64,000 nt of DNA from an uncultured Candidatus Saccharibacteria bacterium (lineage in GTDB: Bacteria > Patescibacteriota > Saccharimonadia > Saccharimonadales > JALRHH01): positions 18,123 to 82,122 of the forward strand of contig CAYYUY010000001.1 of assembly GCA_964474995.1 (NCBI GenBank), in the 5' to 3' direction. A model generated the notes under the pieces. That model made no database searches, was not told the DNA's origin, and saw only the letters and a program-made list of their open reading frames with translations. Positions 1-64,000 of this stretch are shown piece after piece (the stretch's first letter is position 1; each line of letters starts with the position of its first letter). The translations under genes were made by a program, and so were the position numbers.

Positions 1-648
1 ATTACCTTGTTTCCAGATATGTTCCCAAGTGTACTGAACGCAAGTATGTTGTGGAAAGCCCAAGACCGTGGGGCGGTCAGTTTTGAATATATCGATCTGA
101 GACACTTTGGGCTTGGTAATCGGCGGACGGTTGACGACACACCATATGGTGGCGGTGATGGCATGCTGCTGAAACCAGAGCCACTCGTAGCTGCGATTGA
201 ACAAGCTAAGGCCAACGATCCAGAAGCATTGGTTATTTTGCCAACTCCACGGGGCCAAGTGTATCAACAGTCTGATGCCAAAGAATTCGCCGCCAATGAC
301 AAGGGATTGATTTTTATTTGTCCGCGCTACGAAGGTTATGATGAGCGTGTTACTGCTTGGATTGACCGACAGTACTGTATGGGTAGTTATGTATTAACTG
401 GTGGAGAGTTACCGGTCATGACGATGATTGATAGTATTGTTCGACTACTCCCTGGTGTGTTGGGCGGTGAGGCATCAGTTGAAATTGAATCGTTTCAGCA
501 AGACAATGTCAGTATCGAATTTCCGCAGTACACTCGTCCAGAAGATTTCAGAGGCATGAAAGTACCCGAGGTATTACTGAATGGTCATCATGCCGAGATT
601 GCCAAGTGGCGTGCTCTGCACGCTCGTCCTGCCAAGGGAAAAGAATAG
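1..648 (+). CDS. trmD: tRNA (guanine37-N1)-methyltransferase TrmD, 5' end cut by window edge
   Basis: Frame 1 is open from base 1 (ITLFPDMFPSVL...), so the ORF-track Met at 7 is internal. TrmD hallmarks TLFPxMF, DDTPYGGGDGM and PRYEGYDERV are present. Stop TAG at 646-648. Confidence 0.9.
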   Translation: MTLFPDMFPSVLNASMLWKAQDRGAVSFEYIDLRHFGLGNRRTVDDTPYGGGDGMLLKPEPLVAAIEQAKANDPEALVILPTPRGQVYQQSDAKEFAANDKGLIFICPRYEGYDERVTAWIDRQYCMGSYVLTGGELPVMTMIDSIVRLLPGVLGGEASVEIESFQQDNVSIEFPQYTRPEDFRGMKVPEVLLNGHHAEIAKWRALHARPAKGKE

Positions 649-791
649 CCCGACAGGCGAATTCATTTCGCCGCCGGCGCGATAAGAAAAACCGTAGGTT
701 TGTCTTATGAGGCGAAGCCAAAAATGGCGTGCGCAAAATGCACACAAAGCATAGCGTATAATAATACAGTAAGCAAAGGAGCTACTGTATT

Positions 792-1178
792 ATGAGATTA
801 TTCCCCCGTATCAAGCCCGTCTATGCCCATTGTGATCTGCCATGTGGTATCTATGATCCGGCTCAGGCGCGTATTGAAGCCGAGAGCGTCAAGGCTATGA
901 TGGAAAAGTACGAAGGGCTCGACGAGCATAATAAACTCCGGGCAGTGATTCTTATTGAACAGCGTGCTGAACTTGTGAAGCACCACCTATGGGTCTTATG
1001 GACTGATTATTTCAAACCACCACACCTCGAGAAATACCCCGATTTGCACCAAAAATTCTGGCTTGCCACTAAGCAGGCGGGTGAGTGTAAGCATCATATG
1101 GACATAGCGGAAGCAGATAAATTACTTGCTCAAATCGATGAAATTGCCACGATATTTTGGGAAACCAAGAAGCCATAA
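792..1178 (+). CDS. sodN: Nickel-containing superoxide dismutase (NiSOD) precursor
   Basis: After a 12-aa propeptide (MRLFPRIKPVYA) the sequence reads HCDLPCGIYDP. This is the Ni-hook (His1, Cys2, Cys6) that defines NiSOD. AAGGAG Shine-Dalgarno at 776-781. Confidence 0.92.
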   Translation: MRLFPRIKPVYAHCDLPCGIYDPAQARIEAESVKAMMEKYEGLDEHNKLRAVILIEQRAELVKHHLWVLWTDYFKPPHLEKYPDLHQKFWLATKQAGECKHHMDIAEADKLLAQIDEIATIFWETKKP

Positions 1179-1476
1179 ATTGAGCTGGCCGCTGCTCATC
1201 CGCAGAGTTACTGGACATAGTATGGTGCCGGTACTGCCTCCTGGCACACTGATAGTGGGGCTTCGTTGGTTCCATAGTTTGCATGCTGGCCAGGTCGTTG
1301 TGGCCCAGTATAACGATAAAGAGATTATCAAGCGCCTAGAGTCGGTAACGGCTGATTCAGTCTTCCTACTTGGTGACCATCCCGAGACGAGCACGGATAG
1401 TCGGCATTTTGGCACATTGCCTAAAAGCGAAATTATCGCAAAAGTCATATTCCCGAGTACGCAAAAACCACTGTAG
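1138..1476 (+). CDS. sodX: NiSOD maturation protease SodX (S26 signal-peptidase-like)
   Basis: GHSMVPVLPPG matches the S26 Ser-nucleophile motif (SMxPTL) and lies directly downstream of sodN. The start is uncertain: in-frame TTG 1126, ATG 1138 or TTG 1180 (just after the sodN stop). Confidence 0.72.
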   Translation: MKLPRYFGKPRSHKLSWPLLIRRVTGHSMVPVLPPGTLIVGLRWFHSLHAGQVVVAQYNDKEIIKRLESVTADSVFLLGDHPETSTDSRHFGTLPKSEIIAKVIFPSTQKPL

Positions 1477-1494
1477 GGTTGCGCGTGGTGCTAA

Positions 1495-2688
1495 TTAGGC
1501 TTTTGGAGGCTTAGGGCTGCAGATGGGACATTGGTCTTCTTCGACTGATTCTGCCATCCAGCGTTTTGAGGCAATCTTCCATGGCTCATAGTCATGATAT
1601 GCAATTAAGTCAGCCGCTCGCCGAAGAAACCAGCTCAGGCGGCCGTAAATGCGTACTGGACCCCAGAGTGTTGCTGCCCATGACGGACCGGCCGGCAAGA
1701 CATATATCGGTTTTTTGGCGACATATGGCACGGCATCTTTGTTGTTTGCGAGTCGCTTAAGATTTTTGGCAACATATTTACCGTCGTAGAGTGCTGTCTG
1801 GGCTACGCCGCTGTACGCAGTGTCAGCATTGTCACCAATAACGTAAATACCAGCCTCGGTTTGTAGGAATTGATCAACCCTAACCTTACCAGTGTGAGTT
1901 AGTTGAAATTGCTGTTCAGTAAAAAATGGATGATTGGCGACACCAGCCGTCCAGATAACGGTGTGGCTGCGAATCGGCTTGTTATTAGCCATCAACGCAT
2001 CAGCTGTCTGTGCTTGAACTGCAGTCTTTAGGTAGATTTTGATACCAAGTTTTCGGAGGTGCTTGGCGATTCGGCGTGAGACATCTTTTGGCATCCGTGG
2101 GACGAGACGTGGGGCGGCTTCGATAAGATCAACATGTACGGCGCGGCGCGGCAGTCCGTGCTGCTTGATAATCTGTCGAATATACGCAGGAAGTGCCCCA
2201 GCTAGTTCAATGCCAGTTGGGCCACCGCCGATTACGACGTAGTTTAGATCAGGGCGCTTATCATCAAGTAGTTGTTGGTGAAGATGTTGCTTCAATTCTT
2301 CTGCATCCAAAACGGATTTGATGCCGTATGAATATTCAGGCAAGCCCTCGATGTGGAAATAATTGGTTTTGACACCAAGACTAAGAATGAGTGCGTCATA
2401 GTGGACTATGTGGCCAACAGCAGTTGTAATGGTGCGGTCCTGACGATTGAGGCCTGTTACGCTATCCTGAATAATATTGACAGATGTGCCGGCAAATAGT
2501 TCGGTCAGTGGCACGCTCGCCAAGCGACGAGCGCCACCGGTTGATACGCGGTATAGTGCTGAATACACTCGAAAATCAGTATGGTCACTGATGACCGTTA
2601 CATGAAATCGATGGTCCTTAGCAAGCTCGAGGGCAGCCTTCAGACCACCAAAGCCCCCACCTGCGATAACGATCTTGTGTTTACTCAA
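1495..2688 (-). CDS. ndh: Type II NADH dehydrogenase (NDH-2), FAD-dependent pyridine nucleotide-disulfide oxidoreductase
   Basis: N-terminal KIVIAGGGFGGLKAALEL and a second dinucleotide fold VVIGGGPTGIELAG. The start codon is TTG (plus-strand caa at 2686-2688), preceded by AAGGAA. Confidence 0.85.
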   Translation of the reverse strand: MSKHKIVIAGGGFGGLKAALELAKDHRFHVTVISDHTDFRVYSALYRVSTGGARRLASVPLTELFAGTSVNIIQDSVTGLNRQDRTITTAVGHIVHYDALILSLGVKTNYFHIEGLPEYSYGIKSVLDAEELKQHLHQQLLDDKRPDLNYVVIGGGPTGIELAGALPAYIRQIIKQHGLPRRAVHVDLIEAAPRLVPRMPKDVSRRIAKHLRKLGIKIYLKTAVQAQTADALMANNKPIRSHTVIWTAGVANHPFFTEQQFQLTHTGKVRVDQFLQTEAGIYVIGDNADTAYSGVAQTALYDGKYVAKNLKRLANNKDAVPYVAKKPIYVLPAGPSWAATLWGPVRIYGRLSWFLRRAADLIAYHDYEPWKIASKRWMAESVEEDQCPICSPKPPKA

Positions 2689-2794
2689 TTTTGTTCCTTA
2701 AATTAGTGAGCTAATTAGCTTCATACTACCATAAATGCTTATGTTTATGCGATACTTAGAGATAAGTAGTATTATCTAACGCACAAGGTTGGGC

Positions 2795-4456
2795 ATGGAC
2801 GCATTCCTCAAAGAATTAAAATCAAAATTTAAGGGCGAAATCGAAACGGACATGACGACTCGTGAATTCTACAGTCACGATGCCAGTATGTTTGAGATCA
2901 TACCGCAAGCTGTACTTGCACCTGAGGATGCTGCCGACGTTCAGACGCTCATCAAACTAGTTACCAAGCATAAGTCGGCTATACCAACATTATCGGTGAC
3001 TGCTCGTAGTGCAGGGACTGACATGGCCGGCGGAGCTATTAATGATTCGTTAATTATTGATTTCAATCGCCATTTAACCGCTATTCAGGAAGTCTCACCT
3101 GTCGAAGCTCATGCGCAACCTGGAGTGTTTTATCGTGATTTTGAAAAAGCCACACTAGAGCACAAAGCATTAATGCCATCATATCCAGCATCACGTGAAC
3201 TCTGTACGATTGGTGGTATGGTCAACAATAACTCAGGTGGAGAGAAGTCACTTGAGTATGGCAAGACAAAGGACTTTATCAATGAGCTGAAGGTCGTGTT
3301 TGCTGATGGTAATGAATACATCGTAAAGCCACTGAACGAGAAAGAGTTAAAAGCCAAGATTGCCCAGAAAGATTACGAAGGTACTATCTACAAACGTGTG
3401 TATGATCTTTGCGAAGAAAACTATGACGTTATCAAGGCTGCGACGCCAGAGGTCAGCAAAAACTCAATGGGTTACACGCTTTGGGAAGTGTGGGACCGCG
3501 AAACGGGTATTTTTGATCTGACCAAACTTATTGTTGGTTCTGAAGGTACGCTTGGGATGTTGACGGATATTAAGTTCCGCCTCATACCAGCTCGCGCTCA
3601 CTCAGGACTACTGGTGTTATTCCTCAAGAATATCGATGATCTTGGCGAGCTTATCCCAGCCGTACTCAAACACAAGCCAGCAACCTTTGAATCATTTGAT
3701 GATGCCACGCTTTGGCTGTCGATACGCTTTATGCCAAGCTTCTTGAAAATATTGGGCGTCAAGCGGTTCATACATCTACTAATTACACTGATTCCTGATG
3801 GATTGCAGTTACTCCGAGGCATCCCAAAGTTGGTGCTCATGATCGAGTTTAATGGTGATAGTGAACAAGAGGTTCGTGATAAGGTCCGTGCTATGCACAA
3901 AGATCTTGCCAAGCACCGTGCTCGCTACGAAATTAATGGTTTTGAAGAAGACGCTACCGAAGGCAAATCCGAAAAATTCTGGATCATGCGTCGCAATAGC
4001 TTCCAGATTCTCAGAAGTAAGGTTAAAGACAAGCACACGGCACCATTTATTGATGATTTCATCGTACCGCCAAAATACTTGGTAGATTTTTTGCCGCAAT
4101 TGCAGCAGATTATCAAGAAGTACAAGCTATTTGCGACCATTGCCGGACACATGGGTGACGGCAACTTCCACGTTATTCCCTTGATGAAATTTGAAGATCC
4201 AAAAGAGCGAGCCAAGATTCAGCCAGCGCAGAAGGAAGTTAACGAGCTGGTGTTGAAGTATCATGGCAGTCTGAGTGGCGAGCATAATGATGGACTTGTT
4301 CGTGGGCCATGGATTGAGCAACAGTTTGGCAAAGAAGTCACTGGGCTACTTCGTGAAGTTAAGTACATTTTTGATCCACAAAACATTTTCAATCCGCACA
4401 AAAAAACAGATGCGAACTGGGAATATTCTATGTCGCATCTTCGCGAACATTTCTAG
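2795..4456 (+). CDS. FAD-linked oxidase (GlcD / D-lactate dehydrogenase-like)
   Basis: FAD_binding_4-type N-terminus (VTARSAGTDMAGG ... GGMVNNNSGGEKS) and an oxidase C-terminal region (GSLSGEHNDGLVR). I chose ATG 2795, which has AAGG 6 nt upstream, over the track's TTG at 2789. Confidence 0.8.
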   Translation: MDAFLKELKSKFKGEIETDMTTREFYSHDASMFEIIPQAVLAPEDAADVQTLIKLVTKHKSAIPTLSVTARSAGTDMAGGAINDSLIIDFNRHLTAIQEVSPVEAHAQPGVFYRDFEKATLEHKALMPSYPASRELCTIGGMVNNNSGGEKSLEYGKTKDFINELKVVFADGNEYIVKPLNEKELKAKIAQKDYEGTIYKRVYDLCEENYDVIKAATPEVSKNSMGYTLWEVWDRETGIFDLTKLIVGSEGTLGMLTDIKFRLIPARAHSGLLVLFLKNIDDLGELIPAVLKHKPATFESFDDATLWLSIRFMPSFLKILGVKRFIHLLITLIPDGLQLLRGIPKLVLMIEFNGDSEQEVRDKVRAMHKDLAKHRARYEINGFEEDATEGKSEKFWIMRRNSFQILRSKVKDKHTAPFIDDFIVPPKYLVDFLPQLQQIIKKYKLFATIAGHMGDGNFHVIPLMKFEDPKERAKIQPAQKEVNELVLKYHGSLSGEHNDGLVRGPWIEQQFGKEVTGLLREVKYIFDPQNIFNPHKKTDANWEYSMSHLREHF

Positions 4457-4462
4457 ATATAC

Positions 4463-5059
4463 TTATTTATCAGACTTTGTAATTTTGCGTAGCAATTGAG
4501 GATGGTACGGAATCGCTGTCAGAGCTAGGGTCCCAATGAGGCCTACTGCCCAGGCGATGACGCTGAGTTGTAGTTGTTGATTTTCTTCGTGCTCGATTTC
4601 GCGTAAGTTTTTGCCAGCCAACACAAATCCCGCATGCTTGGAATTTTGGTAGTACCGGACAACAACTGCAACCCGGACGTTCTTCTGGGGTTGCCAAGTA
4701 ATGCGATCTTCACCATGTTTCTGCGCGTAGTCGTAAACACCGCGTGGCAAGCTCGGTAGTTGATCATTCAGTCGTCCCGTACCGTCGGCTGCCCGGCCGT
4801 TGCTATCATATAGAATCACAAACGGCGCCACGCTACTGGCAATATCGATTGATTGACCGGATAGCTGGGCGCTTGGGTTTTTATTGTTAAATAGATCAGT
4901 TGCCAGATTTTCAGCAAGATAGATCTGTGGATCGTTTGCTGCAGTTCGGATGTGTTGCTGTATGGTGCCATATATAAAGCCAATAAGAAGTGTGATTGTA
5001 AATGCATAGGGGAGCCAAGCAATAAGATGTTTTTTGCTGGCGGGGTGTATCGAAATCAT
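4463..5059 (-). CDS. Hypothetical membrane protein: TM - about 130-aa extracytoplasmic domain - TM (sensor-domain-like topology)
   Basis: Hydrophobic segments near residues 13-32 and 162-182. Last gene of the co-directional run 7483->4463. It has its own TATACT box 6 nt upstream of the ATG. Confidence 0.6.
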   Translation of the reverse strand: MISIHPASKKHLIAWLPYAFTITLLIGFIYGTIQQHIRTAANDPQIYLAENLATDLFNNKNPSAQLSGQSIDIASSVAPFVILYDSNGRAADGTGRLNDQLPSLPRGVYDYAQKHGEDRITWQPQKNVRVAVVVRYYQNSKHAGFVLAGKNLREIEHEENQQLQLSVIAWAVGLIGTLALTAIPYHPQLLRKITKSDK

Positions 5060-5065
5060 GAGTGT

Positions 5066-5071
5066 AGTATA
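5066..5071 (-). promoter_or_regulatory. -10 box TATACT, 6 nt upstream of ATG 5059
   Basis: The minus strand reads GGCGTATACT-ACACTC-ATG. Confidence 0.5.
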
Positions 5072-5080
5072 CGCCTGTTA

Positions 5081-6088
5081 TTAGTTGTGATTTTCAAGTA
5101 GGGCATTATAGTTGGCGACTTCATAGTTGTATTCATTACGTATGCTCTGACAGCTTGTAAGCGCTGCGTTGATATCTTGTTCTTCGAAGATGTCATTTTG
5201 CTTATATGCATCCTGTCTTTTTTTGGCAGCTGCTTGGCACTGTGCGTACGATTTGGCGAGTACTTGGGTTTTTGTGAACTGGGCCTGTTCGGCCTTATCG
5301 GGCGAAAATGGTCGCTGTGCGTAGATGAATAATCCAAGACCGCAGACGAGCGCTACAACCGTGCTACTCATTACGAGCCTCAAGGCTGTTCGGTGAGTTT
5401 TTTGATTGGCTTGCCTGATGACTTGCGGCGCACTTCGGGGTTTAACAGCTTGGTGTTGGTAATATGGTGGCATAAGTTGACCAGCGTTTTTGGATAACTG
5501 TGCCATGACTATCTTTCCGTCTTGACTCGATGCATGGCAAAAACTTGAAAAGAGGCGAGCGTAGCTTGCTGCCGAATAGGCCTCAAGTACCTGGAAGTGG
5601 GGTTGCTGTTTTTTTATACCGTGGTGCCACCACCCCAATGTTGTGGGTCGTTCCGCGATACCATTTAGGATGATTACTCCTAAGCCACTTTCGATTGATG
5701 CGGTTTCGGCAAGCGTTTGGGGTGCATGTTGCTTCAATCGTCGCTCCAGACAGTGCTGCAGGACAACTAATGTCAAACTACTAGCAAGCTGATAAGGATG
5801 TGCCAAAAGCCCCCGAGGCACTCGTATCGTGCTATCAGTCTGTTCAACCACATTGCTTTCGACGAGTGTGACATGAATTTTTGTCGGCTTTGAACCCAAC
5901 CATTGATAGATCTCCCGAATCGCATGCACAATACCTTCCTCGGTCGACAATTGATTATAGAAACTCGTCGTTGGCTTGAAGAGCACATTACGATGAGGTA
6001 GTCGGTGGAGTAACGTCTCCTCGAGTAGCGCTTGTTCATCTTCTCGTGATAACAGCTCACCAACATCCGGTACGGTCACATTATGCAT
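5081..6088 (-). CDS. Hypothetical protein: about 240-aa cytoplasmic domain, one TM, coiled C-terminal tail
   Basis: Long ORF with no family motif I recognise. TM segment at LVMSSTVVALVCGLGLFIY. Lies 36 nt downstream of the HAD-kinase gene. Confidence 0.6.
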   Translation of the reverse strand: MHNVTVPDVGELLSREDEQALLEETLLHRLPHRNVLFKPTTSFYNQLSTEEGIVHAIREIYQWLGSKPTKIHVTLVESNVVEQTDSTIRVPRGLLAHPYQLASSLTLVVLQHCLERRLKQHAPQTLAETASIESGLGVIILNGIAERPTTLGWWHHGIKKQQPHFQVLEAYSAASYARLFSSFCHASSQDGKIVMAQLSKNAGQLMPPYYQHQAVKPRSAPQVIRQANQKTHRTALRLVMSSTVVALVCGLGLFIYAQRPFSPDKAEQAQFTKTQVLAKSYAQCQAAAKKRQDAYKQNDIFEEQDINAALTSCQSIRNEYNYEVANYNALLENHN

Positions 6089-6124
6089 ATGCTTTGTATT
6101 GTACCGTACGTGCAGGCCGTATGC

Positions 6125-7483
6125 TTAGATAAACTTTTGGCTGCGCTGATGGATATCGGTGATGAGGTTTGGGTTGTGGTGTTTCATTGCTGCCCGGGTG
6201 AACCATGAGAGGTTATTTATATGGAGCTCATTGAGGGTCAGTGTGAACGTTTTTTTATCAAGCGCAGTGTGTGCTGCCATGAGTGCATGGTTTGGTCCAA
6301 TGAGTATAGCCGTTGATATCAGGAGCTCTACGTTGTCTCGTAGCTGGTTCGCAAGCGGTGCAGCGGTAGTGGCAAAGTCAAAATTTGTCAGCCACGGCTG
6401 GCCTTTTGTATCAATGACAATGTTCCTAAGATTACAATCACCGTGTGCAATTTTTGCACGATGCAGAAGACTCACTTCTTTCCATATTGATCCAAGTAGT
6501 TGCTGCGTAACACGTTTGAGTGGCAGCATATCAACCGTACTGCCATCAATAGTTTTGGTTGCAAGGCCGAACCGATAATCTCCCAGATCTAGCACTCCAA
6601 GGATGGCTGGGGTGTGTACTGCCCCGTCGCGAGCCTGTTGCATAATATATGCTTCATGTTCCAAGATGTGTTTTGCACCAAAATAAGGTGCTGCTTCACC
6701 GTTCCATGAAGGGTATAGATAGCGCCAAAGCCGTTGTATCCAGTTGGTAGTGCTACGCCAACGGTTGAGTACTTTTATCGAGACGGACTGTTTGGCTCCA
6801 TACGTAATGAACAGGAGCGCGCCGCTCGGTAGTCGTACTGGTTTACTCATCACGCCTGATTTGATGCCAAGCTTGTGCAGCCCACTACGGATGTAGTCGG
6901 GGGTTGAGCGGACGTCATTACTTTTAATATGTATTGCTTCGGCAAGCGTACGATATTCACGCCAACGTGCCAAAAATAAATAATCGAACCAGTAATCACG
7001 ACCGCGCCGTTTAACGAGCACGGTGTAGATACCAAGTCGGTTTGCGCCGGCGACGTCAAGGCGTACCTTATCGCCAATCATCACGGTCGTTTTGGGGTCT
7101 GCGCCAAGCTCTTCCAGTACACGTGCATAAAACATAGGATTTGGTTTTCTGATCATGTGAAGGCCATGCCAAAATGGTTGAAAAATGCGAGCCTGGAGCG
7201 GCTCTGCATAACGTGACAAGTTACGATTGTTATTACTGACGATATTAATTGACTGGAATGTCTTTTTTTGCGCCAAAGTTGCAAAAAAATCAACCACTTC
7301 AGTGTCGAGTTTCCGTGAATACGCTTGTCTGAGTGTCTGGTCAAGATCCATAAGTAAGTGTTTGATACCAATTGAGCGTAGCAGCTCAAAGTCTACCTCA
7401 AGAATTCCGTCTGCTACAAAGTCAGGTAAATAAGGAGATATTTTAACTTTGTCGGTTGTTTCGTTATACCCAACTGCTCTCAT
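6125..7483 (-). CDS. Fusion protein: HAD-IIIA (YqeG/GEP4-like) phosphatase domain + protein-kinase-like (Kdo/RIO/APH-type) domain
   Basis: The N-terminal half has HAD motifs (LLMDLDQTL, IVSNN, GDKVRLDVAGANRLG). The C-terminal half has the kinase catalytic loop HGDCNLRNIVI and the metal-binding NFDFA (DFG-like). Confidence 0.75.
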   Translation of the reverse strand: MRAVGYNETTDKVKISPYLPDFVADGILEVDFELLRSIGIKHLLMDLDQTLRQAYSRKLDTEVVDFFATLAQKKTFQSINIVSNNNRNLSRYAEPLQARIFQPFWHGLHMIRKPNPMFYARVLEELGADPKTTVMIGDKVRLDVAGANRLGIYTVLVKRRGRDYWFDYLFLARWREYRTLAEAIHIKSNDVRSTPDYIRSGLHKLGIKSGVMSKPVRLPSGALLFITYGAKQSVSIKVLNRWRSTTNWIQRLWRYLYPSWNGEAAPYFGAKHILEHEAYIMQQARDGAVHTPAILGVLDLGDYRFGLATKTIDGSTVDMLPLKRVTQQLLGSIWKEVSLLHRAKIAHGDCNLRNIVIDTKGQPWLTNFDFATTAAPLANQLRDNVELLISTAILIGPNHALMAAHTALDKKTFTLTLNELHINNLSWFTRAAMKHHNPNLITDIHQRSQKFI

Positions 7484-7490
7484 GGTATCT

Positions 7491-7496
7491 ATTGTA
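7491..7496 (-). promoter_or_regulatory. -10 box TACAAT, 7 nt upstream of ATG 7483
   Basis: The minus strand reads TCATTACAAT-AGATACC-ATG. Confidence 0.55.
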
Positions 7497-7597
7497 ATGA
7501 CTTGCCTGAAATGTACCAGGATAATGAGCTTTATAAGGCGTGCGATGGGCCGTATACTAGTAAATAAGTGAATAATACAAAAGCATAGGAGCAGTCA

Positions 7598-8506
7598 GTG
7601 GACAACGGTTTATTTTCTTTGAGCCAGTCTTGGGATGAGGCATTTTCGAGTTTCGCATCTTTACGGTGGGTTGTTGTTGTACTCGTGGCAGTCGCTATTA
7701 CGATTGTTGTTAATCGATTATTACGTTGGATAATTCCACCAATTGTTAAAGTTGTTGCACAGCGTGCTGATAATACAAATAACACGCAGAAAATAATGGG
7801 TTGGCGGCGTATCGAGACATTCTTGGGCATTATCCTCGCTGCAACAAAAGTCGTGGTGTTCCTGATAGCAGTGTATGTCGTCTGGAGAACACTCAATCCG
7901 CACAGTGCGCCTGTGGCAGTGGTAGGTGCGAGTGCGTTATTTGCAGTCTTAGCGGGTGCGACGATTGCTCCATTACTACGTGACCTTACCAACGGTATGA
8001 TTATGATTGCCGAGCGTTGGTATAACGTCGGAGATCATATTTCACTTGAGCCATTTGTGGATGTCAGTGGTGTCGTAGAGAGCGTGACGCTCCGCTCAAC
8101 GCAGCTTCGTAGCTTGAAGGGTGAAATCATCATGGTACATAACCAACACATTCAAGGCGTACGTATTGCACCCCGAGGTGTTCGTACGCTGGCGCTTGAT
8201 GTGTTTGTCACAGACCCCGACAAGGGTAAGGCAATGGTGGAGACAGCTATCTCGGCATTACCAGCGGGAGCAACAATGGTAGCAAAGAAAGTTAAGATCA
8301 CTGATACCGAGAAACTTGGTGATGGTTTATGGCGTATTAGCGCAAGTGGTCAGACGCCTCCAGGTCGCGAGTGGCTCATTGAAGATTTTGCTGTCCACGC
8401 AATTAAGCAGAATGATGTTGATAAGGTGATAATGTACGGACCAATTGTGCATTACGCTGACGAAAGTGCCGAAAGACGATTTAAGCGTTCAGTTCGCGCT
8501 GACTAA
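7598..8506 (+). CDS. Small-conductance mechanosensitive channel (MscS family)
   Basis: Three N-terminal TM segments followed by the MscS beta-domain signature (YNVGDHISLEPFVDVSGVVESVTLRSTQLRSLKGEIIMVHN). GTG start preceded by AGGAG. Confidence 0.85.
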   Translation: MDNGLFSLSQSWDEAFSSFASLRWVVVVLVAVAITIVVNRLLRWIIPPIVKVVAQRADNTNNTQKIMGWRRIETFLGIILAATKVVVFLIAVYVVWRTLNPHSAPVAVVGASALFAVLAGATIAPLLRDLTNGMIMIAERWYNVGDHISLEPFVDVSGVVESVTLRSTQLRSLKGEIIMVHNQHIQGVRIAPRGVRTLALDVFVTDPDKGKAMVETAISALPAGATMVAKKVKITDTEKLGDGLWRISASGQTPPGREWLIEDFAVHAIKQNDVDKVIMYGPIVHYADESAERRFKRSVRAD

Positions 8507-9540
8507 TTATTAGCTACTTGGGCTGCTGCATCTTTGCCGATAAAGTGGGCGATAGAGGCGTTTGCGACTTCGTGCAATACTTTGATTCGGCTTTCTTCGT
8601 CTGAGCCTCTAGTAAATACAACAATCACGTAAGGGTGTGAGCCATTATCAATGATCACACCATCGTGGCTACGATCCTCAAGCCAGCCTGATTTGTGGTA
8701 AACATTCAGTCCGCCAGGCAGTGCGCTTGGTATGTAGACAGTCTTGTTGGCGTTTTTCATATGTCCAAGCAGTAGTGCTTGGTCTGATTTATTGAGGAGT
8801 TTTCCTTGGTAGAGCTTGGTGAGTAGAATAGCAAGATCACGTGACTTCATCTGGTTGTCAGCATTGGTGTAAGTGGTCATACCGATTGCGTTCGCGGTGT
8901 TTTGAAGTGTTTTATGCCCAACCTTAGCATTGATTGCGGCCCATGCGTTGTTGTCACTGACTTCAATCATTGCAGTCAGTAAATCACTGGCTGGTTGACC
9001 GCTAAGTTTATCAGTCAGCTTGATCTTCCCGGCTTCGACCTGCTGTAGTAATGCAATAGCACTTACCATTTTGCCAGTGCTGGCTGCCTCAAACTTTACA
9101 TCAAGTCCGTAGTTGTAGCTTTCGTCAGAGCTAAGATCAGTAATTGAAACACTGGTGTTTATTTCTTTGTGTGCAGCTATGACGGCATTGATAGCATTTG
9201 CCATCTCAGTCGTTGAAGTGGTTTCTACCACTGGTTGTTTAATTGTTTCAACAGTTTGTGTATCGCCAAGTACTTTTTGTTCGCGGTGTGTCTGCGGCTG
9301 TGCGCTTGATTTGGTTTCGCCACCAAGTAACTTGCCGCCTATGCCAACTCCACCACCGATAATAGCTAGCGTGACAAACACTGGTATGAGATGTAATCGA
9401 CGGCTTGGCGGGGCGCTAGTGGGAGTAGTTCCACGAGTGATGAATGGGTATTCTGGTCGCGCTGGTCCGTAGGTATAACTGGTCTGAAACTGCCTTCTCT
9501 GGCGTTGGAGCTCTCGAATTTGATTGCGCGGTACCGACAT
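8503..9540 (-). CDS. Membrane-anchored serine hydrolase with class A beta-lactamase fold
   Basis: Arg-rich cytoplasmic tail plus one TM, then SxxK (STGK), SDN (EVSDNN) and KSG (HKSGW) motifs. I saw no obvious omega-loop Glu166 equivalent. Confidence 0.72.
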   Translation of the reverse strand: MSVPRNQIRELQRQRRQFQTSYTYGPARPEYPFITRGTTPTSAPPSRRLHLIPVFVTLAIIGGGVGIGGKLLGGETKSSAQPQTHREQKVLGDTQTVETIKQPVVETTSTTEMANAINAVIAAHKEINTSVSITDLSSDESYNYGLDVKFEAASTGKMVSAIALLQQVEAGKIKLTDKLSGQPASDLLTAMIEVSDNNAWAAINAKVGHKTLQNTANAIGMTTYTNADNQMKSRDLAILLTKLYQGKLLNKSDQALLLGHMKNANKTVYIPSALPGGLNVYHKSGWLEDRSHDGVIIDNGSHPYVIVVFTRGSDEESRIKVLHEVANASIAHFIGKDAAAQVANN

Positions 9541-9691
9541 ATAGATATAAAACCCTTTAAGAGTACTTTATCAAACCTCAAGCATAAGTGAAACTTATGA
9601 GAGCTGCCTGAGAACAGGTGAAATGTGGATAATAACAATGGAGTGGCTTACAATGGAGGATATAACCTTGAGGGAAAACAGAAGCTTCATC

Positions 9692-10366
9692 ATGCCCGAA
9701 CTAACCTATAACACAACCAGCGACAAGCAATTAGTTGCAGATGCCATAGCTAAGGTAATAACTGCACAGCTTCAGGCTGGACATAAGGTGTTATGGCTTG
9801 TGCCTGGCGGTTCGGCGATTGCTGTTGCTGTCTTGGTCGCACAGCAGCTGAGGGAGATTGAACATAGCGGCCTGGCCGTGAGTTTAACTGATGAACGCTA
9901 CGGTCCCGTGGGTTATGTGGACTCAAATTGGCAGCAGTTAGTACTCGCGGGATTCTCGTTGCCACAAGCACGGCTATTGCCGGTACTGACTGGTGCAGAT
10001 CTAGCCGAGACAACGCTTCGGTTTGACACCATCTTGCAACATGAGCTCACCACGGCTGATTATTCGATTGGGGTTTTTGGTATCGGACCTGACGGACATA
10101 CTGCAGGTATATTGCCAGGTAGCCCAGCCGTTCATGCAACTGACCTCGCTGCTGCTTACAGCACGCCACAGTTTGAGCGAGTAACGATGACACCGGTAGC
10201 AATTGCACAGCTTGATGAGGCAATTGTATTTGCGGTCGGAAGCGAAAAGTGGCCAACGCTCCAGGCGCTTGGTATGGTTAATAATATTGATGTGCAGCCT
10301 GCCCAAGTTTTGAAACAGGTGCCACGATTGACAATCTATAGTGATTATAAAGAAGGAGTAGTATGA
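9692..10366 (+). CDS. pgl: 6-phosphogluconolactonase
   Basis: LVPGGSA and GIGPDGHTAGILPGS motifs of the DevB/Pgl family. ATGA overlap with gnd. The start is uncertain (in-frame Mets between 9623 and 9692). 9692 gives a typical N-terminal length. Confidence 0.78.
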   Translation: MPELTYNTTSDKQLVADAIAKVITAQLQAGHKVLWLVPGGSAIAVAVLVAQQLREIEHSGLAVSLTDERYGPVGYVDSNWQQLVLAGFSLPQARLLPVLTGADLAETTLRFDTILQHELTTADYSIGVFGIGPDGHTAGILPGSPAVHATDLAAAYSTPQFERVTMTPVAIAQLDEAIVFAVGSEKWPTLQALGMVNNIDVQPAQVLKQVPRLTIYSDYKEGVV

Positions 10367-11271
10367 AAATAGCAGTATCAGGCCTCGGTAAAATGGGTAT
10401 GCAAATCGCCCGCAAACTTGCAGAAGATGGACATGAAGTCATCGCCCACAATCGCAGCCCAGAATCAGTTAACCAGGCAGCTACGTACGGCGCCACGGCA
10501 GCCTATACCAAAGATGACGTTGTGAAGGCATTCGGCACCGACCAAGTTATTTTATGGATTATGTTGCCAGCTGACGTAGTTGATGCACAGGTGGACGAAT
10601 GGCTGACATTGATACCAAAAGGCAGCATTATTATCGATGGCGGTAACTCAGATTTCCGATTGACTCAGAAATTGAACACCGTGATTACAGCTGCAGGCTC
10701 ATATCTCATTGATGTTGGTACAAGTGGCGGTGTGTGGGGCTACCAAAATGGTTTCTCGATGATGGTTGGCAGTGATGAACAAACAGCAGTTGCAACGCTT
10801 GAACCAGGGCTCAAGACCTTGGCAGCTCCTGAGGGTGCGTATTTTCATTTTGGTCCAAGTGGGAGTGGTCATTTCGTAAAAATGACTCACAACGCCGTGG
10901 AGTATGGCATGATGGAGTCACTGGCCGAGGGGTATCGAATGCTCAAAGATGGTCCATATAAGGCGCTTGATCTTGCTGCTGCTGGGGATGTTTGGCAGCA
11001 CCACAGTGTGATTACTTCATGGCTCAATGAGCTGAGTCGTGATGCACTCCGTGAGAACCCTGAGCTAGATGGTATCGAAGGTTTTGTGGCTGAATCAGGC
11101 GAGGCACGTTGGACGTTGGAAGCTGCCGAAACGGCGGGTATTCCGCTGCCGGCTATTCAAGCAGCATTTGACGTTCGACTCGCATCCCAAAAAGGTCAGG
11201 TAAACTTTGCAACCAAGCTACTAGCAGCAATGCGTAACGCATTTGGCGGACATAAGATCAATAATGACTAA
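10363..11271 (+). CDS. gnd: 6-phosphogluconate dehydrogenase, decarboxylating (short, about 300-aa form)
   Basis: MKIAVSGLGKMGMQIARKL NAD(P) fold, the GGNS motif and HFVKMTHNAVEYGMM. Sits between pgl and zwf. Confidence 0.85.
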   Translation: MKIAVSGLGKMGMQIARKLAEDGHEVIAHNRSPESVNQAATYGATAAYTKDDVVKAFGTDQVILWIMLPADVVDAQVDEWLTLIPKGSIIIDGGNSDFRLTQKLNTVITAAGSYLIDVGTSGGVWGYQNGFSMMVGSDEQTAVATLEPGLKTLAAPEGAYFHFGPSGSGHFVKMTHNAVEYGMMESLAEGYRMLKDGPYKALDLAAAGDVWQHHSVITSWLNELSRDALRENPELDGIEGFVAESGEARWTLEAAETAGIPLPAIQAAFDVRLASQKGQVNFATKLLAAMRNAFGGHKINND

Positions 11272-12586
11272 GCCCACAATTCTCGTTATTGTTGGCATTA
11301 CCGGTGACCTTGCAAAACGGAAGCTGCTACCTGCCATCAGCCAGATTGCTCGTTCTGGGGCAATCCCAGAAAAATTTCAAATTGTTGGTGTGAGCCGGCG
11401 TAGTGATATCGCACTCGGCGATCTATTGAAGGATGTCGACAATCTCGAGTATATTCTCGAACATACTAAACTGTTTCAAATGGATTTAGGTGAGGCGGAC
11501 GCATATGAGCGCCTTGACCACTATTTGCGAGACATAGAAGAAAGCTTTGGAGAGCCCACTCAACGGCTATTTTATCTCTCGGTACCACCGCAGGCTTCAC
11601 AGTCAATCATTGAATTACTTGGTTCATCGAGCTTAGTAAAAAATAGCGAACCAAAACTGTTGCTCGAAAAGCCATTTGGCATGGATCTTGCAAGTGCATC
11701 TGATCTGATTACACACATAGACAAATATTTTTTGCCTGAGCAGATATATCGTATTGATCATTATCTTGCCAAAGAGATGGCCCAGAATCTTATTATTTTT
11801 CGTGAAGAAAATGTGCTTTTCAAGAACACGTGGAACAAAGATTTTATCAAGAGCATTCATATTACTGCCACCGAACAGATAGGCATTGAAGGCAGGGCAG
11901 AGTTCTATGAACAGACGGGTGCGCTCCGCGATATTGTTCAGAGTCATTTGCTACAGCTTGCAGCACTAACACTGATGGACAACCCGCAACCCGATAAGCT
12001 CAATCAAGTGCCGGCTCGTCGTCTCCTTGCATTGCAACAACTGCGTATCGATTCCCAGAAACCTGTTACAGAGTCTGTGAAGCGTGGGCAGTATAAGACG
12101 TATCGTCAAGAAGTAGACAACCAAACCAGTGAAGTCGAAACGTTTGTGTCATTGACGCTTCGATCATCTGATGAACGTTGGAAAGGTGTGCCTGTTACTA
12201 TCACAACTGGCAAGGCAATGAAGGACAAAAATACTGAGATTCGAATTACATACCAGCCTGAAGATCATCTCGAAGCCAACGAATTGATACTGCATCTGCA
12301 GCCAAATGAAGGGGTTGAGTTATGTCTGTGGACCAAGCAGCCTGGGTATGACCAGCAGTTCGAGAAACGTTCATTACAGTTCACCTACCCAGAGAATGAG
12401 CGCCTCCCAGAAGCCTATGAGCGAGTTTTTTTGGATGCGATCAAATCCGACCATAATTTGTTCGTGACGGATGAGGAAATTCTCGAAACCTGGCGAATTC
12501 TCGATCCGGTACAACGATCATGGGACGAATCCTCTGACGATATTATGCTCTATGACTCAGGCACAGATATCACGACGCTAATTTAG
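11264..12586 (+). CDS. zwf: Glucose-6-phosphate 1-dehydrogenase
   Basis: GITGDLAKRKLLPA and the active-site peptide RIDHYLAKE. The start ATG at 11264 overlaps the gnd stop (ATGACTAA). The track start at 11243 adds a non-homologous extension. Confidence 0.9.
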   Translation: MTKPTILVIVGITGDLAKRKLLPAISQIARSGAIPEKFQIVGVSRRSDIALGDLLKDVDNLEYILEHTKLFQMDLGEADAYERLDHYLRDIEESFGEPTQRLFYLSVPPQASQSIIELLGSSSLVKNSEPKLLLEKPFGMDLASASDLITHIDKYFLPEQIYRIDHYLAKEMAQNLIIFREENVLFKNTWNKDFIKSIHITATEQIGIEGRAEFYEQTGALRDIVQSHLLQLAALTLMDNPQPDKLNQVPARRLLALQQLRIDSQKPVTESVKRGQYKTYRQEVDNQTSEVETFVSLTLRSSDERWKGVPVTITTGKAMKDKNTEIRITYQPEDHLEANELILHLQPNEGVELCLWTKQPGYDQQFEKRSLQFTYPENERLPEAYERVFLDAIKSDHNLFVTDEEILETWRILDPVQRSWDESSDDIMLYDSGTDITTLI

Positions 12587-12629
12587 CGAATGTAGCATAG
12601 GACCTCTGTGATATAGTAGAGTCCATATT

Positions 12630-13592
12630 ATGACAAAATCAGACTACGCAATACAGGTAAAAGGACTCAGAAAATCCTACGGCACAAACGAAGTATTGCG
12701 TGGCATTGATCTAGAAGTTGAGCCTGGCACTATGCTTGCATTACTCGGTCCAAACGGTGCCGGCAAGACCACAACCGTTCGCATACTCAGTACGTTGCTT
12801 CATTATGACAAAGGCAGCGTGCAGGTTGCTGGGTTTGACGTTGCACACCAGGCAGACGATGTCCGTGGTGTAATTGGACTTACGGGTCAATCAGCAGCAG
12901 TTGATGAACTACTTACGGGTCGTGAGAATTTGGTTATGATGGGTCGGCTCTACCGTCTAACCAAACAAAGTGCTACGGCGCGTGCGAAGGAACTACTTAC
13001 ACAATTTGATCTCGTAAAAGCGGCTGATCGTCCAGCCAAGACGTACTCGGGTGGTATGCGTCGTCGTCTCGACCTTGCGGTCAGCCTCATCGCTACGCCA
13101 CCAATTATTTTTCTTGACGAACCGACGACTGGACTCGACCCGCGATCTCGTCTTGCGATGTGGGATATTATCAAAAAGTTGATGGCTGATGGTACAACTA
13201 TTTTGCTGACAACACAGTACCTTGAGGAGGCTGATCAACTGGCCGACCAAATTGTGGTTATTGACGGTGGCAAGGTGATCGCCAAAGGTACCGCTTCTGA
13301 GCTCAAGAGCAAAATTGGCAAAGACCGCTTGGAGCTAACTTTCAAAAATACTACGGCACTTGATGTCGCCAAGAAAACACTTGGCAAAGCAGTCATTGAT
13401 ATTAATGACAAAGAATATTCGCTTAGTCTGACCATTACGGACACTAATAAGGATGTTAAAAACGTTCTGGATAAGTTAGCGAGTACCAAAGCAGTGATCA
13501 CCTCAATAGCGGTTCATAAGCCAACACTTGATGATGTATTCTTGTCACTCACTGGCAAGCAGAAGCCAGCAAAGAAAGCAGAGGATAAGTAA
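12630..13592 (+). CDS. ABC transporter ATP-binding protein (DrrA / ABC-2 type)
   Basis: Walker A GPNGAGKTT, signature YSGGMRRRLDLA, Walker B IIFLDEPTTGLD. Confidence 0.9.
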   Translation: MTKSDYAIQVKGLRKSYGTNEVLRGIDLEVEPGTMLALLGPNGAGKTTTVRILSTLLHYDKGSVQVAGFDVAHQADDVRGVIGLTGQSAAVDELLTGRENLVMMGRLYRLTKQSATARAKELLTQFDLVKAADRPAKTYSGGMRRRLDLAVSLIATPPIIFLDEPTTGLDPRSRLAMWDIIKKLMADGTTILLTTQYLEEADQLADQIVVIDGGKVIAKGTASELKSKIGKDRLELTFKNTTALDVAKKTLGKAVIDINDKEYSLSLTITDTNKDVKNVLDKLASTKAVITSIAVHKPTLDDVFLSLTGKQKPAKKAEDK

Positions 13593-14402
13593 GTGGCAGT
13601 TGTACTTGAATTTGAAAAGAAACCAAAGCTTGTTCTCTATGTCATCGACTCATTGATCATGATTAAGCGTAGTAGCACGCATATTATCCGTAATACCGAT
13701 CAGCTGCTTGGTGCGTTCTTCCAGCCAATAATGTTCCTCGTACTATTTGCGGCAGTGTTTGGTGGCGCAGTCAAAGGATCACTCCCCGAAGGGGTCAGCT
13801 ATCTCAACTTTCTGATGGCCGGTATCATTGTGCAAACTGTTGCGTTTGGATCAACCACAACGGCAGTTGCTGTCTGTAATGACCTTCAAAAGGGTATCGT
13901 TGATCGTTTCCGCTCGCTACCTATGGCAAATTTGGCGGTGCTTAACGGTCATGTGATATCCGACCTCTTCCGTAATACTATCTCTACGACCGTGATGCTA
14001 CTTACCGGACTCGTGATTGGCTTTCGTAGCCACGCGAGCATTACGCATTGGCTCGCCATTATCGGCATTTTGATGCTATTTACGTTTGCATTTTCGTGGC
14101 TTGCGGCGATTGTCGGTGTCATTGCAAAGAGTGTCGAAGCGGTTCAGTGGTTGACGTTTGTATTTATCTTCCCATTAACGTTTGCAAGTAGCGCATTTGT
14201 GCCAGCCGAAAGCATGCCATCGGTTCTTAAGGCTTTTGCCGAGAACCAGCCAATCACACAAGTAGTCGATGCAGTCCGCGCACTGATGCTCAACACACCA
14301 GTCCATAACTACGCGTGGCTATCAGTTGTTTGGAGTATCGGTATCCTGGTCGTTAGTATTCCGCTAGCGTCTATTTTGTTCCGTCGCAAAGCGGCAAATT
14401 AG
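13593..14402 (+). CDS. ABC-2 type transporter permease
   Basis: Six predicted TM segments. GTG start directly abuts the ATPase stop. Typical DrrB-like arrangement. Confidence 0.8.
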   Translation: MAVVLEFEKKPKLVLYVIDSLIMIKRSSTHIIRNTDQLLGAFFQPIMFLVLFAAVFGGAVKGSLPEGVSYLNFLMAGIIVQTVAFGSTTTAVAVCNDLQKGIVDRFRSLPMANLAVLNGHVISDLFRNTISTTVMLLTGLVIGFRSHASITHWLAIIGILMLFTFAFSWLAAIVGVIAKSVEAVQWLTFVFIFPLTFASSAFVPAESMPSVLKAFAENQPITQVVDAVRALMLNTPVHNYAWLSVVWSIGILVVSIPLASILFRRKAAN

Positions 14403-14444
14403 TCCTAGTCGTCTTATACTGTATGTATAAGCGGAGGAACTACT

Positions 14445-14795
14445 ATGTTTAAAGGTCTCAAGTCGGTCATTTATCCATCAGCCAATCTCGAGGCTGATCA
14501 AAAATTCTGGGAAAATATTACTGGCATTGCACCGTACTTTGCGCAACCGTACTATGTTGGGTTCAATATCAACGGTTGTGAATTAGGCTTGGATCCAAAC
14601 GCTGCCAAAGATGGCATAACGTATCCGATTGCTTACTGGAATGTTGAAAACGTAACCCAGGCGAGCGAACAGCTTATCGCAAGTGGCGCAGCAATCAATG
14701 CCGAAGCCAGAGATGTCGGTGGTGGTATGATGATGGCCACCTTCAAAGACGCAAGTGGCAATATATTTGGGATCATCGACGATCCGAGCTTGTAG
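14445..14795 (+). CDS. VOC / glyoxalase-bleomycin-resistance family protein
   Basis: Size and the C-terminal pattern (MMMATFKDASGNIFGIID) are typical of VOC-fold proteins. GGAGGA SD upstream. Confidence 0.7.
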   Translation: MFKGLKSVIYPSANLEADQKFWENITGIAPYFAQPYYVGFNINGCELGLDPNAAKDGITYPIAYWNVENVTQASEQLIASGAAINAEARDVGGGMMMATFKDASGNIFGIIDDPSL

Positions 14796-14803
14796 GTATT
14801 TTG

Positions 14804-15103
14804 CTAGCGTGGGCTGACGTACCAGACGCAGCCAGATATACCAGCAGTGGCTTGGTAGGCATTGTTGGCAGGGATACGAATCGCATCGCCGGGCTGCATA
14901 GAGAAGCTCTGTTCGTTTATTTGCAAAGCAAAAGAACCTTCGGCACACCACAGTGCGTAGTCATGCTCAAAACTGCCGCTAAACTCTTCAAATTCCGTTA
15001 CAGCAAAACGCTGAGAGGTGATATTCCTAGCTTCAAGGAACGCAACTAGCTCTTCCTCAGAAGATTCGTATACCTTTGACCATCGTAATTTTTGTAGCTG
15101 CAT
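14804..15103 (-). CDS. Cupin domain protein
   Basis: About 100 aa with a cupin-like beta-barrel core (FEHDYALWCAEGSFALQINEQSFSMQPGDAIRIPAN). Lies 5 nt downstream of the ABC exporter gene. Confidence 0.62.
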   Translation of the reverse strand: MQLQKLRWSKVYESSEEELVAFLEARNITSQRFAVTEFEEFSGSFEHDYALWCAEGSFALQINEQSFSMQPGDAIRIPANNAYQATAGISGCVWYVSPR

Positions 15104-15108
15104 AATAC

Positions 15109-16887
15109 TTATTCTATCTCGTATTTCTGAAGTTTCTTTTTGTCTGCTTCTGCGCCACTTTGTTGGAGATGTAGGAGCTGTGCGTAGATACCATCACTCT
15201 TGGCAAGTTTCTTTGGCGTGCCGATTTCGTCGGCTTTACCATTGATAAGCGTGACAATAGTATCAACTGCTTCAATTGTGCTGAGACGGTGAGCAATGAT
15301 TAGTGTGGTGCGGCCCTTCATGAGTCGCTCAAGTGCTTGTTGTACGAGTCGTTCGCTCTTGGTGTCGAGACTGCTAGTGGCTTCATCAAGTATGAGTATT
15401 GGCGCATCTTTGAGCAGGGCACGGGCGATTGCAATTCGTTGTTTTTGGCCGCCACTGAGCTTGAGTCCGCGTTCACCGATTTCGCTATCGTAGCCATGTT
15501 CAAATTTGTCGATGAATTCATGAGCGTTGGCTGCTCGTGCCGCCGCTTCAATGGCTTCACGTGTGGCATCTGGCCGTGCGTAGGCAATGTTTTCCTTGAT
15601 AGTACCACTGAAGAGTGCTGGCTCTTGGAATACGACAGCAATGTTGCTACGTAGGCTTTGCTGGGTGACTGTAGTGATGTCTTGTCCGTCGATAGTGATA
15701 CTACCCTTGGTTGGTTCATAGAGCCGCAGAAGCAGACTGGTAACGGTGGTCTTGCCTTGGCCACTCTCACCGACGAGTGCGAGTTTGCTATCGGCAGGAA
15801 TAGCGAATGATAGTTTTTTAAGAACGTGGTCATCTTTTTCGTAGCCAAACTCGACGTCATTGAATTTGATAACACCGTCAGTCACAACCAGCGATTTTGC
15901 GTTCTTTATATCTTGGATCTCAGGTTTTTCATCGATTGCCAAGAAGTAGTCACGGCTATCGGCAATTGCGCGTTGTGTTCGGTCTACGTAGAAGCTCAGG
16001 CTAAAGAGTGGCAGGCGCACAAGCTGGACGAACTGTACAAGCAGCACCATGGTGCCAAGCGTGTATTTTCCTTGCGCCGTGCCGACAAAAATTATGGCGT
16101 ACATTGCCAGGAACAATACTGACAAGACAAAGCGACGAAGCACATCCTGGCTGTGCCAGTATCGACTCTGTGGGCGAGTAGTGCCAATGATCAGATCAAG
16201 TAAATTGGTGTAATGCTTGAGCTCAAGCTTTTCATGGACAAAGCTTTTGACGACGCGCACTTGCCCAACGCTTTCAGCGAATCGACCACTGGCCTCGTCG
16301 GTGTATTTGTTGACATCCTTTTGGTAGGCTTGCCACTTGGCACTGCTCCTGGTGGTCAGCCACGCATAAGTAGGGAATAAGATCAGCAATATGATTGCCA
16401 CCGGCCATGCGTAAAACGCCACGATTGCGACCGTAAAAATAGTACTTACGATGAGCTGTAAGAAGTTATTGGCTACGAACTGCATGTAATCAGTCAATTG
16501 TGAAACACCGCGGTTCAACCGGTTTATGATGGTTCCAGTTAGCTCGGTGTCGAAGTATCGCTGAGGGAGCGTCAGTATATGACTGTAGTAGCGAGTGCTC
16601 AGGAGTCGCCGCAGTTTGGCTGCTAGTAGATCACCATAATATCCACCAATATTGCTGACCATTGTCTGCGCCAAATCGCATAGAAATATCGCAACTACAA
16701 TTACTACGATTGGTGTGATTGTGGTGTTGTGTGTCTGTAATCCGGCGCTGATGTGGTCGATAGCTGATTTGGTTAGTAGCGGGATGGCCTGTGTTAGTAA
16801 TGCAACCACAACACTAAATGCAGACACGGTGGCATAAAACGGCCACAACTCACCAGTAAACCGGACAATACGGAAAATATTCTTCAT
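15109..16887 (-). CDS. ABC exporter, fused permease/ATPase (MsbA/type I exporter-like)
   Basis: Six-TM N-terminal domain. Walker A GESGQGKTT, signature LSGGQKQRIAIARAL, Walker B ILILDEATSSLD. Confidence 0.9.
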   Translation of the reverse strand: MKNIFRIVRFTGELWPFYATVSAFSVVVALLTQAIPLLTKSAIDHISAGLQTHNTTITPIVVIVVAIFLCDLAQTMVSNIGGYYGDLLAAKLRRLLSTRYYSHILTLPQRYFDTELTGTIINRLNRGVSQLTDYMQFVANNFLQLIVSTIFTVAIVAFYAWPVAIILLILFPTYAWLTTRSSAKWQAYQKDVNKYTDEASGRFAESVGQVRVVKSFVHEKLELKHYTNLLDLIIGTTRPQSRYWHSQDVLRRFVLSVLFLAMYAIIFVGTAQGKYTLGTMVLLVQFVQLVRLPLFSLSFYVDRTQRAIADSRDYFLAIDEKPEIQDIKNAKSLVVTDGVIKFNDVEFGYEKDDHVLKKLSFAIPADSKLALVGESGQGKTTVTSLLLRLYEPTKGSITIDGQDITTVTQQSLRSNIAVVFQEPALFSGTIKENIAYARPDATREAIEAAARAANAHEFIDKFEHGYDSEIGERGLKLSGGQKQRIAIARALLKDAPILILDEATSSLDTKSERLVQQALERLMKGRTTLIIAHRLSTIEAVDTIVTLINGKADEIGTPKKLAKSDGIYAQLLHLQQSGAEADKKKLQKYEIE

Positions 16888-16895
16888 TAGTTATT

Positions 16896-16901
16896 AGTAT
16901 A
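16896..16901 (-). promoter_or_regulatory. -10 box TATACT, 8 nt upstream of ATG 16887
   Basis: The minus strand reads CGCTATACT-AATAACTA-ATG. Confidence 0.5.
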
Positions 16902-16995
16902 GCGTGGAGATAGTATTAGGCACAGGTACTAATTGTTTGTAGTTCTTATAGCATAAGCGTAAAATCAGGTATGCAATATAACTAAGGAAATCACC

Positions 16996-17613
16996 ATGCG
17001 AATTATGACGAAGATAGGTCTTCTTACTATGAGTTTAGCAATAATAGCGGTGTCCGGTTTTCCGGCCTTAGCCCTCGGTGCGGCTAACTCTCATGCCAAT
17101 GCCCAAGCAACCGAGGCTACGACGACTACACAGACGACCGAGCCAGGTAGCCAGGCTACAGACAAAAAAGCAGCAGCCCAGACAAAGTTGGCAGATGCCA
17201 AGCTCAAAGCATGTCAGAACAGAGAAAAAGCCATCAACAACATCATGAGCCGCATAGCTGATCGTGGCCAGAAGCAGTTAGACTTATTTAACTCGATTGC
17301 TACTAAAACAGAAACGTTCTACACAGATAAAGGCAAAACGCTCAGTAACTACGATGCACTAGTCGCAGACGTGACCGCTAAAAAAGCCGCAGCCCAGACA
17401 GCAGTTGATGCCGTTAAGGCAAAGAGCAGCACTTTTAGCTGTGATGGTAGTGATCCGAAGGGCACAGCAGCGGTATTTAAGGATTCACTCAAAGGTGAGA
17501 TTTCAGTACTGAAAGATTACAAAACCTCAGTCAAAAATCTAATCGTAGGGGTAAAATCAGTCCAAGGTACCACTACTTCAGCAGACAATAAGACCACGGG
17601 AGATAACCAATAA
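16996..17613 (+). CDS. Secreted, Ala/Thr/Lys-rich helical protein of unknown function
   Basis: Signal peptide (LLTMSLAIIAVSGFPALALGAANS), a low-complexity T-rich linker and two Cys. AAGGAA SD. The stop shares a base with the next ATG (TAATG). Confidence 0.6.
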   Translation: MRIMTKIGLLTMSLAIIAVSGFPALALGAANSHANAQATEATTTTQTTEPGSQATDKKAAAQTKLADAKLKACQNREKAINNIMSRIADRGQKQLDLFNSIATKTETFYTDKGKTLSNYDALVADVTAKKAAAQTAVDAVKAKSSTFSCDGSDPKGTAAVFKDSLKGEISVLKDYKTSVKNLIVGVKSVQGTTTSADNKTTGDNQ

Positions 17614-17921
17614 TGCGTATTCAGACCAACCAATCAGGTTTTTCGATCATTGAACTTACCATCGTATTAGTAGTTGTCGTGGTTCTTGGCTTTGTGGGTC
17701 GTAGTGTCTACGATCGTCAACAAGCAAAAACTGCTAGCGACTCCGGAACGAGTCAAAGCACTAACGGCCAATCCCCTAAGGCGAGTGATGTCGCATCTGC
17801 TCCAAATGTCAGCTCTGCGAGTGATTTGGATAAAGCTGCAGCGGTACTTGATAAGACCGACCCCGGCGGCAGTAACAACAGTGATGCCAACCAGCTTGAT
17901 AGCCAGTTGTCTAGTTTCTAG
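17613..17921 (+). CDS. Prepilin-type N-terminal cleavage/methylation domain protein (mini type IV pilin-like)
   Basis: Class III signal MRIQTNQSG|FSIIELTIVLVVVVVL has Gly-1, Phe+1 and Glu+5. The rest is a Ser/Asp/Asn-rich, apparently disordered tail without Cys. Confidence 0.7.
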   Translation: MRIQTNQSGFSIIELTIVLVVVVVLGFVGRSVYDRQQAKTASDSGTSQSTNGQSPKASDVASAPNVSSASDLDKAAAVLDKTDPGGSNNSDANQLDSQLSSF

Positions 17922-18043
17922 ACCAAAGTCAGATAAATTATATATTGCAGCAGTACTACCGAAAAAGTAATGCAGGTAGTGAGTGGGGTATGTCCATCAG
18001 TTATGTGGTGAACTGATATAACTTAGAATGCGTAACTGAACCT

Positions 18044-18835
18044 TTATCCGAGATCCCGCTGTCGGAAGCTTAGCCATGCAAGCGTTACGCATGCTGCTGT
18101 AAAGACCCCAAAAAATATAATCGAAGACCATTTAAATGTACCTCGTAGAATGTCGGCCGATTGGTAATAGTGGTATGGAAAAATCATACTGGGCTTCTCG
18201 AGCCAATGTACAGTACTGGCAAGTGAGCCAATAATGTAGCCCCCCAATGCATAGACTGCCGTAACACCAAGAGCTGCAATCCTGGCTCGGCCAGTGGCTG
18301 CCAGCAAGAAGGCGGCGGCGCTAAAGGTGAGTACAAGCATAAAGCAGGCAAGACATGCAGCCGCAATGTATATGAGCGGAATACCAATGTTCAAGAAACT
18401 TGCCATGCCAATAATGACGACAGATCCAACAAGTGTTACTGAAAATAGTATAAATGCTCCAGCTGAGGCTTTTGCCAAAAGAAGTCGAGAACGTGATATG
18501 GGTCTGGAAAGCAGCGATTCAATGGTTCCATCAGCCTCTTCACGACCAATAAGGCTACTACCCAGGCCAACACCCAAAATTATCAAAAGTAGAGGGAGCA
18601 TTAGATAAATCAATTGGCTATTTAAATACCCCACCGGCGAAAAGAAATCGGTGCCGCCAAATAGTGCCAACGTACTACTATTTAAGCTACCAAAACTCTT
18701 GTTTAGTTCAGTAGCCTGATTATGAATAGTCGGATAAAAAGATAAGGTTAGCGCCACTAGGCTGACAATACCTACGCTCCACCACAACATGCTCCACCGA
18801 CGTTGCCATAATGTCCATTTGAAAACACTAAACAT
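18044..18835 (-). CDS. ABC-2 family transporter permease
   Basis: Six hydrophobic segments. 8-nt overlap with the upstream ATPase gene. Confidence 0.7.
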   Translation of the reverse strand: MFSVFKWTLWQRRWSMLWWSVGIVSLVALTLSFYPTIHNQATELNKSFGSLNSSTLALFGGTDFFSPVGYLNSQLIYLMLPLLLIILGVGLGSSLIGREEADGTIESLLSRPISRSRLLLAKASAGAFILFSVTLVGSVVIIGMASFLNIGIPLIYIAAACLACFMLVLTFSAAAFLLAATGRARIAALGVTAVYALGGYIIGSLASTVHWLEKPSMIFPYHYYQSADILRGTFKWSSIIFFGVFTAACVTLAWLSFRQRDLG

Positions 18836-19739
18836 GTTTGTCTCCTTGCGGCTGGTAGTAGTGCATAAAGGCTTCTTCTAGATCAAGTGTCCGTGTATCA
18901 ATATCGGTCACCGTGTGCTGAGCAAGCAGGGCAAATAAAGGAGTGAGTTCGCCGCGAACGTGGAGCGTGACGCTATGAGGGTTGTTTTCTATCACATTCT
19001 GGACGCTAGAAAGCTGCTTCAATTTGCCAAGCGGTGTGTTCTCTTTAAACGTTAAATCAAATGTTTGGGCGGCTTCTTCGGCCATCTCGGCAATGTTTCG
19101 TTCGGCTATTAGCGTACCGTCCCGAATAATCCCAACCCGATCGCAAACTTTTTGAACTTCTCCCAAAACATGACTGCTCGTAAAAACAGCAGCGCCTCGA
19201 GCCTTTGATTCATTAATAAGCTCATAAAATACTTCTTGCATCAACGGATCCAGGCCGCTGCTTGGTTCGTCTAAAATCAGCAGCTTTGGCTGGTGCATAA
19301 AAGCTTGAATGATTGAAATTTTCTGTCTGTTGCCGCGTGAAAGCGATCCGAGCGGTTTATCGAGTGTTGCTTGCAGGCGTTTTGCGAGCTCGTGTTTGTA
19401 AGCCTTAGTGGCCGGTGGCTGTAACTCACCTAAATATTCTAAAAACTGATGCCCAGTCATTTTAGAATAAACTGCCCCATCACCAGCGAGGTAGCCAATC
19501 TCTCGTTTAATCTTTACGGAATCTTTAACGATGTCGAGTCCTAATATTGTGGCACTACCACGCGTGGGCTGAATAAAATTCATCAGTGTTTTGATTGTTG
19601 TAGACTTGCCTGCACCGTTTGGCCCTAAGAAACCGTAAACTTCGCCGGGCCCTACCTGCAGTGTCAGATCTTTAAGCGCATAGGTATCTGTGCCTGAATA
19701 TTTTTTAGAAAGGTTAGTAGTAATCAATACACTGTCCAT
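18828..19739 (-). CDS. ABC transporter ATP-binding protein
   Basis: Walker A GPNGAGKST, signature LSRGNRQKISIIQAF, Walker B LLILDEPSSGLD. I moved the start to ATG 19739 (MDSVLITT...) because a TATAGT box lies 7 nt upstream. The track start at 19757 is a TTG. Confidence 0.88.
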   Translation of the reverse strand: MDSVLITTNLSKKYSGTDTYALKDLTLQVGPGEVYGFLGPNGAGKSTTIKTLMNFIQPTRGSATILGLDIVKDSVKIKREIGYLAGDGAVYSKMTGHQFLEYLGELQPPATKAYKHELAKRLQATLDKPLGSLSRGNRQKISIIQAFMHQPKLLILDEPSSGLDPLMQEVFYELINESKARGAAVFTSSHVLGEVQKVCDRVGIIRDGTLIAERNIAEMAEEAAQTFDLTFKENTPLGKLKQLSSVQNVIENNPHSVTLHVRGELTPLFALLAQHTVTDIDTRTLDLEEAFMHYYQPQGDKHV

Positions 19740-19746
19740 AGACAGT

Positions 19747-19752
19747 ACTATA
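19747..19752 (-). promoter_or_regulatory. -10 box TATAGT, 7 nt upstream of ATG 19739
   Basis: The minus strand reads TTGCGG-(17 nt)-TATAGT-ACTGTCT-ATG. A TTGCGG -35-like hexamer sits at canonical spacing. Confidence 0.55.
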
Positions 19753-19817
19753 GGCAAAGATATTCAGTCCCGCAAGTAACCACTTATGCTCCTCATTTAT
19801 TGCACATAATATATGCC

Positions 19818-19845
19818 CAAACAAAAAGCCGGTCTTTCGACCGAC
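19818..19845 (-). terminator. Rho-independent terminator after tRNA-Gln
   Basis: The minus strand reads GUCGGUC-GAAA-GACCGGC (7-bp stem, GNRA loop) followed by UUUUUGUUU. It begins 9 nt after the tRNA 3' end. Confidence 0.65.
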
Positions 19846-19853
19846 TCTTAGCT

Positions 19854-19928
19854 TGGCTGGGATGGAGGGATTCGAACCCCCGAATGCTGGTACCAGAAAC
19901 CAGTGCCTTACCACTTGGCGACATCCCA
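19854..19928 (-). tRNA. tRNA-Gln (anticodon CUG), CCA encoded
   Basis: I folded the 75-nt sequence by hand. Acceptor TGGGATG/CATCCCA (U1:A72, typical of bacterial tRNA-Gln). D arm GCC/GGC. Anticodon stem CTGGT/ACCAG with loop TTCTGGT. T arm GGGGG/CCCTC with loop TTCGAAT. Ends GCCA. Confidence 0.92.
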
Positions 19929-20170
19929 CTATATAAACGTTAAGTGCAGTTTAACGTCATTGCTGGACGTTTCTGATACCAGGCTGATACCACATATGAT
20001 CTTGTTGTCACAGGTGACAACTGGCAGTGCCTCATAACTGAGCAACGTCCCACTAGACATATAACGTGCGGTTAATCTTACGAGTAGACCAGGCGATTAT
20101 ACTAAAAAATAGCCAGTTCTGCTAGGGCTACGATCTGTTAAAGTCTTAGCCTATTCTCAGCCTGCTGCGG

Positions 20171-20176
20171 TACAAT
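20171..20176 (+). promoter_or_regulatory. -10 box TACAAT, 7 nt upstream of ATG 20184
   Basis: CGGTACAAT-ACTTGTA-ATG, with no SD in the gap. Confidence 0.55.
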
Positions 20177-20183
20177 ACTTGTA

Positions 20184-21116
20184 ATGAATCGAGCGAAACT
20201 CGCCCGCATAGTGGGTATACTAGGCACGGCCATATGTATTGGTCTGTTTATTCATGAGCCAAGTTGGCCAACACCAGATAAGTTACTAGTGTTTATGGCC
20301 TTTGTATTTATGAGTTTTGGCCAGGCCATTGAGATGCTCAAACGATTTGTCCCGTTTGTTGGGCTGCTGCTTGTATATGAGTCATTCCGCGGAATCGCTG
20401 ACACGCTCAATACTAGAGTGCATTTCACGATGATGGCGGATTTCGACAAATGGATGTTCGGTGGTGCCTTGCCAACGGCCACTTTGCAGCACTGGCTGTG
20501 GCACGGCCATGTACAGTGGTATGATTTTGCATTTTATATCGCATACATGTTGCACTTTGTATTGCCCATATCGCTGGCGATTGTCATCTGGAAGAAGCGG
20601 GAATCACAGTATTGGCGCTACGTCTCGGCATATGTATTTGCATCATTTGTTGGCTTTCTGACATACATCCTCTACCCAGCAGCACCACCATGGATGGCAT
20701 CAAATATGAATATAATCGAGCCAATAACTCGAGTATCAAGTTCGGTATGGGCAGCGCTTGGCATCCACGACTTCCCATCACTCTATAATGATATTTCACC
20801 AAACGCAGTCGCGGCAGTACCATCGCTACACGCAGCATATGCCACGATGTTCGCGTTGTTTGCGATCACACTATTCAAATCTCGCTGGCGTTACCTGGCA
20901 CTACTTCAACCGTTCCTTATATATGTGGGTACCGTGTACCAGGGCGAGCATTACGTGTTTGATGAGCTCGTCGGCGCACTACTCGGGGTGGTGGCGTACC
21001 TTATCTCACCATACATTGTTCGAGGCATACGACATACGTACCGCAAGGTGCGAACTCATGCCCATCAGACACACAAAAAGGTGAAGTTAAAAGCTGCCAA
21101 GAAGGCTGTGCTATAA
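20184..21116 (+). CDS. PAP2-superfamily membrane protein (Aur1/inositolphosphotransferase-like PAP2_C)
   Basis: Polytopic membrane protein with PSLHAAY and GEHYVFDELVG (C2 and C3 phosphatase motifs). Confidence 0.72.
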   Translation: MNRAKLARIVGILGTAICIGLFIHEPSWPTPDKLLVFMAFVFMSFGQAIEMLKRFVPFVGLLLVYESFRGIADTLNTRVHFTMMADFDKWMFGGALPTATLQHWLWHGHVQWYDFAFYIAYMLHFVLPISLAIVIWKKRESQYWRYVSAYVFASFVGFLTYILYPAAPPWMASNMNIIEPITRVSSSVWAALGIHDFPSLYNDISPNAVAAVPSLHAAYATMFALFAITLFKSRWRYLALLQPFLIYVGTVYQGEHYVFDELVGALLGVVAYLISPYIVRGIRHTYRKVRTHAHQTHKKVKLKAAKKAVL

Positions 21117-21117
21117 T
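21109..21117 (+). promoter_or_regulatory. Extended -10 promoter TGCTATAAT for the riboswitch-metK transcript
   Basis: Perfect TGnTATAAT overlapping the stop codon of the upstream PAP2 gene. Confidence 0.55.
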
Positions 21118-21139
21118 TGAAGTTACGTTACTAAACGTA

Positions 21140-21293
21140 AAAGTATAAAGAGTGCAGCGAGAGAACTAGCTCGATGACCTGCCGGCAACCTACAGATTAA
21201 CTGCAAGGTGCTACGTCTAGCCCGCATAGCCGGGAAAGATATGAGTCACGTATGTCTCCATCCTTTCCGTGTGAATGCAGAAAGGATATTTTT
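21140..21293 (+). promoter_or_regulatory. SAM riboswitch candidate (SAM-I clan: SAM-I / SAM-I-IV / SAM-IV like) with terminator expression platform
   Basis: Core motifs appear in the right order upstream of metK. These are AAGAGUGCAGCG (21148-21159), k-turn-like GAUGA (21173-21177), CGGCAACC (21183-21190), AAGGUGCUA (21205-21213) and GAAAGAUAUGAG (21234-21245). Helices GCAG/CUGC, CGAG/CUCG and CCCG/CGGG can be drawn. P1 is weak (about 4 bp), so the subtype is uncertain. Confidence 0.7.
21260..21293 (+). terminator. Intrinsic terminator / SD-sequestering hairpin of the metK leader
   Basis: AUCCUUUC (21260-21267) pairs with GAAAGGAU (21280-21287), followed by AUUUUUA and then AUG at 21294. The 3' arm contains the only SD-like sequence (AAAGGA). 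Confidence 0.72.
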
Positions 21294-22412
21294 ATGTCAA
21301 AAGTTATAACTCATTTTGCGAGCGAATCAGTTTGCGCGGGGCATCCTGATAAGGTCGCTGATCAAATCAGTGACGCAGTTGTGGATGCGGTACTGGCGCA
21401 AGATCCAAATGGCCGCACGGCTGTTGAGACGCTTGTGGCTCATGACCGCGTAGTCGTAGCGGGTGAGATTAATACCACTGCAACAATTGACGTTGAGGCG
21501 ATTGTACGAGCCGAAGTGAAGCGACTTGGCTATACGGATGTGAGCTGGGGGTTTAGCGATAAGTCACCAGTTGATAACCACCTACACCAACAGTCAGCCG
21601 AGATTTCGGTTGGGGTTGATGATTTTGGTGCGGGTGACCAAGGTCTGATGTTTGGTTATGCGACCAATGAAACACCGGAGTATTTACCGCTACCAGTTAC
21701 ACTAGCGCATGCACTTACTAAGGCACTCGATACGGCACGTGAAGATGGAACCTTGCCACACCTACGGCCAGATGGTAAAGCGCAGGTGGTCGTCCGGTAT
21801 GAAGATGATAAGCCCGTAGCTGTTGAGCACGTTACGATTGCGGTACCGCACCACGAAAAGATTAGCTTGGAGCGAGTGCGTACAGATGTGTATGAGCAAA
21901 TCATCACGCCAGTTCTTAAACACTATGGGTACGTAATTGCCGAAAAAGATATCGTAGTCAACGGTACTGGTGTCTGGCACCTGCCTGGCCCATCATCTGA
22001 TGCAGGGCTGACTGGTCGCAAAATTGTGGTTGATGGTTACGGTGGTTATGCGCGAGTTGGCGGTGGTGCCTTTAGTGGCAAAGATCCAAGTAAAGTCGAC
22101 CGTTCAGGTGCGTACGCTGCACGCTATATCGCCAAAAATATTGTGGCTGCCGGACTTGCTACCAAAGCTGAAGTAGCGCTTGCATATTATATTGGTGCCA
22201 AGAAACCGGTTAACTTTACGATTGATACATTTGGCACGCACAAAACGACTGCTGCCAAGATTCAGGCATATGCCGAAGAATTACTTGATACGTCAGTGAA
22301 GGGGATTGTTGAAGGTCTAAGCCTACGTAAGCCAATCTACCTGCAAACTGCCGCTTATGGGCATTTTGGCCGATCTGGTTTGCCATGGGAACAGATCGTA
22401 AAAGCTAACTAA
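21294..22412 (+). CDS. metK: S-adenosylmethionine synthetase
   Basis: ESVCAGHPDKVADQISDAVVDA, GAGDQGLMFGYA and GGGAFSGKDPSKVDRSGAY motifs. I moved the start to 21294 (MSKVITHF) because the track's 21252 start would read through the leader terminator hairpin. Confidence 0.93.
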   Translation: MSKVITHFASESVCAGHPDKVADQISDAVVDAVLAQDPNGRTAVETLVAHDRVVVAGEINTTATIDVEAIVRAEVKRLGYTDVSWGFSDKSPVDNHLHQQSAEISVGVDDFGAGDQGLMFGYATNETPEYLPLPVTLAHALTKALDTAREDGTLPHLRPDGKAQVVVRYEDDKPVAVEHVTIAVPHHEKISLERVRTDVYEQIITPVLKHYGYVIAEKDIVVNGTGVWHLPGPSSDAGLTGRKIVVDGYGGYARVGGGAFSGKDPSKVDRSGAYAARYIAKNIVAAGLATKAEVALAYYIGAKKPVNFTIDTFGTHKTTAAKIQAYAEELLDTSVKGIVEGLSLRKPIYLQTAAYGHFGRSGLPWEQIVKAN

Positions 22413-23587
22413 AACAAATCGAGGTCTTTGAGCTCGTCTGGTAAAAAGCCTTTTTCATGCTTGAAGTCTGCCTCCCACTTATAGCCTTTGCCGTAACCGA
22501 GGTCACCCATGAGCTTGGTCGGTGCGTTTCGAATATGGAGTGGAGGCGCAAGGTTGCTATGAGTCTTTGCAGCCTCGGTCGCACGGCTCATGGCATCGGC
22601 CACTACCCGTGATTTGCTGGCTTTGGCGAGCACCAAGGCACAGTGGAACAGATTGTACTTACACTCTGGCATACCAATCCGTTCGACGGCCATAAAGGTG
22701 CTGACGGCCAGGTTCATGGCAGGAGATGCGGCAATGCCTATATCCTCACTGGCAAATATAACCATACGTCTGGCTATAAATTTGGGATCTTCGCCGGCTT
22801 CGAGCATGCGTGCCAAATAATAGAGTGACGCATTGGCGTCACTCCCACGCAGTGATTTTATGAAGGCGCTAATAATGTTGTAGTGGAAGTCGCCCTTTTT
22901 GTCGTAGTGTGGCATGCGTTTCTGCGCCGCAGTCGTGATTATCTCTGGGGTTACTACGTCTTTGCTGAGCTGCAAAGCAAGCTCGAGGTTGCCGAGGGCC
23001 ACACGGGCGTCACCGCCAGATAACTCTGCTAACAGATCAATACTTTTGGCGGGTAGTCGGGTAGTACTGATCTTTTCTGCCTTTGCGACGTTTTTGATGA
23101 TTTTGATGATGTCGGTTTTTGTGAGAGGTTCTAATACCAATACTCGGCTGCGGCTGAGGAGTGGATTGATGACTTCAAAGCTTGGGTTTTCGGTGGTCGC
23201 GCCAATTAATACGATAGTGCCATCTTCGACATGTGGCAGGAAGGCATCTTGCTGGGCTTTATTGAACCTATGAATTTCATCGACAAATAATATTGTCCGC
23301 ATACCAAGCCGCTGATTTGCTTGAGCCATACCAATAACCTTTACGACATCAGCCTTGCCAGATGTGACAGCGCTGAGTTCCATGAATTCAGCACCCGTTT
23401 CCTTGGCAATAATGCGCGCTAGAGTGGTTTTGCCACTGCCTGGAGGCCCCCACAAAATTAAGCTCGTTGGTTGCTTTTTTGCGACAATCTCGCGAATTAT
23501 TTGTCCAGGTTCGAGTAGATGCTTTTGGCCAATAACATCTTTGAGTGTTTCTGGCCGCATTCGTTCGGCGAGTGGAGTCCCATACAT
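22409..23587 (-). CDS. rarA: Replication-associated recombination protein A (AAA+ ATPase RarA/MgsA)
   Basis: Walker A GPPGSGKTT, Walker B LFVDEIHRFNK and the MgsA C-terminal domain (YDKKGDFHYNIISAFIKSLRGSD). Confidence 0.9.
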   Translation of the reverse strand: MYGTPLAERMRPETLKDVIGQKHLLEPGQIIREIVAKKQPTSLILWGPPGSGKTTLARIIAKETGAEFMELSAVTSGKADVVKVIGMAQANQRLGMRTILFVDEIHRFNKAQQDAFLPHVEDGTIVLIGATTENPSFEVINPLLSRSRVLVLEPLTKTDIIKIIKNVAKAEKISTTRLPAKSIDLLAELSGGDARVALGNLELALQLSKDVVTPEIITTAAQKRMPHYDKKGDFHYNIISAFIKSLRGSDANASLYYLARMLEAGEDPKFIARRMVIFASEDIGIAASPAMNLAVSTFMAVERIGMPECKYNLFHCALVLAKASKSRVVADAMSRATEAAKTHSNLAPPLHIRNAPTKLMGDLGYGKGYKWEADFKHEKGFLPDELKDLDLF

Positions 23588-23594
23588 ATGTAAT

Positions 23595-23600
23595 AGTATA
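23595..23600 (-). promoter_or_regulatory. -10 box TATACT, 7 nt upstream of ATG 23587 (rarA)
   Basis: The minus strand reads GCCGTATACT-ATTACAT-ATG. Confidence 0.55.
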
Positions 23601-23629
23601 CGGCAAATATTGCTAATTCTTATCTGTTA

Positions 23630-23638
23630 TGAGATAAT
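23630..23638 (+). promoter_or_regulatory. Extended -10 TGAGATAAT for the typA leader
   Basis: A TGnGATAAT box 46 nt upstream of the typA ATG. The leader contains a GC hairpin plus a U-run. Confidence 0.45.
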
Positions 23639-23684
23639 CTAACTAAAGGCAGGCGCCGGACAAAGAAGGCGCATTTTTATTTTC

Positions 23685-25502
23685 ATGCAAGATCCAACTA
23701 AAATTCGTAATATTGCTATCATTGCGCACGTCGACCACGGTAAGACGACGCTTGTTGATGGCCTCCTTAAGCAATCTAAGACTTTTCGTGACAACCAAGC
23801 CGAGATGGGCCAAGAGCTCATCATGGACAGTGGTGACCAGGAAAAAGAACGTGGTATCACCATTACTGCCAAAATTACCGCAGTACAACACGATGATTAC
23901 CGTATTAATATTATTGATACCCCAGGCCACGCTGACTTTTCTGGTGAAGTTGAGCGAACGCTCAACCTTGCAGATGGTTGTTTGTTGATTGTTGATGCCC
24001 AGGAAGGCCCAATGCCGCAAACTAAGTTTGTACTTGGTAAGGCACTAGCAGCCGAGCTTCGCCCGATCGTAGTTATCAACAAAATTGACAAGCCTGGTAG
24101 CCGTATCAAGGAAGTCGAAAACGAACTTGCTGATTTGTTTCTCGAGTTAGCTGTTCATGAAGACCAACTCCACTACCCGGTCTACTACGCTATCGGTCGT
24201 GCCGGTAAAGCTTGGGATACTCCACCAGCAGATCCAGAAGTCGATGGTGACTTAGAAGTTATCTTCCAGGCAGTCGTTGACAAAGTCCCAGCCCCAACTG
24301 TTGAGCTCGATAAGCCATTCCAGATGTTGGTAACCGCACTTGGATTCGATACATTTAAGGGCAAGTACGCCATCGGTCGCATTACTCGTGGTAGCGTCAA
24401 GCCTGGTGATCAAGTTGCACTATGCAAAAAAGACGGCACTATCACTAAATCAAAGATCGATAATGTATTTATGAGCCGTGGTGTTAGTAAGTTCGAAGTT
24501 GCTGGTGGTATCGCTGGTGATATTGTGCAACTGACTGGTGTTGCTGATGCACAGATCGGTGAAACGATTGCTGACGTTAACGAGCCAGAAGCACTCCCAA
24601 CTATTGAAGTTGAAGCTCCAACACTTCGTATTTACCTCGGTCCAAACACTTCACCATTCAAGGGCCAAGAAGGCGAATTTAGCACCTCTCGTCAAATCGC
24701 TGAGCGGCTCGAAAAAGAACTTGAAACCAACGTCGGTCTCAAAGTCGAAGAAGATGGTATCGGTTTCACTGTTGCTGGTAAGGGCGAACTGCACCTTGGC
24801 GTTTTAATTGAGACTATGCGCCGTGAAGGTTATGAATTTGAAGTTGGACGTCCACAAGTTGTGACTCACGAAGAAGATGGCAAAACTATGGAACCAATCG
24901 AAGAAGTTCTGATTGAAGTACCTGCAGAGCACGTTGGTGCTGTTCAGATGGAGCTCGGTCAACGCCGTGCAACGTTGAAGGAACAGTTTGCGAGTTCAAA
25001 GGGCGTAACAAAGCTTGTCTACGAAATGCCAACCCGTGCACTCCTCGGTATGCGAAACATCCTGCTGACCAACACCAAGGGTACAATTGTTATGAATTCA
25101 CTGACGATCGGTTACGAAGTTCAAGGTTCTGCTTTGCAGCAGCTTCGTTCGGGCGTCCTCATTAGTTTCAGCACCGGTACCTCAACACCGTACTCATTAC
25201 AGAATGCCGAAGCTCGCGGCACGACATTTATCGGTCCTGCCCAAAAAGTCTACGCTGGTCAGATTATCGGCCTGAACACTCGTTCAGAAGATATGGAAAT
25301 CAATATCTGTCGCCCAAAACAGCTGACAAACATGCGCACCAGTTCATCTGACGGCGTCGTACAGCTAACACCTCCGACGATCTTTAGTCTTGAACAGTGT
25401 CTTGATTTCCTCGAGAATGATGAGCTTCTTGAGGTCACGCCAAAGAACCTACGTCTTCGTAAGCGTGAACTTGATCCGAACAAGCGTAAACGTCAAAAGT
25501 AA
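23685..25502 (+). CDS. typA: Translational GTPase TypA/BipA
   Basis: IRNIAIIAHVDHGKTTLVD, DTPGHADF and NKIDK G-motifs. Length and C-terminal domain are typical of BipA. Confidence 0.93.
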   Translation: MQDPTKIRNIAIIAHVDHGKTTLVDGLLKQSKTFRDNQAEMGQELIMDSGDQEKERGITITAKITAVQHDDYRINIIDTPGHADFSGEVERTLNLADGCLLIVDAQEGPMPQTKFVLGKALAAELRPIVVINKIDKPGSRIKEVENELADLFLELAVHEDQLHYPVYYAIGRAGKAWDTPPADPEVDGDLEVIFQAVVDKVPAPTVELDKPFQMLVTALGFDTFKGKYAIGRITRGSVKPGDQVALCKKDGTITKSKIDNVFMSRGVSKFEVAGGIAGDIVQLTGVADAQIGETIADVNEPEALPTIEVEAPTLRIYLGPNTSPFKGQEGEFSTSRQIAERLEKELETNVGLKVEEDGIGFTVAGKGELHLGVLIETMRREGYEFEVGRPQVVTHEEDGKTMEPIEEVLIEVPAEHVGAVQMELGQRRATLKEQFASSKGVTKLVYEMPTRALLGMRNILLTNTKGTIVMNSLTIGYEVQGSALQQLRSGVLISFSTGTSTPYSLQNAEARGTTFIGPAQKVYAGQIIGLNTRSEDMEINICRPKQLTNMRTSSSDGVVQLTPPTIFSLEQCLDFLENDELLEVTPKNLRLRKRELDPNKRKRQK

Positions 25503-25543
25503 TCTGTCCCCAGCAATGGTCGACAGGGCGGGACCCATCCGGT

Positions 25544-25549
25544 TACAAT
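25544..25549 (+). promoter_or_regulatory. -10 box TACAAT, 6 nt upstream of ATG 25556 (corA)
   Basis: GGTTACAAT-ATCCCT-ATG. Confidence 0.55.
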
Positions 25550-25555
25550 ATCCCT

Positions 25556-26482
25556 ATGTACACGATCTACCACAATACCGCTCGCGCTCGTGAGCTGGCT
25601 AGCCTTGAACGTCCAAGAGCAGGCAGCTGGCTTTCGCTTGTTGCGCCGACAAATGAAGAGCTCATAGAGTTTGCTGAAAAGTACAAGCTCGACGCTGACT
25701 TACTAAATGACGCTACTGACATCTACGAAGCGCCACGTATCGAAACAGACGAAGGCAACGTCTATATCTATGCTCGCTATTGTCACCCGGAAGGTAAAGA
25801 AATTGCTACCGAACCGCTCTTGATCATCTATACGCCAGACTATCTGATTACGATCACTCGTATTGAGAGTGACATCTTCGACCGTATTCTGGCGAACCGC
25901 GTAGAAATTATTACGACCCAAAAAACCAAAGCTTTGATGCAGATTTTATCAGAAGTTAATTTCTCGTATCGCAGTCACCTGAACAAAATATCCAAGCAAA
26001 CACTACGGTTGCGTGCGCAGCTCCGCCAATCCCAAGTTGCCAACCGCGATTTTGTAAGCATGATTGAAGTCGAAGAAGATTTAAATGAGTTTTTGACAGC
26101 ACTGCAACCACAGGCGTCAATGCTTGCGGTGCTCGTTGGTGGCCGTTATCTCCGTCTGTATGAAGAGGACCGCGATATGGTTGAAGACCTTACGCTGAGT
26201 ACAGCAGAGCTCATTGAGCTTACTAAATCACGCCTTCGAGGCCTCGCGAATATCCGTCAAGCTTATGACACGATTGCAACGAACAACTTAAACCAAACCT
26301 TCAAACGGCTGACTTCGATTGCTATCTTTCTGACCATCCCAACAATCGTTGGTGGACTGTGGGGAATGAACGTTGCGGTGCCACTGCATGACTATCGACA
26401 TGCATTCAGCGTTGTTATAGTACTCATCGCAGGCTTGATGGCCGGTGCGGTGTATTTATTCCACCGCAAACACTGGCTCTAG
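25556..26482 (+). CDS. corA: CorA-family magnesium/cobalt transporter
   Basis: Two C-terminal TM helices with the GMN signature (GLWGMNV). Confidence 0.85.
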   Translation: MYTIYHNTARARELASLERPRAGSWLSLVAPTNEELIEFAEKYKLDADLLNDATDIYEAPRIETDEGNVYIYARYCHPEGKEIATEPLLIIYTPDYLITITRIESDIFDRILANRVEIITTQKTKALMQILSEVNFSYRSHLNKISKQTLRLRAQLRQSQVANRDFVSMIEVEEDLNEFLTALQPQASMLAVLVGGRYLRLYEEDRDMVEDLTLSTAELIELTKSRLRGLANIRQAYDTIATNNLNQTFKRLTSIAIFLTIPTIVGGLWGMNVAVPLHDYRHAFSVVIVLIAGLMAGAVYLFHRKHWL

Positions 26483-26487
26483 CAATA

Positions 26488-27468
26488 TTACTTTCGGTTT
26501 GTGCGGTGATCAGACTCGTCTTGGATCTCGTGGCCAATAATCTCTTCGAGAATGTCTTCAATCGTCACAATACCGATGATTTTGTCATCTTTTTCGACGG
26601 GCATCAGATGCGTGTGAGCGCTAATGAATTTGCGGAACATAGTGTCCAGTACTGTCATGCTGCCAACTAGTTTTGTGGTGTGCAAATTAAGGTCACTAAC
26701 TCTGACTGGATTTGTACCAAAATCAATATTAACAAGGTCTTTCATAAGGATCACGCCGTAGCATTCAGCCAGGTCCGGCGAAAATACTGGAACACGACTC
26801 CTTGAGTTATTCTTTAGTTCCACAATTCGTCTGGCGTCGATAACATCATCGGGACGTTGCCAGTACACTTGCTTAATTGGCGTCATGATTTCTTTGACAC
26901 GTTTTTCACTGAGCTGCAACGCGCCACGCATGATCTCAATCTCGTCTTCATCGAGCTCACTCGATTTGTTGGTTAGGTGTTCGGTGATCACGAGGCCAAG
27001 TTCGTGACGACTTTGTAGTGCATGTGTCGCATGGCCAAACATACGATCAAGTGCCAACTGTAGCGGCTTGGATACAGGGTAAGTGACAATTATCATAAGT
27101 CGTATTAGGGGGCTGAACCATCCACAAAAGGCCAATGCTCGCTGACTAAATAGTGCTTGCGGTGTAATTTCGCCGAAGATCACAATCAATAATGTACTGA
27201 GCAAACCAGCGAGGATTCCATTCATAACACTTTCTAGTACCAGTGACGTGGCAGAGACCACTGCGACGTTTACAAACAATATGCTCGCAAGTGTTAGATG
27301 ATAATTGCGACGAAATGGCAAAACTTGTTTGGCGGCAATATTGCCAAGCCGAGCTTTGCGTTTAAGATCGGCGGGGTCGAGTGACATAATAGCCACGTTG
27401 AGGCCTGAACAGATAGCAGACATGCAGATGAGCAGAAAGACTTCCGCGACAAGGATATAAGTACTCAT
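26488..27468 (-). CDS. CNNM/CorC-type membrane protein (DUF21 + CBS pair; hemolysin-family annotation)
   Basis: N-terminal four-TM DUF21 region followed by tandem CBS-like segments (IMTPIKQVYW ... IIGIVTIEDILEEIIG). Confidence 0.83.
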   Translation of the reverse strand: MSTYILVAEVFLLICMSAICSGLNVAIMSLDPADLKRKARLGNIAAKQVLPFRRNYHLTLASILFVNVAVVSATSLVLESVMNGILAGLLSTLLIVIFGEITPQALFSQRALAFCGWFSPLIRLMIIVTYPVSKPLQLALDRMFGHATHALQSRHELGLVITEHLTNKSSELDEDEIEIMRGALQLSEKRVKEIMTPIKQVYWQRPDDVIDARRIVELKNNSRSRVPVFSPDLAECYGVILMKDLVNIDFGTNPVRVSDLNLHTTKLVGSMTVLDTMFRKFISAHTHLMPVEKDDKIIGIVTIEDILEEIIGHEIQDESDHRTNRK

Positions 27469-27533
27469 TAAGACTCATATTGTACGGCTAAATGACATGG
27501 TTACACAAGGGGTTCTGTTACAATTCAGGGTAT

Positions 27534-27908
27534 ATGGAACTACCAGACGAACTATTTGAAAAACTTATTGGCCAGGCAATGGATGAATTGCCACAAGAGT
27601 ATATCGAACGAATTAACAATGTTGCGGTTACCTATGATGATGAACCTTCACCCGAGCAACGTGAGCGCTTGAAGTTACGCTGTAACGAAACACTATTTGG
27701 TCTCTACGAGGGAATCCCACTTACCAAGCGAGGTTCGGGATATAATTTGGTATTACCTGACAAGATCACAATTTTTAAGCGACCAATCTTGGCCGCGGTT
27801 CATAACGAAGCGGAGCTAAAAGAACAGATCAAGCGAACGCTTTGGCATGAACTTGCGCATTACTACGGTCTTGATCACGATCGAATCCACGAACTTGAAC
27901 AGAAGTAG
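27534..27908 (+). CDS. Zincin-like metallopeptidase family protein (DUF1025/Zincin_1)
   Basis: C-terminal HELAHYYGLDH (HExxH). I moved the start to ATG 27534 (MELPDELFEKL) because TGTTACAAT lies 9 nt upstream. The track start is 27492. Confidence 0.75.
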   Translation: MELPDELFEKLIGQAMDELPQEYIERINNVAVTYDDEPSPEQRERLKLRCNETLFGLYEGIPLTKRGSGYNLVLPDKITIFKRPILAAVHNEAELKEQIKRTLWHELAHYYGLDHDRIHELEQK

Positions 27909-27910
27909 GC

Positions 27911-28501
27911 TTAGGAGTCGTTTGTACTACCGCCGAAACGAACGAGCACTGATAGTAAGCCCGCAAAAACAAAGAACATGGCACAGTAGAAACCGACTTC
28001 ACCATAGAGTTCGGCCTTGTAGCCTTCATTGAAATTCAGAGTGAAATAGGTAACAGCCGCAATAATATATGCTGCAGCGCTGAGTGCGGCAGTAGCAATA
28101 ATAGCAGCCCGGTTTAATAGGATGGCTGATACCAAGATTGGGATAGCAAATAAAAATACCGCGCGACTAGCCATACCACGCTGGGTATAGATATTAAATG
28201 ATGCCATGGCCACGTCAGCAGCAATCAATATAAAGATGAGACGTTTCAGGGTAGGAATATCGTTGTTTTTGTTGTGAGCTAAATACCAAATACCCACAGT
28301 CGTAATAAACAGTAGTGCCGCAGCGATCCAGCGTCGCATGACGACATCTGGTGTCAGGACATGTGAAGCATCAAACGCAATAATCACCACAGCGTAAGCA
28401 GCGAGGTACAAGAAGTGAACGCGGCATACACGAATAAGACTGACTCGGAGCCAATCTCGAAAGGCGATAGGTGGTTTGGATATTTTTGCCATCTTGGTCA
28501 T
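27911..28501 (-). CDS. Hypothetical polytopic membrane protein
   Basis: Five or six hydrophobic segments and no recognisable motif. Lies 28 nt downstream of the PIG-L gene. Confidence 0.55.
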   Translation of the reverse strand: MTKMAKISKPPIAFRDWLRVSLIRVCRVHFLYLAAYAVVIIAFDASHVLTPDVVMRRWIAAALLFITTVGIWYLAHNKNNDIPTLKRLIFILIAADVAMASFNIYTQRGMASRAVFLFAIPILVSAILLNRAAIIATAALSAAAYIIAAVTYFTLNFNEGYKAELYGEVGFYCAMFFVFAGLLSVLVRFGGSTNDS

Positions 28502-28529
28502 TCAAACATGAGCGGTATGGTGCCGTCAA

Positions 28530-29252
28530 TCAGCTTATGTCGATACGCACGAAGCCCTCGGCGTATTCCATGTCACAATGCGTGGCTGTATCCGCTGCCA
28601 TCGACTTCATGCGAGCACCCATCTCTGAGATGTCTGCTATCTGGCTCGCATGTGCTCCAAGAGCTTTTATTTTGGTGTCAATCACGCCAGAGATATCAAC
28701 ATAAAAGTTACTGGTGCTGAAATTAGATAGTAAGATAGTTGGCACGACATGGGGGGTTAGCCCTTCGTCGAGTAACTCCGGAAATGATAGGTGATCACGT
28801 GCGAGTGGAAATACGCAGTCAAGCGTTGCTTGGCCTACCGCACGATGGTCGGGGTGATTAATAATGCCATTCTCAACCGAGTAGAGCATGCTTGGGTCAA
28901 AGCTGAGTACAACGTCGGGTTTGATGCGGCGAATCATGCGCACGATATCACGCCGGACATCGACAGAATTAAGTAATAGGCCATCTTTGTTAGTAGCAAA
29001 TTCCACACCACTTACACCAAGTATAGTTGCTGCATCTTGTTGCTCAGCTTGCCGCATAGTGCGTAGTTGGTCTGGTGTAATACCCGGATCTGAGGTGCCA
29101 TTTGCACCATCCGTGAGTACGTAACAATAGGCTTTGGCGCCTTGTGCAATCCAGGTTGCAACGCTTCCGCCAAAACAAACCTCAAAATCATCTGGATGTG
29201 CGACGACACCAAGGATTACTTTTGGATGTAACGGTGTAAGAGTTGCAGTCAT
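28530..29252 (-). CDS. PIG-L/LmbE family N-acetylglucosaminyl deacetylase
   Basis: VVAHPDDFE metal-binding motif and HPDH. I moved the start to ATG 29252 (MTATLTPL...) because the minus strand reads TACAAT-AAAGAT-ATG. The track start at 29276 would contain that -10 box. Confidence 0.8.
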   Translation of the reverse strand: MTATLTPLHPKVILGVVAHPDDFEVCFGGSVATWIAQGAKAYCYVLTDGANGTSDPGITPDQLRTMRQAEQQDAATILGVSGVEFATNKDGLLLNSVDVRRDIVRMIRRIKPDVVLSFDPSMLYSVENGIINHPDHRAVGQATLDCVFPLARDHLSFPELLDEGLTPHVVPTILLSNFSTSNFYVDISGVIDTKIKALGAHASQIADISEMGARMKSMAADTATHCDMEYAEGFVRIDIS

Positions 29253-29258
29253 ATCTTT

Positions 29259-29264
29259 ATTGTA
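29259..29264 (-). promoter_or_regulatory. -10 box TACAAT, 6 nt upstream of ATG 29252 (PIG-L)
   Basis: The minus strand reads ACGTTACAAT-AAAGAT-ATG. Confidence 0.5.
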
Positions 29265-29308
29265 ACGTATATCCATAATGGGTGGATATGTGGTAGCATA
29301 AGGCCTTA

Positions 29309-30346
29309 ATGAAACAATTCAAATCAACATCTTTTCATCATTATCGGTTTGCCACCTTTTTGACCATTGCTATTGCAGCAGCAGTTTTCTTTAAGTCTGG
29401 TGCACCTGCGCTCTGGCCGATTTTTCTACTAGCTATTATTGAGGTGACCTTTAGCTTTGAAAATGCCGTACTAAACAGTGAAGTGCTCGGGCGCATGTCC
29501 AAAATTTGGCGCGCGGTATTCCTGACGGTCGGTATCTTTATTGCAGTATTTCTAGTGCGCCTCATACTGCCACTCATTCTTGTCTCTGCAAGCGTTGGCT
29601 TGGGTATTCGAGAAGTACTTGACCAGGCGCTCCATCACCCCGAAGAATATGCTCACAATTTGCACGCTGCTTATCCAATGATTGCCGCGTTTGGTGGTAC
29701 ATTCCTGTTAATGATTGGGTTACGTTTCTTGGCCGAAGACCGCGAAGTGCGTTGGCTGAAGACTCTCGAGGAGCCAATTTCTAAGCTCAAGCAGCCGTGG
29801 TTGGTGCCTATCGGTGGTGCGGCCATTGGAGGCCTGGCAATTGTGTCCATACTCAACCCGGGCAACACTAAGGTAATCGTTGCAGCAATTTTAGGTGCAG
29901 TAACATTCCTGATTATTAAAGGTCTGAGTGCGTTTGTCGAGCGTAGCCAGGGACAGCACAAGAAGCCAAAAAAACACGGCAACCTGATCAATTTCCTTTA
30001 CCTCGAGATGCTTGATGCTTCATTTAGTTTTGATGGGGTGATTGCGGCATTTGCAATCACCAAAGACGTCATTTTAATTGCTGCAGGATTGGGTATCGGT
30101 GCGGTTTACGTGCGGTCTATTACCGTTCACTTGCTTGAAAGCGGAACACTTACAGAATATCGTTACCTTATCCACGGTGCTCACTACGCGATTACAGTGC
30201 TTGGTATGATTATGCTCATCAGCATCAAATTCCATGTACCAGAAGCCATCACAGGGCTGATTAGCTTAGTATTGATTGGGTGGTCATTACAGGCTTCCAG
30301 ACTCATGAATAAACGCGAATCTGCCGGTACTAAGGGTTATTTGTAG
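29309..30346 (+). CDS. DUF475 / TerC-like integral membrane protein
   Basis: Polytopic, with a duplicated pattern (EVTFSFENAVLNS ... YLEMLDASFSFDGVIAAFAIT) typical of DUF475. Confidence 0.72.
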   Translation: MKQFKSTSFHHYRFATFLTIAIAAAVFFKSGAPALWPIFLLAIIEVTFSFENAVLNSEVLGRMSKIWRAVFLTVGIFIAVFLVRLILPLILVSASVGLGIREVLDQALHHPEEYAHNLHAAYPMIAAFGGTFLLMIGLRFLAEDREVRWLKTLEEPISKLKQPWLVPIGGAAIGGLAIVSILNPGNTKVIVAAILGAVTFLIIKGLSAFVERSQGQHKKPKKHGNLINFLYLEMLDASFSFDGVIAAFAITKDVILIAAGLGIGAVYVRSITVHLLESGTLTEYRYLIHGAHYAITVLGMIMLISIKFHVPEAITGLISLVLIGWSLQASRLMNKRESAGTKGYL

Positions 30347-30360
30347 CCCTAGAGGTCTCT

Positions 30361-31002
30361 ATGATAGCTGTAATCGTATTAGCTCGTAAACGACGTCTTC
30401 TTGGAATACTTCTTGGATTAATTGGCTTGTTCATTCTCATGGCGCTGTCAGCACACGCTCATTTACTTGTTGGGCCTGAGGGCCGTATATTTCGAGCGGT
30501 AAATAACCTACCAAACGCATACCAATCCATGATGCAGGTAGTGACTCAGTTTGGCAGTGAAGCAATGGTACTGGTAGTACTCGTGATTAGTTTGTGGAAG
30601 AAGGGAAGGCTCTTTACTTTGCAAATGGCGTTGGCAGCTGGTGCCACTTATATGCTGGTAGGCCTTAGCAAAATATTGGTTGCCCGACCACGGCCGTATG
30701 TATACCTGTCTGACGTGCATGTACGTGTACATGAATCAGGTATGGGATTTCCTTCAGGTCACACTGCTATCACCACCGCGCTCAGCGTATATCTAGCCTG
30801 GAAGCTCGGTGGTAAATGGAAATTATTACCGTTTGTTTGGGTGCCAGTTATCGGATTTTCTAGGTTGTATCTTGGTGTACATTTGCCGCTTGATTTACTC
30901 GGGGGTATCACCATTGGCTTGGCAGTAATTGCATTGCAAAAGTTGCTTACCCCATACATTGTTCACCATTTGTCTAACAGGTCAAAACACCATACAAAGT
31001 AG
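30361..31002 (+). CDS. PAP2 family lipid phosphatase
   Basis: Complete tripartite motif: KILVARPRP, PSGH, SRLYLGVHLPLD. Confidence 0.82.
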   Translation: MIAVIVLARKRRLLGILLGLIGLFILMALSAHAHLLVGPEGRIFRAVNNLPNAYQSMMQVVTQFGSEAMVLVVLVISLWKKGRLFTLQMALAAGATYMLVGLSKILVARPRPYVYLSDVHVRVHESGMGFPSGHTAITTALSVYLAWKLGGKWKLLPFVWVPVIGFSRLYLGVHLPLDLLGGITIGLAVIALQKLLTPYIVHHLSNRSKHHTK

Positions 31003-31069
31003 ATCAAAAAAGACTTGCATTGATAGAATCTATAGCATAAGCTAGAAGTGGAAGTGTGAGGCTTCCAAC

Positions 31070-31100
31070 GACCCCGATACCTAGTATTGGGGTCTTTTTT
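31070..31100 (+). terminator. Rho-independent terminator
   Basis: GACCCCGAUA-CCUAG-UAUUGGGGUC (10-bp stem with one G.U pair) followed by UUUUUU. Confidence 0.68.
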
Positions 31101-31182
31101 ATAGTTTTATGATGTGACCGTTTGACGCTTGTGTATATGTTAGTTCGGCAGTAGTATGAGGTTGGAAGCTGTAGCTTCCACC

Positions 31183-31209
31183 AAAAGGCCCAGTAATTGG
31201 GCCTTTTTT
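31183..31209. terminator. Bidirectional terminator (serves the Fur-family gene on the minus strand)
   Basis: AAAA-GGCCCA-GUAAU-UGGGCC-UUUUUU. The A-tract and T-tract flank the stem, so it reads as a terminator on both strands. It lies 20 nt past the minus-strand stop at 31229. Confidence 0.68.
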
Positions 31210-31228
31210 AATTACGTCAGAGTAATTG

Positions 31229-31651
31229 TTATCTAGATTTGCAGCTACGGCAGATACCTCGTAGTTCAAGCTGGTGACCAGTAAGCTCAAAGTCTGCTTC
31301 CATAGCCAACTGTCGAAGCTCATATTCGATGATGTTATTTTCTTCGATCTCAATCACACGACCACACTTAAGACAGGTAAGGTGATGATGATGGTCGGTG
31401 TAGGTGTCCGAAAGCTCTAGCTTGTACTTCCAGCCAAGTTGTAGGCGATTCACGATACCGAGCTGTTCAAAAAGCGCGACAATGCGGTAAACACTGGCGC
31501 GGTCAACTCTGCCGGCAAGCCGCTTAGCGAGCTCATTAATGGTCTGTGGTTCTTGGTCAAGAAGTGCCTGAAATACAGCCTCTCGGGGTGTTGTTAAGCT
31601 ATGTCCACTCTCTTTAAGTGATGATTGTAGTTGTCGTAAGGCCTCTTGCAT
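31229..31651 (-). CDS. Fur-family metalloregulator (probably Zur, given the divergent ZIP transporter)
   Basis: Winged-helix N-terminus, an HHHH cluster and paired CxxC motifs (CLKCG ... CRSCKS) typical of Fur/Zur. Confidence 0.85.
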   Translation of the reverse strand: MQEALRQLQSSLKESGHSLTTPREAVFQALLDQEPQTINELAKRLAGRVDRASVYRIVALFEQLGIVNRLQLGWKYKLELSDTYTDHHHHLTCLKCGRVIEIEENNIIEYELRQLAMEADFELTGHQLELRGICRSCKSR

Positions 31652-31657
31652 GTTGCA

Positions 31658-31666
31658 ATTGTCTCA
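31658..31666 (-). promoter_or_regulatory. Extended -10 TGAGACAAT, 6 nt upstream of ATG 31651 (Fur-family gene)
   Basis: The minus strand reads TGAGACAAT-TGCAAC-ATG. It overlaps the left arm of the intergenic inverted repeat. Confidence 0.5.
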
Positions 31667-31739
31667 TAAATTGCGACAAATTTGCAAAAATACTCATAGA
31701 GATAGAGAATTGAAAACAGATTATTACAGAAAGGATTAT

Positions 31740-32465
31740 ATGTTAGTTGTACTACTTGCTGGTATGACGTTTGTCTCCACATTACTAGGGGGCATCGTCG
31801 GCCTCAAAAATAAAGATAACCTCCATCGCTTTTTGGGTTACACCGCTGGCGTGTTAATGGGGGTGGTTGCATTTGATATATTGCCAGAAATATTTGAGAT
31901 GTTGCACAAGCTCGATATTGCACCAACTGGTGCAATGATAGCGCTCATAGCTGGGTTTTTAGTTTTTCATATTGTTGAGAAGAGTATATTAATCCACCAC
32001 TCACAGGAATCTGAATTCGCTGTTCATCACCACCCACATGTTGGGGTAGCGTCAGCTATAGCACTCATTGGGCATAGCTTCCTGGATGGTGTCGGAATTG
32101 GTCTTGGCTTTCAGGCTGGACACGCTGTGGGTATTGCAGTAGCAATTGCGGTTATCGCCCATGACTTTACTGACGGTCTTAACACGGTCAATCTATTACT
32201 ACTTAACAAGAACCGGTCCAAAAAAGCAGTAATATTCCTATTGCTTGACGCACTAGCTCCAGTGCTCGGTGCGCTTAGTACGCTACTGTTCAATATTCCT
32301 GACGCATGGCTGGTGATTTATCTCGGCTTCTTTGCTGGGTTCCTGCTATACATTGGTGCCAGCGAAATTTTGCCCGAAGCGCATAGCAAACACTCCTCGT
32401 ACAGCACAATTGCCCTGACGGTTGTCGGTGCAACGTTTATATTTGCCGTGACTCGCTTCGCATAA
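31740..32465 (+). CDS. ZIP family metal (zinc) transporter
   Basis: Eight-TM ZIP architecture with a His-rich loop (HHHPHVG) and HSFLDGVGIG / HDFTDG motifs. I moved the start to ATG 31740 (MLVVLLAG), which has AAAGGA upstream. The track's 31650 start adds a non-membrane extension across the promoter region. Confidence 0.85.
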   Translation: MLVVLLAGMTFVSTLLGGIVGLKNKDNLHRFLGYTAGVLMGVVAFDILPEIFEMLHKLDIAPTGAMIALIAGFLVFHIVEKSILIHHSQESEFAVHHHPHVGVASAIALIGHSFLDGVGIGLGFQAGHAVGIAVAIAVIAHDFTDGLNTVNLLLLNKNRSKKAVIFLLLDALAPVLGALSTLLFNIPDAWLVIYLGFFAGFLLYIGASEILPEAHSKHSSYSTIALTVVGATFIFAVTRFA

Positions 32466-32478
32466 ACATACGCCTAAC

Positions 32479-32487
32479 TGCTACAAT
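32479..32487 (+). promoter_or_regulatory. Extended -10 TGCTACAAT, 6 nt upstream of ATG 32494 (rmuC)
   Basis: TGCTACAAT-ACAGCC-ATG. Confidence 0.6.
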
Positions 32488-32493
32488 ACAGCC

Positions 32494-33549
32494 ATGATTA
32501 TTGCGGTTATCGTTTTGGGGATACTGGTGTTAGTACTGCTTGTTGTTGTATTGCGCCAGCAAGCTGCTCCAAAGCCAGACGGCAATGCTGCATTGCTACT
32601 CAAGCAAGACCTGACAAAGCTGAGCCAGGATATTACACAGTTGAAAGACGGTGTTCAGCAGCAGCTTACCGATCAGCTCGGTGCCAGCAACAAACAAATC
32701 GCCTCGCAGTCTGCTGCTAGTATCAAGATACTGCAAGATGTAACTGAAAAGTTGACCAAGCTCGAAGGGACCAACAAGAATGTTGGTGATATCGCTAACG
32801 AGCTGAAATCACTCCAAAATGTACTCCAAAATCCTAAGCAGCGAGGCGTTATTGGTGAGTTTTATCTCGAGCAGATACTTAAGAATACATTGCCACCTGG
32901 TGCATATCAATTGCAGTATAGGCTCGGTGAAGGTTTAATCGTCGATGCAGCAATTATTCTCGATGACCGCGTGTTGCCGCTTGATAGTAAATTCAGTCTC
33001 GAGAATTATAGTCGATTGCTCGAAGCCAAGCCCGAAGAGCAGGAAGCGCTGGCAAAATTATTCAAAGAAGACCTCAAGCGTCGCATTGACGAAACCTCCA
33101 AATATATTTTGCCAGGCAAGGGAACACTTGACCAAGCATTGATGTTTATTCCGTCCGAAGCCATTTACTATGATCTCTTAGCTAACAAAGTTGGTCTTGG
33201 TAATGTCAGTGGCCGTAATCTCATTCAGTACGCCAGCGAAAAGAAGGTTACCATTGTTGGTCCAAGCACGCTCAGCGCGATGTTGCAGACTATTATGCAG
33301 GGCCTTCGTAGTATCGAAATCCACAAGGACACCGAAAAGATTCGCAAGAATATCGAACTGCTTGGCAAGCACCTGGTGGCACACAACGCCTATATGCAAA
33401 AACTCGGCAGTAGTCTTGGTACTACCGTTAATCACTACAACGCGACCTACAAAGAACTTGGCAAAGTCGATCGTGATATCGTCAAAATCACTGATAGTAC
33501 GCCGTTTGTTGAGCCACTACTACTCGACAAACCGTCAAGCGACGATTAG
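32494..33549 (+). CDS. rmuC: DNA recombination protein RmuC
   Basis: N-terminal TM plus coiled coil, and an RmuC nuclease-like C-terminal region (MFIPSEAIYYDL ... VTIVGPSTLSAMLQ). Confidence 0.86.
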   Translation: MIIAVIVLGILVLVLLVVVLRQQAAPKPDGNAALLLKQDLTKLSQDITQLKDGVQQQLTDQLGASNKQIASQSAASIKILQDVTEKLTKLEGTNKNVGDIANELKSLQNVLQNPKQRGVIGEFYLEQILKNTLPPGAYQLQYRLGEGLIVDAAIILDDRVLPLDSKFSLENYSRLLEAKPEEQEALAKLFKEDLKRRIDETSKYILPGKGTLDQALMFIPSEAIYYDLLANKVGLGNVSGRNLIQYASEKKVTIVGPSTLSAMLQTIMQGLRSIEIHKDTEKIRKNIELLGKHLVAHNAYMQKLGSSLGTTVNHYNATYKELGKVDRDIVKITDSTPFVEPLLLDKPSSDD

Positions 33550-33550
33550 G

Positions 33551-34867
33551 TTACTTTCCGATAAGGTCAAGTGTCAGTGCTGCAGTCCATGAGAAGTTGG
33601 CTGCACCAGCTGGTGAGCCGTCAAGCGGACTGAAATATTCGTAAAAGCCACCGGCAGCCACCATCTCGACGGTTGATTCCCTCAGTGCGGCTGCATGGTC
33701 GTTGTACTGCATACGCTTGAGTCCATCGATGATTAGCCAGTTGGTGTTAACCCAGGTTGGACCTTGCCAGTAACCGTGCTCTTTGAACCATTCTGAATTG
33801 ATTGGTACTGATGGCACGGGGTAGGCTGGGCCAAATAGTTTGGTATTCTCGAGTTGTTTAGCGAGTAAACGAGCGCGGTCTGGGCTAATCGTACCCGCAT
33901 AGAGTGGCATCAGCGTCGCGATGCTCGGTTCTTTAATAAGTTTGTGAGTAATGAAGTTGCGTGAGTAGTACTGGCCGGAGTATGGGTCCCAGAGTTGCTC
34001 GAGCGCTGCCTCGGTTTTCTTCATTTTGGTGAGTAATAGTTCGGGTAGTTCCTCCTTGATCAATGCGGCAATTGATACCAGGTGTTGATTGGCGCGTATA
34101 AAAATACAGTTGAACGTCAGGTCTTCGACAACGAACATTGAACGGTTGAGGATGGCATCGGTGTCGTAATGCTTGCGACGAAGTCGGCGTATAACATCGT
34201 AGTAGATCATCGCGTCGGTGTTACTCATGCGTTGGCCGTGTGGCACGTGTCTGGTGTCACGCCGGACAAGATCGACAAGCTTATCAGCTTTCGTTTTCTT
34301 GAGTGCTGCCGCCCACCACGGCATGCTGTGCTGGTGAAGTTGGTTGATCCACGGTGGTGTATTGTCGAGGCCAGTTTCGTAGGGATGGATTTGCACAACG
34401 AGACCTTCGTTGTGTGGGTCACGGTCTGCATATAACCACTGATGGTAAGCCAGTAAATGTGGGTAGACCTGGGCATACCATGTACGTCGCTCGGGCTTGG
34501 ACAATTTTTGGCCAATCCTGACAACTGCTTCGGCGATAACGGGTGGCTGTGTGATGCCACTGGTCGCAACATCATCGGGCGCATTCGGATTGAGCCAGCT
34601 ACGCCAGACATTTCGATCACGCCGGAAGAGGTCGTCACCACTAAAAATCATATGCGGTAGCATGCCGTTGGCCCACTGCCCACGGAGCAGACTCATAATT
34701 TCGGTTTGTGCACGATCAACATCGTAATGCCGGATACCGATAGCGATAAAGGCACTATCCCAGAGCCACTGGTGCGGGTACAAGCCTTCTGCGGGAATCG
34801 TATAGAATCCGTGGTCGTTAGCTTGGAGGACGGCTTTGGCCTTGTCGCGGAGGTCGTTGATATCCAT
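33551..34867 (-). CDS. GH63-like (alpha/alpha)6-barrel glycoside hydrolase (glucosylglycerate/mannosylglycerate hydrolase-like)
   Basis: YPHQWLWDSAFIAIG near the N-terminus and WQGPTWVNTNW near the C-terminus resemble MGH/GgH-type enzymes. Substrate unknown. Confidence 0.65.
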   Translation of the reverse strand: MDINDLRDKAKAVLQANDHGFYTIPAEGLYPHQWLWDSAFIAIGIRHYDVDRAQTEIMSLLRGQWANGMLPHMIFSGDDLFRRDRNVWRSWLNPNAPDDVATSGITQPPVIAEAVVRIGQKLSKPERRTWYAQVYPHLLAYHQWLYADRDPHNEGLVVQIHPYETGLDNTPPWINQLHQHSMPWWAAALKKTKADKLVDLVRRDTRHVPHGQRMSNTDAMIYYDVIRRLRRKHYDTDAILNRSMFVVEDLTFNCIFIRANQHLVSIAALIKEELPELLLTKMKKTEAALEQLWDPYSGQYYSRNFITHKLIKEPSIATLMPLYAGTISPDRARLLAKQLENTKLFGPAYPVPSVPINSEWFKEHGYWQGPTWVNTNWLIIDGLKRMQYNDHAAALRESTVEMVAAGGFYEYFSPLDGSPAGAANFSWTAALTLDLIGK

Positions 34868-34887
34868 CTTATCTATGAGTATAGCGC

Positions 34888-34929
34888 AAACACAGCCAGA
34901 AACTCCGCCGGCTGGTGTGGCCTGTGTTT
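34888..34929 (-). terminator. Terminator-like hairpin after yajQ
   Basis: On the minus strand AAACACAG...CUGUGUUU (8 bp) plus an inner CCAG/CUGG helix, starting 5 nt after the yajQ stop. The U-run is short and lies partly within the stem. Confidence 0.45.
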
Positions 34930-34933
34930 AATG

Positions 34934-35431
34934 CTAGCGGTAATTGTCGAAGCTAATAGGAAAGTCGAACTCCTGCGCATTGAGTAACTGCATAACTCCC
35001 TGGAGATCATCTTTGCTGTTACTGGTCACGCGGACGGCATCGCCCTGGATTTGGGCTTTGACTTTCGGGAAGTGCTCGCGGAGCAATGCTGTAATTTTCT
35101 TGGCACTGTCTTGGTTGAGTCCTTGCTTGAAAGGGACTTCCTGAGTGGTCTTGAGGTTGCTGGTCACGAGCTCCTTGGAGGTATCCAGGATTTTTTGGCT
35201 CTGATTACGGGTTGCGAGCTTTTTGCGGACGATATCCAGGATAGCATCAATCTGCCAGTCACCACTGCCAGTCACCTTGAAACCGGTCTTTTCGGGATTG
35301 AGCCACTCGAGTTCGGCGGGGGTACCTTTGAAGTCGTAACGACTCTCAATTTCACGTTTTGCTTGATCGAAGACGTTGTTCATCTCCGCTTTGTCATATT
35401 CACTTACTGCGTCAAAAGAAAAATTAGCCAT
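34934..35431 (-). CDS. yajQ: YajQ family nucleotide-binding protein (UPF0234)
   Basis: MANFSFDAVSEYDKAEMNNVFDQAKREIESRYDFKG is the canonical YajQ N-terminus. Length 165 aa. Confidence 0.88.
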   Translation of the reverse strand: MANFSFDAVSEYDKAEMNNVFDQAKREIESRYDFKGTPAELEWLNPEKTGFKVTGSGDWQIDAILDIVRKKLATRNQSQKILDTSKELVTSNLKTTQEVPFKQGLNQDSAKKITALLREHFPKVKAQIQGDAVRVTSNSKDDLQGVMQLLNAQEFDFPISFDNYR

Positions 35432-35543
35432 ACCACAAGTTTGGCATCACTAGGGCTGGCTGTCCAGTGGGGCTATCAAACCATAAACGGTTTATTATTG
35501 AATGCACAGCTGCCCGCGCCTCTGGTATACTTGAACGTAAGTT

Positions 35544-36575
35544 ATGGATTATCAAAACCAGAAAATTGCCGATACTGCCGCACAGCTACGAGACCGTGCC
35601 GGTTCATTGAAAGACAAAGCCGAAATCCTGCGGGCTATTGAGCTCAAAGCACTCTACGCCGAGATTCCAACTTTGCCACCCGAAGAACGTGGAGCATTCG
35701 GTAAAGAAATGAATCAATTACGTGCCGAACTTGAGCAAATTGTTGCCGATGCCAAGGATGCCGAAAACGCGTTGCCGCCGATTGATGTGACGGCGCCATT
35801 TGATACCAATACGTCCATTAAGCCTTATTTGTTGCCAAGCGAGCAGGGTAGTCGTCATCCATTGATGACTGAGCTTGATGCCGTACTGGATATTTTTTAT
35901 CGCATGGGCTTTACGGCTGTTGAATCACGACAAATCGATGACGATTACCATATGTTCGAGACGTTAAACTTCCCAGCTGATCACCCAGCTCGTGACGATT
36001 ACGATACCTTTATGACCGAAGAGGGCTTGATTGCGCCAGCTCAGACTAGCACCATGCAACACCGCGTACTACTGGCGGGCAAAGACGCACTTGAAAAAGG
36101 CGAAGCTATTCGTGTAGTTGTACCAGGCCGTGTGTTCCGTAATGAAGACCTCGATGCCCGTCACGAACACACCTTTTACCAGCTTGAAGGTGTGTATGTC
36201 GATAAGGGTATTAATGCAGGTAACTTGATTGCCACCCTCAAAACATTTCTTCAGGAGTACTACCAAAAAGAACTCGAAGTTAAAACACAGCCGTTTTACT
36301 TCCCATTTACTGAACCGTCATTTGAGTTTGCGTTGAGCTGTCCATTCTGTGAAAAGAAGGGCTGTAATATCTGTTCGCAGAGTGGCTGGATCGAGTTACT
36401 TGGTTGTGGCATGATCCATCCGAATGTTCTCAAGATGGCCGGCATTGACCCTGCTATATACACTGGTTTTGCCTGGGGTGGTGGTGTTGAGCGCCTGGTC
36501 ATGATGAAAAATAACATCGAAGACATTCGTCATTTTGAATCTGGAAAACTCGAATTTTTGAGGCAATTCAAATGA
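35544..36575 (+). CDS. pheS: Phenylalanine--tRNA ligase alpha subunit
   Basis: Class II motifs (FPADHPARD, VPGRVFRNE, GFAWGGGVERLVM). Confidence 0.93.
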   Translation: MDYQNQKIADTAAQLRDRAGSLKDKAEILRAIELKALYAEIPTLPPEERGAFGKEMNQLRAELEQIVADAKDAENALPPIDVTAPFDTNTSIKPYLLPSEQGSRHPLMTELDAVLDIFYRMGFTAVESRQIDDDYHMFETLNFPADHPARDDYDTFMTEEGLIAPAQTSTMQHRVLLAGKDALEKGEAIRVVVPGRVFRNEDLDARHEHTFYQLEGVYVDKGINAGNLIATLKTFLQEYYQKELEVKTQPFYFPFTEPSFEFALSCPFCEKKGCNICSQSGWIELLGCGMIHPNVLKMAGIDPAIYTGFAWGGGVERLVMMKNNIEDIRHFESGKLEFLRQFK

Positions 36576-36892
36576 GCGATCTAGCTTCGCTGCAGCAACG
36601 AGCTCTAGAAATTCGACAGCGTTATAACGAGCTCAATAAGAAGGACGGCCATGGCGCTTGGGGTCCAAAAGATTATGCTATGGGATTTGCGGGTGATTTT
36701 GGTGATCTGATGAAACTCGTTATGGCCAAAGAAAACATGCGTCATATTGATGATGTCGATACAAAGTTGAAGCATGAACTAGCAGATTGTCTGTGGTCTG
36801 TTTTGGTTCTCGCAGAACACTATAAAATAGATCTTGATTCAGAATTTTTGAATACAATGAATGAACTTGATACGAGGATTGCAGCTTCATGA
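36572..36892 (+). CDS. MazG-like all-alpha NTP pyrophosphohydrolase family protein
   Basis: About 106 aa with a helical pattern (FAGDFGDLMKLV ... KHELADCLWSVLVLAEHYKIDL) resembling MazG-like/dimeric-dUTPase-fold proteins. ATGA overlaps with both pheS and pheT. Confidence 0.6.
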   Translation: MSDLASLQQRALEIRQRYNELNKKDGHGAWGPKDYAMGFAGDFGDLMKLVMAKENMRHIDDVDTKLKHELADCLWSVLVLAEHYKIDLDSEFLNTMNELDTRIAAS

Positions 36893-39393
36893 AAATTAGT
36901 CTGAATTGGTTGAAGCAGTTTACTGATGTTGATATCTCGGCCGATGAGCTCGTCGAAAAGATTGGTGCGCAGTTAGGTGCTGTCGAAGAAGTTATTGATC
37001 TTGGAAAAAAATACCAAGGAGTTGTAGTTGCTCGTGTGGTGTCATGCGAAAAGCACGCCAATGCCGACAAATTATCTGTCTGCTGGGTTGATGATGGCGG
37101 CGTGACACAAGGTGTTGAACGAAACGAACAAGGCTACGTACAAGTAGTTTGTGGTGCGCCAAATGTCCGCGAGGGCATTCTTGTAGCGTGGTTACCACCA
37201 GGGTCAACTGTGCCAAGTACTGTCGACAAAGATCCATTTGTGCTTGGCGCCCGTGAACTTCGTGGTGTGATGAGCAACGGAATGCTTGCAAGTGCTAGTG
37301 AACTTGCAATCAGCGAAGACCACAATGGTATCGTTGAAGTCGATATCGAAGCAGCACCAGGCACGGCATTTGCTGATGTCTACGGCCTCAATGACATTAT
37401 TGTTGATATAGAAAACAAGATGTTCACGCATCGTCCTGACTGTTTTGGCATCCTTGGTGTGGCACGTGAAGTCGCAGGTATTCAGCACAAACAGTTTGTA
37501 AGCCCCGAATGGTATACGCGTCCGCTCGACCGCATTAAGCCAGGGCACACCAAGCTGCCGCTGGTTGTAAAGAATGAGGCTGGAGACTCGGTCCCGAGAT
37601 TCATGGCAATCGCTATGGCTGACGTAACCATCAAGCCAAGTCCAATTACGGTGCAAACCTATTTGAACCGCGTTGGTATCCGACCGATCAATAATATTGT
37701 CGATACCACGAATTACCTTATGTTCCTGACTGGCCAGCCACTGCATGCCTACGACTACGACAAGGTAAAGGCCAGAAGTGGCGAGACGCCGACACTTGTT
37801 TCGCGGCTTGCTTCAGATGAAGGCGAAGCCCTTAATCTGCTAAACGGCAAGACAGTAAAACTTCAAAATCCCACAATTGTTATTTCAACTGACAAAGAGG
37901 CCGTAGCTGTTGGTGGCGTTATGGGCGGTGCTGATACGGAAGTCGATGAAAACACCAAAAATATCATTATCGAATGTGCCAACTTCAATATGTACTCAAT
38001 CCGCAAAACCAGCATGAAGCACGGCTTGTTTACCGAAGGAGTCACTCGGTTCAATAAAGGCCAAAGCCCACTACAAAATGACCGTGTCCTCGAAGAAGCC
38101 GTGGCTATGGTGCAGTCACTTAGTGGCGCACATGTTGCGAGTGATGTGTATGATATCCGCGAAGCGCAAGGTGACCGATTGTCAGTTCGTGTCAGTACTG
38201 AATTTATCAATGTGCGTCTAGGCCTCCAGCTTGAGACAAAAGAAGTTGCATCCCTGCTTCGAAATGTAGAATTTGATATTCACGAAGGTGATAACGAGAT
38301 TGTAGCCGTACCACCATTCTGGCGAACGGATATCGAGATTGCTGAGGACATCGTCGAGGAGGTTGGCCGACTGTATGGGTTTGATTATCTGCCGCTAAAA
38401 CTACCAACACGTGATCTCACGCCAGCAGCAAAGAGTAGTGAGCTCGAGCTCAAAAAAACTATCCGAAATATTCTGAGCACTGCCGGTGCCAATGAAGTGC
38501 TGACCTACAGCTTTGTACATGGCAACATCCTCGACAAAGTTGGCCAAGATCAAAACGAAGCCTACAAGTTGAGTAACGCTATCAGCCCAGACTTGCAGTA
38601 TTACCGCATGAGTTTGATCCCAGGCTTACTTGATAAAGTGCATGCCAACATCAAGGCTGGTTATGATGAATTTGTACTATTTGAGATCAACAAAGCACAC
38701 ACCAAAACTCGCATGGATAAAGTAGAAACCGAGCTGCCAAAAGAATATACCAATGTCAGCCTTGTCTATACTGCGAACGACAAGACCGTTGCCAAAGGCC
38801 AGGGTGCAGCGTACTACCAAGCCCAGAAATACCTCACGCTACTGACTGACGCACTTGGTATAGAAGTTGAATATCTGGCGATTGATGATGAGCCAAAATT
38901 TGCGGGCGCTAAACCATTCGATGTGAAGCGAACCGCCCGGGTCAAGATTCGTGGTACCGATATGATCATTGGTGTTGTTGGTGAATATAGTCGAAAAGTC
39001 CAAACTGGCTTCAAGTTGCCAGTCAACACAGCCGGCTTTGAAATCGACTTTGACCAACTGCTCAAACACCAAAGTCAGAGCTCGCGTTACGTGGCGTTGC
39101 CACGATTCCCGAAAGTATCGCAAGATATCTCTCTTCGAGTCAGTACCAACTATTCATATCAGACTGTTTTCGATGCCCTCGAGAAGGCGCTTAAGTCATC
39201 GCAGCCAGATAAAGTTCGTGCTACGCTCACACCACTTGATATCTACCAGAAGCACGCCGAAGACAGCCGAAGCCTGACGTTTCGCTACACTGTTTCGTCA
39301 TACGCCCGTACACTGACGGCGGAAGAGGTGAATACGCTGCTTGATATGGCCGCAGCTGGTCTTCAAAGTACAATCGGCGCCGAACGCATCTAA
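36889..39393 (+). CDS. pheT: Phenylalanine--tRNA ligase beta subunit
   Basis: N-terminal tRNA-binding domain (MKISLNWLKQF ... VVCGAPNV), then B3/4, B5 and FDX-ACB regions. 834 aa. Confidence 0.93.
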   Translation: MKISLNWLKQFTDVDISADELVEKIGAQLGAVEEVIDLGKKYQGVVVARVVSCEKHANADKLSVCWVDDGGVTQGVERNEQGYVQVVCGAPNVREGILVAWLPPGSTVPSTVDKDPFVLGARELRGVMSNGMLASASELAISEDHNGIVEVDIEAAPGTAFADVYGLNDIIVDIENKMFTHRPDCFGILGVAREVAGIQHKQFVSPEWYTRPLDRIKPGHTKLPLVVKNEAGDSVPRFMAIAMADVTIKPSPITVQTYLNRVGIRPINNIVDTTNYLMFLTGQPLHAYDYDKVKARSGETPTLVSRLASDEGEALNLLNGKTVKLQNPTIVISTDKEAVAVGGVMGGADTEVDENTKNIIIECANFNMYSIRKTSMKHGLFTEGVTRFNKGQSPLQNDRVLEEAVAMVQSLSGAHVASDVYDIREAQGDRLSVRVSTEFINVRLGLQLETKEVASLLRNVEFDIHEGDNEIVAVPPFWRTDIEIAEDIVEEVGRLYGFDYLPLKLPTRDLTPAAKSSELELKKTIRNILSTAGANEVLTYSFVHGNILDKVGQDQNEAYKLSNAISPDLQYYRMSLIPGLLDKVHANIKAGYDEFVLFEINKAHTKTRMDKVETELPKEYTNVSLVYTANDKTVAKGQGAAYYQAQKYLTLLTDALGIEVEYLAIDDEPKFAGAKPFDVKRTARVKIRGTDMIIGVVGEYSRKVQTGFKLPVNTAGFEIDFDQLLKHQSQSSRYVALPRFPKVSQDISLRVSTNYSYQTVFDALEKALKSSQPDKVRATLTPLDIYQKHAEDSRSLTFRYTVSSYARTLTAEEVNTLLDMAAAGLQSTIGAERI

Positions 39394-39456
39394 ACAGTTT
39401 TGCAGGTGGTTCATAGTCAAAAGTTTTGGTACCATGTATGCAAATAGGGGACCCAT

Positions 39457-42324
39457 ATGACTTTGAAACGAAAAGCGTCAAAAAAAGCTAAACTTGCTGT
39501 GCCGCAAGATAGGCTGCTTCCTAAATTGACGATGGCGTTCTTTCGTCGACCCAAGTTAACGGCTGCTATATGGTTTGTGATTGTGGCGTTTGGTATCACG
39601 AGCTACACGACGCTGCTACGACGTGAAGGCTTCCCACCGATCAACATACCTGTGGCCATTGTGAATGGTACGTATATCGTTAATGATGCAAGCAAAGTCG
39701 ACCGTGAACTTGCACGTCCAATTTCTGATATCGCGCTCAAGCAAGACGGTGTCAGTACTATTCAAGCTCAGAGTGCTGATAACTTCGTCAGCATTATCAT
39801 TCAATACAAAGAAGGTACCGATGGCAAGCAAGCAGTAAAGAAGCTGCAGCAAGCAGTTCAGGCCGATAAAAATATACCAGCGACCGCAGGGCTACACTAT
39901 GATGCGCCGTACTTTGGTGCAACCGGGGCTTCAACGCAAAAAATTGATGCCGCATTGTCGTTCTATAAAAATACTGGCGATGACAGCGCCAAAGACCTTA
40001 CTGCTCAGGCTACTGCTGCCGTTGCATACTTGAACCAGCACAAGCCGGCACTTGTTGATAAATTCTTTGTACAGCAGCCATTTGAGACAGCGACGAATCC
40101 TGCAACTGGCCAGCCGCAAGATTTGCAGAAGACATTTGACTACTACGGCGCACGTGAGAACGGCAAGACAACATTCTCCAAGTCAGTCATCATCGGCGTC
40201 ACGGCAATTAAGAACGTCGACGTCATTAAGCTTGATAAGCAGCTTGCCGAAGTCCAGGCAGGTTTGCACAAGCAACCACAATTCGCAGGCTACAGTACTA
40301 GTATTAGTGCAAGCTTTGCACCATCAATTCAAGAAAGCATCACTGAGCTGCAGCGTGTGCTACTCGAAGGGCTTCTGGCAGTGCTAGTGATTGGCTCTAT
40401 CGTTATTGCCGTTCGCGCATCATTTATCACCGTCATCTCAATGGTTACGGTGCTGGCTACGGTCATCGGGCTGCTGTACCTCACAGGTTATACGCTCAAC
40501 GTGATTACGCTCTTTGCACTGATCCTCGGCTTGTCACTTATTGTTGACGACACCATTATTATGGTTGAGGCGATTGATGCAGCAAGGCGGCGAAATAAAA
40601 CACCACGCGAAGCAGTACAGCAGGCCGTACGTAAGATTAGTCGTGCCATGGTGGCTGCGACCAGTACGGCAGCACTGAGCTTCTTGCCACTGGCATTTGT
40701 TGGCGGCGTACTAGGTAGCTTTATCCGAGCGATTCCAATCACGATCATCACCGCACTCGTTGTCAGCTTGTTTACGGCACTTATATTTATCCCATTATTT
40801 GCAAGATTCTTACTGCTTGGCAAAAAACAAATGGGTGAAACTGGCGTCAAAGAGTTTGCCGCAGGCTTTGAAGCCAAGATTGCACATGGCCTGACTTGGC
40901 CAATGCATTGGGCAAGAGGTTCACAGAAGAAGTTGTGGCTTGTCGGACTGACAGCCGTGTTTATCGGTGTACTATTCATCGGTTCTGCAGGTGCAATCTT
41001 TAGCAAGGTTACATTTAATCTCTTCCCACCAAGTAAAGACACCAACCAACTATCAGTGATGATGACATTGCCTCCTGGTACGACCATTGAGTCTGCGCAA
41101 GAAATTTCGCAGCGAGCTGACAAGATTGTATCGAGTACCGTTGGCAAAGAATTCAAGGTCGCTACGTACTATGGTTTGGCAAATGCACAGACGGCAAATA
41201 TGGTTGTTGATCTGACGCCATACGGTGAACGACAGCCAACAGCCAAACAATTGTCGACGGAACTGCAGGACAACCTGACCAAAGAACTGAAAGGCGTCGT
41301 TGTTGGTGTTTCACCACTGGATGTTGGTCCTCCGGCAGCAGCATTTAATGTGCAGATCAAGACCGAAAATCGTGATCAGGGTTACCGTTTGGCATCAGAT
41401 GTAGCAGATTATATGAAACATGCTGAATTGATACGTACAAGTGGCAAAAAAGCTCACTACACTAATGTGACTATCTCAAGCCAGAGCACTATTGTCCGTG
41501 CTGATGGTAAGCAAGTCATTCAAGTATCTGCTGGTTTTGACGGTGACGATACGACAACGCTCGTTAACCTTGCTCAGACTGACACCAAAAAAGCCTTTCC
41601 AGAAACAAAGGTTGCAAGTTATGGCCTTGATAAAGCAGCTCTTGGGTTTGACCTTGGGCAGGAAGCCGACAACCAAGAGTCATTCAAGGGGCTCGTATTG
41701 GCGTTCCCAATTGTCCTGGCAGTAATTTTTGTGCTCCTTACGATTGAATTCCGGTCACTATTACAGCCACTGCTAATCTTTATGGCGATTCCATTTAGCC
41801 TGTTTGGTGTCACACTTGGACTGTTTCTGACACACAACGCCTTTAGCTTCTTCTGTGCCATGGGCTTCTTTGCGCTCATCGGCCTGAGCATTAAGAATAC
41901 TATTCTGGTGGTGGACTATGCCAATCAAGCCCGGCGTTCGGGTATGGGCGCTATTGATGCGGCAACCGCTGCTATCGAGGAGCGATTCCGTCCATTGGTG
42001 GCTACGAGTTTGACAGCAGTATTCTCGCTCATCCCGCTCGCCTTAACCAGCCCATTCTGGCAGGGGCTGGCAGTAGTACTTATCGGTGGGTTGCTATCAA
42101 GTACCTTCTTAGTCGTCACAGTATTCCCTTACTATTACCTCGGAGGCGAATATCTTCGCATGCACGTGAGCCGGACACAGTTCTTTATATGGGCGGTGCC
42201 AACGATAGTGGTCATCTACTTAGTGTCAAAGGCAAGTGATGCCAAAACAGGCCTGGGCGTTGGTCTGATCTTTGCGATCGCATGGCCAATTATTCGCAAA
42301 CAAATCATGAGGAGGGCAGCGTAA
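39457..42324 (+). CDS. RND-superfamily efflux transporter permease (AcrB/HAE-like, 955 aa)
   Basis: A 12-TM, two-large-loop architecture with a duplicated TM core (LSLIVDDTIIMVEAI and GLSIKNTILVVDYA). Confidence 0.83.
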   Translation: MTLKRKASKKAKLAVPQDRLLPKLTMAFFRRPKLTAAIWFVIVAFGITSYTTLLRREGFPPINIPVAIVNGTYIVNDASKVDRELARPISDIALKQDGVSTIQAQSADNFVSIIIQYKEGTDGKQAVKKLQQAVQADKNIPATAGLHYDAPYFGATGASTQKIDAALSFYKNTGDDSAKDLTAQATAAVAYLNQHKPALVDKFFVQQPFETATNPATGQPQDLQKTFDYYGARENGKTTFSKSVIIGVTAIKNVDVIKLDKQLAEVQAGLHKQPQFAGYSTSISASFAPSIQESITELQRVLLEGLLAVLVIGSIVIAVRASFITVISMVTVLATVIGLLYLTGYTLNVITLFALILGLSLIVDDTIIMVEAIDAARRRNKTPREAVQQAVRKISRAMVAATSTAALSFLPLAFVGGVLGSFIRAIPITIITALVVSLFTALIFIPLFARFLLLGKKQMGETGVKEFAAGFEAKIAHGLTWPMHWARGSQKKLWLVGLTAVFIGVLFIGSAGAIFSKVTFNLFPPSKDTNQLSVMMTLPPGTTIESAQEISQRADKIVSSTVGKEFKVATYYGLANAQTANMVVDLTPYGERQPTAKQLSTELQDNLTKELKGVVVGVSPLDVGPPAAAFNVQIKTENRDQGYRLASDVADYMKHAELIRTSGKKAHYTNVTISSQSTIVRADGKQVIQVSAGFDGDDTTTLVNLAQTDTKKAFPETKVASYGLDKAALGFDLGQEADNQESFKGLVLAFPIVLAVIFVLLTIEFRSLLQPLLIFMAIPFSLFGVTLGLFLTHNAFSFFCAMGFFALIGLSIKNTILVVDYANQARRSGMGAIDAATAAIEERFRPLVATSLTAVFSLIPLALTSPFWQGLAVVLIGGLLSSTFLVVTVFPYYYLGGEYLRMHVSRTQFFIWAVPTIVVIYLVSKASDAKTGLGVGLIFAIAWPIIRKQIMRRAA

Positions 42325-42764
42325 TGCGCCGAGCTGTTCGGGCTATCGTCGTCAAAGACGGTCAATTGTTAGTGATGCATCGGAATAAATTTGGCAAAGA
42401 ATATGACACATTGCCGGGCGGTAACATCGAGATTGGTGAGACGCCAGAGCAAGCACTGCTTCGTGAAATCGATGAAGAAACATGTTTGGCCATCGCTAAC
42501 CCGGTGCTGACGTTTGTTGAAGAAGCAGGAGACCCATACGGTACACAGTATGTGTATCGTTGCCAGTACGTCTCTGGCGAGCCAGTGCTTCGTGAGGATA
42601 GTGAAGAGGCGTTGATCAATAAGCTTGGTCAAAATCTATACGAGCCTCGCTGGGTGCCACTTACCGAGCTGCCAGATAGGCCATTTGTTTCTGAAAAGCT
42701 CAAAGCGGCAGTTATTGCAGGTGCCCAAAATGGTTTTCCTGAGACACCTGTCGAAATCCGCTAG
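42324..42764 (+). CDS. NUDIX hydrolase
   Basis: Nudix box GGNIEIGETPEQALLREIDEETC. ATG 42324 shares one base with the RND stop (TAATG) and follows GAGGAGGG. The track start at 42282 is an extension inside the RND gene. Confidence 0.85.
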   Translation: MRRAVRAIVVKDGQLLVMHRNKFGKEYDTLPGGNIEIGETPEQALLREIDEETCLAIANPVLTFVEEAGDPYGTQYVYRCQYVSGEPVLREDSEEALINKLGQNLYEPRWVPLTELPDRPFVSEKLKAAVIAGAQNGFPETPVEIR

Positions 42765-42821
42765 AAGTTCGTAGGCAGCCGCGGTATACTTGATACATAA
42801 ATTAGTGAGAGAGGGTATTTC

Positions 42822-43376
42822 ATGAGTTCAACACGACTTCATCAGCGTGTTTTTGCGATGGTGTTCGCACTACTATTTCTAGCGACAGCACTTGCCGGTG
42901 GTGCAGTCGTTGTCTGGCAAATTCATCAAGATGGCAAGAAGACACCGGTAGCTCAATCGAGTTCAACAACAGATACAACTAAACAAGGAGAAACTACATT
43001 GCAAGGAACTAAACTCAGCAACTTCGAACCAATTGCCAAAATTGACAAGCTTACATCTATCGACACAGTCGTCGGTACCGGCGAAGAAGTCAAAGCTGGC
43101 GCATCTGTAACTGCTCACTATACTGGCGCAGTTGCCGCAACTGGCATCATCTTCCAGAGCTCACACGATGGTGCAAACCAGCCAATTCCATTCTCGCTCA
43201 ACGGCGTGATCCAGGGTTGGACTGAAGGCGTACCCGGCATGAAAGTTGGTGGTACTCGTCGCTTGCTCATCCCGGCTGCACAGGCATATGGTGCAAATCC
43301 ACCTGCAGGTTCTGGCATCCCAGCAAACGCTGACCTCGTATTCGATATTGAGCTAACAGCGGTCCAAAATAACTAA
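42822..43376 (+). CDS. FKBP-type peptidyl-prolyl cis-trans isomerase, membrane-anchored/secreted
   Basis: N-terminal TM or signal segment, then the FKBP core (VTAHYTG ... FSLNGVIQGWTEGVPGMKVGGTRRLLIPAAQAYG). Confidence 0.88.
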   Translation: MSSTRLHQRVFAMVFALLFLATALAGGAVVVWQIHQDGKKTPVAQSSSTTDTTKQGETTLQGTKLSNFEPIAKIDKLTSIDTVVGTGEEVKAGASVTAHYTGAVAATGIIFQSSHDGANQPIPFSLNGVIQGWTEGVPGMKVGGTRRLLIPAAQAYGANPPAGSGIPANADLVFDIELTAVQNN

Positions 43377-43470
43377 AAAACACAACATATAGCGTATTGC
43401 ATAAACACTATGACGCTATATATAATATAGGTAGCCAAAAACAATAAACAATTAGAAAGAGGTACGTATC

Positions 43471-43719
43471 ATGGCTAAGGACATCACAATCTTCACCACC
43501 AACACATGCAGCTACTGTGTGATGGTCAAAAAGTATTTGACGGCAAAAGGCCACAACTACCAAGAAGTGAACCTTGATACGAACCCTGAGCGTCAGCAAG
43601 AAGCCTACTCACTGAGCGGTGCCTTCACGGTGCCAGTAACGGTTGTAACCAAAGAAGATGACTCACGAGAAGTTATTGTCGGTTATAACCTCGCTAAACT
43701 TGCCCCCGCAGTGGCGTAA
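43471..43719 (+). CDS. Glutaredoxin-like / NrdH-type redoxin
   Basis: 82 aa, thioredoxin fold with a CSYC active site and a TVPV cis-Pro motif. AAAGAGG SD. Confidence 0.8.
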   Translation: MAKDITIFTTNTCSYCVMVKKYLTAKGHNYQEVNLDTNPERQQEAYSLSGAFTVPVTVVTKEDDSREVIVGYNLAKLAPAVA

Positions 43720-43725
43720 AACCTG

Positions 43726-43829
43726 TTTCTGGTACGCATTACGGCGTTGACAGCTCCGTTACTCGCGCACCGTATCGAAATACGGCTTGCTCCGTTACTC
43801 ACCGTCGCCTTGTACTGCATCACCAGAAA
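43726..43829 (+). other. About 104-nt structured intercistronic element (long imperfect hairpin with an internal 12-nt direct repeat)
   Basis: UUUCUGGU (43726-43733) pairs perfectly with ACCAGAAA (43822-43829). The stem continues imperfectly to 43746/43806. Central hairpin CCGUAU-CGAA-AUACGG (43770-43785). GCTCCGTTACTC is repeated at 43753 and 43789. Confidence 0.45.
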
Positions 43830-43859
43830 AAGCTTTTAAAAGGAATATTGGATAAACAA

Positions 43860-44813
43860 ATGACTGATACAACTACCCCTGAAACCCACGATGTTTTGAT
43901 CGTTGGCGCCGGCCCTGCAGCATTGGCTGCGGCAATTTATACTACCCGTGAAGATATCGAGACGGTACTGTATGAAAAAGGTGTTATTGGCGGTCTTGCG
44001 GCCATCACAGACCTGATAGATAACTATCCTGGGTTTGCAAAGGGTGTTGCTGGTCTTGAGCTTGCTGATAGCTTACAGCAGCAAGCAGAACGCTTTGGGG
44101 CAGATATTCGCCTCGGTGAGGTGTTGAGTATCAAGGACGAGGGTGAATTCAAGCGCGTCGCTACAACTGATGGTGATATCCTTGCTCGTGCAGTACTGAT
44201 CTCGACCGGCAGTGATTACAAGAAATTGGGAATTCCTGGCGAAGTCGAATACTACGCTCGTGGCGTGCACTACTGCGCAACTTGTGACGGTGCATTTTAC
44301 CGCGACAAGCGCATTGTTGTCGTTGGTGGTGGTAACTCAGCGGTTCAGGAGGCAATCTTTCTGACACGCTTTACGACACATATTGATTTGATGGTTCGAA
44401 GCGACAAAATGCGTGCCTCTGAAGTATTACAGCAAGAGCTCAAAGAACTGTCGGACAAAATTACAGTTCACTATAATGTCACACCAAAAGAAATTGTCGG
44501 TGAGGACAAGTTCGTAACCAGTTTTGTTGGGACAGACACCCTTACTGGCGAGGTCCGCGAATTTAAGACAGATGGTGTATTTATCTTTATTGGTCTGTTG
44601 CCAAACACGCAATTCCTCAAAGATAGCGCTATTGAGCTTGATGAAGTCGGTATGGTCAAAACTGATGACCACCTCCACACAACCGTTCCAGGTGTCTTTG
44701 CCGCCGGTGATGTCCGTTCTGGCGCTACGATGCAGATTGCCAGTGCGACTGGTGAAGGCGCAACGGCAGCACTTAAGATTCGTGAATTTCTTGAAGGCCG
44801 GCCACTTTTATAA
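43860..44813 (+). CDS. trxB: Thioredoxin-disulfide reductase
   Basis: VLIVGAGPAA FAD fold, redox-active CATCDG and the NADPH fold VVGGGNSAVQEA. The start could instead be TTG 43848. Confidence 0.92.
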   Translation: MTDTTTPETHDVLIVGAGPAALAAAIYTTREDIETVLYEKGVIGGLAAITDLIDNYPGFAKGVAGLELADSLQQQAERFGADIRLGEVLSIKDEGEFKRVATTDGDILARAVLISTGSDYKKLGIPGEVEYYARGVHYCATCDGAFYRDKRIVVVGGGNSAVQEAIFLTRFTTHIDLMVRSDKMRASEVLQQELKELSDKITVHYNVTPKEIVGEDKFVTSFVGTDTLTGEVREFKTDGVFIFIGLLPNTQFLKDSAIELDEVGMVKTDDHLHTTVPGVFAAGDVRSGATMQIASATGEGATAALKIREFLEGRPLL

Positions 44814-44911
44814 TCCAGCAAATTCTCAGCTTACTACGTGATACTACACATTGATTTGATGTGAGAATTATCACGGCGTATAAAGTCTTATCGGCGTAAG
44901 CTATACAGACT

Positions 44912-45355
44912 ATGAAGGAGCAGTTTACTTTGAAATTATATGAGACATGTTTAGCACACGCTCGAGCTGATCGAGCACTACGAACGTTTATTGCCAGTGA
45001 GCTTGAACAGCATGAGATTACTCTCATGGAGTGGTTGATGTTGAGTGTTGTCTGCAACGCACCAAAAGAAGGCCTCAGTATGTCCACCGTTGCCCGGGCC
45101 CTTGATGTGACGTTGCCACAGGTGACGGCACTGGCCAATAAACTGCTTGCACAGAAATATATTGAGCAAATTATTCAGGTTCATGATCGTCGTGCACGAC
45201 ACGTGTTTCCAACAGCGAGTGGTAAGCGTGTTTGGCAAGAGGTCGAAAAATCATTGTCCAAGAATATTGAGCAGTGGCTGTATGTCGATGCCAAACTTAG
45301 TCGTGATGATGTCGAGCAATACGTCCGTGTTTCTAAGCGAATCGGTAGCAATTAA
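44912..45355 (+). CDS. MarR family transcriptional regulator
   Basis: Winged HTH (LSMSTVARALDVTLPQVTALANKLLAQKYI ... DRRARHV). Cys at residue 13. Confidence 0.8.
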   Translation: MKEQFTLKLYETCLAHARADRALRTFIASELEQHEITLMEWLMLSVVCNAPKEGLSMSTVARALDVTLPQVTALANKLLAQKYIEQIIQVHDRRARHVFPTASGKRVWQEVEKSLSKNIEQWLYVDAKLSRDDVEQYVRVSKRIGSN

Positions 45356-46056
45356 GCAGGATAGTTTGGAAAATAATCACCGACTAATCGGTGTTCTGGC
45401 ACGCCCTGGCTTTTGAATGCTTCAACAAGGCTTTCAACCATTGGTTCTGGCCCGGACATATAGATGATTCGTTTGTCGGCATCGGGTACTAATGTGCTTA
45501 TCTGTTCAGGAGATAAATTGCCAGTAAGCCCGTTCCAATCATCAGCTGGTTGGCTGATAATATAATTGACACGTAATTTTGATTGTTCCAAGAGCTCTGT
45601 AAACGCTAGTTCATCTTCGTGGCGGGCGCTGTAGACAATAACTACGTCACGTTGTTCGCCGCTGTCCACGAGTGATTTGATGATGCTTCGGAAGGGCGTA
45701 ATGCCAATCCCGCCAGCTGCAAATAGGAGCGGGCGGGATTTGTCCTTTGGCAGTACAAAATCGCCCATTGGATCGCTTATACGTAGTTTGTCCCCTGGCT
45801 TGAGTACCGATAAGGCACGTTTGAATGAGCTGCCATTTTCATCTGCGAATTTTGTAGTTATGGCTATTAGCGGTGACTCACTTGGGGATGAAGAAAGGGT
45901 AAACCAGTGCTTGATACCTCGACTATCAGGGTTATCGTGCGGGATGAATAATTCAATAAATTGTCCAGCCTGGTAACGTATTGGACGTTCTGGGTTGAAC
46001 CAAAATGTTTTGATATTCTGAGTGATCGGTTCGATATGGTCGAGTGTCACATTCAT
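45352..46056 (-). CDS. Ferredoxin-NADP reductase-like FAD/NAD(P)-binding oxidoreductase
   Basis: FAD-binding RYQAGQFIE ... HWFTLSS (RxYS-like) and the NAD fold LLFAAGGIGITPFRS. Confidence 0.75.
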   Translation of the reverse strand: MNVTLDHIEPITQNIKTFWFNPERPIRYQAGQFIELFIPHDNPDSRGIKHWFTLSSSPSESPLIAITTKFADENGSSFKRALSVLKPGDKLRISDPMGDFVLPKDKSRPLLFAAGGIGITPFRSIIKSLVDSGEQRDVVIVYSARHEDELAFTELLEQSKLRVNYIISQPADDWNGLTGNLSPEQISTLVPDADKRIIYMSGPEPMVESLVEAFKSQGVPEHRLVGDYFPNYPA

Positions 46057-46748
46057 GATCGTTTTGTTTTGTGCTTGCTACGAAGCATTTGCAATTTGTG
46101 GGGGACATCAGTCGTAATGGTAATACCAGGAAAAAAGAGCTTCAGAAACCGTGCAATCCAGACATGGTTGACGGTATAGACGATGATGCCAAGACCTTCG
46201 CGTTTAGCCAGCCAATACGTAAGGGGGTTTAGTATCCAAAAGTTGAAGTCGACACCATTGAAACCATACTGCTTGGCATCATGAATAGCATCAAATGGCC
46301 GAGTTCGTTCAATAGCGAAGACGGGTATTGTGGGCATAAGCTCGTGAAATTTACTGAGCTCAGGGTGGTTAAATGCGATGACCGATATATCTTTTTGCTC
46401 ATGTTTTTTGAGTACATCAGCGAGGGGTTTCGCCCAGTGACTACCTTTTACATCAAGTAGGACTGGTAGCTTGCCGGCTTCGGCAAGCGCTTTTTGGAGT
46501 GTTGGGACTGTCTCGCCGTTGTGGAGTATGGCTGCCGTGATGGTGTCAGTATGTTCCTTTGTGATGTCGTAGTCATGATCACTGACACGGCTGATTGATG
46601 AGTCATGGCTTAATACAAAATCACCGCTGGCGGTCTGGCGGATATCAAACTCTACGGCGTCAACGCCAGCACTGACAGCACTTCGAATTGCTTCGAGGCT
46701 GTTTTCGAGTGCCATGCCCGCGGCACCGCGGTGGCCGGCAATTTTCAT
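46053..46748 (-). CDS. Glycerophosphodiester phosphodiesterase
   Basis: GDPD motifs HRGAAGMALENSLEA and VEFDIRQTASGDFVLSHD. Confidence 0.85.
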   Translation of the reverse strand: MKIAGHRGAAGMALENSLEAIRSAVSAGVDAVEFDIRQTASGDFVLSHDSSISRVSDHDYDITKEHTDTITAAILHNGETVPTLQKALAEAGKLPVLLDVKGSHWAKPLADVLKKHEQKDISVIAFNHPELSKFHELMPTIPVFAIERTRPFDAIHDAKQYGFNGVDFNFWILNPLTYWLAKREGLGIIVYTVNHVWIARFLKLFFPGITITTDVPHKLQMLRSKHKTKRS

Positions 46749-46891
46749 AGTTTTGATGCCTTTTTTGCGTCACCAGACGCCAGGCGTGTATTCTTCATTA
46801 CTCTCAGTGTACAATATTCAGAAGTGATTAGTGACCTAGATGTCATTAAATCGTATAACTACAAACCGCTATTTCGAAGAAGGAGAAATAA

Positions 46892-47425
46892 ATGGCTGAC
46901 TTCAACCAAATTCTGACACCTGGTGATTACCAAAACGGCATCGTTAACACGGTTATCGAAATCCCAAAGTGGTCAACACTCAAAATCGAATGGGACCGCA
47001 AGCGTGCAGCCTTCAAGCTCGACCGCGTTGAGCCCAGTATTTTTGCGAAGCCCTGTAACTATGGCTTCATCCCGCAGACACTTGACGAGGATGGTGACGA
47101 ACTTGATACATTGGTATTAACCAACGAACCAGTCCCAACTGGTGTATACCTCGAGGGTAAGGTTATTGGTGTTCTGAACTTCATCGATGACGGTGAAGCA
47201 GACCACAAAATTGTGATCGTACCAGTCGATGACCGTAACATCGGTAAGGCAATTGATAACATCGATGATTTGCATGAGCAATGGAAGCTTAAAATTGAGC
47301 ACCACTTCAACCACTACAAGGACCTTAAGAAGCCAGGTTCAACCAAGGTTGAAGGCTGGGGCGACGCCGAAGCTGCTAAGGCTATCATTGCTGAGTCAAT
47401 CGAACGTTACAACACACAGGCCTAG
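46892..47425 (+). CDS. ppa: Inorganic pyrophosphatase (family I)
   Basis: Family I signature DEDGDELDTLVL and YGFIPQT. GAAGGAG SD. Confidence 0.92.
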   Translation: MADFNQILTPGDYQNGIVNTVIEIPKWSTLKIEWDRKRAAFKLDRVEPSIFAKPCNYGFIPQTLDEDGDELDTLVLTNEPVPTGVYLEGKVIGVLNFIDDGEADHKIVIVPVDDRNIGKAIDNIDDLHEQWKLKIEHHFNHYKDLKKPGSTKVEGWGDAEAAKAIIAESIERYNTQA

Positions 47426-47512
47426 ACCCTCCGATAAAATTTGCTCGGAACCAGTTGTGCTTATACAATAAAGATAAAATAACAGTAATCAATAAAAGAT
47501 TAGGGTGGCGAA

Positions 47513-48553
47513 ATGAAAACACGTGTAGCAATTAACGGATTCGGCCGTATTGGACGAAATGCTTTTAAGGTGGCTTTTGACAGATCGGATGTCGAGATCG
47601 TTGCGATCAATGATTTGACAGACACCAAGACACTAGCGCATCTCCTCAAACACGATAGCAACTACGGCACATACCAACATACTGTTACTTTTGACGAATC
47701 TAACATTATCGTTAACGGGACACCTATCAAAGTGTTGGCCGAGAAAGACCCAGCGGCTTTACCGTGGGGTGATATGAAAATCGACGTTGTTATAGAATCG
47801 ACAGGGTTCTTTGTTGATCCGGCCAAGGCCAAAGCGCACATCACGGCCGGTGCTAAGAAAGTCGTTATTTCGGCGCCAGCAAAGGGTGTCGGCGCCACGA
47901 CCATCGTCCTTGGTGTTAATGAAGATAAGCTCGAAACAGCAGAGGACGTTATTAGTAACGCTTCATGTACCACGAACTGTATTACGCCAGTCGCAGCCGT
48001 CATCGAGAGTAACTTTGGTATCGAAAAAGCCATGATGACCACAATTCACAGCTATACTGCCAGCCAGAAGTTACAGGATGCGCCAGCAAAGGATCTCCGT
48101 GAAGCTCGAAATGCAGCTGAAAACATCGTGCCTACGACCACTGGTGCGTCAATTGCCGCGGGCCAGGCTATGCCCACTCTCCAGGGTATCTTCGGTGGTA
48201 TGAGCGTACGTGTCCCGACGCCAGTTGTTTCACTCAGTGACTTTGTCATTATTACCAAAAAGAACGTGACAATTGAAGAGGTAAATGCTGCTTTCAAAAA
48301 AGCCGCCGGCGAGCCATTCTACCAAGGAATCCTTGCAGTTACTGAAGAGGAACTTGTATCAAGCGACTTCATCGGTAATAGCCACTCTTGTATCATCGAC
48401 ACGAAACTAACAGCTGTTGTTGGTGGAAATATGCTCAAGGTTGTTGCCTGGTACGACAATGAATGGGGCTACAGTAACCGACTTGTCGAAGTCGTCGCAG
48501 ATGCCGGCCGTTTACTGCATGCTAAAGAAGATCATGCTGAGTTCCACGACTAA
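47513..48553 (+). CDS. gap: Type I glyceraldehyde-3-phosphate dehydrogenase
   Basis: INGFGRIGR NAD fold, active site SNASCTTNC, WYDNEWGYS. Confidence 0.94.
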   Translation: MKTRVAINGFGRIGRNAFKVAFDRSDVEIVAINDLTDTKTLAHLLKHDSNYGTYQHTVTFDESNIIVNGTPIKVLAEKDPAALPWGDMKIDVVIESTGFFVDPAKAKAHITAGAKKVVISAPAKGVGATTIVLGVNEDKLETAEDVISNASCTTNCITPVAAVIESNFGIEKAMMTTIHSYTASQKLQDAPAKDLREARNAAENIVPTTTGASIAAGQAMPTLQGIFGGMSVRVPTPVVSLSDFVIITKKNVTIEEVNAAFKKAAGEPFYQGILAVTEEELVSSDFIGNSHSCIIDTKLTAVVGGNMLKVVAWYDNEWGYSNRLVEVVADAGRLLHAKEDHAEFHD

Positions 48554-48562
48554 GGAAAACTT

Positions 48563-49006
48563 ATGAAGATATATATCGGGGCTGACCATAATGGATTCCA
48601 ATATCGTCAGAAGTTGATTGCACATCTCAAGTCTGCGGGCTATGACGTACACGATGATGGTGATGCACAGCTTAATCCAGTCGATGACTTTCCTGTGTTT
48701 GCGCAGGCTGTCGTACATGATGTACTGGGTAGTGACGATCCTGACGCTCGCGGGATATTACTCTGTGGTAGTGGTCAGGGAATGTGCATAGCAGCCAATC
48801 GGTTCAAAGGTATCCGCGCAGCACTTGGGTACGACGCAGAATCGGTACGCTCGTCGCGTAACGATGATAATAGTAATGTACTCTGTTTGCCATCCCGCAC
48901 CCTTGATGAACAGACGATGTTTCAACTTGCCGATAACTGGCTTACGACGCCATTTGCTGCTGCCCCACGATTTGTCCGACGCATTAATGAACTCGACAAT
49001 CTGTAG
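48563..49006 (+). CDS. rpiB: Ribose-5-phosphate isomerase B
   Basis: RpiB/LacAB pattern (MKIYIGADHNG ... LLCGSGQGMCIAANR). Confidence 0.9.
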   Translation: MKIYIGADHNGFQYRQKLIAHLKSAGYDVHDDGDAQLNPVDDFPVFAQAVVHDVLGSDDPDARGILLCGSGQGMCIAANRFKGIRAALGYDAESVRSSRNDDNSNVLCLPSRTLDEQTMFQLADNWLTTPFAAAPRFVRRINELDNL

Positions 49007-49647
49007 TGGCTGAGATTTGCCCAACGGTTACGGCATTTGATCGTGAGAATTATTCCGCGCAGGTGCATACTATTACACCATTTGCTGATCGGATTCATAT
49101 TGATCTGATGGACGGCATTTTTGCGCCCACCGTGTCGCCAAGTCTTGATGATATATGGCTGCCGTACGATGCACTGGTGGATGTCCATCTGATGTACCAA
49201 GAACCGATGAATGTGCTTGACCAACTGATTAGACTAAAGCCACACATGGTGATTATCCATAACGAAGCGCATGTGCACCACATGCATTTTGCGGCCGAGT
49301 TACACAAGCATGGCATCAAGACCGGTCTTGCCATATTGCAAGATACCCCAGTCGAGTATGCATACCAGATCATGCACAGTTTTGACCATTTGCTCGTGTT
49401 TAGTGGTAACCTAGGACATTATGGCGGTGAAGCAGACCTACGTCTTATAGAAAAAGTCGGCCTGGCCCGTGAACATTATCCCGAAATCGAAATTGGCTGG
49501 GATGGGGGTATTAATGACAAGAACACTGCCGAGCTCATTAGGGCTGGCGTTGACGTACTTAACGTCGGTGGCTTTGTCCAGAAAGCCGAGCATCCAGAAG
49601 CTGCTTATGCTACACTAAAAGCAATAGCGGAGCACGCCAACAACTAA
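49006..49647 (+). CDS. rpe: Ribulose-phosphate 3-epimerase (divergent)
   Basis: The GTG start shares one base with the rpiB stop (TAGTG). HIDLMDGIFAP and WDGGIN motifs of the Rpe TIM barrel. Pathway context supports the call. Confidence 0.75.
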   Translation: MAEICPTVTAFDRENYSAQVHTITPFADRIHIDLMDGIFAPTVSPSLDDIWLPYDALVDVHLMYQEPMNVLDQLIRLKPHMVIIHNEAHVHHMHFAAELHKHGIKTGLAILQDTPVEYAYQIMHSFDHLLVFSGNLGHYGGEADLRLIEKVGLAREHYPEIEIGWDGGINDKNTAELIRAGVDVLNVGGFVQKAEHPEAAYATLKAIAEHANN

Positions 49648-50504
49648 TGAAAACAAAATTGACCATAAAGCAACTCGAACAAAAGGCAAATGATATACGT
49701 GAAGATATCATTAAGGCTCTTGAGCATGCTGGCAGTGGCCATAGTGCTGGCCCACTTGGATTAGCTGACATATTTGCAGCTCTGTACTTTGATATTTTGA
49801 AATATGATCCAAAAAAGCCCGATTGGGATCAACGTGATATTTTACTCCTCAGTAATGGGCACTGTGTCCCTGTGCAATACACCGCGATGGCTCATGCTGG
49901 TTTTTTTGACCGCAAAGAGCTCATGACGCTTCGTCAGTTCGGTTCGCGCCTCCAGGGTCACCCAGAACGCACCAAACTGCCAGGCCTCGAAAATACCAGT
50001 GGCCCACTTGGTTCTGGTCTGAGCCAAGCAGCTGGTATGGCGCTCGCAATGCGCATGAACAAAGATCATCACCGATGGGTCTATGTCGTTATGGGTGACG
50101 GTGAGCAAGACGAAGGTAACGTCTGGGAAGCCGCCATGCTCGCCGCTAAATACAAACTCAATAACATTATTGCAATTACAGACCGCAATAATATCCAAAT
50201 TGATGGCCCTACCGAAAGTGTTATGCCACTTGAGAATTTTAAAGACAAATGGGAAGCATTTGGCTGGCATGTCATCGAAATTGACGGTAATAACATCGAA
50301 GCCGTCATCGATGCCTGCGCCATGGGCCGGGCAATTATTGAGAAACCAATCATGATCATCGCCCACACGATCCCTGGCAAGGGTGTGGACTTTATGGAAT
50401 ATGACTTCCGCTGGCACGGCATGCCGCCAAACCACGAACAAGCCGTAGAAGCGCTCAAAGAACTCCGTACGCTGAATGGCAAAATTAGGAGTGAACATGA
50501 GTAA
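49647..50504 (+). CDS. Transketolase, N-terminal (TPP pyrophosphate-binding) subunit
   Basis: GSGHSAGPLG, HPE..., GPLGSGLSQAAG and MGDGEQDEGNVWEA (TPP motif). Split-gene form. Confidence 0.9.
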   Translation: MKTKLTIKQLEQKANDIREDIIKALEHAGSGHSAGPLGLADIFAALYFDILKYDPKKPDWDQRDILLLSNGHCVPVQYTAMAHAGFFDRKELMTLRQFGSRLQGHPERTKLPGLENTSGPLGSGLSQAAGMALAMRMNKDHHRWVYVVMGDGEQDEGNVWEAAMLAAKYKLNNIIAITDRNNIQIDGPTESVMPLENFKDKWEAFGWHVIEIDGNNIEAVIDACAMGRAIIEKPIMIIAHTIPGKGVDFMEYDFRWHGMPPNHEQAVEALKELRTLNGKIRSEHE

Positions 50505-51477
50505 CATGTATTTGATTCCGGATATTTTGGCGAAGGATCTACTCAAAGAGCCGATTCGCAAAGGCTTTGGCCGGGGATTACTCGAGGCAGGCAAGCGTAA
50601 TGTCGATGTGGTTGCTGCATGTGCTGATCTGACTGAATCAACTCAGATGCACTTATTCCGAGATGCGTTTCCAGAGCGATTTATCGAAATTGGCGTCGCT
50701 GAACAAAACCTTGTCACCGTTGGCTCCGGCATGGCTGCTATGGGCAAGATCCCATTTGTCAGTAGTTATGCGGCGTTTAGTCCAGGTCGTAACTGGGAGC
50801 AGATCCGTACCACTATCTGTTTGAATGATCGTCCTGTTCGCGTTGTTGGTTCGCACGCCGGCGTTTCTGTTGGCCCCGACGGAGCAACTCACCAGATGCT
50901 TGAAGACATCGCTATCATGCGTACCTTGCCGAATATGATTGTCATCGCACCTGGTGATAGCATTGAAGCCGAGAAGGCGACACTGGCACTTGCTGAAGAC
51001 AGACGACCAGCCTATCTGCGGCTGGCACGTGAAGCGACCCCAGTTATCACTACTGACAAAACCCCATTTGAGATAGGCAAAGCCTATGTGCTAACCGAAG
51101 GTGCAGATCTGACAATTGTTAGTACCGGAACAATGACTTATCACGCACTCGTGGCTGCCGAGATGCTTTTTAAGGAGGGTATCGACGTAGAAGTTGTCCA
51201 TTGTCCAACTATTAAGCCACTTGATGCGGTGACCATACTGAAAAGTGTCCACAAGACTAAATGTGTGATCACGGCTGAAGAAGCACAGATCAATGGTGGG
51301 CTTGGTAGTGCAATTGCGGAGCTACTTGGTGAGGAATTCCCAGTACCACTCAAGCGCATTGGTATTCGTGATCGATTTGGTGAGTCTGGTAAACCTGATG
51401 AACTTATGGAGCATTTCGGTCTTACGGGTAAGCATCTTGCAATCGCCGCGCATCAACTTATGGAAAAGAAACACTAA
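50497..51477 (+). CDS. Transketolase, C-terminal (pyrimidine-binding) subunit
   Basis: FIEIGVAEQNLV and GPDGATHQMLEDIAIMR. The start ATG at 50497 overlaps the upstream stop (ATGAGTAA). The track start is 50476. Confidence 0.9.
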   Translation: MSNMYLIPDILAKDLLKEPIRKGFGRGLLEAGKRNVDVVAACADLTESTQMHLFRDAFPERFIEIGVAEQNLVTVGSGMAAMGKIPFVSSYAAFSPGRNWEQIRTTICLNDRPVRVVGSHAGVSVGPDGATHQMLEDIAIMRTLPNMIVIAPGDSIEAEKATLALAEDRRPAYLRLAREATPVITTDKTPFEIGKAYVLTEGADLTIVSTGTMTYHALVAAEMLFKEGIDVEVVHCPTIKPLDAVTILKSVHKTKCVITAEEAQINGGLGSAIAELLGEEFPVPLKRIGIRDRFGESGKPDELMEHFGLTGKHLAIAAHQLMEKKH

Positions 51478-51488
51478 AGGACAAAACA

Positions 51489-52394
51489 ATGCCACTGACA
51501 CTCCGCCAAATACGAAAAAACTGTGAAGACGCACGTAACCTTATGAACCGCGCGCGTGCCGAGCACTTTGCACTCGGTGCATTCAACTTAGACAATCAGG
51601 AAACACTCAAGGCAGTCGCTCGAGCCGCAGCCAACAAGAAAGCACCAGTGCTTGTAGAGGTCAGTCAGGGTGAGGTAGATGCGCTTGGTTTGGACAATAT
51701 CCGTGACATGGTAGAAAACTACAAACATGAGTACGGCGTGCAGATGTACATCAATCTTGACCATTCCCCATCTATCGAAGCTGCCAAAGCTGGTATTGAG
51801 GCTGGGTTCGAGTTTATCCATATTGACGTATCGCAGTCCAACAAAGAAGCGACAGTTGATGAGATTATTGCAGCCACGAAAGAGGTTGTCCGGTATGCCA
51901 AGCTTACCGGCGCACTTGTAGAGAGTGAGCCGCATTATTTTGGTGGTAGTTCTAACGTGCACGTCGAAGCGTTTGATTATGAGGAAATTAAAAAGACCTT
52001 TAGTACGCCCGAAGATTCTAAGTCATTTGTTGATGCAACTGGCATTGATACATATGCGGCGGCAGTCGGTAACCTACACGGGAGCTACCCGGTCCCTAAA
52101 ATGCTTGACCTAGAATTGCTTCAAGCAGTCAGAAACGCAATTGATTGCAACATATCGTTGCATGGTGGCAGTGGTACGCCGGGGCATTATTTTGTGGACG
52201 CAGTTAAAATTGGCGTGACAAAGGTTAACATTAACTCTGACATGCGTGTGGCATATCGTAAAACGCTTGAACAAGTGTTGGCTGATAACCCAACAGAATT
52301 TGCGGTCGTAAAATTGATGGACACTGTTGTAGAAGCAGTGCAAGCGGTTGTTGAATCAAAAATTGACACCTTCAACTCGACTGGCAAAGTCTAG
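51489..52394 (+). CDS. fba: Class II fructose-bisphosphate aldolase
   Basis: FNLDNQETLKAV, LDHS and SLHGGSGTP motifs of class II ketose-bisphosphate aldolases. Confidence 0.87.
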   Translation: MPLTLRQIRKNCEDARNLMNRARAEHFALGAFNLDNQETLKAVARAAANKKAPVLVEVSQGEVDALGLDNIRDMVENYKHEYGVQMYINLDHSPSIEAAKAGIEAGFEFIHIDVSQSNKEATVDEIIAATKEVVRYAKLTGALVESEPHYFGGSSNVHVEAFDYEEIKKTFSTPEDSKSFVDATGIDTYAAAVGNLHGSYPVPKMLDLELLQAVRNAIDCNISLHGGSGTPGHYFVDAVKIGVTKVNINSDMRVAYRKTLEQVLADNPTEFAVVKLMDTVVEAVQAVVESKIDTFNSTGKV

Positions 52395-53242
52395 CCCAGA
52401 AGGCCGCGAGCTTCAGCGGTTGCGGCAGTATGTTGCCATATCTGAACGACATGCTTTGGGCCAAGTATAATTGGGCAGCCAAATGGCGCTGCTTTTGCAG
52501 TGACATCGTCAAGCGTTTTGGCGTGACGTTGCGGCTCGCCAGCTAGTAAGACCGCTTTTCGAGCGCCAGGTGTCATGGGCATATCAAGCAGGGAAGTCTT
52601 ATAGTCAAGCCGACCTTTAGTCACTTCAGCAGCAGGCAAATCACCCCGTGGAAGCATATATGCTTCCACAATTTCAAGCTGGGACTCATTGATTTTTGTA
52701 AGTTCAATTAGAGGTCTGACACTGTAATCCATGACTGCTCTTGAGTCATCACTGTGCTTCTCGTGGAGATCTTTGAGAAGGGCCGTAGAAACCCTAACCC
52801 CTGTTTGGGATCCCAGTAGCAACGATCGTTCGGGGTGTTTTCGGATATATGGTCGAAGACGGCGGCGTATTCCCTGCAAAACCATGAGATTTTCAAGATC
52901 CGTAGCGTTGCTCCTATCGTCGAACACCTCTTGGGAGGCGATTTTGTATTGTTTTTGGAGGTCTAGGCGTAGTTTTTTCCAAGGAGAAAAAGTTATAGGA
53001 TGTCGCAGTTCATCGGGCAGTTCGGCAGTGGCTTTAGTTGTGATCTGGCCAATAAACCTACTGAAGTAAGCAGCGCTGACTGGTTTTAGCGTCGCATCCA
53101 ACATATACGCTTCAGGAGTACATCGAGGTGGTAGCTCGCTGGGTATATCAGGTATTGGAATACTTTCTTCGCGAAGGTATTCATGAGCGATTCGTCGTGC
53201 CTCAGCCGCACTGTTATATGGACATTCCTGATTCTCTGGCAT
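52391..53242 (-). CDS. Hypothetical protein (283 aa), no recognisable family
   Basis: Long uninterrupted ORF with TGTTATAAT 8 nt upstream of its ATG. Its stop overlaps the fba stop (CTAG). Confidence 0.6.
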   Translation of the reverse strand: MPENQECPYNSAAEARRIAHEYLREESIPIPDIPSELPPRCTPEAYMLDATLKPVSAAYFSRFIGQITTKATAELPDELRHPITFSPWKKLRLDLQKQYKIASQEVFDDRSNATDLENLMVLQGIRRRLRPYIRKHPERSLLLGSQTGVRVSTALLKDLHEKHSDDSRAVMDYSVRPLIELTKINESQLEIVEAYMLPRGDLPAAEVTKGRLDYKTSLLDMPMTPGARKAVLLAGEPQRHAKTLDDVTAKAAPFGCPIILGPKHVVQIWQHTAATAEARGLLG

Positions 53243-53250
53243 AGAAGTTA

Positions 53251-53259
53251 ATTATAACA
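53251..53259 (-). promoter_or_regulatory. Extended -10 TGTTATAAT, 8 nt upstream of ATG 53242
   Basis: The minus strand reads TGTTATAAT-TAACTTCT-ATG. Confidence 0.55.
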
Positions 53260-53359
53260 GAAAAACCTATTAAAGTAAACTATAAGCGTATTGCTTCAAC
53301 AGTGGCGGTGTGCCATAATTCAGATTGAATATAGTACTAATACATAAAGTGGGGGTGGG

Positions 53360-54367
53360 ATGAGTCAGCACTTGGACGTTCTGAGTATCGGCGACGTTGT
53401 AACGGACGCATTTATTAAGCTATTGGATGACCGTGCCGTTGTATACGAGAATGAGCAAGGTAAGTGGTTGGCAATGCCCTATGGTACAAAAATTCCATTT
53501 GATCACGCTGAAGTTATCGCTGGTGTTGGTAATGCCTCAAATGCAGCTGTCAGCCTGGCTAGGCTAGGCTTACATAGCGGTCTTGTTGCAAATGTTGGCG
53601 CCGATAACGAGGGCCGTGACATGATCAATACCCTCAACAAAAACAAAGTAGATACCCGGTTTGTACACATCAACCCAGGTAAGCTGAGCAACTACCACTA
53701 TGTGCTCTGGTACAAAGAAGAGCGTACTATCCTGATCAAACACGAGGAGTACGACTATAAGTGGCCTCGTTTTCGAGAGACTGATGTGCCAAAGTGGGTT
53801 TATTTCAGCTCGATTAGTAAGAACGCGATTGATAGCTACCATGACCACGTTGCTGATTGGCTCGAAGAGAACCCAGACGTCAAATTGGCGTTCCAACCAG
53901 GAACATTCCAGATGGAAGCGGGTGTAGAACGGCTACGGCGATTGTACGCACGTACCGAAGTACTTGTGTTGAACCGCGAAGAAGCCGTCGCCGTTTCGGG
54001 TGGCAACTATGATGATATCCACGATCTCTTTAATCGTTTTCACCAGCTCGGCTGTAAGATTGTGGTGATCACTGATGGACCAGCCGGCGCGTATGCGAGT
54101 GACGGCGATAATCGCTTCCAGATGCCATTGTACCCCGATCCATCTCCACCAATTGAGCGTACCGGTGCAGGTGACGCGTTTGCATCAACATTCGTTGCTG
54201 CGATTGTTAAAGGCAATACCGTCGAGGGGGCGTTGCAGTGGGCGCCAATTAATTCTATGAACGTCGTCCAAAATGTTGGCGCACAAGCTGGCTTATTGAA
54301 TGAAGAACAGTTGGGTGAACTTCTCAAAGCAGCACCAGACTGGTACAAACCAACGAGAATGCAGTAA
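53360..54367 (+). CDS. PfkB-family carbohydrate/nucleoside kinase
   Basis: N-terminal VLSIGDVVTDAF, the GG dipeptide region (GVGNASNAA) and the C-terminal catalytic TGAGDAF. Confidence 0.85.
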   Translation: MSQHLDVLSIGDVVTDAFIKLLDDRAVVYENEQGKWLAMPYGTKIPFDHAEVIAGVGNASNAAVSLARLGLHSGLVANVGADNEGRDMINTLNKNKVDTRFVHINPGKLSNYHYVLWYKEERTILIKHEEYDYKWPRFRETDVPKWVYFSSISKNAIDSYHDHVADWLEENPDVKLAFQPGTFQMEAGVERLRRLYARTEVLVLNREEAVAVSGGNYDDIHDLFNRFHQLGCKIVVITDGPAGAYASDGDNRFQMPLYPDPSPPIERTGAGDAFASTFVAAIVKGNTVEGALQWAPINSMNVVQNVGAQAGLLNEEQLGELLKAAPDWYKPTRMQ

Positions 54368-54400
54368 TACCACGTAGTGGATAGTTAAAAGAGTAAAATT

Positions 54401-55651
54401 ATGACACGAGTACTAGCCGAACTACTCCACGCAGATGAGCCGCTCTTTTCTATGGCCCTGCATCGACTTGAGCAGGCGAGTGGCAACCCGAGTATTGATG
54501 TCCGATTGACCGCCGAAATTGTGGGTAAGATACAGCATAAGCTACGTGCACTAGGACTTGATCCAAAAGACACAACCGGCAAAGAACTGTACCAAGCTCT
54601 GTTTAACCTCGTCAAACTACATGATGGATTTTTGGCAAAACGAATTGGTGCCAAGGACCCGACCGATGTCCATGACGTGTTGACCAAAATAAAGGCAACT
54701 GTCGAAGGTCTCGACATCCCCAAACACGCGTGGGTGGTCAAGCATAGCGTGGCGAAGCGTCTCCTGAAGGCAACACCACCAAAGCACGTTATGAAGCAGC
54801 TCGGCTATCGCTCGATTGACTCACTGCTGAAGCGTGAAGACGTTGCTGAGATAATTGGTGCTACCAGGTTTCTTGAGACAATACAGTGGCAGCAGTCCTT
54901 CATCCAGAAGTACAAGAAACTGCGCCCAACTGACTTTGAGACACGAGATATTGAAATTATTGTGCTTGACCCAAAGCGTTGGGGTGAACCTACTAAACAG
55001 CACGTGGGCGAGAAGCGGCACAACATCACGCATCTCAAGGAGCTTGGTGCGATTATTGTGCTACCGATGCCCGTAACGCATATGCCTGGTGTTAGTATCA
55101 CGTCGTTGCCCCTGTTGATTCACTATATTAACGAAATACGACTTTACAGTGCGTTTTTCAAAATGCATCAGGTACGTGCTGATTTCAGTGAATTGTTTGT
55201 TATGACACTGACGGATGACCCGGCTGATCATGCAGTATTAGCGGGGCAGCCAATACACTGGCGGGTTATTCAGCGTTATTTTGGACGTGTCGAGGCCGAG
55301 CACCACCCGGAGATATTCCAGCCTCATATCCAGCCCGAGGATCTGCACTGGAGAAAAGCCGAAGAGGTGCTGTACACACTAGAGCCTGCACTGCACTTTT
55401 GGCATGATATGGACTTTGTTGGGATGGTCCGTACGGACAGGCCAATTTCATTCAATTTACTAGATATGGCCGTCAGCTATGTCAACGATCTGCCATACGG
55501 AGAACAGGCGGTGTATCATTTCCGTGATGCTCTGTGGAATGAGCTTTATATGCGATACATGGGCGAACCTGTACTTGAGGACCAGATTTTGAAACAATTA
55601 GATAACGAAGGACTTGATCCAATGACGACTGACATAATGGGAGAATTTTAG
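54401..55651 (+). CDS. Hypothetical protein (416 aa), no recognisable family
   Basis: Long ORF directly abutting the next gene (TAG then ATG). No P-loop, HExxH or other motif I can name. Confidence 0.65.
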   Translation: MTRVLAELLHADEPLFSMALHRLEQASGNPSIDVRLTAEIVGKIQHKLRALGLDPKDTTGKELYQALFNLVKLHDGFLAKRIGAKDPTDVHDVLTKIKATVEGLDIPKHAWVVKHSVAKRLLKATPPKHVMKQLGYRSIDSLLKREDVAEIIGATRFLETIQWQQSFIQKYKKLRPTDFETRDIEIIVLDPKRWGEPTKQHVGEKRHNITHLKELGAIIVLPMPVTHMPGVSITSLPLLIHYINEIRLYSAFFKMHQVRADFSELFVMTLTDDPADHAVLAGQPIHWRVIQRYFGRVEAEHHPEIFQPHIQPEDLHWRKAEEVLYTLEPALHFWHDMDFVGMVRTDRPISFNLLDMAVSYVNDLPYGEQAVYHFRDALWNELYMRYMGEPVLEDQILKQLDNEGLDPMTTDIMGEF

Positions 55652-56245
55652 ATGTATCAAATCTGTGTATCAGGGGCTGCTAAAGGTAAAAGCGTTGAAC
55701 TAGCGCGCGTACAAGCCGAAGCAGTTGGTCGGGCAATAGCCAAAGCTGGACACAGTCTGTTAACTGGTGCCACGGTTGGACTTCCAAACTACGCTGCCGA
55801 GGCCTACAAAGCTGCTGGTGGCAAAATGAGCGTAGGCATCAGCCCGGCTGCGAGCAAAATTGAACACCTTATGAAGTACCGGCTACCAACAGAGGCATAC
55901 GATGTCATTCTCTACACAGGGCTTCACTATATTGGCCGAGATACGTTACTGGTGACTTCAAGTGATGCCGTGGTGAGCCTTGGCGGCCGCCTTGGGACGC
56001 TTCATGAATTTACGATTGCTATGGAATCACACATTCCAATTGGGTTTATGGAAGGCACTGGAGGTGTCGGCGATGAGATTCACAATATTTTAGCGGCTGC
56101 CGGTGAAGAAAACACCGGGCGTGTGTTCTTCGACGCTGATGCCGAAGCGTTGGTTACTGCATTGACGACTCGTCTTGACCAATCTCAGGACGAATACTAC
56201 GTGGGTCGGGCAGAACGAATTGCCAATAACGCTAACAAAAAATAA
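55652..56245 (+). CDS. LOG/SLOG-superfamily Rossmann protein (TIGR00725-like)
   Basis: CVSGAAKG ... LLTGATVGLPNYAAE ... SLGGRLGTLHEF parallels the LOG-family GGGxxGxM / PGGxGTxxE motifs. Confidence 0.68.
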   Translation: MYQICVSGAAKGKSVELARVQAEAVGRAIAKAGHSLLTGATVGLPNYAAEAYKAAGGKMSVGISPAASKIEHLMKYRLPTEAYDVILYTGLHYIGRDTLLVTSSDAVVSLGGRLGTLHEFTIAMESHIPIGFMEGTGGVGDEIHNILAAAGEENTGRVFFDADAEALVTALTTRLDQSQDEYYVGRAERIANNANKK

Positions 56246-56285
56246 GCCCTATATTACCCCGAGAACACCGGAAGTCTCAGAGTCT

Positions 56286-56294
56286 TGATACAAT
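56286..56294 (+). promoter_or_regulatory. Extended -10 TGATACAAT, 6 nt upstream of ATG 56301 (uvrB)
   Basis: TGATACAAT-GTAGTG-ATG. Confidence 0.6.
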
Positions 56295-56300
56295 GTAGTG

Positions 56301-58265
56301 ATGAGTAAGTTCGAGTTAACATCTGACTACAAACCAACTGGCGATCAACCGGCTGCTATAAAGCAGCTTACTGAAGGTTTGTTGGCTGGTGAAAAAGAGC
56401 AAACGCTACTGGGTGTTACTGGTTCAGGTAAGACGTTTACTATGGCCAATTTGGTTCAGAATATACAGCGTCCAACGCTTGTACTGAGCCACAACAAAAC
56501 GCTTGCCGCACAACTTTACAATGAGTTTAAACAATTCTTTCCGAATAACGCCGTTCATTATTTTGTCAGTTACTTCGATTATTACCAGCCGGAAGCATAT
56601 ATTGCTCGCTCGGACACGTTCATTGAAAAGGATAGCCAGATCAATGAAGAGATTGATCGACTTCGTCACGCTGCTACAGACGCTTTGTTGAGTCGCAAGG
56701 ACGTGCTAATCGTTGCGAGTGTCAGCTGTATTTACGGTATTGGTTCGGTTGAGGACTACAACGGACTGTCAGTTACATTAGAACGTGGTGAGCGTCGGGT
56801 TCGTGACAAATTGCTTCGACAACTGACAGATATTCAGTATCAACGTAATGATATTGACTTCCATCGTGGTACATTCCGCGTTCGTGGCGATGTAGTTGAT
56901 ATTTTCCCAGCCTCAGAAGAGGTCGCTTACCGTGTCGAATTCTTCGGCGATGATATCGATCGTCTCACGAAGCTTGACCCACTAACGGGTGAAGTATTGG
57001 CAAATCTCGATACCATTAAGGTATTTCCGAGTAGCCACTACGTCACACCGCAGGAAAAACTCAAACAAGCTCTCGGCAAGATTGAAGGTGAACTCGACGT
57101 GCGTTTGAAGGAATTCAAAGGCCAGGGCAAATTGGTTGAGGCCCAGCGCCTAGACCAACGTACTAAGTTTGACCTTGAAATGATGGAGCAAACAGGCTTT
57201 GTGAAAGGAATAGAGAACTATAGCCGTTATCTTACCAATCGTGAGCCAGGCGAGCAGCCAGCCACATTACTCGATTATTTCCCGGACGATTATTTGCTGC
57301 TAATTGATGAATCACATATGACATTGCCACAGATTCGTGGCATGTATAACGGCGATCGTGCCCGCAAAGAAGTACTTGTTGAGCATGGTTTTCGGTTACC
57401 CAGTGCACTTGATAACCGTCCGCTGACTTTCACAGAGTATGAAAAGCACGTCAATCAGGTAGTCTATGTATCGGCGACGCCAGCGGCGTACGAACTTAGT
57501 CGCAGCAGTGAGCCGGCGCAGCAGGTCATTCGCCCGACTGGTTTGATTGATCCCAAGATAGAGGTCCGGAAAATCGATGGTCAAATTGACGATCTACTTG
57601 GTGAAATCCGTGCGACAATCGCCAAGCGGCAACGTGTATTGATAACGACACTTACAAAACGTATGTCAGAGGACTTAACCGACTACCTAAAAGAAATCGA
57701 CATTAAAGTCACCTATCTTCACAGTGACGTTGATACGCTCGACCGAACAGATATTTTACGCGACTTGCGGCTGGGTATTTACGATGTGGTTGTTGGTATC
57801 AATTTGCTTCGTGAGGGTTTAGACCTACCAGAAGTCAGTCTGGTGGCGATCTTAGATGCCGACAAAGAAGGTTTCCTGCGCAGTGAACAAGCGCTGATTC
57901 AGACCGTTGGACGTGCTGCTCGTCATGTTGAAGGCCGAGTCATTATGTATGCAGACAAAATCACTGGTAGTATGCAGCGAACCATCGATGAAACCAATCG
58001 TCGTCGTGCTATTCAGAAAGCACACAACAAAAAACATGGCATCACCGCAACCGGCATCAGCAAATCCATTGAGAAGGGCATGCGTCCTGACTTGCCAGAA
58101 GATGCCAAAACGGCCAAACTCAATCTCAAGAAAATTCCAAAAGACGAATACAAGAATTTGATAAAAGAACTTTCAGGTCAGATGGACCTCGCTTCTGCTA
58201 ATCTAGAATTCGAAAAAGCCGCCGAACTCCGGGATATCATCGCTGATATCAAATCAAAGATGTAA
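56301..58265 (+). CDS. uvrB: Excinuclease ABC subunit B
   Basis: GVTGSGKTF Walker A, DESH box ([12 protein letters not shown]), helicase motifs and the C-terminal UVR domain ([11 protein letters not shown]). I chose ATG 56301 because TGATACAAT lies 6 nt upstream. Confidence 0.94.
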
Positions 58266-58266
58266 T

Positions 58267-59250
58267 CTAGGAAACGGCGTCAGAGACGGTTGGGTTGGCA
58301 AGTGTCAGGCGGCGTGTCTGATTGAGCTCAATCGATCCTGTCGTTATGTCACCTGCATGTGATTCTGGGGCAATGAGTGGATAGCAATGTGTGGCCTTGG
58401 GGATGATGATATGCCGATCAAACAGGTAACCACTGTGCGCAAGTACGTCTGTAGGGCGAAAGAACCCATCTTTTCCATAGAGGTATGAGTTAATCAGAAC
58501 TCCCTGATCCTTGGCTTTCTCAAAGTCTGGCCGGCTATCCTCGACGGCAGTTACCAAGCCTTCACGGAGGAGTTGCAGAAGATTGCGCCCAATATGAATC
58601 ACCTCGGCTTCAAGCGTTCCAGGAGGGGTGTTCTCAAGTAATGTCTTGCTATTTGGTATGACTTCAAAGGCACCAACCTTCAGGAGCCTGCCAATCATGC
58701 CAAATAGTTGATTAGCATCATGCATACCAGCACCACCAAGTGCATTGTGCGATCTGATGAGTGTACCCTTTTCAGCTGCAAATTTAGCTGATATCGAGTT
58801 GCCCATCGAGTGGCCAATCGTATCAATTTGTTCAAAGTCTAACACGGCTCGAGCTGCTTTGGTTGCTGCATAGGCAGCTTTAGCTTGCTCAGCCAGCGGC
58901 TCACGAAATATATTTTGGCGTCGGTCGGTGCTATAACGGATAACGTCGCGCCCATTCAACGCTAGATGATGCGCAAAGTTGCCATATGCCTTAGGATGGC
59001 CAGTATAGCCTGGGATGAGTACCATTGGTATTTCATCAGTAGGATGAGGCGCACGCGTAATTTCGACTTTTACCGCGACGTGGCCGACATTTGTTTCGAG
59101 CCTTGTAGTCCGCGGTAGCTCCTCTCCAAAATAAAAATCCTCAGCGACATTTGGCTGAGGATTTAAGTCAGTGACAAGCTGCATTTGTGCAGCGCGACAT
59201 TCCATAGAATCTATGACTCTAGCGGGTCCAATGTTGTGTATAACAGACAT
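58267..59250 (-). CDS. Alpha/beta hydrolase fold protein
   Basis: Nucleophile elbow GHSMGN. GGAGAA SD upstream. Confidence 0.72.
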   Translation of the reverse strand: MSVIHNIGPARVIDSMECRAAQMQLVTDLNPQPNVAEDFYFGEELPRTTRLETNVGHVAVKVEITRAPHPTDEIPMVLIPGYTGHPKAYGNFAHHLALNGRDVIRYSTDRRQNIFREPLAEQAKAAYAATKAARAVLDFEQIDTIGHSMGNSISAKFAAEKGTLIRSHNALGGAGMHDANQLFGMIGRLLKVGAFEVIPNSKTLLENTPPGTLEAEVIHIGRNLLQLLREGLVTAVEDSRPDFEKAKDQGVLINSYLYGKDGFFRPTDVLAHSGYLFDRHIIIPKATHCYPLIAPESHAGDITTGSIELNQTRRLTLANPTVSDAVS

Positions 59251-59399
59251 TTTTTGTTCTCCAGTTGTACCTGAAATTAAAGCTTAAGGTCAATGTAGTC
59301 CTATTCTGTATACATGTAAAGCACATTTTGTATCGTTTTGTTCAAATTATTACAAACCCCAGAGGGTTCATTATCACGGTAGTTACTCTCGGTGGGCTC

Positions 59400-59408
59400 T
59401 GCTATACT
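59400..59408 (+). promoter_or_regulatory. Extended -10 TGCTATACT, 7 nt upstream of ATG 59416 (gatC)
   Basis: TGCTATACT-GGAGTAA-ATG. The GGAG is only 3 nt from the ATG, too close to act as an SD. Confidence 0.6.
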
Positions 59409-59415
59409 GGAGTAA

Positions 59416-59709
59416 ATGACGAAGTTGTCCCGCGAAGATGTATTGAGATTGGCCCAATTAGCCCGCGTTGGTTTAACCGACGATGAGGTTACGGAGTTCA
59501 GTAATGAGCTGACTGCCATATTGCAGTACGTGGAGCAGCTCGCAGACGTCGATGTTTCTGGCTTGCAGCCAACGAGCCAGGTTACAGGGCTTACTAATGT
59601 TACTCGTGCCGACGAAATCAAAACATATGGTTATGATACTGAAGTACTCCTAAAGAACGTGCCAACGGTAGAGGGCAATCAAATCAAAGTCAAAAGGATG
59701 ATTGGTTAA
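59416..59709 (+). CDS. gatC: Asp/Glu-tRNA(Asn/Gln) amidotransferase subunit C
   Basis: LSREDVLRLAQLARVGLTDDEV ... QPTSQV is the typical GatC pattern. First gene of gatCAB. Confidence 0.9.
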   Translation: MTKLSREDVLRLAQLARVGLTDDEVTEFSNELTAILQYVEQLADVDVSGLQPTSQVTGLTNVTRADEIKTYGYDTEVLLKNVPTVEGNQIKVKRMIG

Positions 59710-61134
59710 ATGTCGGTCTGGCCATCGATTACCGCTATTGCTGCGAGTGTACAAGCTGGTGAGCAAACAGCCGCCGCCTTAGTCGAACAGTCACTGCAGC
59801 TGATTGATGACAATAGTTCATTCAACTCGATTATTGCCACAACCGAATCTAGGGCCCGCGAACGTGCTGCGGCTATTGATGCCCGTATCGCAGCTGGTGA
59901 GCAGGTTGGACGGCTTGCAGGCGTACCATTTATCGCCAAGGACAACTTCTTGGTGTTTGGTGCCGAAACGACTGCCGCAAGTAATATTCTCAAGGGTTTT
60001 AACGCACCATATCAGTCAACAGCCATTGAACGACTAGAAGCTGAAGGTGCTATTTGTGTAGCCAAAGCTAATCTTGACGCTTTTGCGCACGGTAGTAGCA
60101 CCGAAAACTCAGATGTATTTACGACCAAGAATCCACATGATGAAACGCGCGTTCCGGGTGGTTCTTCTGGTGGTTCGGCCGCAGCGGTTGTCCTGGATCT
60201 CGCGCCATTTGCACTTGGAACAGATACTGGCGGCTCAATTCGTTTGCCAGCCAGCTTTACGGGCTGTGTTGGGTACAAGCCGACCTATGGTCTCGTTAGT
60301 CGCAGTGGCGTGGTTGCTATGGCTAGTAGTACTGATGTGATTGGTCCGCTGGCTCGAACCGTTGAAGATGCCGCGGTGGTATTGGATGTCATGAGTGGCC
60401 AGGATGAACTCGATAGTACGACAATTGCACGCGACGAGCAGAGCTACGTACCTGTAGCTGGCGACCTGAACGGCAAGAAAATCGGCGTCATCAAAGAGTA
60501 CATGAGCGAAGGCTTGGATGCTAACGTGAAGGCCCAGATCGAAGCATCTATCGAAAAGCTCAAGGCAGCCGGTGCGGAAATCACTGAAGTTAGCTTGCCG
60601 TCACTGCCACTTGCGCTGGCGGTTTACTACATTATTTGCCCGGCAGAAATCAGTAGCAACCTTAGTCGTTATGATGGCCAGCGCTATGGATACTCATATG
60701 ATCAAGCAAGCAGCCTCGATGAAAGCTATACAAAATCTCGCGAAACTGGATTTGGCAAGGAGGCCAAGCGCCGTATTATCATCGGTACGTATGTATTATC
60801 AAGTGGCTACTACGATGCGTATTATAAGCAAGCGCAGACAGTTCGTACCAAGCTTATCAATGAGTTCGCACAGGCATTCGAACAAGTTGATTTCTTGCTT
60901 GGTCCAACGGCTCCCGAAGTTGCCTTCAAAATCGGTGAAAATTCAGAAGACCCGCTCAAAATGTATCTGACTGACATCATGACGGTGGCAGTGAACTTGG
61001 TCGGCGCGCCGGCCATCAGTATTCCTGCAGGTTTAGTCGAAGGTTTACCAGTTGGCCTACAGCTGATTGCACCACAACGAGCTGACCGTGAATTGTTGGC
61101 CGTTGCGCAGGCCAGTGAGGCGGTAATTTCATGA
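59710..61134 (+). CDS. gatA: Asp/Glu-tRNA(Asn/Gln) amidotransferase subunit A
   Basis: Amidase signature GGSSGGSAAAV ... GTDTGGSIRLPAS. Confidence 0.93.
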   Translation: MSVWPSITAIAASVQAGEQTAAALVEQSLQLIDDNSSFNSIIATTESRARERAAAIDARIAAGEQVGRLAGVPFIAKDNFLVFGAETTAASNILKGFNAPYQSTAIERLEAEGAICVAKANLDAFAHGSSTENSDVFTTKNPHDETRVPGGSSGGSAAAVVLDLAPFALGTDTGGSIRLPASFTGCVGYKPTYGLVSRSGVVAMASSTDVIGPLARTVEDAAVVLDVMSGQDELDSTTIARDEQSYVPVAGDLNGKKIGVIKEYMSEGLDANVKAQIEASIEKLKAAGAEITEVSLPSLPLALAVYYIICPAEISSNLSRYDGQRYGYSYDQASSLDESYTKSRETGFGKEAKRRIIIGTYVLSSGYYDAYYKQAQTVRTKLINEFAQAFEQVDFLLGPTAPEVAFKIGENSEDPLKMYLTDIMTVAVNLVGAPAISIPAGLVEGLPVGLQLIAPQRADRELLAVAQASEAVIS

Positions 61135-61586
61135 GTGTAGAGACTATTATTTCTGTTGCCGTTATTGTGATCATTGTGTTCTGCGTCGCGACACTTGTCT
61201 ATCGTCGCATCCCGAAGAAACTAAAAGTCGACGAATTCACCCACGACTGGCGCGAACTACAGGCACTTTGTAAGGACAAGGCTACATGGCCCGATGCAAT
61301 CACCAAAGCAGATGTCCTCCTAAATAAGGCCCTCAAACGCCGCAAATACAAAGGCAAATCAATGGGTGAGCGAATGGTTTCTGCGCAGCACACGTTCACA
61401 AACAACGACGATTTGTGGTTTGCACACAACTTTTACAAGAAAGTTTTGGCTGACCCTGCAATGAAGCTCAAAGATATTGATGTCAAAGATGCGCTGGTTG
61501 GTTTTCGGCAGGCACTCAAAGACCTTGGCGCATTTGATGACGGCAAAGACAAAGATGTGCCAAAAAATGAAGAGACTTCATCATGA
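61131..61586 (+). CDS. Hypothetical N-terminally anchored membrane protein (151 aa) nested in gatCAB
   Basis: One N-terminal TM (IISVAVIVIIVFCVATLVY), then a Lys-rich helical domain. ATGA overlaps with gatA and gatB. Confidence 0.6.
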   Translation: MSVETIISVAVIVIIVFCVATLVYRRIPKKLKVDEFTHDWRELQALCKDKATWPDAITKADVLLNKALKRRKYKGKSMGERMVSAQHTFTNNDDLWFAHNFYKKVLADPAMKLKDIDVKDALVGFRQALKDLGAFDDGKDKDVPKNEETSS

Positions 61587-63028
61587 GCATAACTCCTGAA
61601 ATCCGCAACCAGTACACCGTCACTATTGGTATTGAGTGTCATGTGCAGCTCAAGACTAAGACCAAACTATTTAGCGGTGCAGATAATGACGCCCGCGAAG
61701 CAGCCCCAAACACCCTGGTAAACCATATTGATTTTGGTTTGCCTGGTGCATTGCCGGTGCTCAACGCCGAAGCAGTACCCTTGGCAGCTCGTGCAGCCTT
61801 TGCGCTTGGAAGTGTGCCACAAAAGTTCAGCAAGTTTGACCGCAAACATTATTTTTACCCAGATCTGCCAATGGGTTATCAGATTACACAGTTTGACGAG
61901 CCAATTATCCTTGGCGGTGAAGTTTCATTTTTGGTTGATGGTGTGGTCAAAAAAGTTGGCATTACTCGTGCACACCTTGAGGCTGATGCTGGTAAATCAA
62001 CACATCCTGCAGGTCAGAACTACAGCCTTGTAGACCTCAACCGTGCCGGTACGCCGCTCCTCGAGATTGTTAGTGAGCCTGATATGCACTCTGCTGCAGA
62101 AGCCAAAGCCTATGCCCGCGAGCTGTATATCCGCATGAAATATGCTGACGTCTCGGAAGCCAATCTGTACTACGGCAATATGCGTTTTGACGTCAACGTA
62201 AGTGTCAGTAAAACAGCCGAAATGGGTACGCGTACTGAGACCAAGAATCTCAACTCGTTTAAGTCTGTTGAGAAGGCTGTTGATTACGAGGTTATCCGTC
62301 AGATTCAGGAACTCGAAAAGGGCAATCCAATTTTGCAGGAAACGCGTGGCTGGGATGACACCAAGCAGAGTACGTTTAGTCAGCGAACCAAAGAAGACGC
62401 GCACGACTATCGTTATTTCCCTGATCCTGACCTCCCCCCTGTTGTCGTGACTGATGAATTTATTGCCCAGGCGAAGGCGGATATGCCTGCATTACCTGAT
62501 GATTATCGTCGTAAATTTGCTGATATTGGTATTGATACGTTTGTGATTGAAGACATCATTGCCGTACCAGAGACAGCCAAGACAGTTGCTCGTATACTCG
62601 ACGCGAGCAGCCCCGAACATGCGCGCCGTGTGGCATTTTGGTTGATGCAGCCAAATATGGAAGATGCTGACACCGAGTCAACGGCTTCAAAGGCCACAGA
62701 CGGCGCACTTATTCAACTTTCAGAGCTCGTATCTGCCAGTAAGCTTAGCTCAACTGCAGCCAAGGAAGTCCTGGCTGAACTACTCCAGAATGGTGGCGAC
62801 CCAGAAGAAATTGCGACTGCCAAGAATCTTATCCAGGAATCTGACGAAGGCGCGATCGCTGAAATTGTATCCAAAGTCTTAACCGACAATCCAAAAGCTG
62901 CCGAAGATGTGAAGAACGGTGAAATGAAAGCCATTGGCTTCCTGACCGGTCAAGTTATGAAATTATCCCAGGGCAAGGCCAACCCAGCGCTTGCGCAGAG
63001 TCTGATCAAAAAACAACTAGGAGTCTAG
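61583..63028 (+). CDS. gatB: Asp/Glu-tRNA(Asn/Gln) amidotransferase subunit B
   Basis: IGIECHVQL, HLEADAGK, NLNSFKSVEKA and the C-terminal YqeY-like domain. Confidence 0.93.
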   Translation: MSITPEIRNQYTVTIGIECHVQLKTKTKLFSGADNDAREAAPNTLVNHIDFGLPGALPVLNAEAVPLAARAAFALGSVPQKFSKFDRKHYFYPDLPMGYQITQFDEPIILGGEVSFLVDGVVKKVGITRAHLEADAGKSTHPAGQNYSLVDLNRAGTPLLEIVSEPDMHSAAEAKAYARELYIRMKYADVSEANLYYGNMRFDVNVSVSKTAEMGTRTETKNLNSFKSVEKAVDYEVIRQIQELEKGNPILQETRGWDDTKQSTFSQRTKEDAHDYRYFPDPDLPPVVVTDEFIAQAKADMPALPDDYRRKFADIGIDTFVIEDIIAVPETAKTVARILDASSPEHARRVAFWLMQPNMEDADTESTASKATDGALIQLSELVSASKLSSTAAKEVLAELLQNGGDPEEIATAKNLIQESDEGAIAEIVSKVLTDNPKAAEDVKNGEMKAIGFLTGQVMKLSQGKANPALAQSLIKKQLGV

Positions 63029-63030
63029 TC

Positions 63031-63930
63031 ATGGAAACAAAGAAAGTTCGAAAAGCAGTCATTGCGGCTGCAGGCTTTGGTACGAGGTTTTTGCCGCAGA
63101 CGAAGGCTATGCCGAAGGAAATGCTTCCGCTCGTCGATAAGCCAATCATTCAATACATCGTCGAGGAACTTGTGGACGCTGGTATTGAAGATATCGTGAT
63201 CGTGACGGGCTATCATAAGCGTGCAATTGAAGACCACTTTGATGATATCAGCGAAGATTTGCGACAAAATCTCATTCAAGGCGGCAAAGATACGATCTTG
63301 GAAGACGTGCAGAAGGTGTCTAATCTCGCAAACTTTGCCTATATTCGCCAAAAGGGTCCGTACGGCAACGCCACACCGATTCTTAATGCAGCCCATCTCA
63401 TCGGGGATGAACCGTTTATCTATACGTTTGCTGATGACTTTGTAGTTGCCAATCCTGTATCACGCTTCAAGCAGATGATGGAAGTTTATGAACGTACTGG
63501 CGCCAACGTCCTGACATGTATCAAAGTTCACAAGGATGAAGACTTCAGACGCTACGGCATCGTCGCTGGCGAAGTCCAAGATGACGGCCTTTTTAAGATG
63601 AGCACCATTATCGAGAAACCAGGCAAAGAAAATGCCCCGAGCGATCTCGCAAGTGTCAGCGGCTACATATTCAATCCAGAACTGTTTCATTATCTCCAAG
63701 AAGCCAAAGAAACATTGGTGGCTGGCGAAGAGTTTATACAGCAACCGTCAATGCAACGTATGATCAACGATGGCCATACGTTCTACGGACTTGAGATTCA
63801 AAATGGCAAATACTACGATACTGGTAATAAGCTTGAATACTTAAAAACAGTCGTTGATTTTGCACTTGAGCACGATGACCTGAAAGATGATTTTTTAGCC
63901 CACTTACGAGAAGTTGTGGATAAGAGTTAG
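63031..63930 (+). CDS. galU: UTP--glucose-1-phosphate uridylyltransferase
   Basis: KAVIAAAGFGTRFLPQTKAMPKEMLPLVDKPIIQY is the canonical GalU N-terminus. Confidence 0.92.
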   Translation: METKKVRKAVIAAAGFGTRFLPQTKAMPKEMLPLVDKPIIQYIVEELVDAGIEDIVIVTGYHKRAIEDHFDDISEDLRQNLIQGGKDTILEDVQKVSNLANFAYIRQKGPYGNATPILNAAHLIGDEPFIYTFADDFVVANPVSRFKQMMEVYERTGANVLTCIKVHKDEDFRRYGIVAGEVQDDGLFKMSTIIEKPGKENAPSDLASVSGYIFNPELFHYLQEAKETLVAGEEFIQQPSMQRMINDGHTFYGLEIQNGKYYDTGNKLEYLKTVVDFALEHDDLKDDFLAHLREVVDKS

Positions 63931-63939
63931 TGGTATACT
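63931..63939 (+). promoter_or_regulatory. Extended -10 TGGTATACT, 7 nt upstream of ATG 63947
   Basis: TGGTATACT-ACATACT-ATG. The same 9-mer occurs at 35523-35531, 12 nt upstream of the pheS ATG. Confidence 0.5.
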
Positions 63940-63946
63940 ACATACT

Positions 63947-64000
63947 ATGCACAATGCCGAACAAATCCTCGTAATCATCCTTTCATCATTTCTTGCAATC
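63947..64000 (+). CDS. 5' end of an ORF running off the window (hydrophobic N-terminus MHNAEQILVIILSSFLAI)
   Basis: TGGTATACT lies 7 nt upstream of the ATG. This matches the leaderless pattern seen elsewhere. Only 18 codons are visible. Confidence 0.3.
   Translation, partial: MHNAEQILVIILSSFLAI

Follow-up and report, generated by a model that had tools for sequence, protein, structure and literature searches.

Promoter -10 boxes directly before start codons point to leaderless mRNAs in a Candidatus Saccharibacteria genome

A third to a half of the transcription units in a 64,000-nucleotide stretch of Candidatus Saccharibacteria DNA (the window; host genome ~1 Mb, 47% G+C) have a -10 box 6-12 nt before the start codon. 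This arrangement can be best explained by leaderless or near-leaderless mRNAs of the box-adjacent genes, a reading that we hold to be very probable. Leaderless initiation is a known phenomenon, which would here be newly seen in Saccharibacteria.

A preliminary description of this DNA had listed 14 starts at which a -10-like hexamer lies 6-8 nt upstream of the ATG of a long ORF. All 14 were recovered, the box at 31651 being degenerate (GACAAT):

5057..5071, (-) strand: -10 TATACT (5066-5071), gap 6 nt, ATG 5059; hypothetical protein
7481..7496, (-) strand: -10 TACAAT (7491-7496), gap 7 nt, ATG 7483; HAD hydrolase/kinase-like protein
16885..16901, (-) strand: -10 TATACT (16896-16901), gap 8 nt, ATG 16887; ABC transporter
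19737..19752, (-) strand: -10 TATAGT (19747-19752), gap 7 nt, ATG 19739; ABC ATPase
20171..20186, (+) strand: -10 TACAAT, gap 7 nt, ATG 20184; PAP2 phosphatase
23585..23600, (-) strand: -10 TATACT, gap 7 nt, ATG 23587; rarA/mgsA
25544..25558, (+) strand: -10 TACAAT, gap 6 nt, ATG 25556; corA
29250..29264, (-) strand: -10 TACAAT, gap 6 nt, ATG 29252; PIG-L/LmbE deacetylase
31649..31663, (-) strand: TGaGACAAT, degenerate -10, gap 6 nt, ATG 31651; Fur-family regulator
32482..32496, (+) strand: TGcTACAAT, gap 6 nt, ATG 32494; rmuC
53240..53256, (-) strand: TGtTATAAT, gap 8 nt, ATG 53242; hypothetical protein
56289..56303, (+) strand: TGaTACAAT, gap 6 nt, ATG 56301; uvrB
59403..59418, (+) strand: TGcTATACT, gap 7 nt, ATG 59416; gatC, heading gatCAB
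63934..63949, (+) strand: TGgTATACT, gap 7 nt, ATG 63947; ORF extending past the window end

The box of 63947(+) begins 4 nt past the stop codon (63930) of the preceding gene, and a conserved TTGCAAATTTGTCGCAAT block lies immediately upstream of the arrangement at fur 31651(-). Several such promoters sit 16-55 nt downstream of a same-strand gene, so transcripts that read through from that gene and carry long untranslated parts may also exist. Seven looser cases matched the earlier gaps as well (9, 9, 9, 10, 10, 12 and 12 nt), and they are given here together with two comparators in which the box lies further away:

6086..6103, (-) strand: TACAAT, gap 9 nt, ATG 6088; near-leaderless candidate
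12612..12632, (+) strand: TGaTATAGT, gap 12 nt, ATG 12630; ABC ATPase, near-leaderless candidate
27466..27484, (-) strand: TACAAT, gap 10 nt, ATG 27468; CNNM/CBS protein, near-leaderless candidate
27519..27536, (+) strand: TGtTACAAT, gap 9 nt, ATG 27534; zincin-like protein, near-leaderless candidate
29294..29311, (+) strand: TGgTAGCAT, gap 9 nt, ATG 29309; DUF475/TerC protein, near-leaderless candidate
34865..34883, (-) strand: TATACT, gap 10 nt, ATG 34867; GH63-like hydrolase, near-leaderless candidate
35526..35546, (+) strand: TGgTATACT, gap 12 nt, ATG 35544; pheS, near-leaderless candidate
21109..21245, (+) strand: comparator, TGcTATAAT (hexamer 21112-21117) ~22 nt before a SAM riboswitch (21140-21245)
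42785..42824, (+) strand: comparator, leadered, TATACT 31 nt before ATG 42822, with GAGAGGG Shine-Dalgarno

The 29309(+) case is ambiguous, with AAGG inside the gap. Pfam agrees with the gene names rarA/MgsA, CorA, PIG-L, Fur, RmuC and GatC, and likewise with PheS, SodN, NUDIX, VOC/glyoxalase and pyrophosphatase.

The 40 nt upstream of each start were shuffled 2000 times with dinucleotide content preserved, a comparison suggested in the preliminary description. Counting the strict motif TA[CT]AnT over 65 scored gene starts, a box at 6-8 nt is enriched: it occurs at 13, against a shuffle mean of 0.86 and maximum of 6. At 6-12 nt the count rises to 19 of the 65 starts (2.0 in shuffles). Restricted to the 56 starts picked without the -10 pattern in mind, a box at 6-8 nt is found at 10, compared with 0.72 in shuffles. 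The earlier statement that most operon-first genes carry the arrangement turned out too strong: by our own count of ~43 transcription units, 14 have it in the strict form and 21 when the 9-12 nt cases are included.

Box and Shine-Dalgarno exclude each other. With the Shine-Dalgarno core required to lie at least 4 nt from the start codon, none of the 19 box-adjacent genes has one, compared with 34 of the 46 others (Fisher p=1.1e-8). A stricter core is present in 29 of 44 other genes (6.5 in shuffles) and in 1 of the 21 box-adjacent and near cases, where shuffles give 1.3. The proposed coexistence of two initiation modes is thus supported, and use of the Shine-Dalgarno by the remaining genes indicates that the anti-Shine-Dalgarno system is intact. 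The accompanying claim that no gap holds a Shine-Dalgarno stands for the 19 genes under the first count but needs qualification at 59416 (gatC), where the gap contains GGAG 3 nt from the ATG; this GGAG is not kept in orthologs.

The hexamer has the consensus TAyAaT, or TGnTAyAaT in its extended form. The preliminary description had spoken of extended -10 boxes, often with an upstream TGn; of the 19 window cases only 8 have TGn, yet this is well above the expected 1/16 (p=9e-6). G at -14 is more widespread (14/19 in the window, 46% in the related-loci set), and in the latter set the hexamer is directly followed by A in 60%. Counted from the hexamer, positions -23, -22 and -21 favor T, T and G (0.48, 0.47 and 0.33), a weak TTG that might represent a -35 element with a 17-bp spacer. 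The -35 element is dispensable in extended -10 promoters. A generic two-hexamer sigma-70 scan gave no enrichment (31 sites against 25.7 in shuffles), a result that counts against the promoter reading but is put down to the weakness of the -35.

A clade-wide profile offers a greater level of detail about the spacing. The set comprises 1749 ORFs, drawn from the window and from 106 related loci. Per 1000 N-terminal ATG/GTG codons, the box rate is 1.9 at 4 nt and 1.6 at 5 nt, jumps to 37.3 at 6 nt, and then declines through 18.1 at 7, 17.1 at 8, 13.4 at 9 and 12.8 at 10 nt to ~3 beyond 12 nt. Internal in-frame ATG/GTG codons, taken as background, give ~1.2, making the 6-nt peak roughly 29-fold. 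The peak persists after family weighting: 22 families have the box at 6 nt, 15 at 7 nt and 19 at 8 nt, over a baseline of ~3. A sharp peak at 6-8 nt had been named in the preliminary description as support for the idea; the peak in this set has a hard lower limit at 6 nt, as expected from promoter geometry. The arrangement is also specific to the start codon: it is found before 9.4% of the ATG codons at N-termini (76 families) and before 2.6% of the GTG codons, but before only 0.2-0.7% of TTG, CTG, ATT, ATA and ATC. TTG itself stands at 0.5%, compared with its use as start codon in 8% of Shine-Dalgarno-led genes.

Box and spacing are conserved across ~80 related species, in contrast to the flanking DNA. 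The clearest case is uvrB, for which 74 orthologs aligned from residue 1, each from a different Saccharibacteria species, all have the box, with a gap of exactly 6 nt in 69. Their information content is limited to tg.tacaat (-15 to -7) and a G at -1; TGn is present in 57 of the 74, a Shine-Dalgarno in none, and a GTG start in 21. For gatC, the box is retained in 68 of 70 orthologs, 53 of them with TGn. Smaller families behave similarly. The box lies at 6-8 nt in six of seven rarA orthologs (9 nt in the seventh) and in three DUF475 orthologs, and at 6-9 nt in five orthologs of the GH63-like gene. The arrangement is retained in 6/6 rmuC orthologs, three fur orthologs show TGnTAnAnT, 6 nt and ATG, and the DUF520 orthologs retain it too, with the N-terminus MANFSFD conserved from the first codon.

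The pattern had also been used to choose between alternative starts, four of which (19739, 27534, 29252 and 56301) were picked with it in mind. Orthologs, or for PIG-L homologs, agree with each choice. The UvrB N-terminus M-x-K-F is conserved from the first codon, in agreement with 56301 rather than 56298. Box and ATG appear at the equivalent codon in L087 and L089 for 27534 (not 27492), and orthologs in L087 and L113 show them for 19739 (not TTG 19757). For PIG-L, 100 of 120 homologs are 239-243 aa long, matching the 240-aa form from 29252 and not the 248-aa form from 29276; the NCBI copy of the gene is the longer 248-aa form.

The hexamers would accordingly be -10 elements of housekeeping sigma-70-type promoters in Candidatus Saccharibacteria, which in about a third of transcription units would end 6-8 nt before the start codon. 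With polymerase starting ~7 nt past the -10, the transcript would begin on the first base of the start codon (A of AUG, G of GUG) or 1-2 nt ahead of it. Having no Shine-Dalgarno, the mRNA would be translated by the leaderless route, with direct binding of the ribosome to the 5'-terminal AUG. Transcripts of the 9-12 nt group would probably have leaders of 2-6 nt, too short for a Shine-Dalgarno, and operon-internal genes together with about half of the first genes would rely on ordinary Shine-Dalgarno initiation. We favor the leaderless reading because of the Shine-Dalgarno exclusivity, the conserved spacing with its 6-nt limit, the restriction to ATG/GTG, and the weak -35 with G at -14, and also because the same box recurs at greater distances before Shine-Dalgarno-led genes and before the SAM riboswitch.

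The promoters could be real and the leaders nevertheless 1-6 nt long, with polymerase starting 5-7 nt after the box. We consider this possible, at clearly less than an even chance. It would account for the seven window genes with gaps of 9-12 nt, for the CNNM orthologs (in close orthologs having a box, the gap mostly holds at ~10 nt) and pheS orthologs (8-11 nt), and for the clade-wide box rate, which stays elevated as far as 11 nt. In uvrB, the G conserved at -1 could likewise be the first nucleotide of a 1-nt leader. In the gatC family, gaps vary from 5 to 12 nt and a purine-rich GGAG/GAGG-like sequence often lies between box and ATG, so some members may use a very short leader and a partial Shine-Dalgarno. 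On the other hand, the mode of the distribution at exactly 6 nt points to a usual start on the A of ATG, and enrichment is nil below 6 nt. Short leaders would refine rather than contradict the leaderless reading, as the mRNAs would still be without a Shine-Dalgarno and still need 5'-end-dependent initiation.

It is very unlikely that TAnnnT instead serves translation as part of a longer leader, made from an unseen promoter upstream. A/U-rich, S1-dependent or non-Shine-Dalgarno ribosome-binding elements are a feature of Bacteroidetes-type genomes, and the fixed position of the motif relative to the start codon, in genes without a Shine-Dalgarno and with a weak -35, would suit such an element. 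However, operon-internal genes, which use the Shine-Dalgarno, do not have the motif, and its accompanying TGn, G at -14 and TTG at a 17-bp spacer are typical of promoters. The motif also occurs at variable long distances before Shine-Dalgarno-led genes, being found 21-97 nt upstream of 12 of the 22 such first genes in the window. The SAM riboswitch leads metK (ATG 21294, AAAGGA Shine-Dalgarno), and the TGcTATAAT upstream of it is the promoter of a non-coding leader and cannot be a translation signal. Furthermore, the divergent pairs 27468/27534 and 29252/29309 share 65 and 56 nt, too tight for extra promoters and leaders, and in the 74 uvrB species the sequence upstream of -17 is unconserved. 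Finally, a chance product of A+T-rich intergenic DNA, or of start codons picked to fit, is rejected as almost certainly wrong: four starts were indeed chosen with the pattern in mind, and a naive TANNNT scan against any following ATG gives no peak, but the shuffles (also for unambiguous starts only), the 6-nt peak in independent related genomes, and the ortholog N-termini and protein lengths behind the chosen starts all speak against it.

The closest known counterpart of the leaderless arrangement is found in Actinobacteria (M. tuberculosis, M. smegmatis, C. glutamicum, Streptomyces), GeneMarkS-2 group C (PMC6028130). There, too, a Pribnow box lies 6-8 nt before first-in-operon starts (as reported for M. 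tuberculosis leaderless genes; PMC6028130), ~25-50% of transcription units are affected, the remaining genes have a Shine-Dalgarno, starts are ATG as well as GTG, and the promoters have a weak -35 or none and, frequently, TGn. The window shows this group C pattern in its box at 6-8 nt above chance, its Shine-Dalgarno exclusivity and its ATG/GTG restriction. It differs in that the host is a Candidatus Saccharibacteria (CPR) and in an unusually sharp -10 consensus (TACAAT/TATACT). In Deinococcus deserti (de Groot et al. 2014, cited in PMC6028130), many mRNAs, a large fraction of the total, similarly begin at the start codon, with a strong -10-like motif directly upstream and two coexisting modes; there the claim is founded on dRNA-seq and proteogenomics (167/262 tested genes), whereas we infer transcription start position and ribosome recruitment mode from comparative and sequence evidence. 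Extended -10 sigma-70 promoters share the TG or G at -15/-14, the strong -10, the poor -35 and a start expected ~7 nt downstream, in line with the bacteria-wide centering of transcription starts 7 bp past the -10 element (PMC12641261), and differ in that TGn is limited here to a minority of window cases (8 of 19), though common in uvrB orthologs. Archaeal leaderless mRNAs (GeneMarkS-2 group D) also start at AUG with a promoter signal at a fixed distance, which there is a TATA box/BRE at ~-26 and here a bacterial -10 at -12 to -7.

To our knowledge, next to nothing has been described of the promoters or translation signals of Saccharibacteria and other CPR bacteria. A full-text literature search found no description of leaderless mRNAs in Saccharibacteria, Patescibacteria or CPR; the comparative leaderless surveys examined (including PMC6028130) predate or omit the Saccharibacteria/CPR phyla, and a TM7x transcriptome preprint leaves transcription starts, promoters and UTRs unmentioned.

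Leaderless initiation may be lineage-wide and a major expression mode in Saccharibacteria, perhaps wider in CPR, with orthologs often switching modes; we give this broader proposal somewhat less than even chances. Two genes that are not box-adjacent in the window bear on such switching. The galU-like gene 63031 is Shine-Dalgarno-led here and TGnTACAAT-led in 18 of 23 orthologs aligned from residue 1, and gene 46748 is leadered here, with TTGTACACT 57 nt upstream, while in its orthologs the same box is mostly 7-9 nt from the ATG.

For annotation, the rule that a box, 6-8 nt and ATG/GTG mark a gene start would improve start-codon assignment, and box-abutting starts would account for the shortness of some intergenic regions (down to 16-65 nt). 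Saccharibacteria and other CPR bacteria are now cultivated and genetically manipulated, and in expression cassettes for them the promoter could be joined straight to the ATG. The finding would add a reduced-genome lineage to the heavily leaderless bacteria, fitting the high usage in Actinobacteria and Deinococcus-Thermus. CPR bacteria have reduced ribosomes; if the lineage-wide reading is true, initiation mode would be tied to genome compaction and to these ribosomes, and thousands of Saccharibacteria assemblies would gain a start-codon correction rule.

The window has a G+C content of 47% and is densely coding, with ~65 genes in 64 kb. Inspection of the 45 nt 5' of every start listed in the preliminary description recovered the arrangement reported there. 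At 14 starts (strict cases) a -10 hexamer ends 6, 7 or 8 nt from the ATG of a long ORF, and at 7 further starts (near cases) the gap between hexamer and start codon is 9-12 nt. The hexamers of the strict cases are TATACT, TACAAT, TATAGT or TATAAT, with GACAAT at 31651, and the gene names that had been given match the Pfam assignments. Starts that recur in the following are:

19739 (-), ABC ATPase gene
27468 (-), CNNM gene
27534 (+), zincin-like gene
29252 (-), PIG-L gene
31651 (-), Fur-like gene
56301 (+), uvrB

The gene-start set for statistics comprised 65 starts in the window, with their upstream regions, shuffled 2000 times with dinucleotides preserved, as control. In this comparison, which had been proposed as a check on the pattern, the strict motif TA[CT]AnT is found at 6-8 nt from 13 of 65 starts, against 0.86 on average and at most 6 in the shuffles, and at 6-12 nt from 19 starts against 2.0. 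When nine starts with an ambiguous choice between in-frame start codons are dropped, among them the four discussed in the preliminary description, 10 of 56 starts still carry the motif at 6-8 nt (0.72 in shuffles). The occurrences number 5 at 6 nt, 6 at 7 nt, 2 at 8 nt and 2 each at 9, 10 and 12 nt, with a single one at 0-5 nt and none at 13-19 nt. When TANNNT is scanned against every downstream ATG regardless of ORFs, no peak appears; the spacing signal emerges only once the ATG is required to open a long ORF.

A wider set of 1749 ORFs of at least 90 codons, taken from the window and 106 related loci and clustered into 517 families, displays the expected spacing peak at 6-8 nt. Per 1000 N-terminal in-frame ATG/GTG codons, the strict box occurs 1.9 times at 4 nt and 1.6 times at 5 nt, rises to 37.3 at 6 nt, and then declines through 18.1, 17.1, 13.4, 12.8 and 7.5 at 7, 8, 9, 10 and 11 nt to ~3 at larger gaps, while internal in-frame ATG/GTG codons have ~1.2 per 1000 at each gap. 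The peak persists after family weighting (one count per family, window excluded): 22.1 families have the box at 6 nt, 15.0 at 7 nt and 19.0 at 8 nt, over a background of ~3. Such a sharp lower bound at 6 nt is expected from the geometry of a promoter, since a closer box would put the transcription start within the ORF. The arrangement is also specific with respect to the codon: of the N-terminal codons it precedes 9.4% of ATG (76 families), 2.6% of GTG, and only 0.2-0.7% of TTG, CTG, ATT, ATA and ATC; the Shine-Dalgarno-led genes of the same ORF set start with ATG in 519 cases, GTG in 76 and TTG in 52. Leaderless translation needs a 5'-terminal AUG, and Shell et al. in 2015 reportedly found GUG to be functional as well in mycobacteria.

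A box so close to the start codon could in principle act on the ribosome rather than on RNA polymerase. An extended -10 element, TGcTATAAT (hexamer 21112-21117), stands ~22 nt 5' of a SAM riboswitch (Rfam RF00162, 49.3 bits; 21140-21245, +) that leads metK (ATG 21294), and there a role as ribosome signal is impossible. The riboswitch served as non-coding control in place of tRNA-Gln (CTG; 19854-19928, -), whose upstream search gave no convincing -10 box. This tRNA gene precedes the ABC ATPase gene by 115 nt. The boxes also have the surroundings of a promoter. In the hexamer-aligned, family-weighted profile T, T and G are enriched at -23, -22 and -21, which is a -35 element with a 17-bp spacer; G occupies -14 in 46% and A follows the hexamer in 60%. 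TGn is present in 8 of 19 cases in the window (p=9e-6). A two-hexamer sigma-70 scan of 19-36 kb gave no enrichment (31 sites vs 25.7), because a strong -35 is absent from these promoters. The starts of the divergent pairs 27468/27534 and 29252/29309 are no more than 65 and 56 nt apart, leaving no space for additional promoters and leaders. A strict box also lies 21-97 nt 5' of 12 of the 22 Shine-Dalgarno-led first genes.

We conclude that the boxes are housekeeping promoters abutting the start codon; the mRNA 5' end would be at the AUG/GUG or within a few nucleotides of it, and translation would proceed without a Shine-Dalgarno. Their spacing in the window equals that reported for leaderless genes of M. 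tuberculosis, where 6-8 nt separate the Pribnow box from the start (PMC6028130). It also agrees with the general observation of transcription start sites centred 7 bp 3' of the -10 element (PMC12641261). The leaderless reading put forward in the preliminary description is supported by spacing, conservation and codon specificity, from which we infer the position of the transcription start and the route of ribosome loading. Most of the 14 strict cases are very probably leaderless or have a leader of at most 2 nt.

Box and Shine-Dalgarno exclude each other. A Shine-Dalgarno core at usable distance is found in 0 of the 19 genes with the strict motif at 6-12 nt, compared with 34 of 46 other genes (Fisher p=1.1e-8). 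A stricter core (GGAG, GAGG, AGGA or AAGG at 4-12 nt) is present in 29 of the 44 other genes, against 6.5 in shuffles, and in 1 of the 21 box-adjacent and near cases, against 1.3. The Shine-Dalgarno examples named earlier, those of sodN, the NUDIX gene, the VOC gene and ppa, are correct. By position, the window holds ~43 transcription units, of which 14 are strict, 7 near and ~22 have an ordinary 5' UTR, with ~20 genes operon-internal. The arrangement had been ascribed to most operon-first genes, which is too high; the share is a third to a half (14 strict plus 7 near in ~43 units).

The observed pattern is confirmed, and it is conserved in relatives. A UvrB protein search gave 80 uvrB-flanking loci from 80 species (80-85% amino-acid identity), nearly all from Candidatus Saccharibacteria/Saccharimonadales metagenome-assembled genomes. 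This places the window in a genome of the Saccharibacteria (TM7, Candidate Phyla Radiation), in keeping with the reduced genome assumed in the preliminary description. Among the 74 orthologues with an alignment starting at residue 1, a TAnnnT box precedes uvrB in 74, at exactly 6 nt in 69, with TGn in 57, a GTG start in 21 and a Shine-Dalgarno in none. Beyond -16, upstream information content is close to zero; high values are confined to tg.tacaat and a G at -1 (1.1 bits), which may be the first transcribed base. Orthologues of gatC keep TGnTATACT at 5-12 nt (TGn in 53 of 70), and operon-internal gatA keeps an AAGAGGA-type Shine-Dalgarno within the end of gatC. In a second set of metagenome loci, surrounding the CNNM gene, the arrangement is kept for rmuC (6/6), fur (3/3), DUF520 (3/3) and DUF475 (3/3), for a GH63-like gene at 6-9 nt (5/5), and for rarA at 6-8 nt in 6 of 7 orthologues and at 9 nt in the remaining one. 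Close box-bearing CNNM orthologues mostly keep a gap of ~10 nt and pheS orthologues one of 8-11 nt, so the looser class represents a conserved short-leader class, not noise. The loci of distant CNNM homologues (L105-L139; 26-48% identity, bar two short fragments) are too A+T-rich and too short for judging the pattern in other lineages.

The start codons preferred in the preliminary description on the basis of the boxes agree with the orthologues. Those of uvrB begin M-x-K-F, which places the start at 56301 with the box 6 nt upstream, and two orthologues each agree with 27534 and 19739. For PIG-L/LmbE (28530-29276, -), start 29252 fits a 240-aa form: 100 of 120 homologues have lengths of 239-243 aa, with the N-terminus 5-10 residues before a conserved PLxPK. 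The identical (100%) NCBI protein P0001 is annotated as the longer 248-aa ORF. Set against the evidence of homologues and promoter position, this annotation suggests that Saccharibacteria start codons may often be placed too far upstream at leaderless-type genes.

The Fur-family gene and a ZIP metal transporter gene (+) diverge from 31652-31739. A conserved block, TTGCAAATTTGTCGCAAT, lies across the fur promoter; it is shared by three orthologues (L083, L085, L089) and is likely a Zur/Fur operator for autoregulation. ORF 31650 (+) was rejected as true start, as it runs over the start of fur and orthologues carry stop codons in this stretch; the transporter most likely starts at ATG 31740, with an AAAGGA Shine-Dalgarno. 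The typA/bipA gene (ATG 23685, +) lacks both a start-adjacent box and a well-placed Shine-Dalgarno. Its promoter, TTGCTA-17-TGaGATAAT, lies ~46 nt upstream, and in its leader (23610-23687) a short GC hairpin and then a U-run directly precede the AUG. A similar hairpin and T-run occurs in two orthologues (L096, L097), but the fold of the typA leader in the window is not significant (-9.7 kcal/mol, z=-1.27). A Shine-Dalgarno-led, operon-internal gene at 17613-17921 (+) encodes a small protein with a prepilin-like N-terminus (…FSIIELTIVLVVV…). Type IV pili are known in Saccharibacteria, and the predicted protein is consistent with them.

For leaderless mRNAs in Saccharibacteria, Patescibacteria, Candidate Phyla Radiation or TM7, full-text searches gave incidental citations only. 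GeneMarkS-2 assigns its leaderless "group C" mainly to Actinobacteria and Deinococcus-Thermus (PMC6028130), and the species of a 260-species survey do not include Saccharibacteria or the Patescibacteria/Candidate Phyla Radiation phyla. A Candidate Phyla Radiation ribosome study describes a shorter bS1 and the frequent loss of some ribosomal proteins, with leaderless mRNAs unmentioned, and a TM7x transcriptome preprint is silent on transcription starts, promoters and UTRs; 188 transcription starts of Nanosynbacter lyticus TM7x were used in PMC12641261. Leaderless genes are thus a known kind, apparently undescribed for the Saccharibacteria phylum, and automatic annotation pipelines may silently model the arrangement already.

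Some start-adjacent promoters occupy same-strand gaps of just 16-55 nt (5059-5081, 25503-25555, 32466-32493 and 63931-63946), so that their -35 regions lie within the end of the preceding gene. This represents extreme compaction, and read-through transcripts are possible. Orthologues also differ in how they start. In the window, the galU-like gene at 63031 (+) follows gatB after 2 nt and is Shine-Dalgarno-led; among 23 orthologues aligned from residue 1, 18 have TGnTACAAT at 6-8 nt, and other orthologues have Shine-Dalgarno motifs. The TTGTACACT box of gene 46748 (-) lies 57 nt 5' of the gene in the window, and the same box is found in most orthologues with a gap of mostly 7-9 nt. For DUF520 (35431), the box is absent in the window and present in 3 of 3 orthologues. 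These differences among species indicate that genes move between the two initiation modes.
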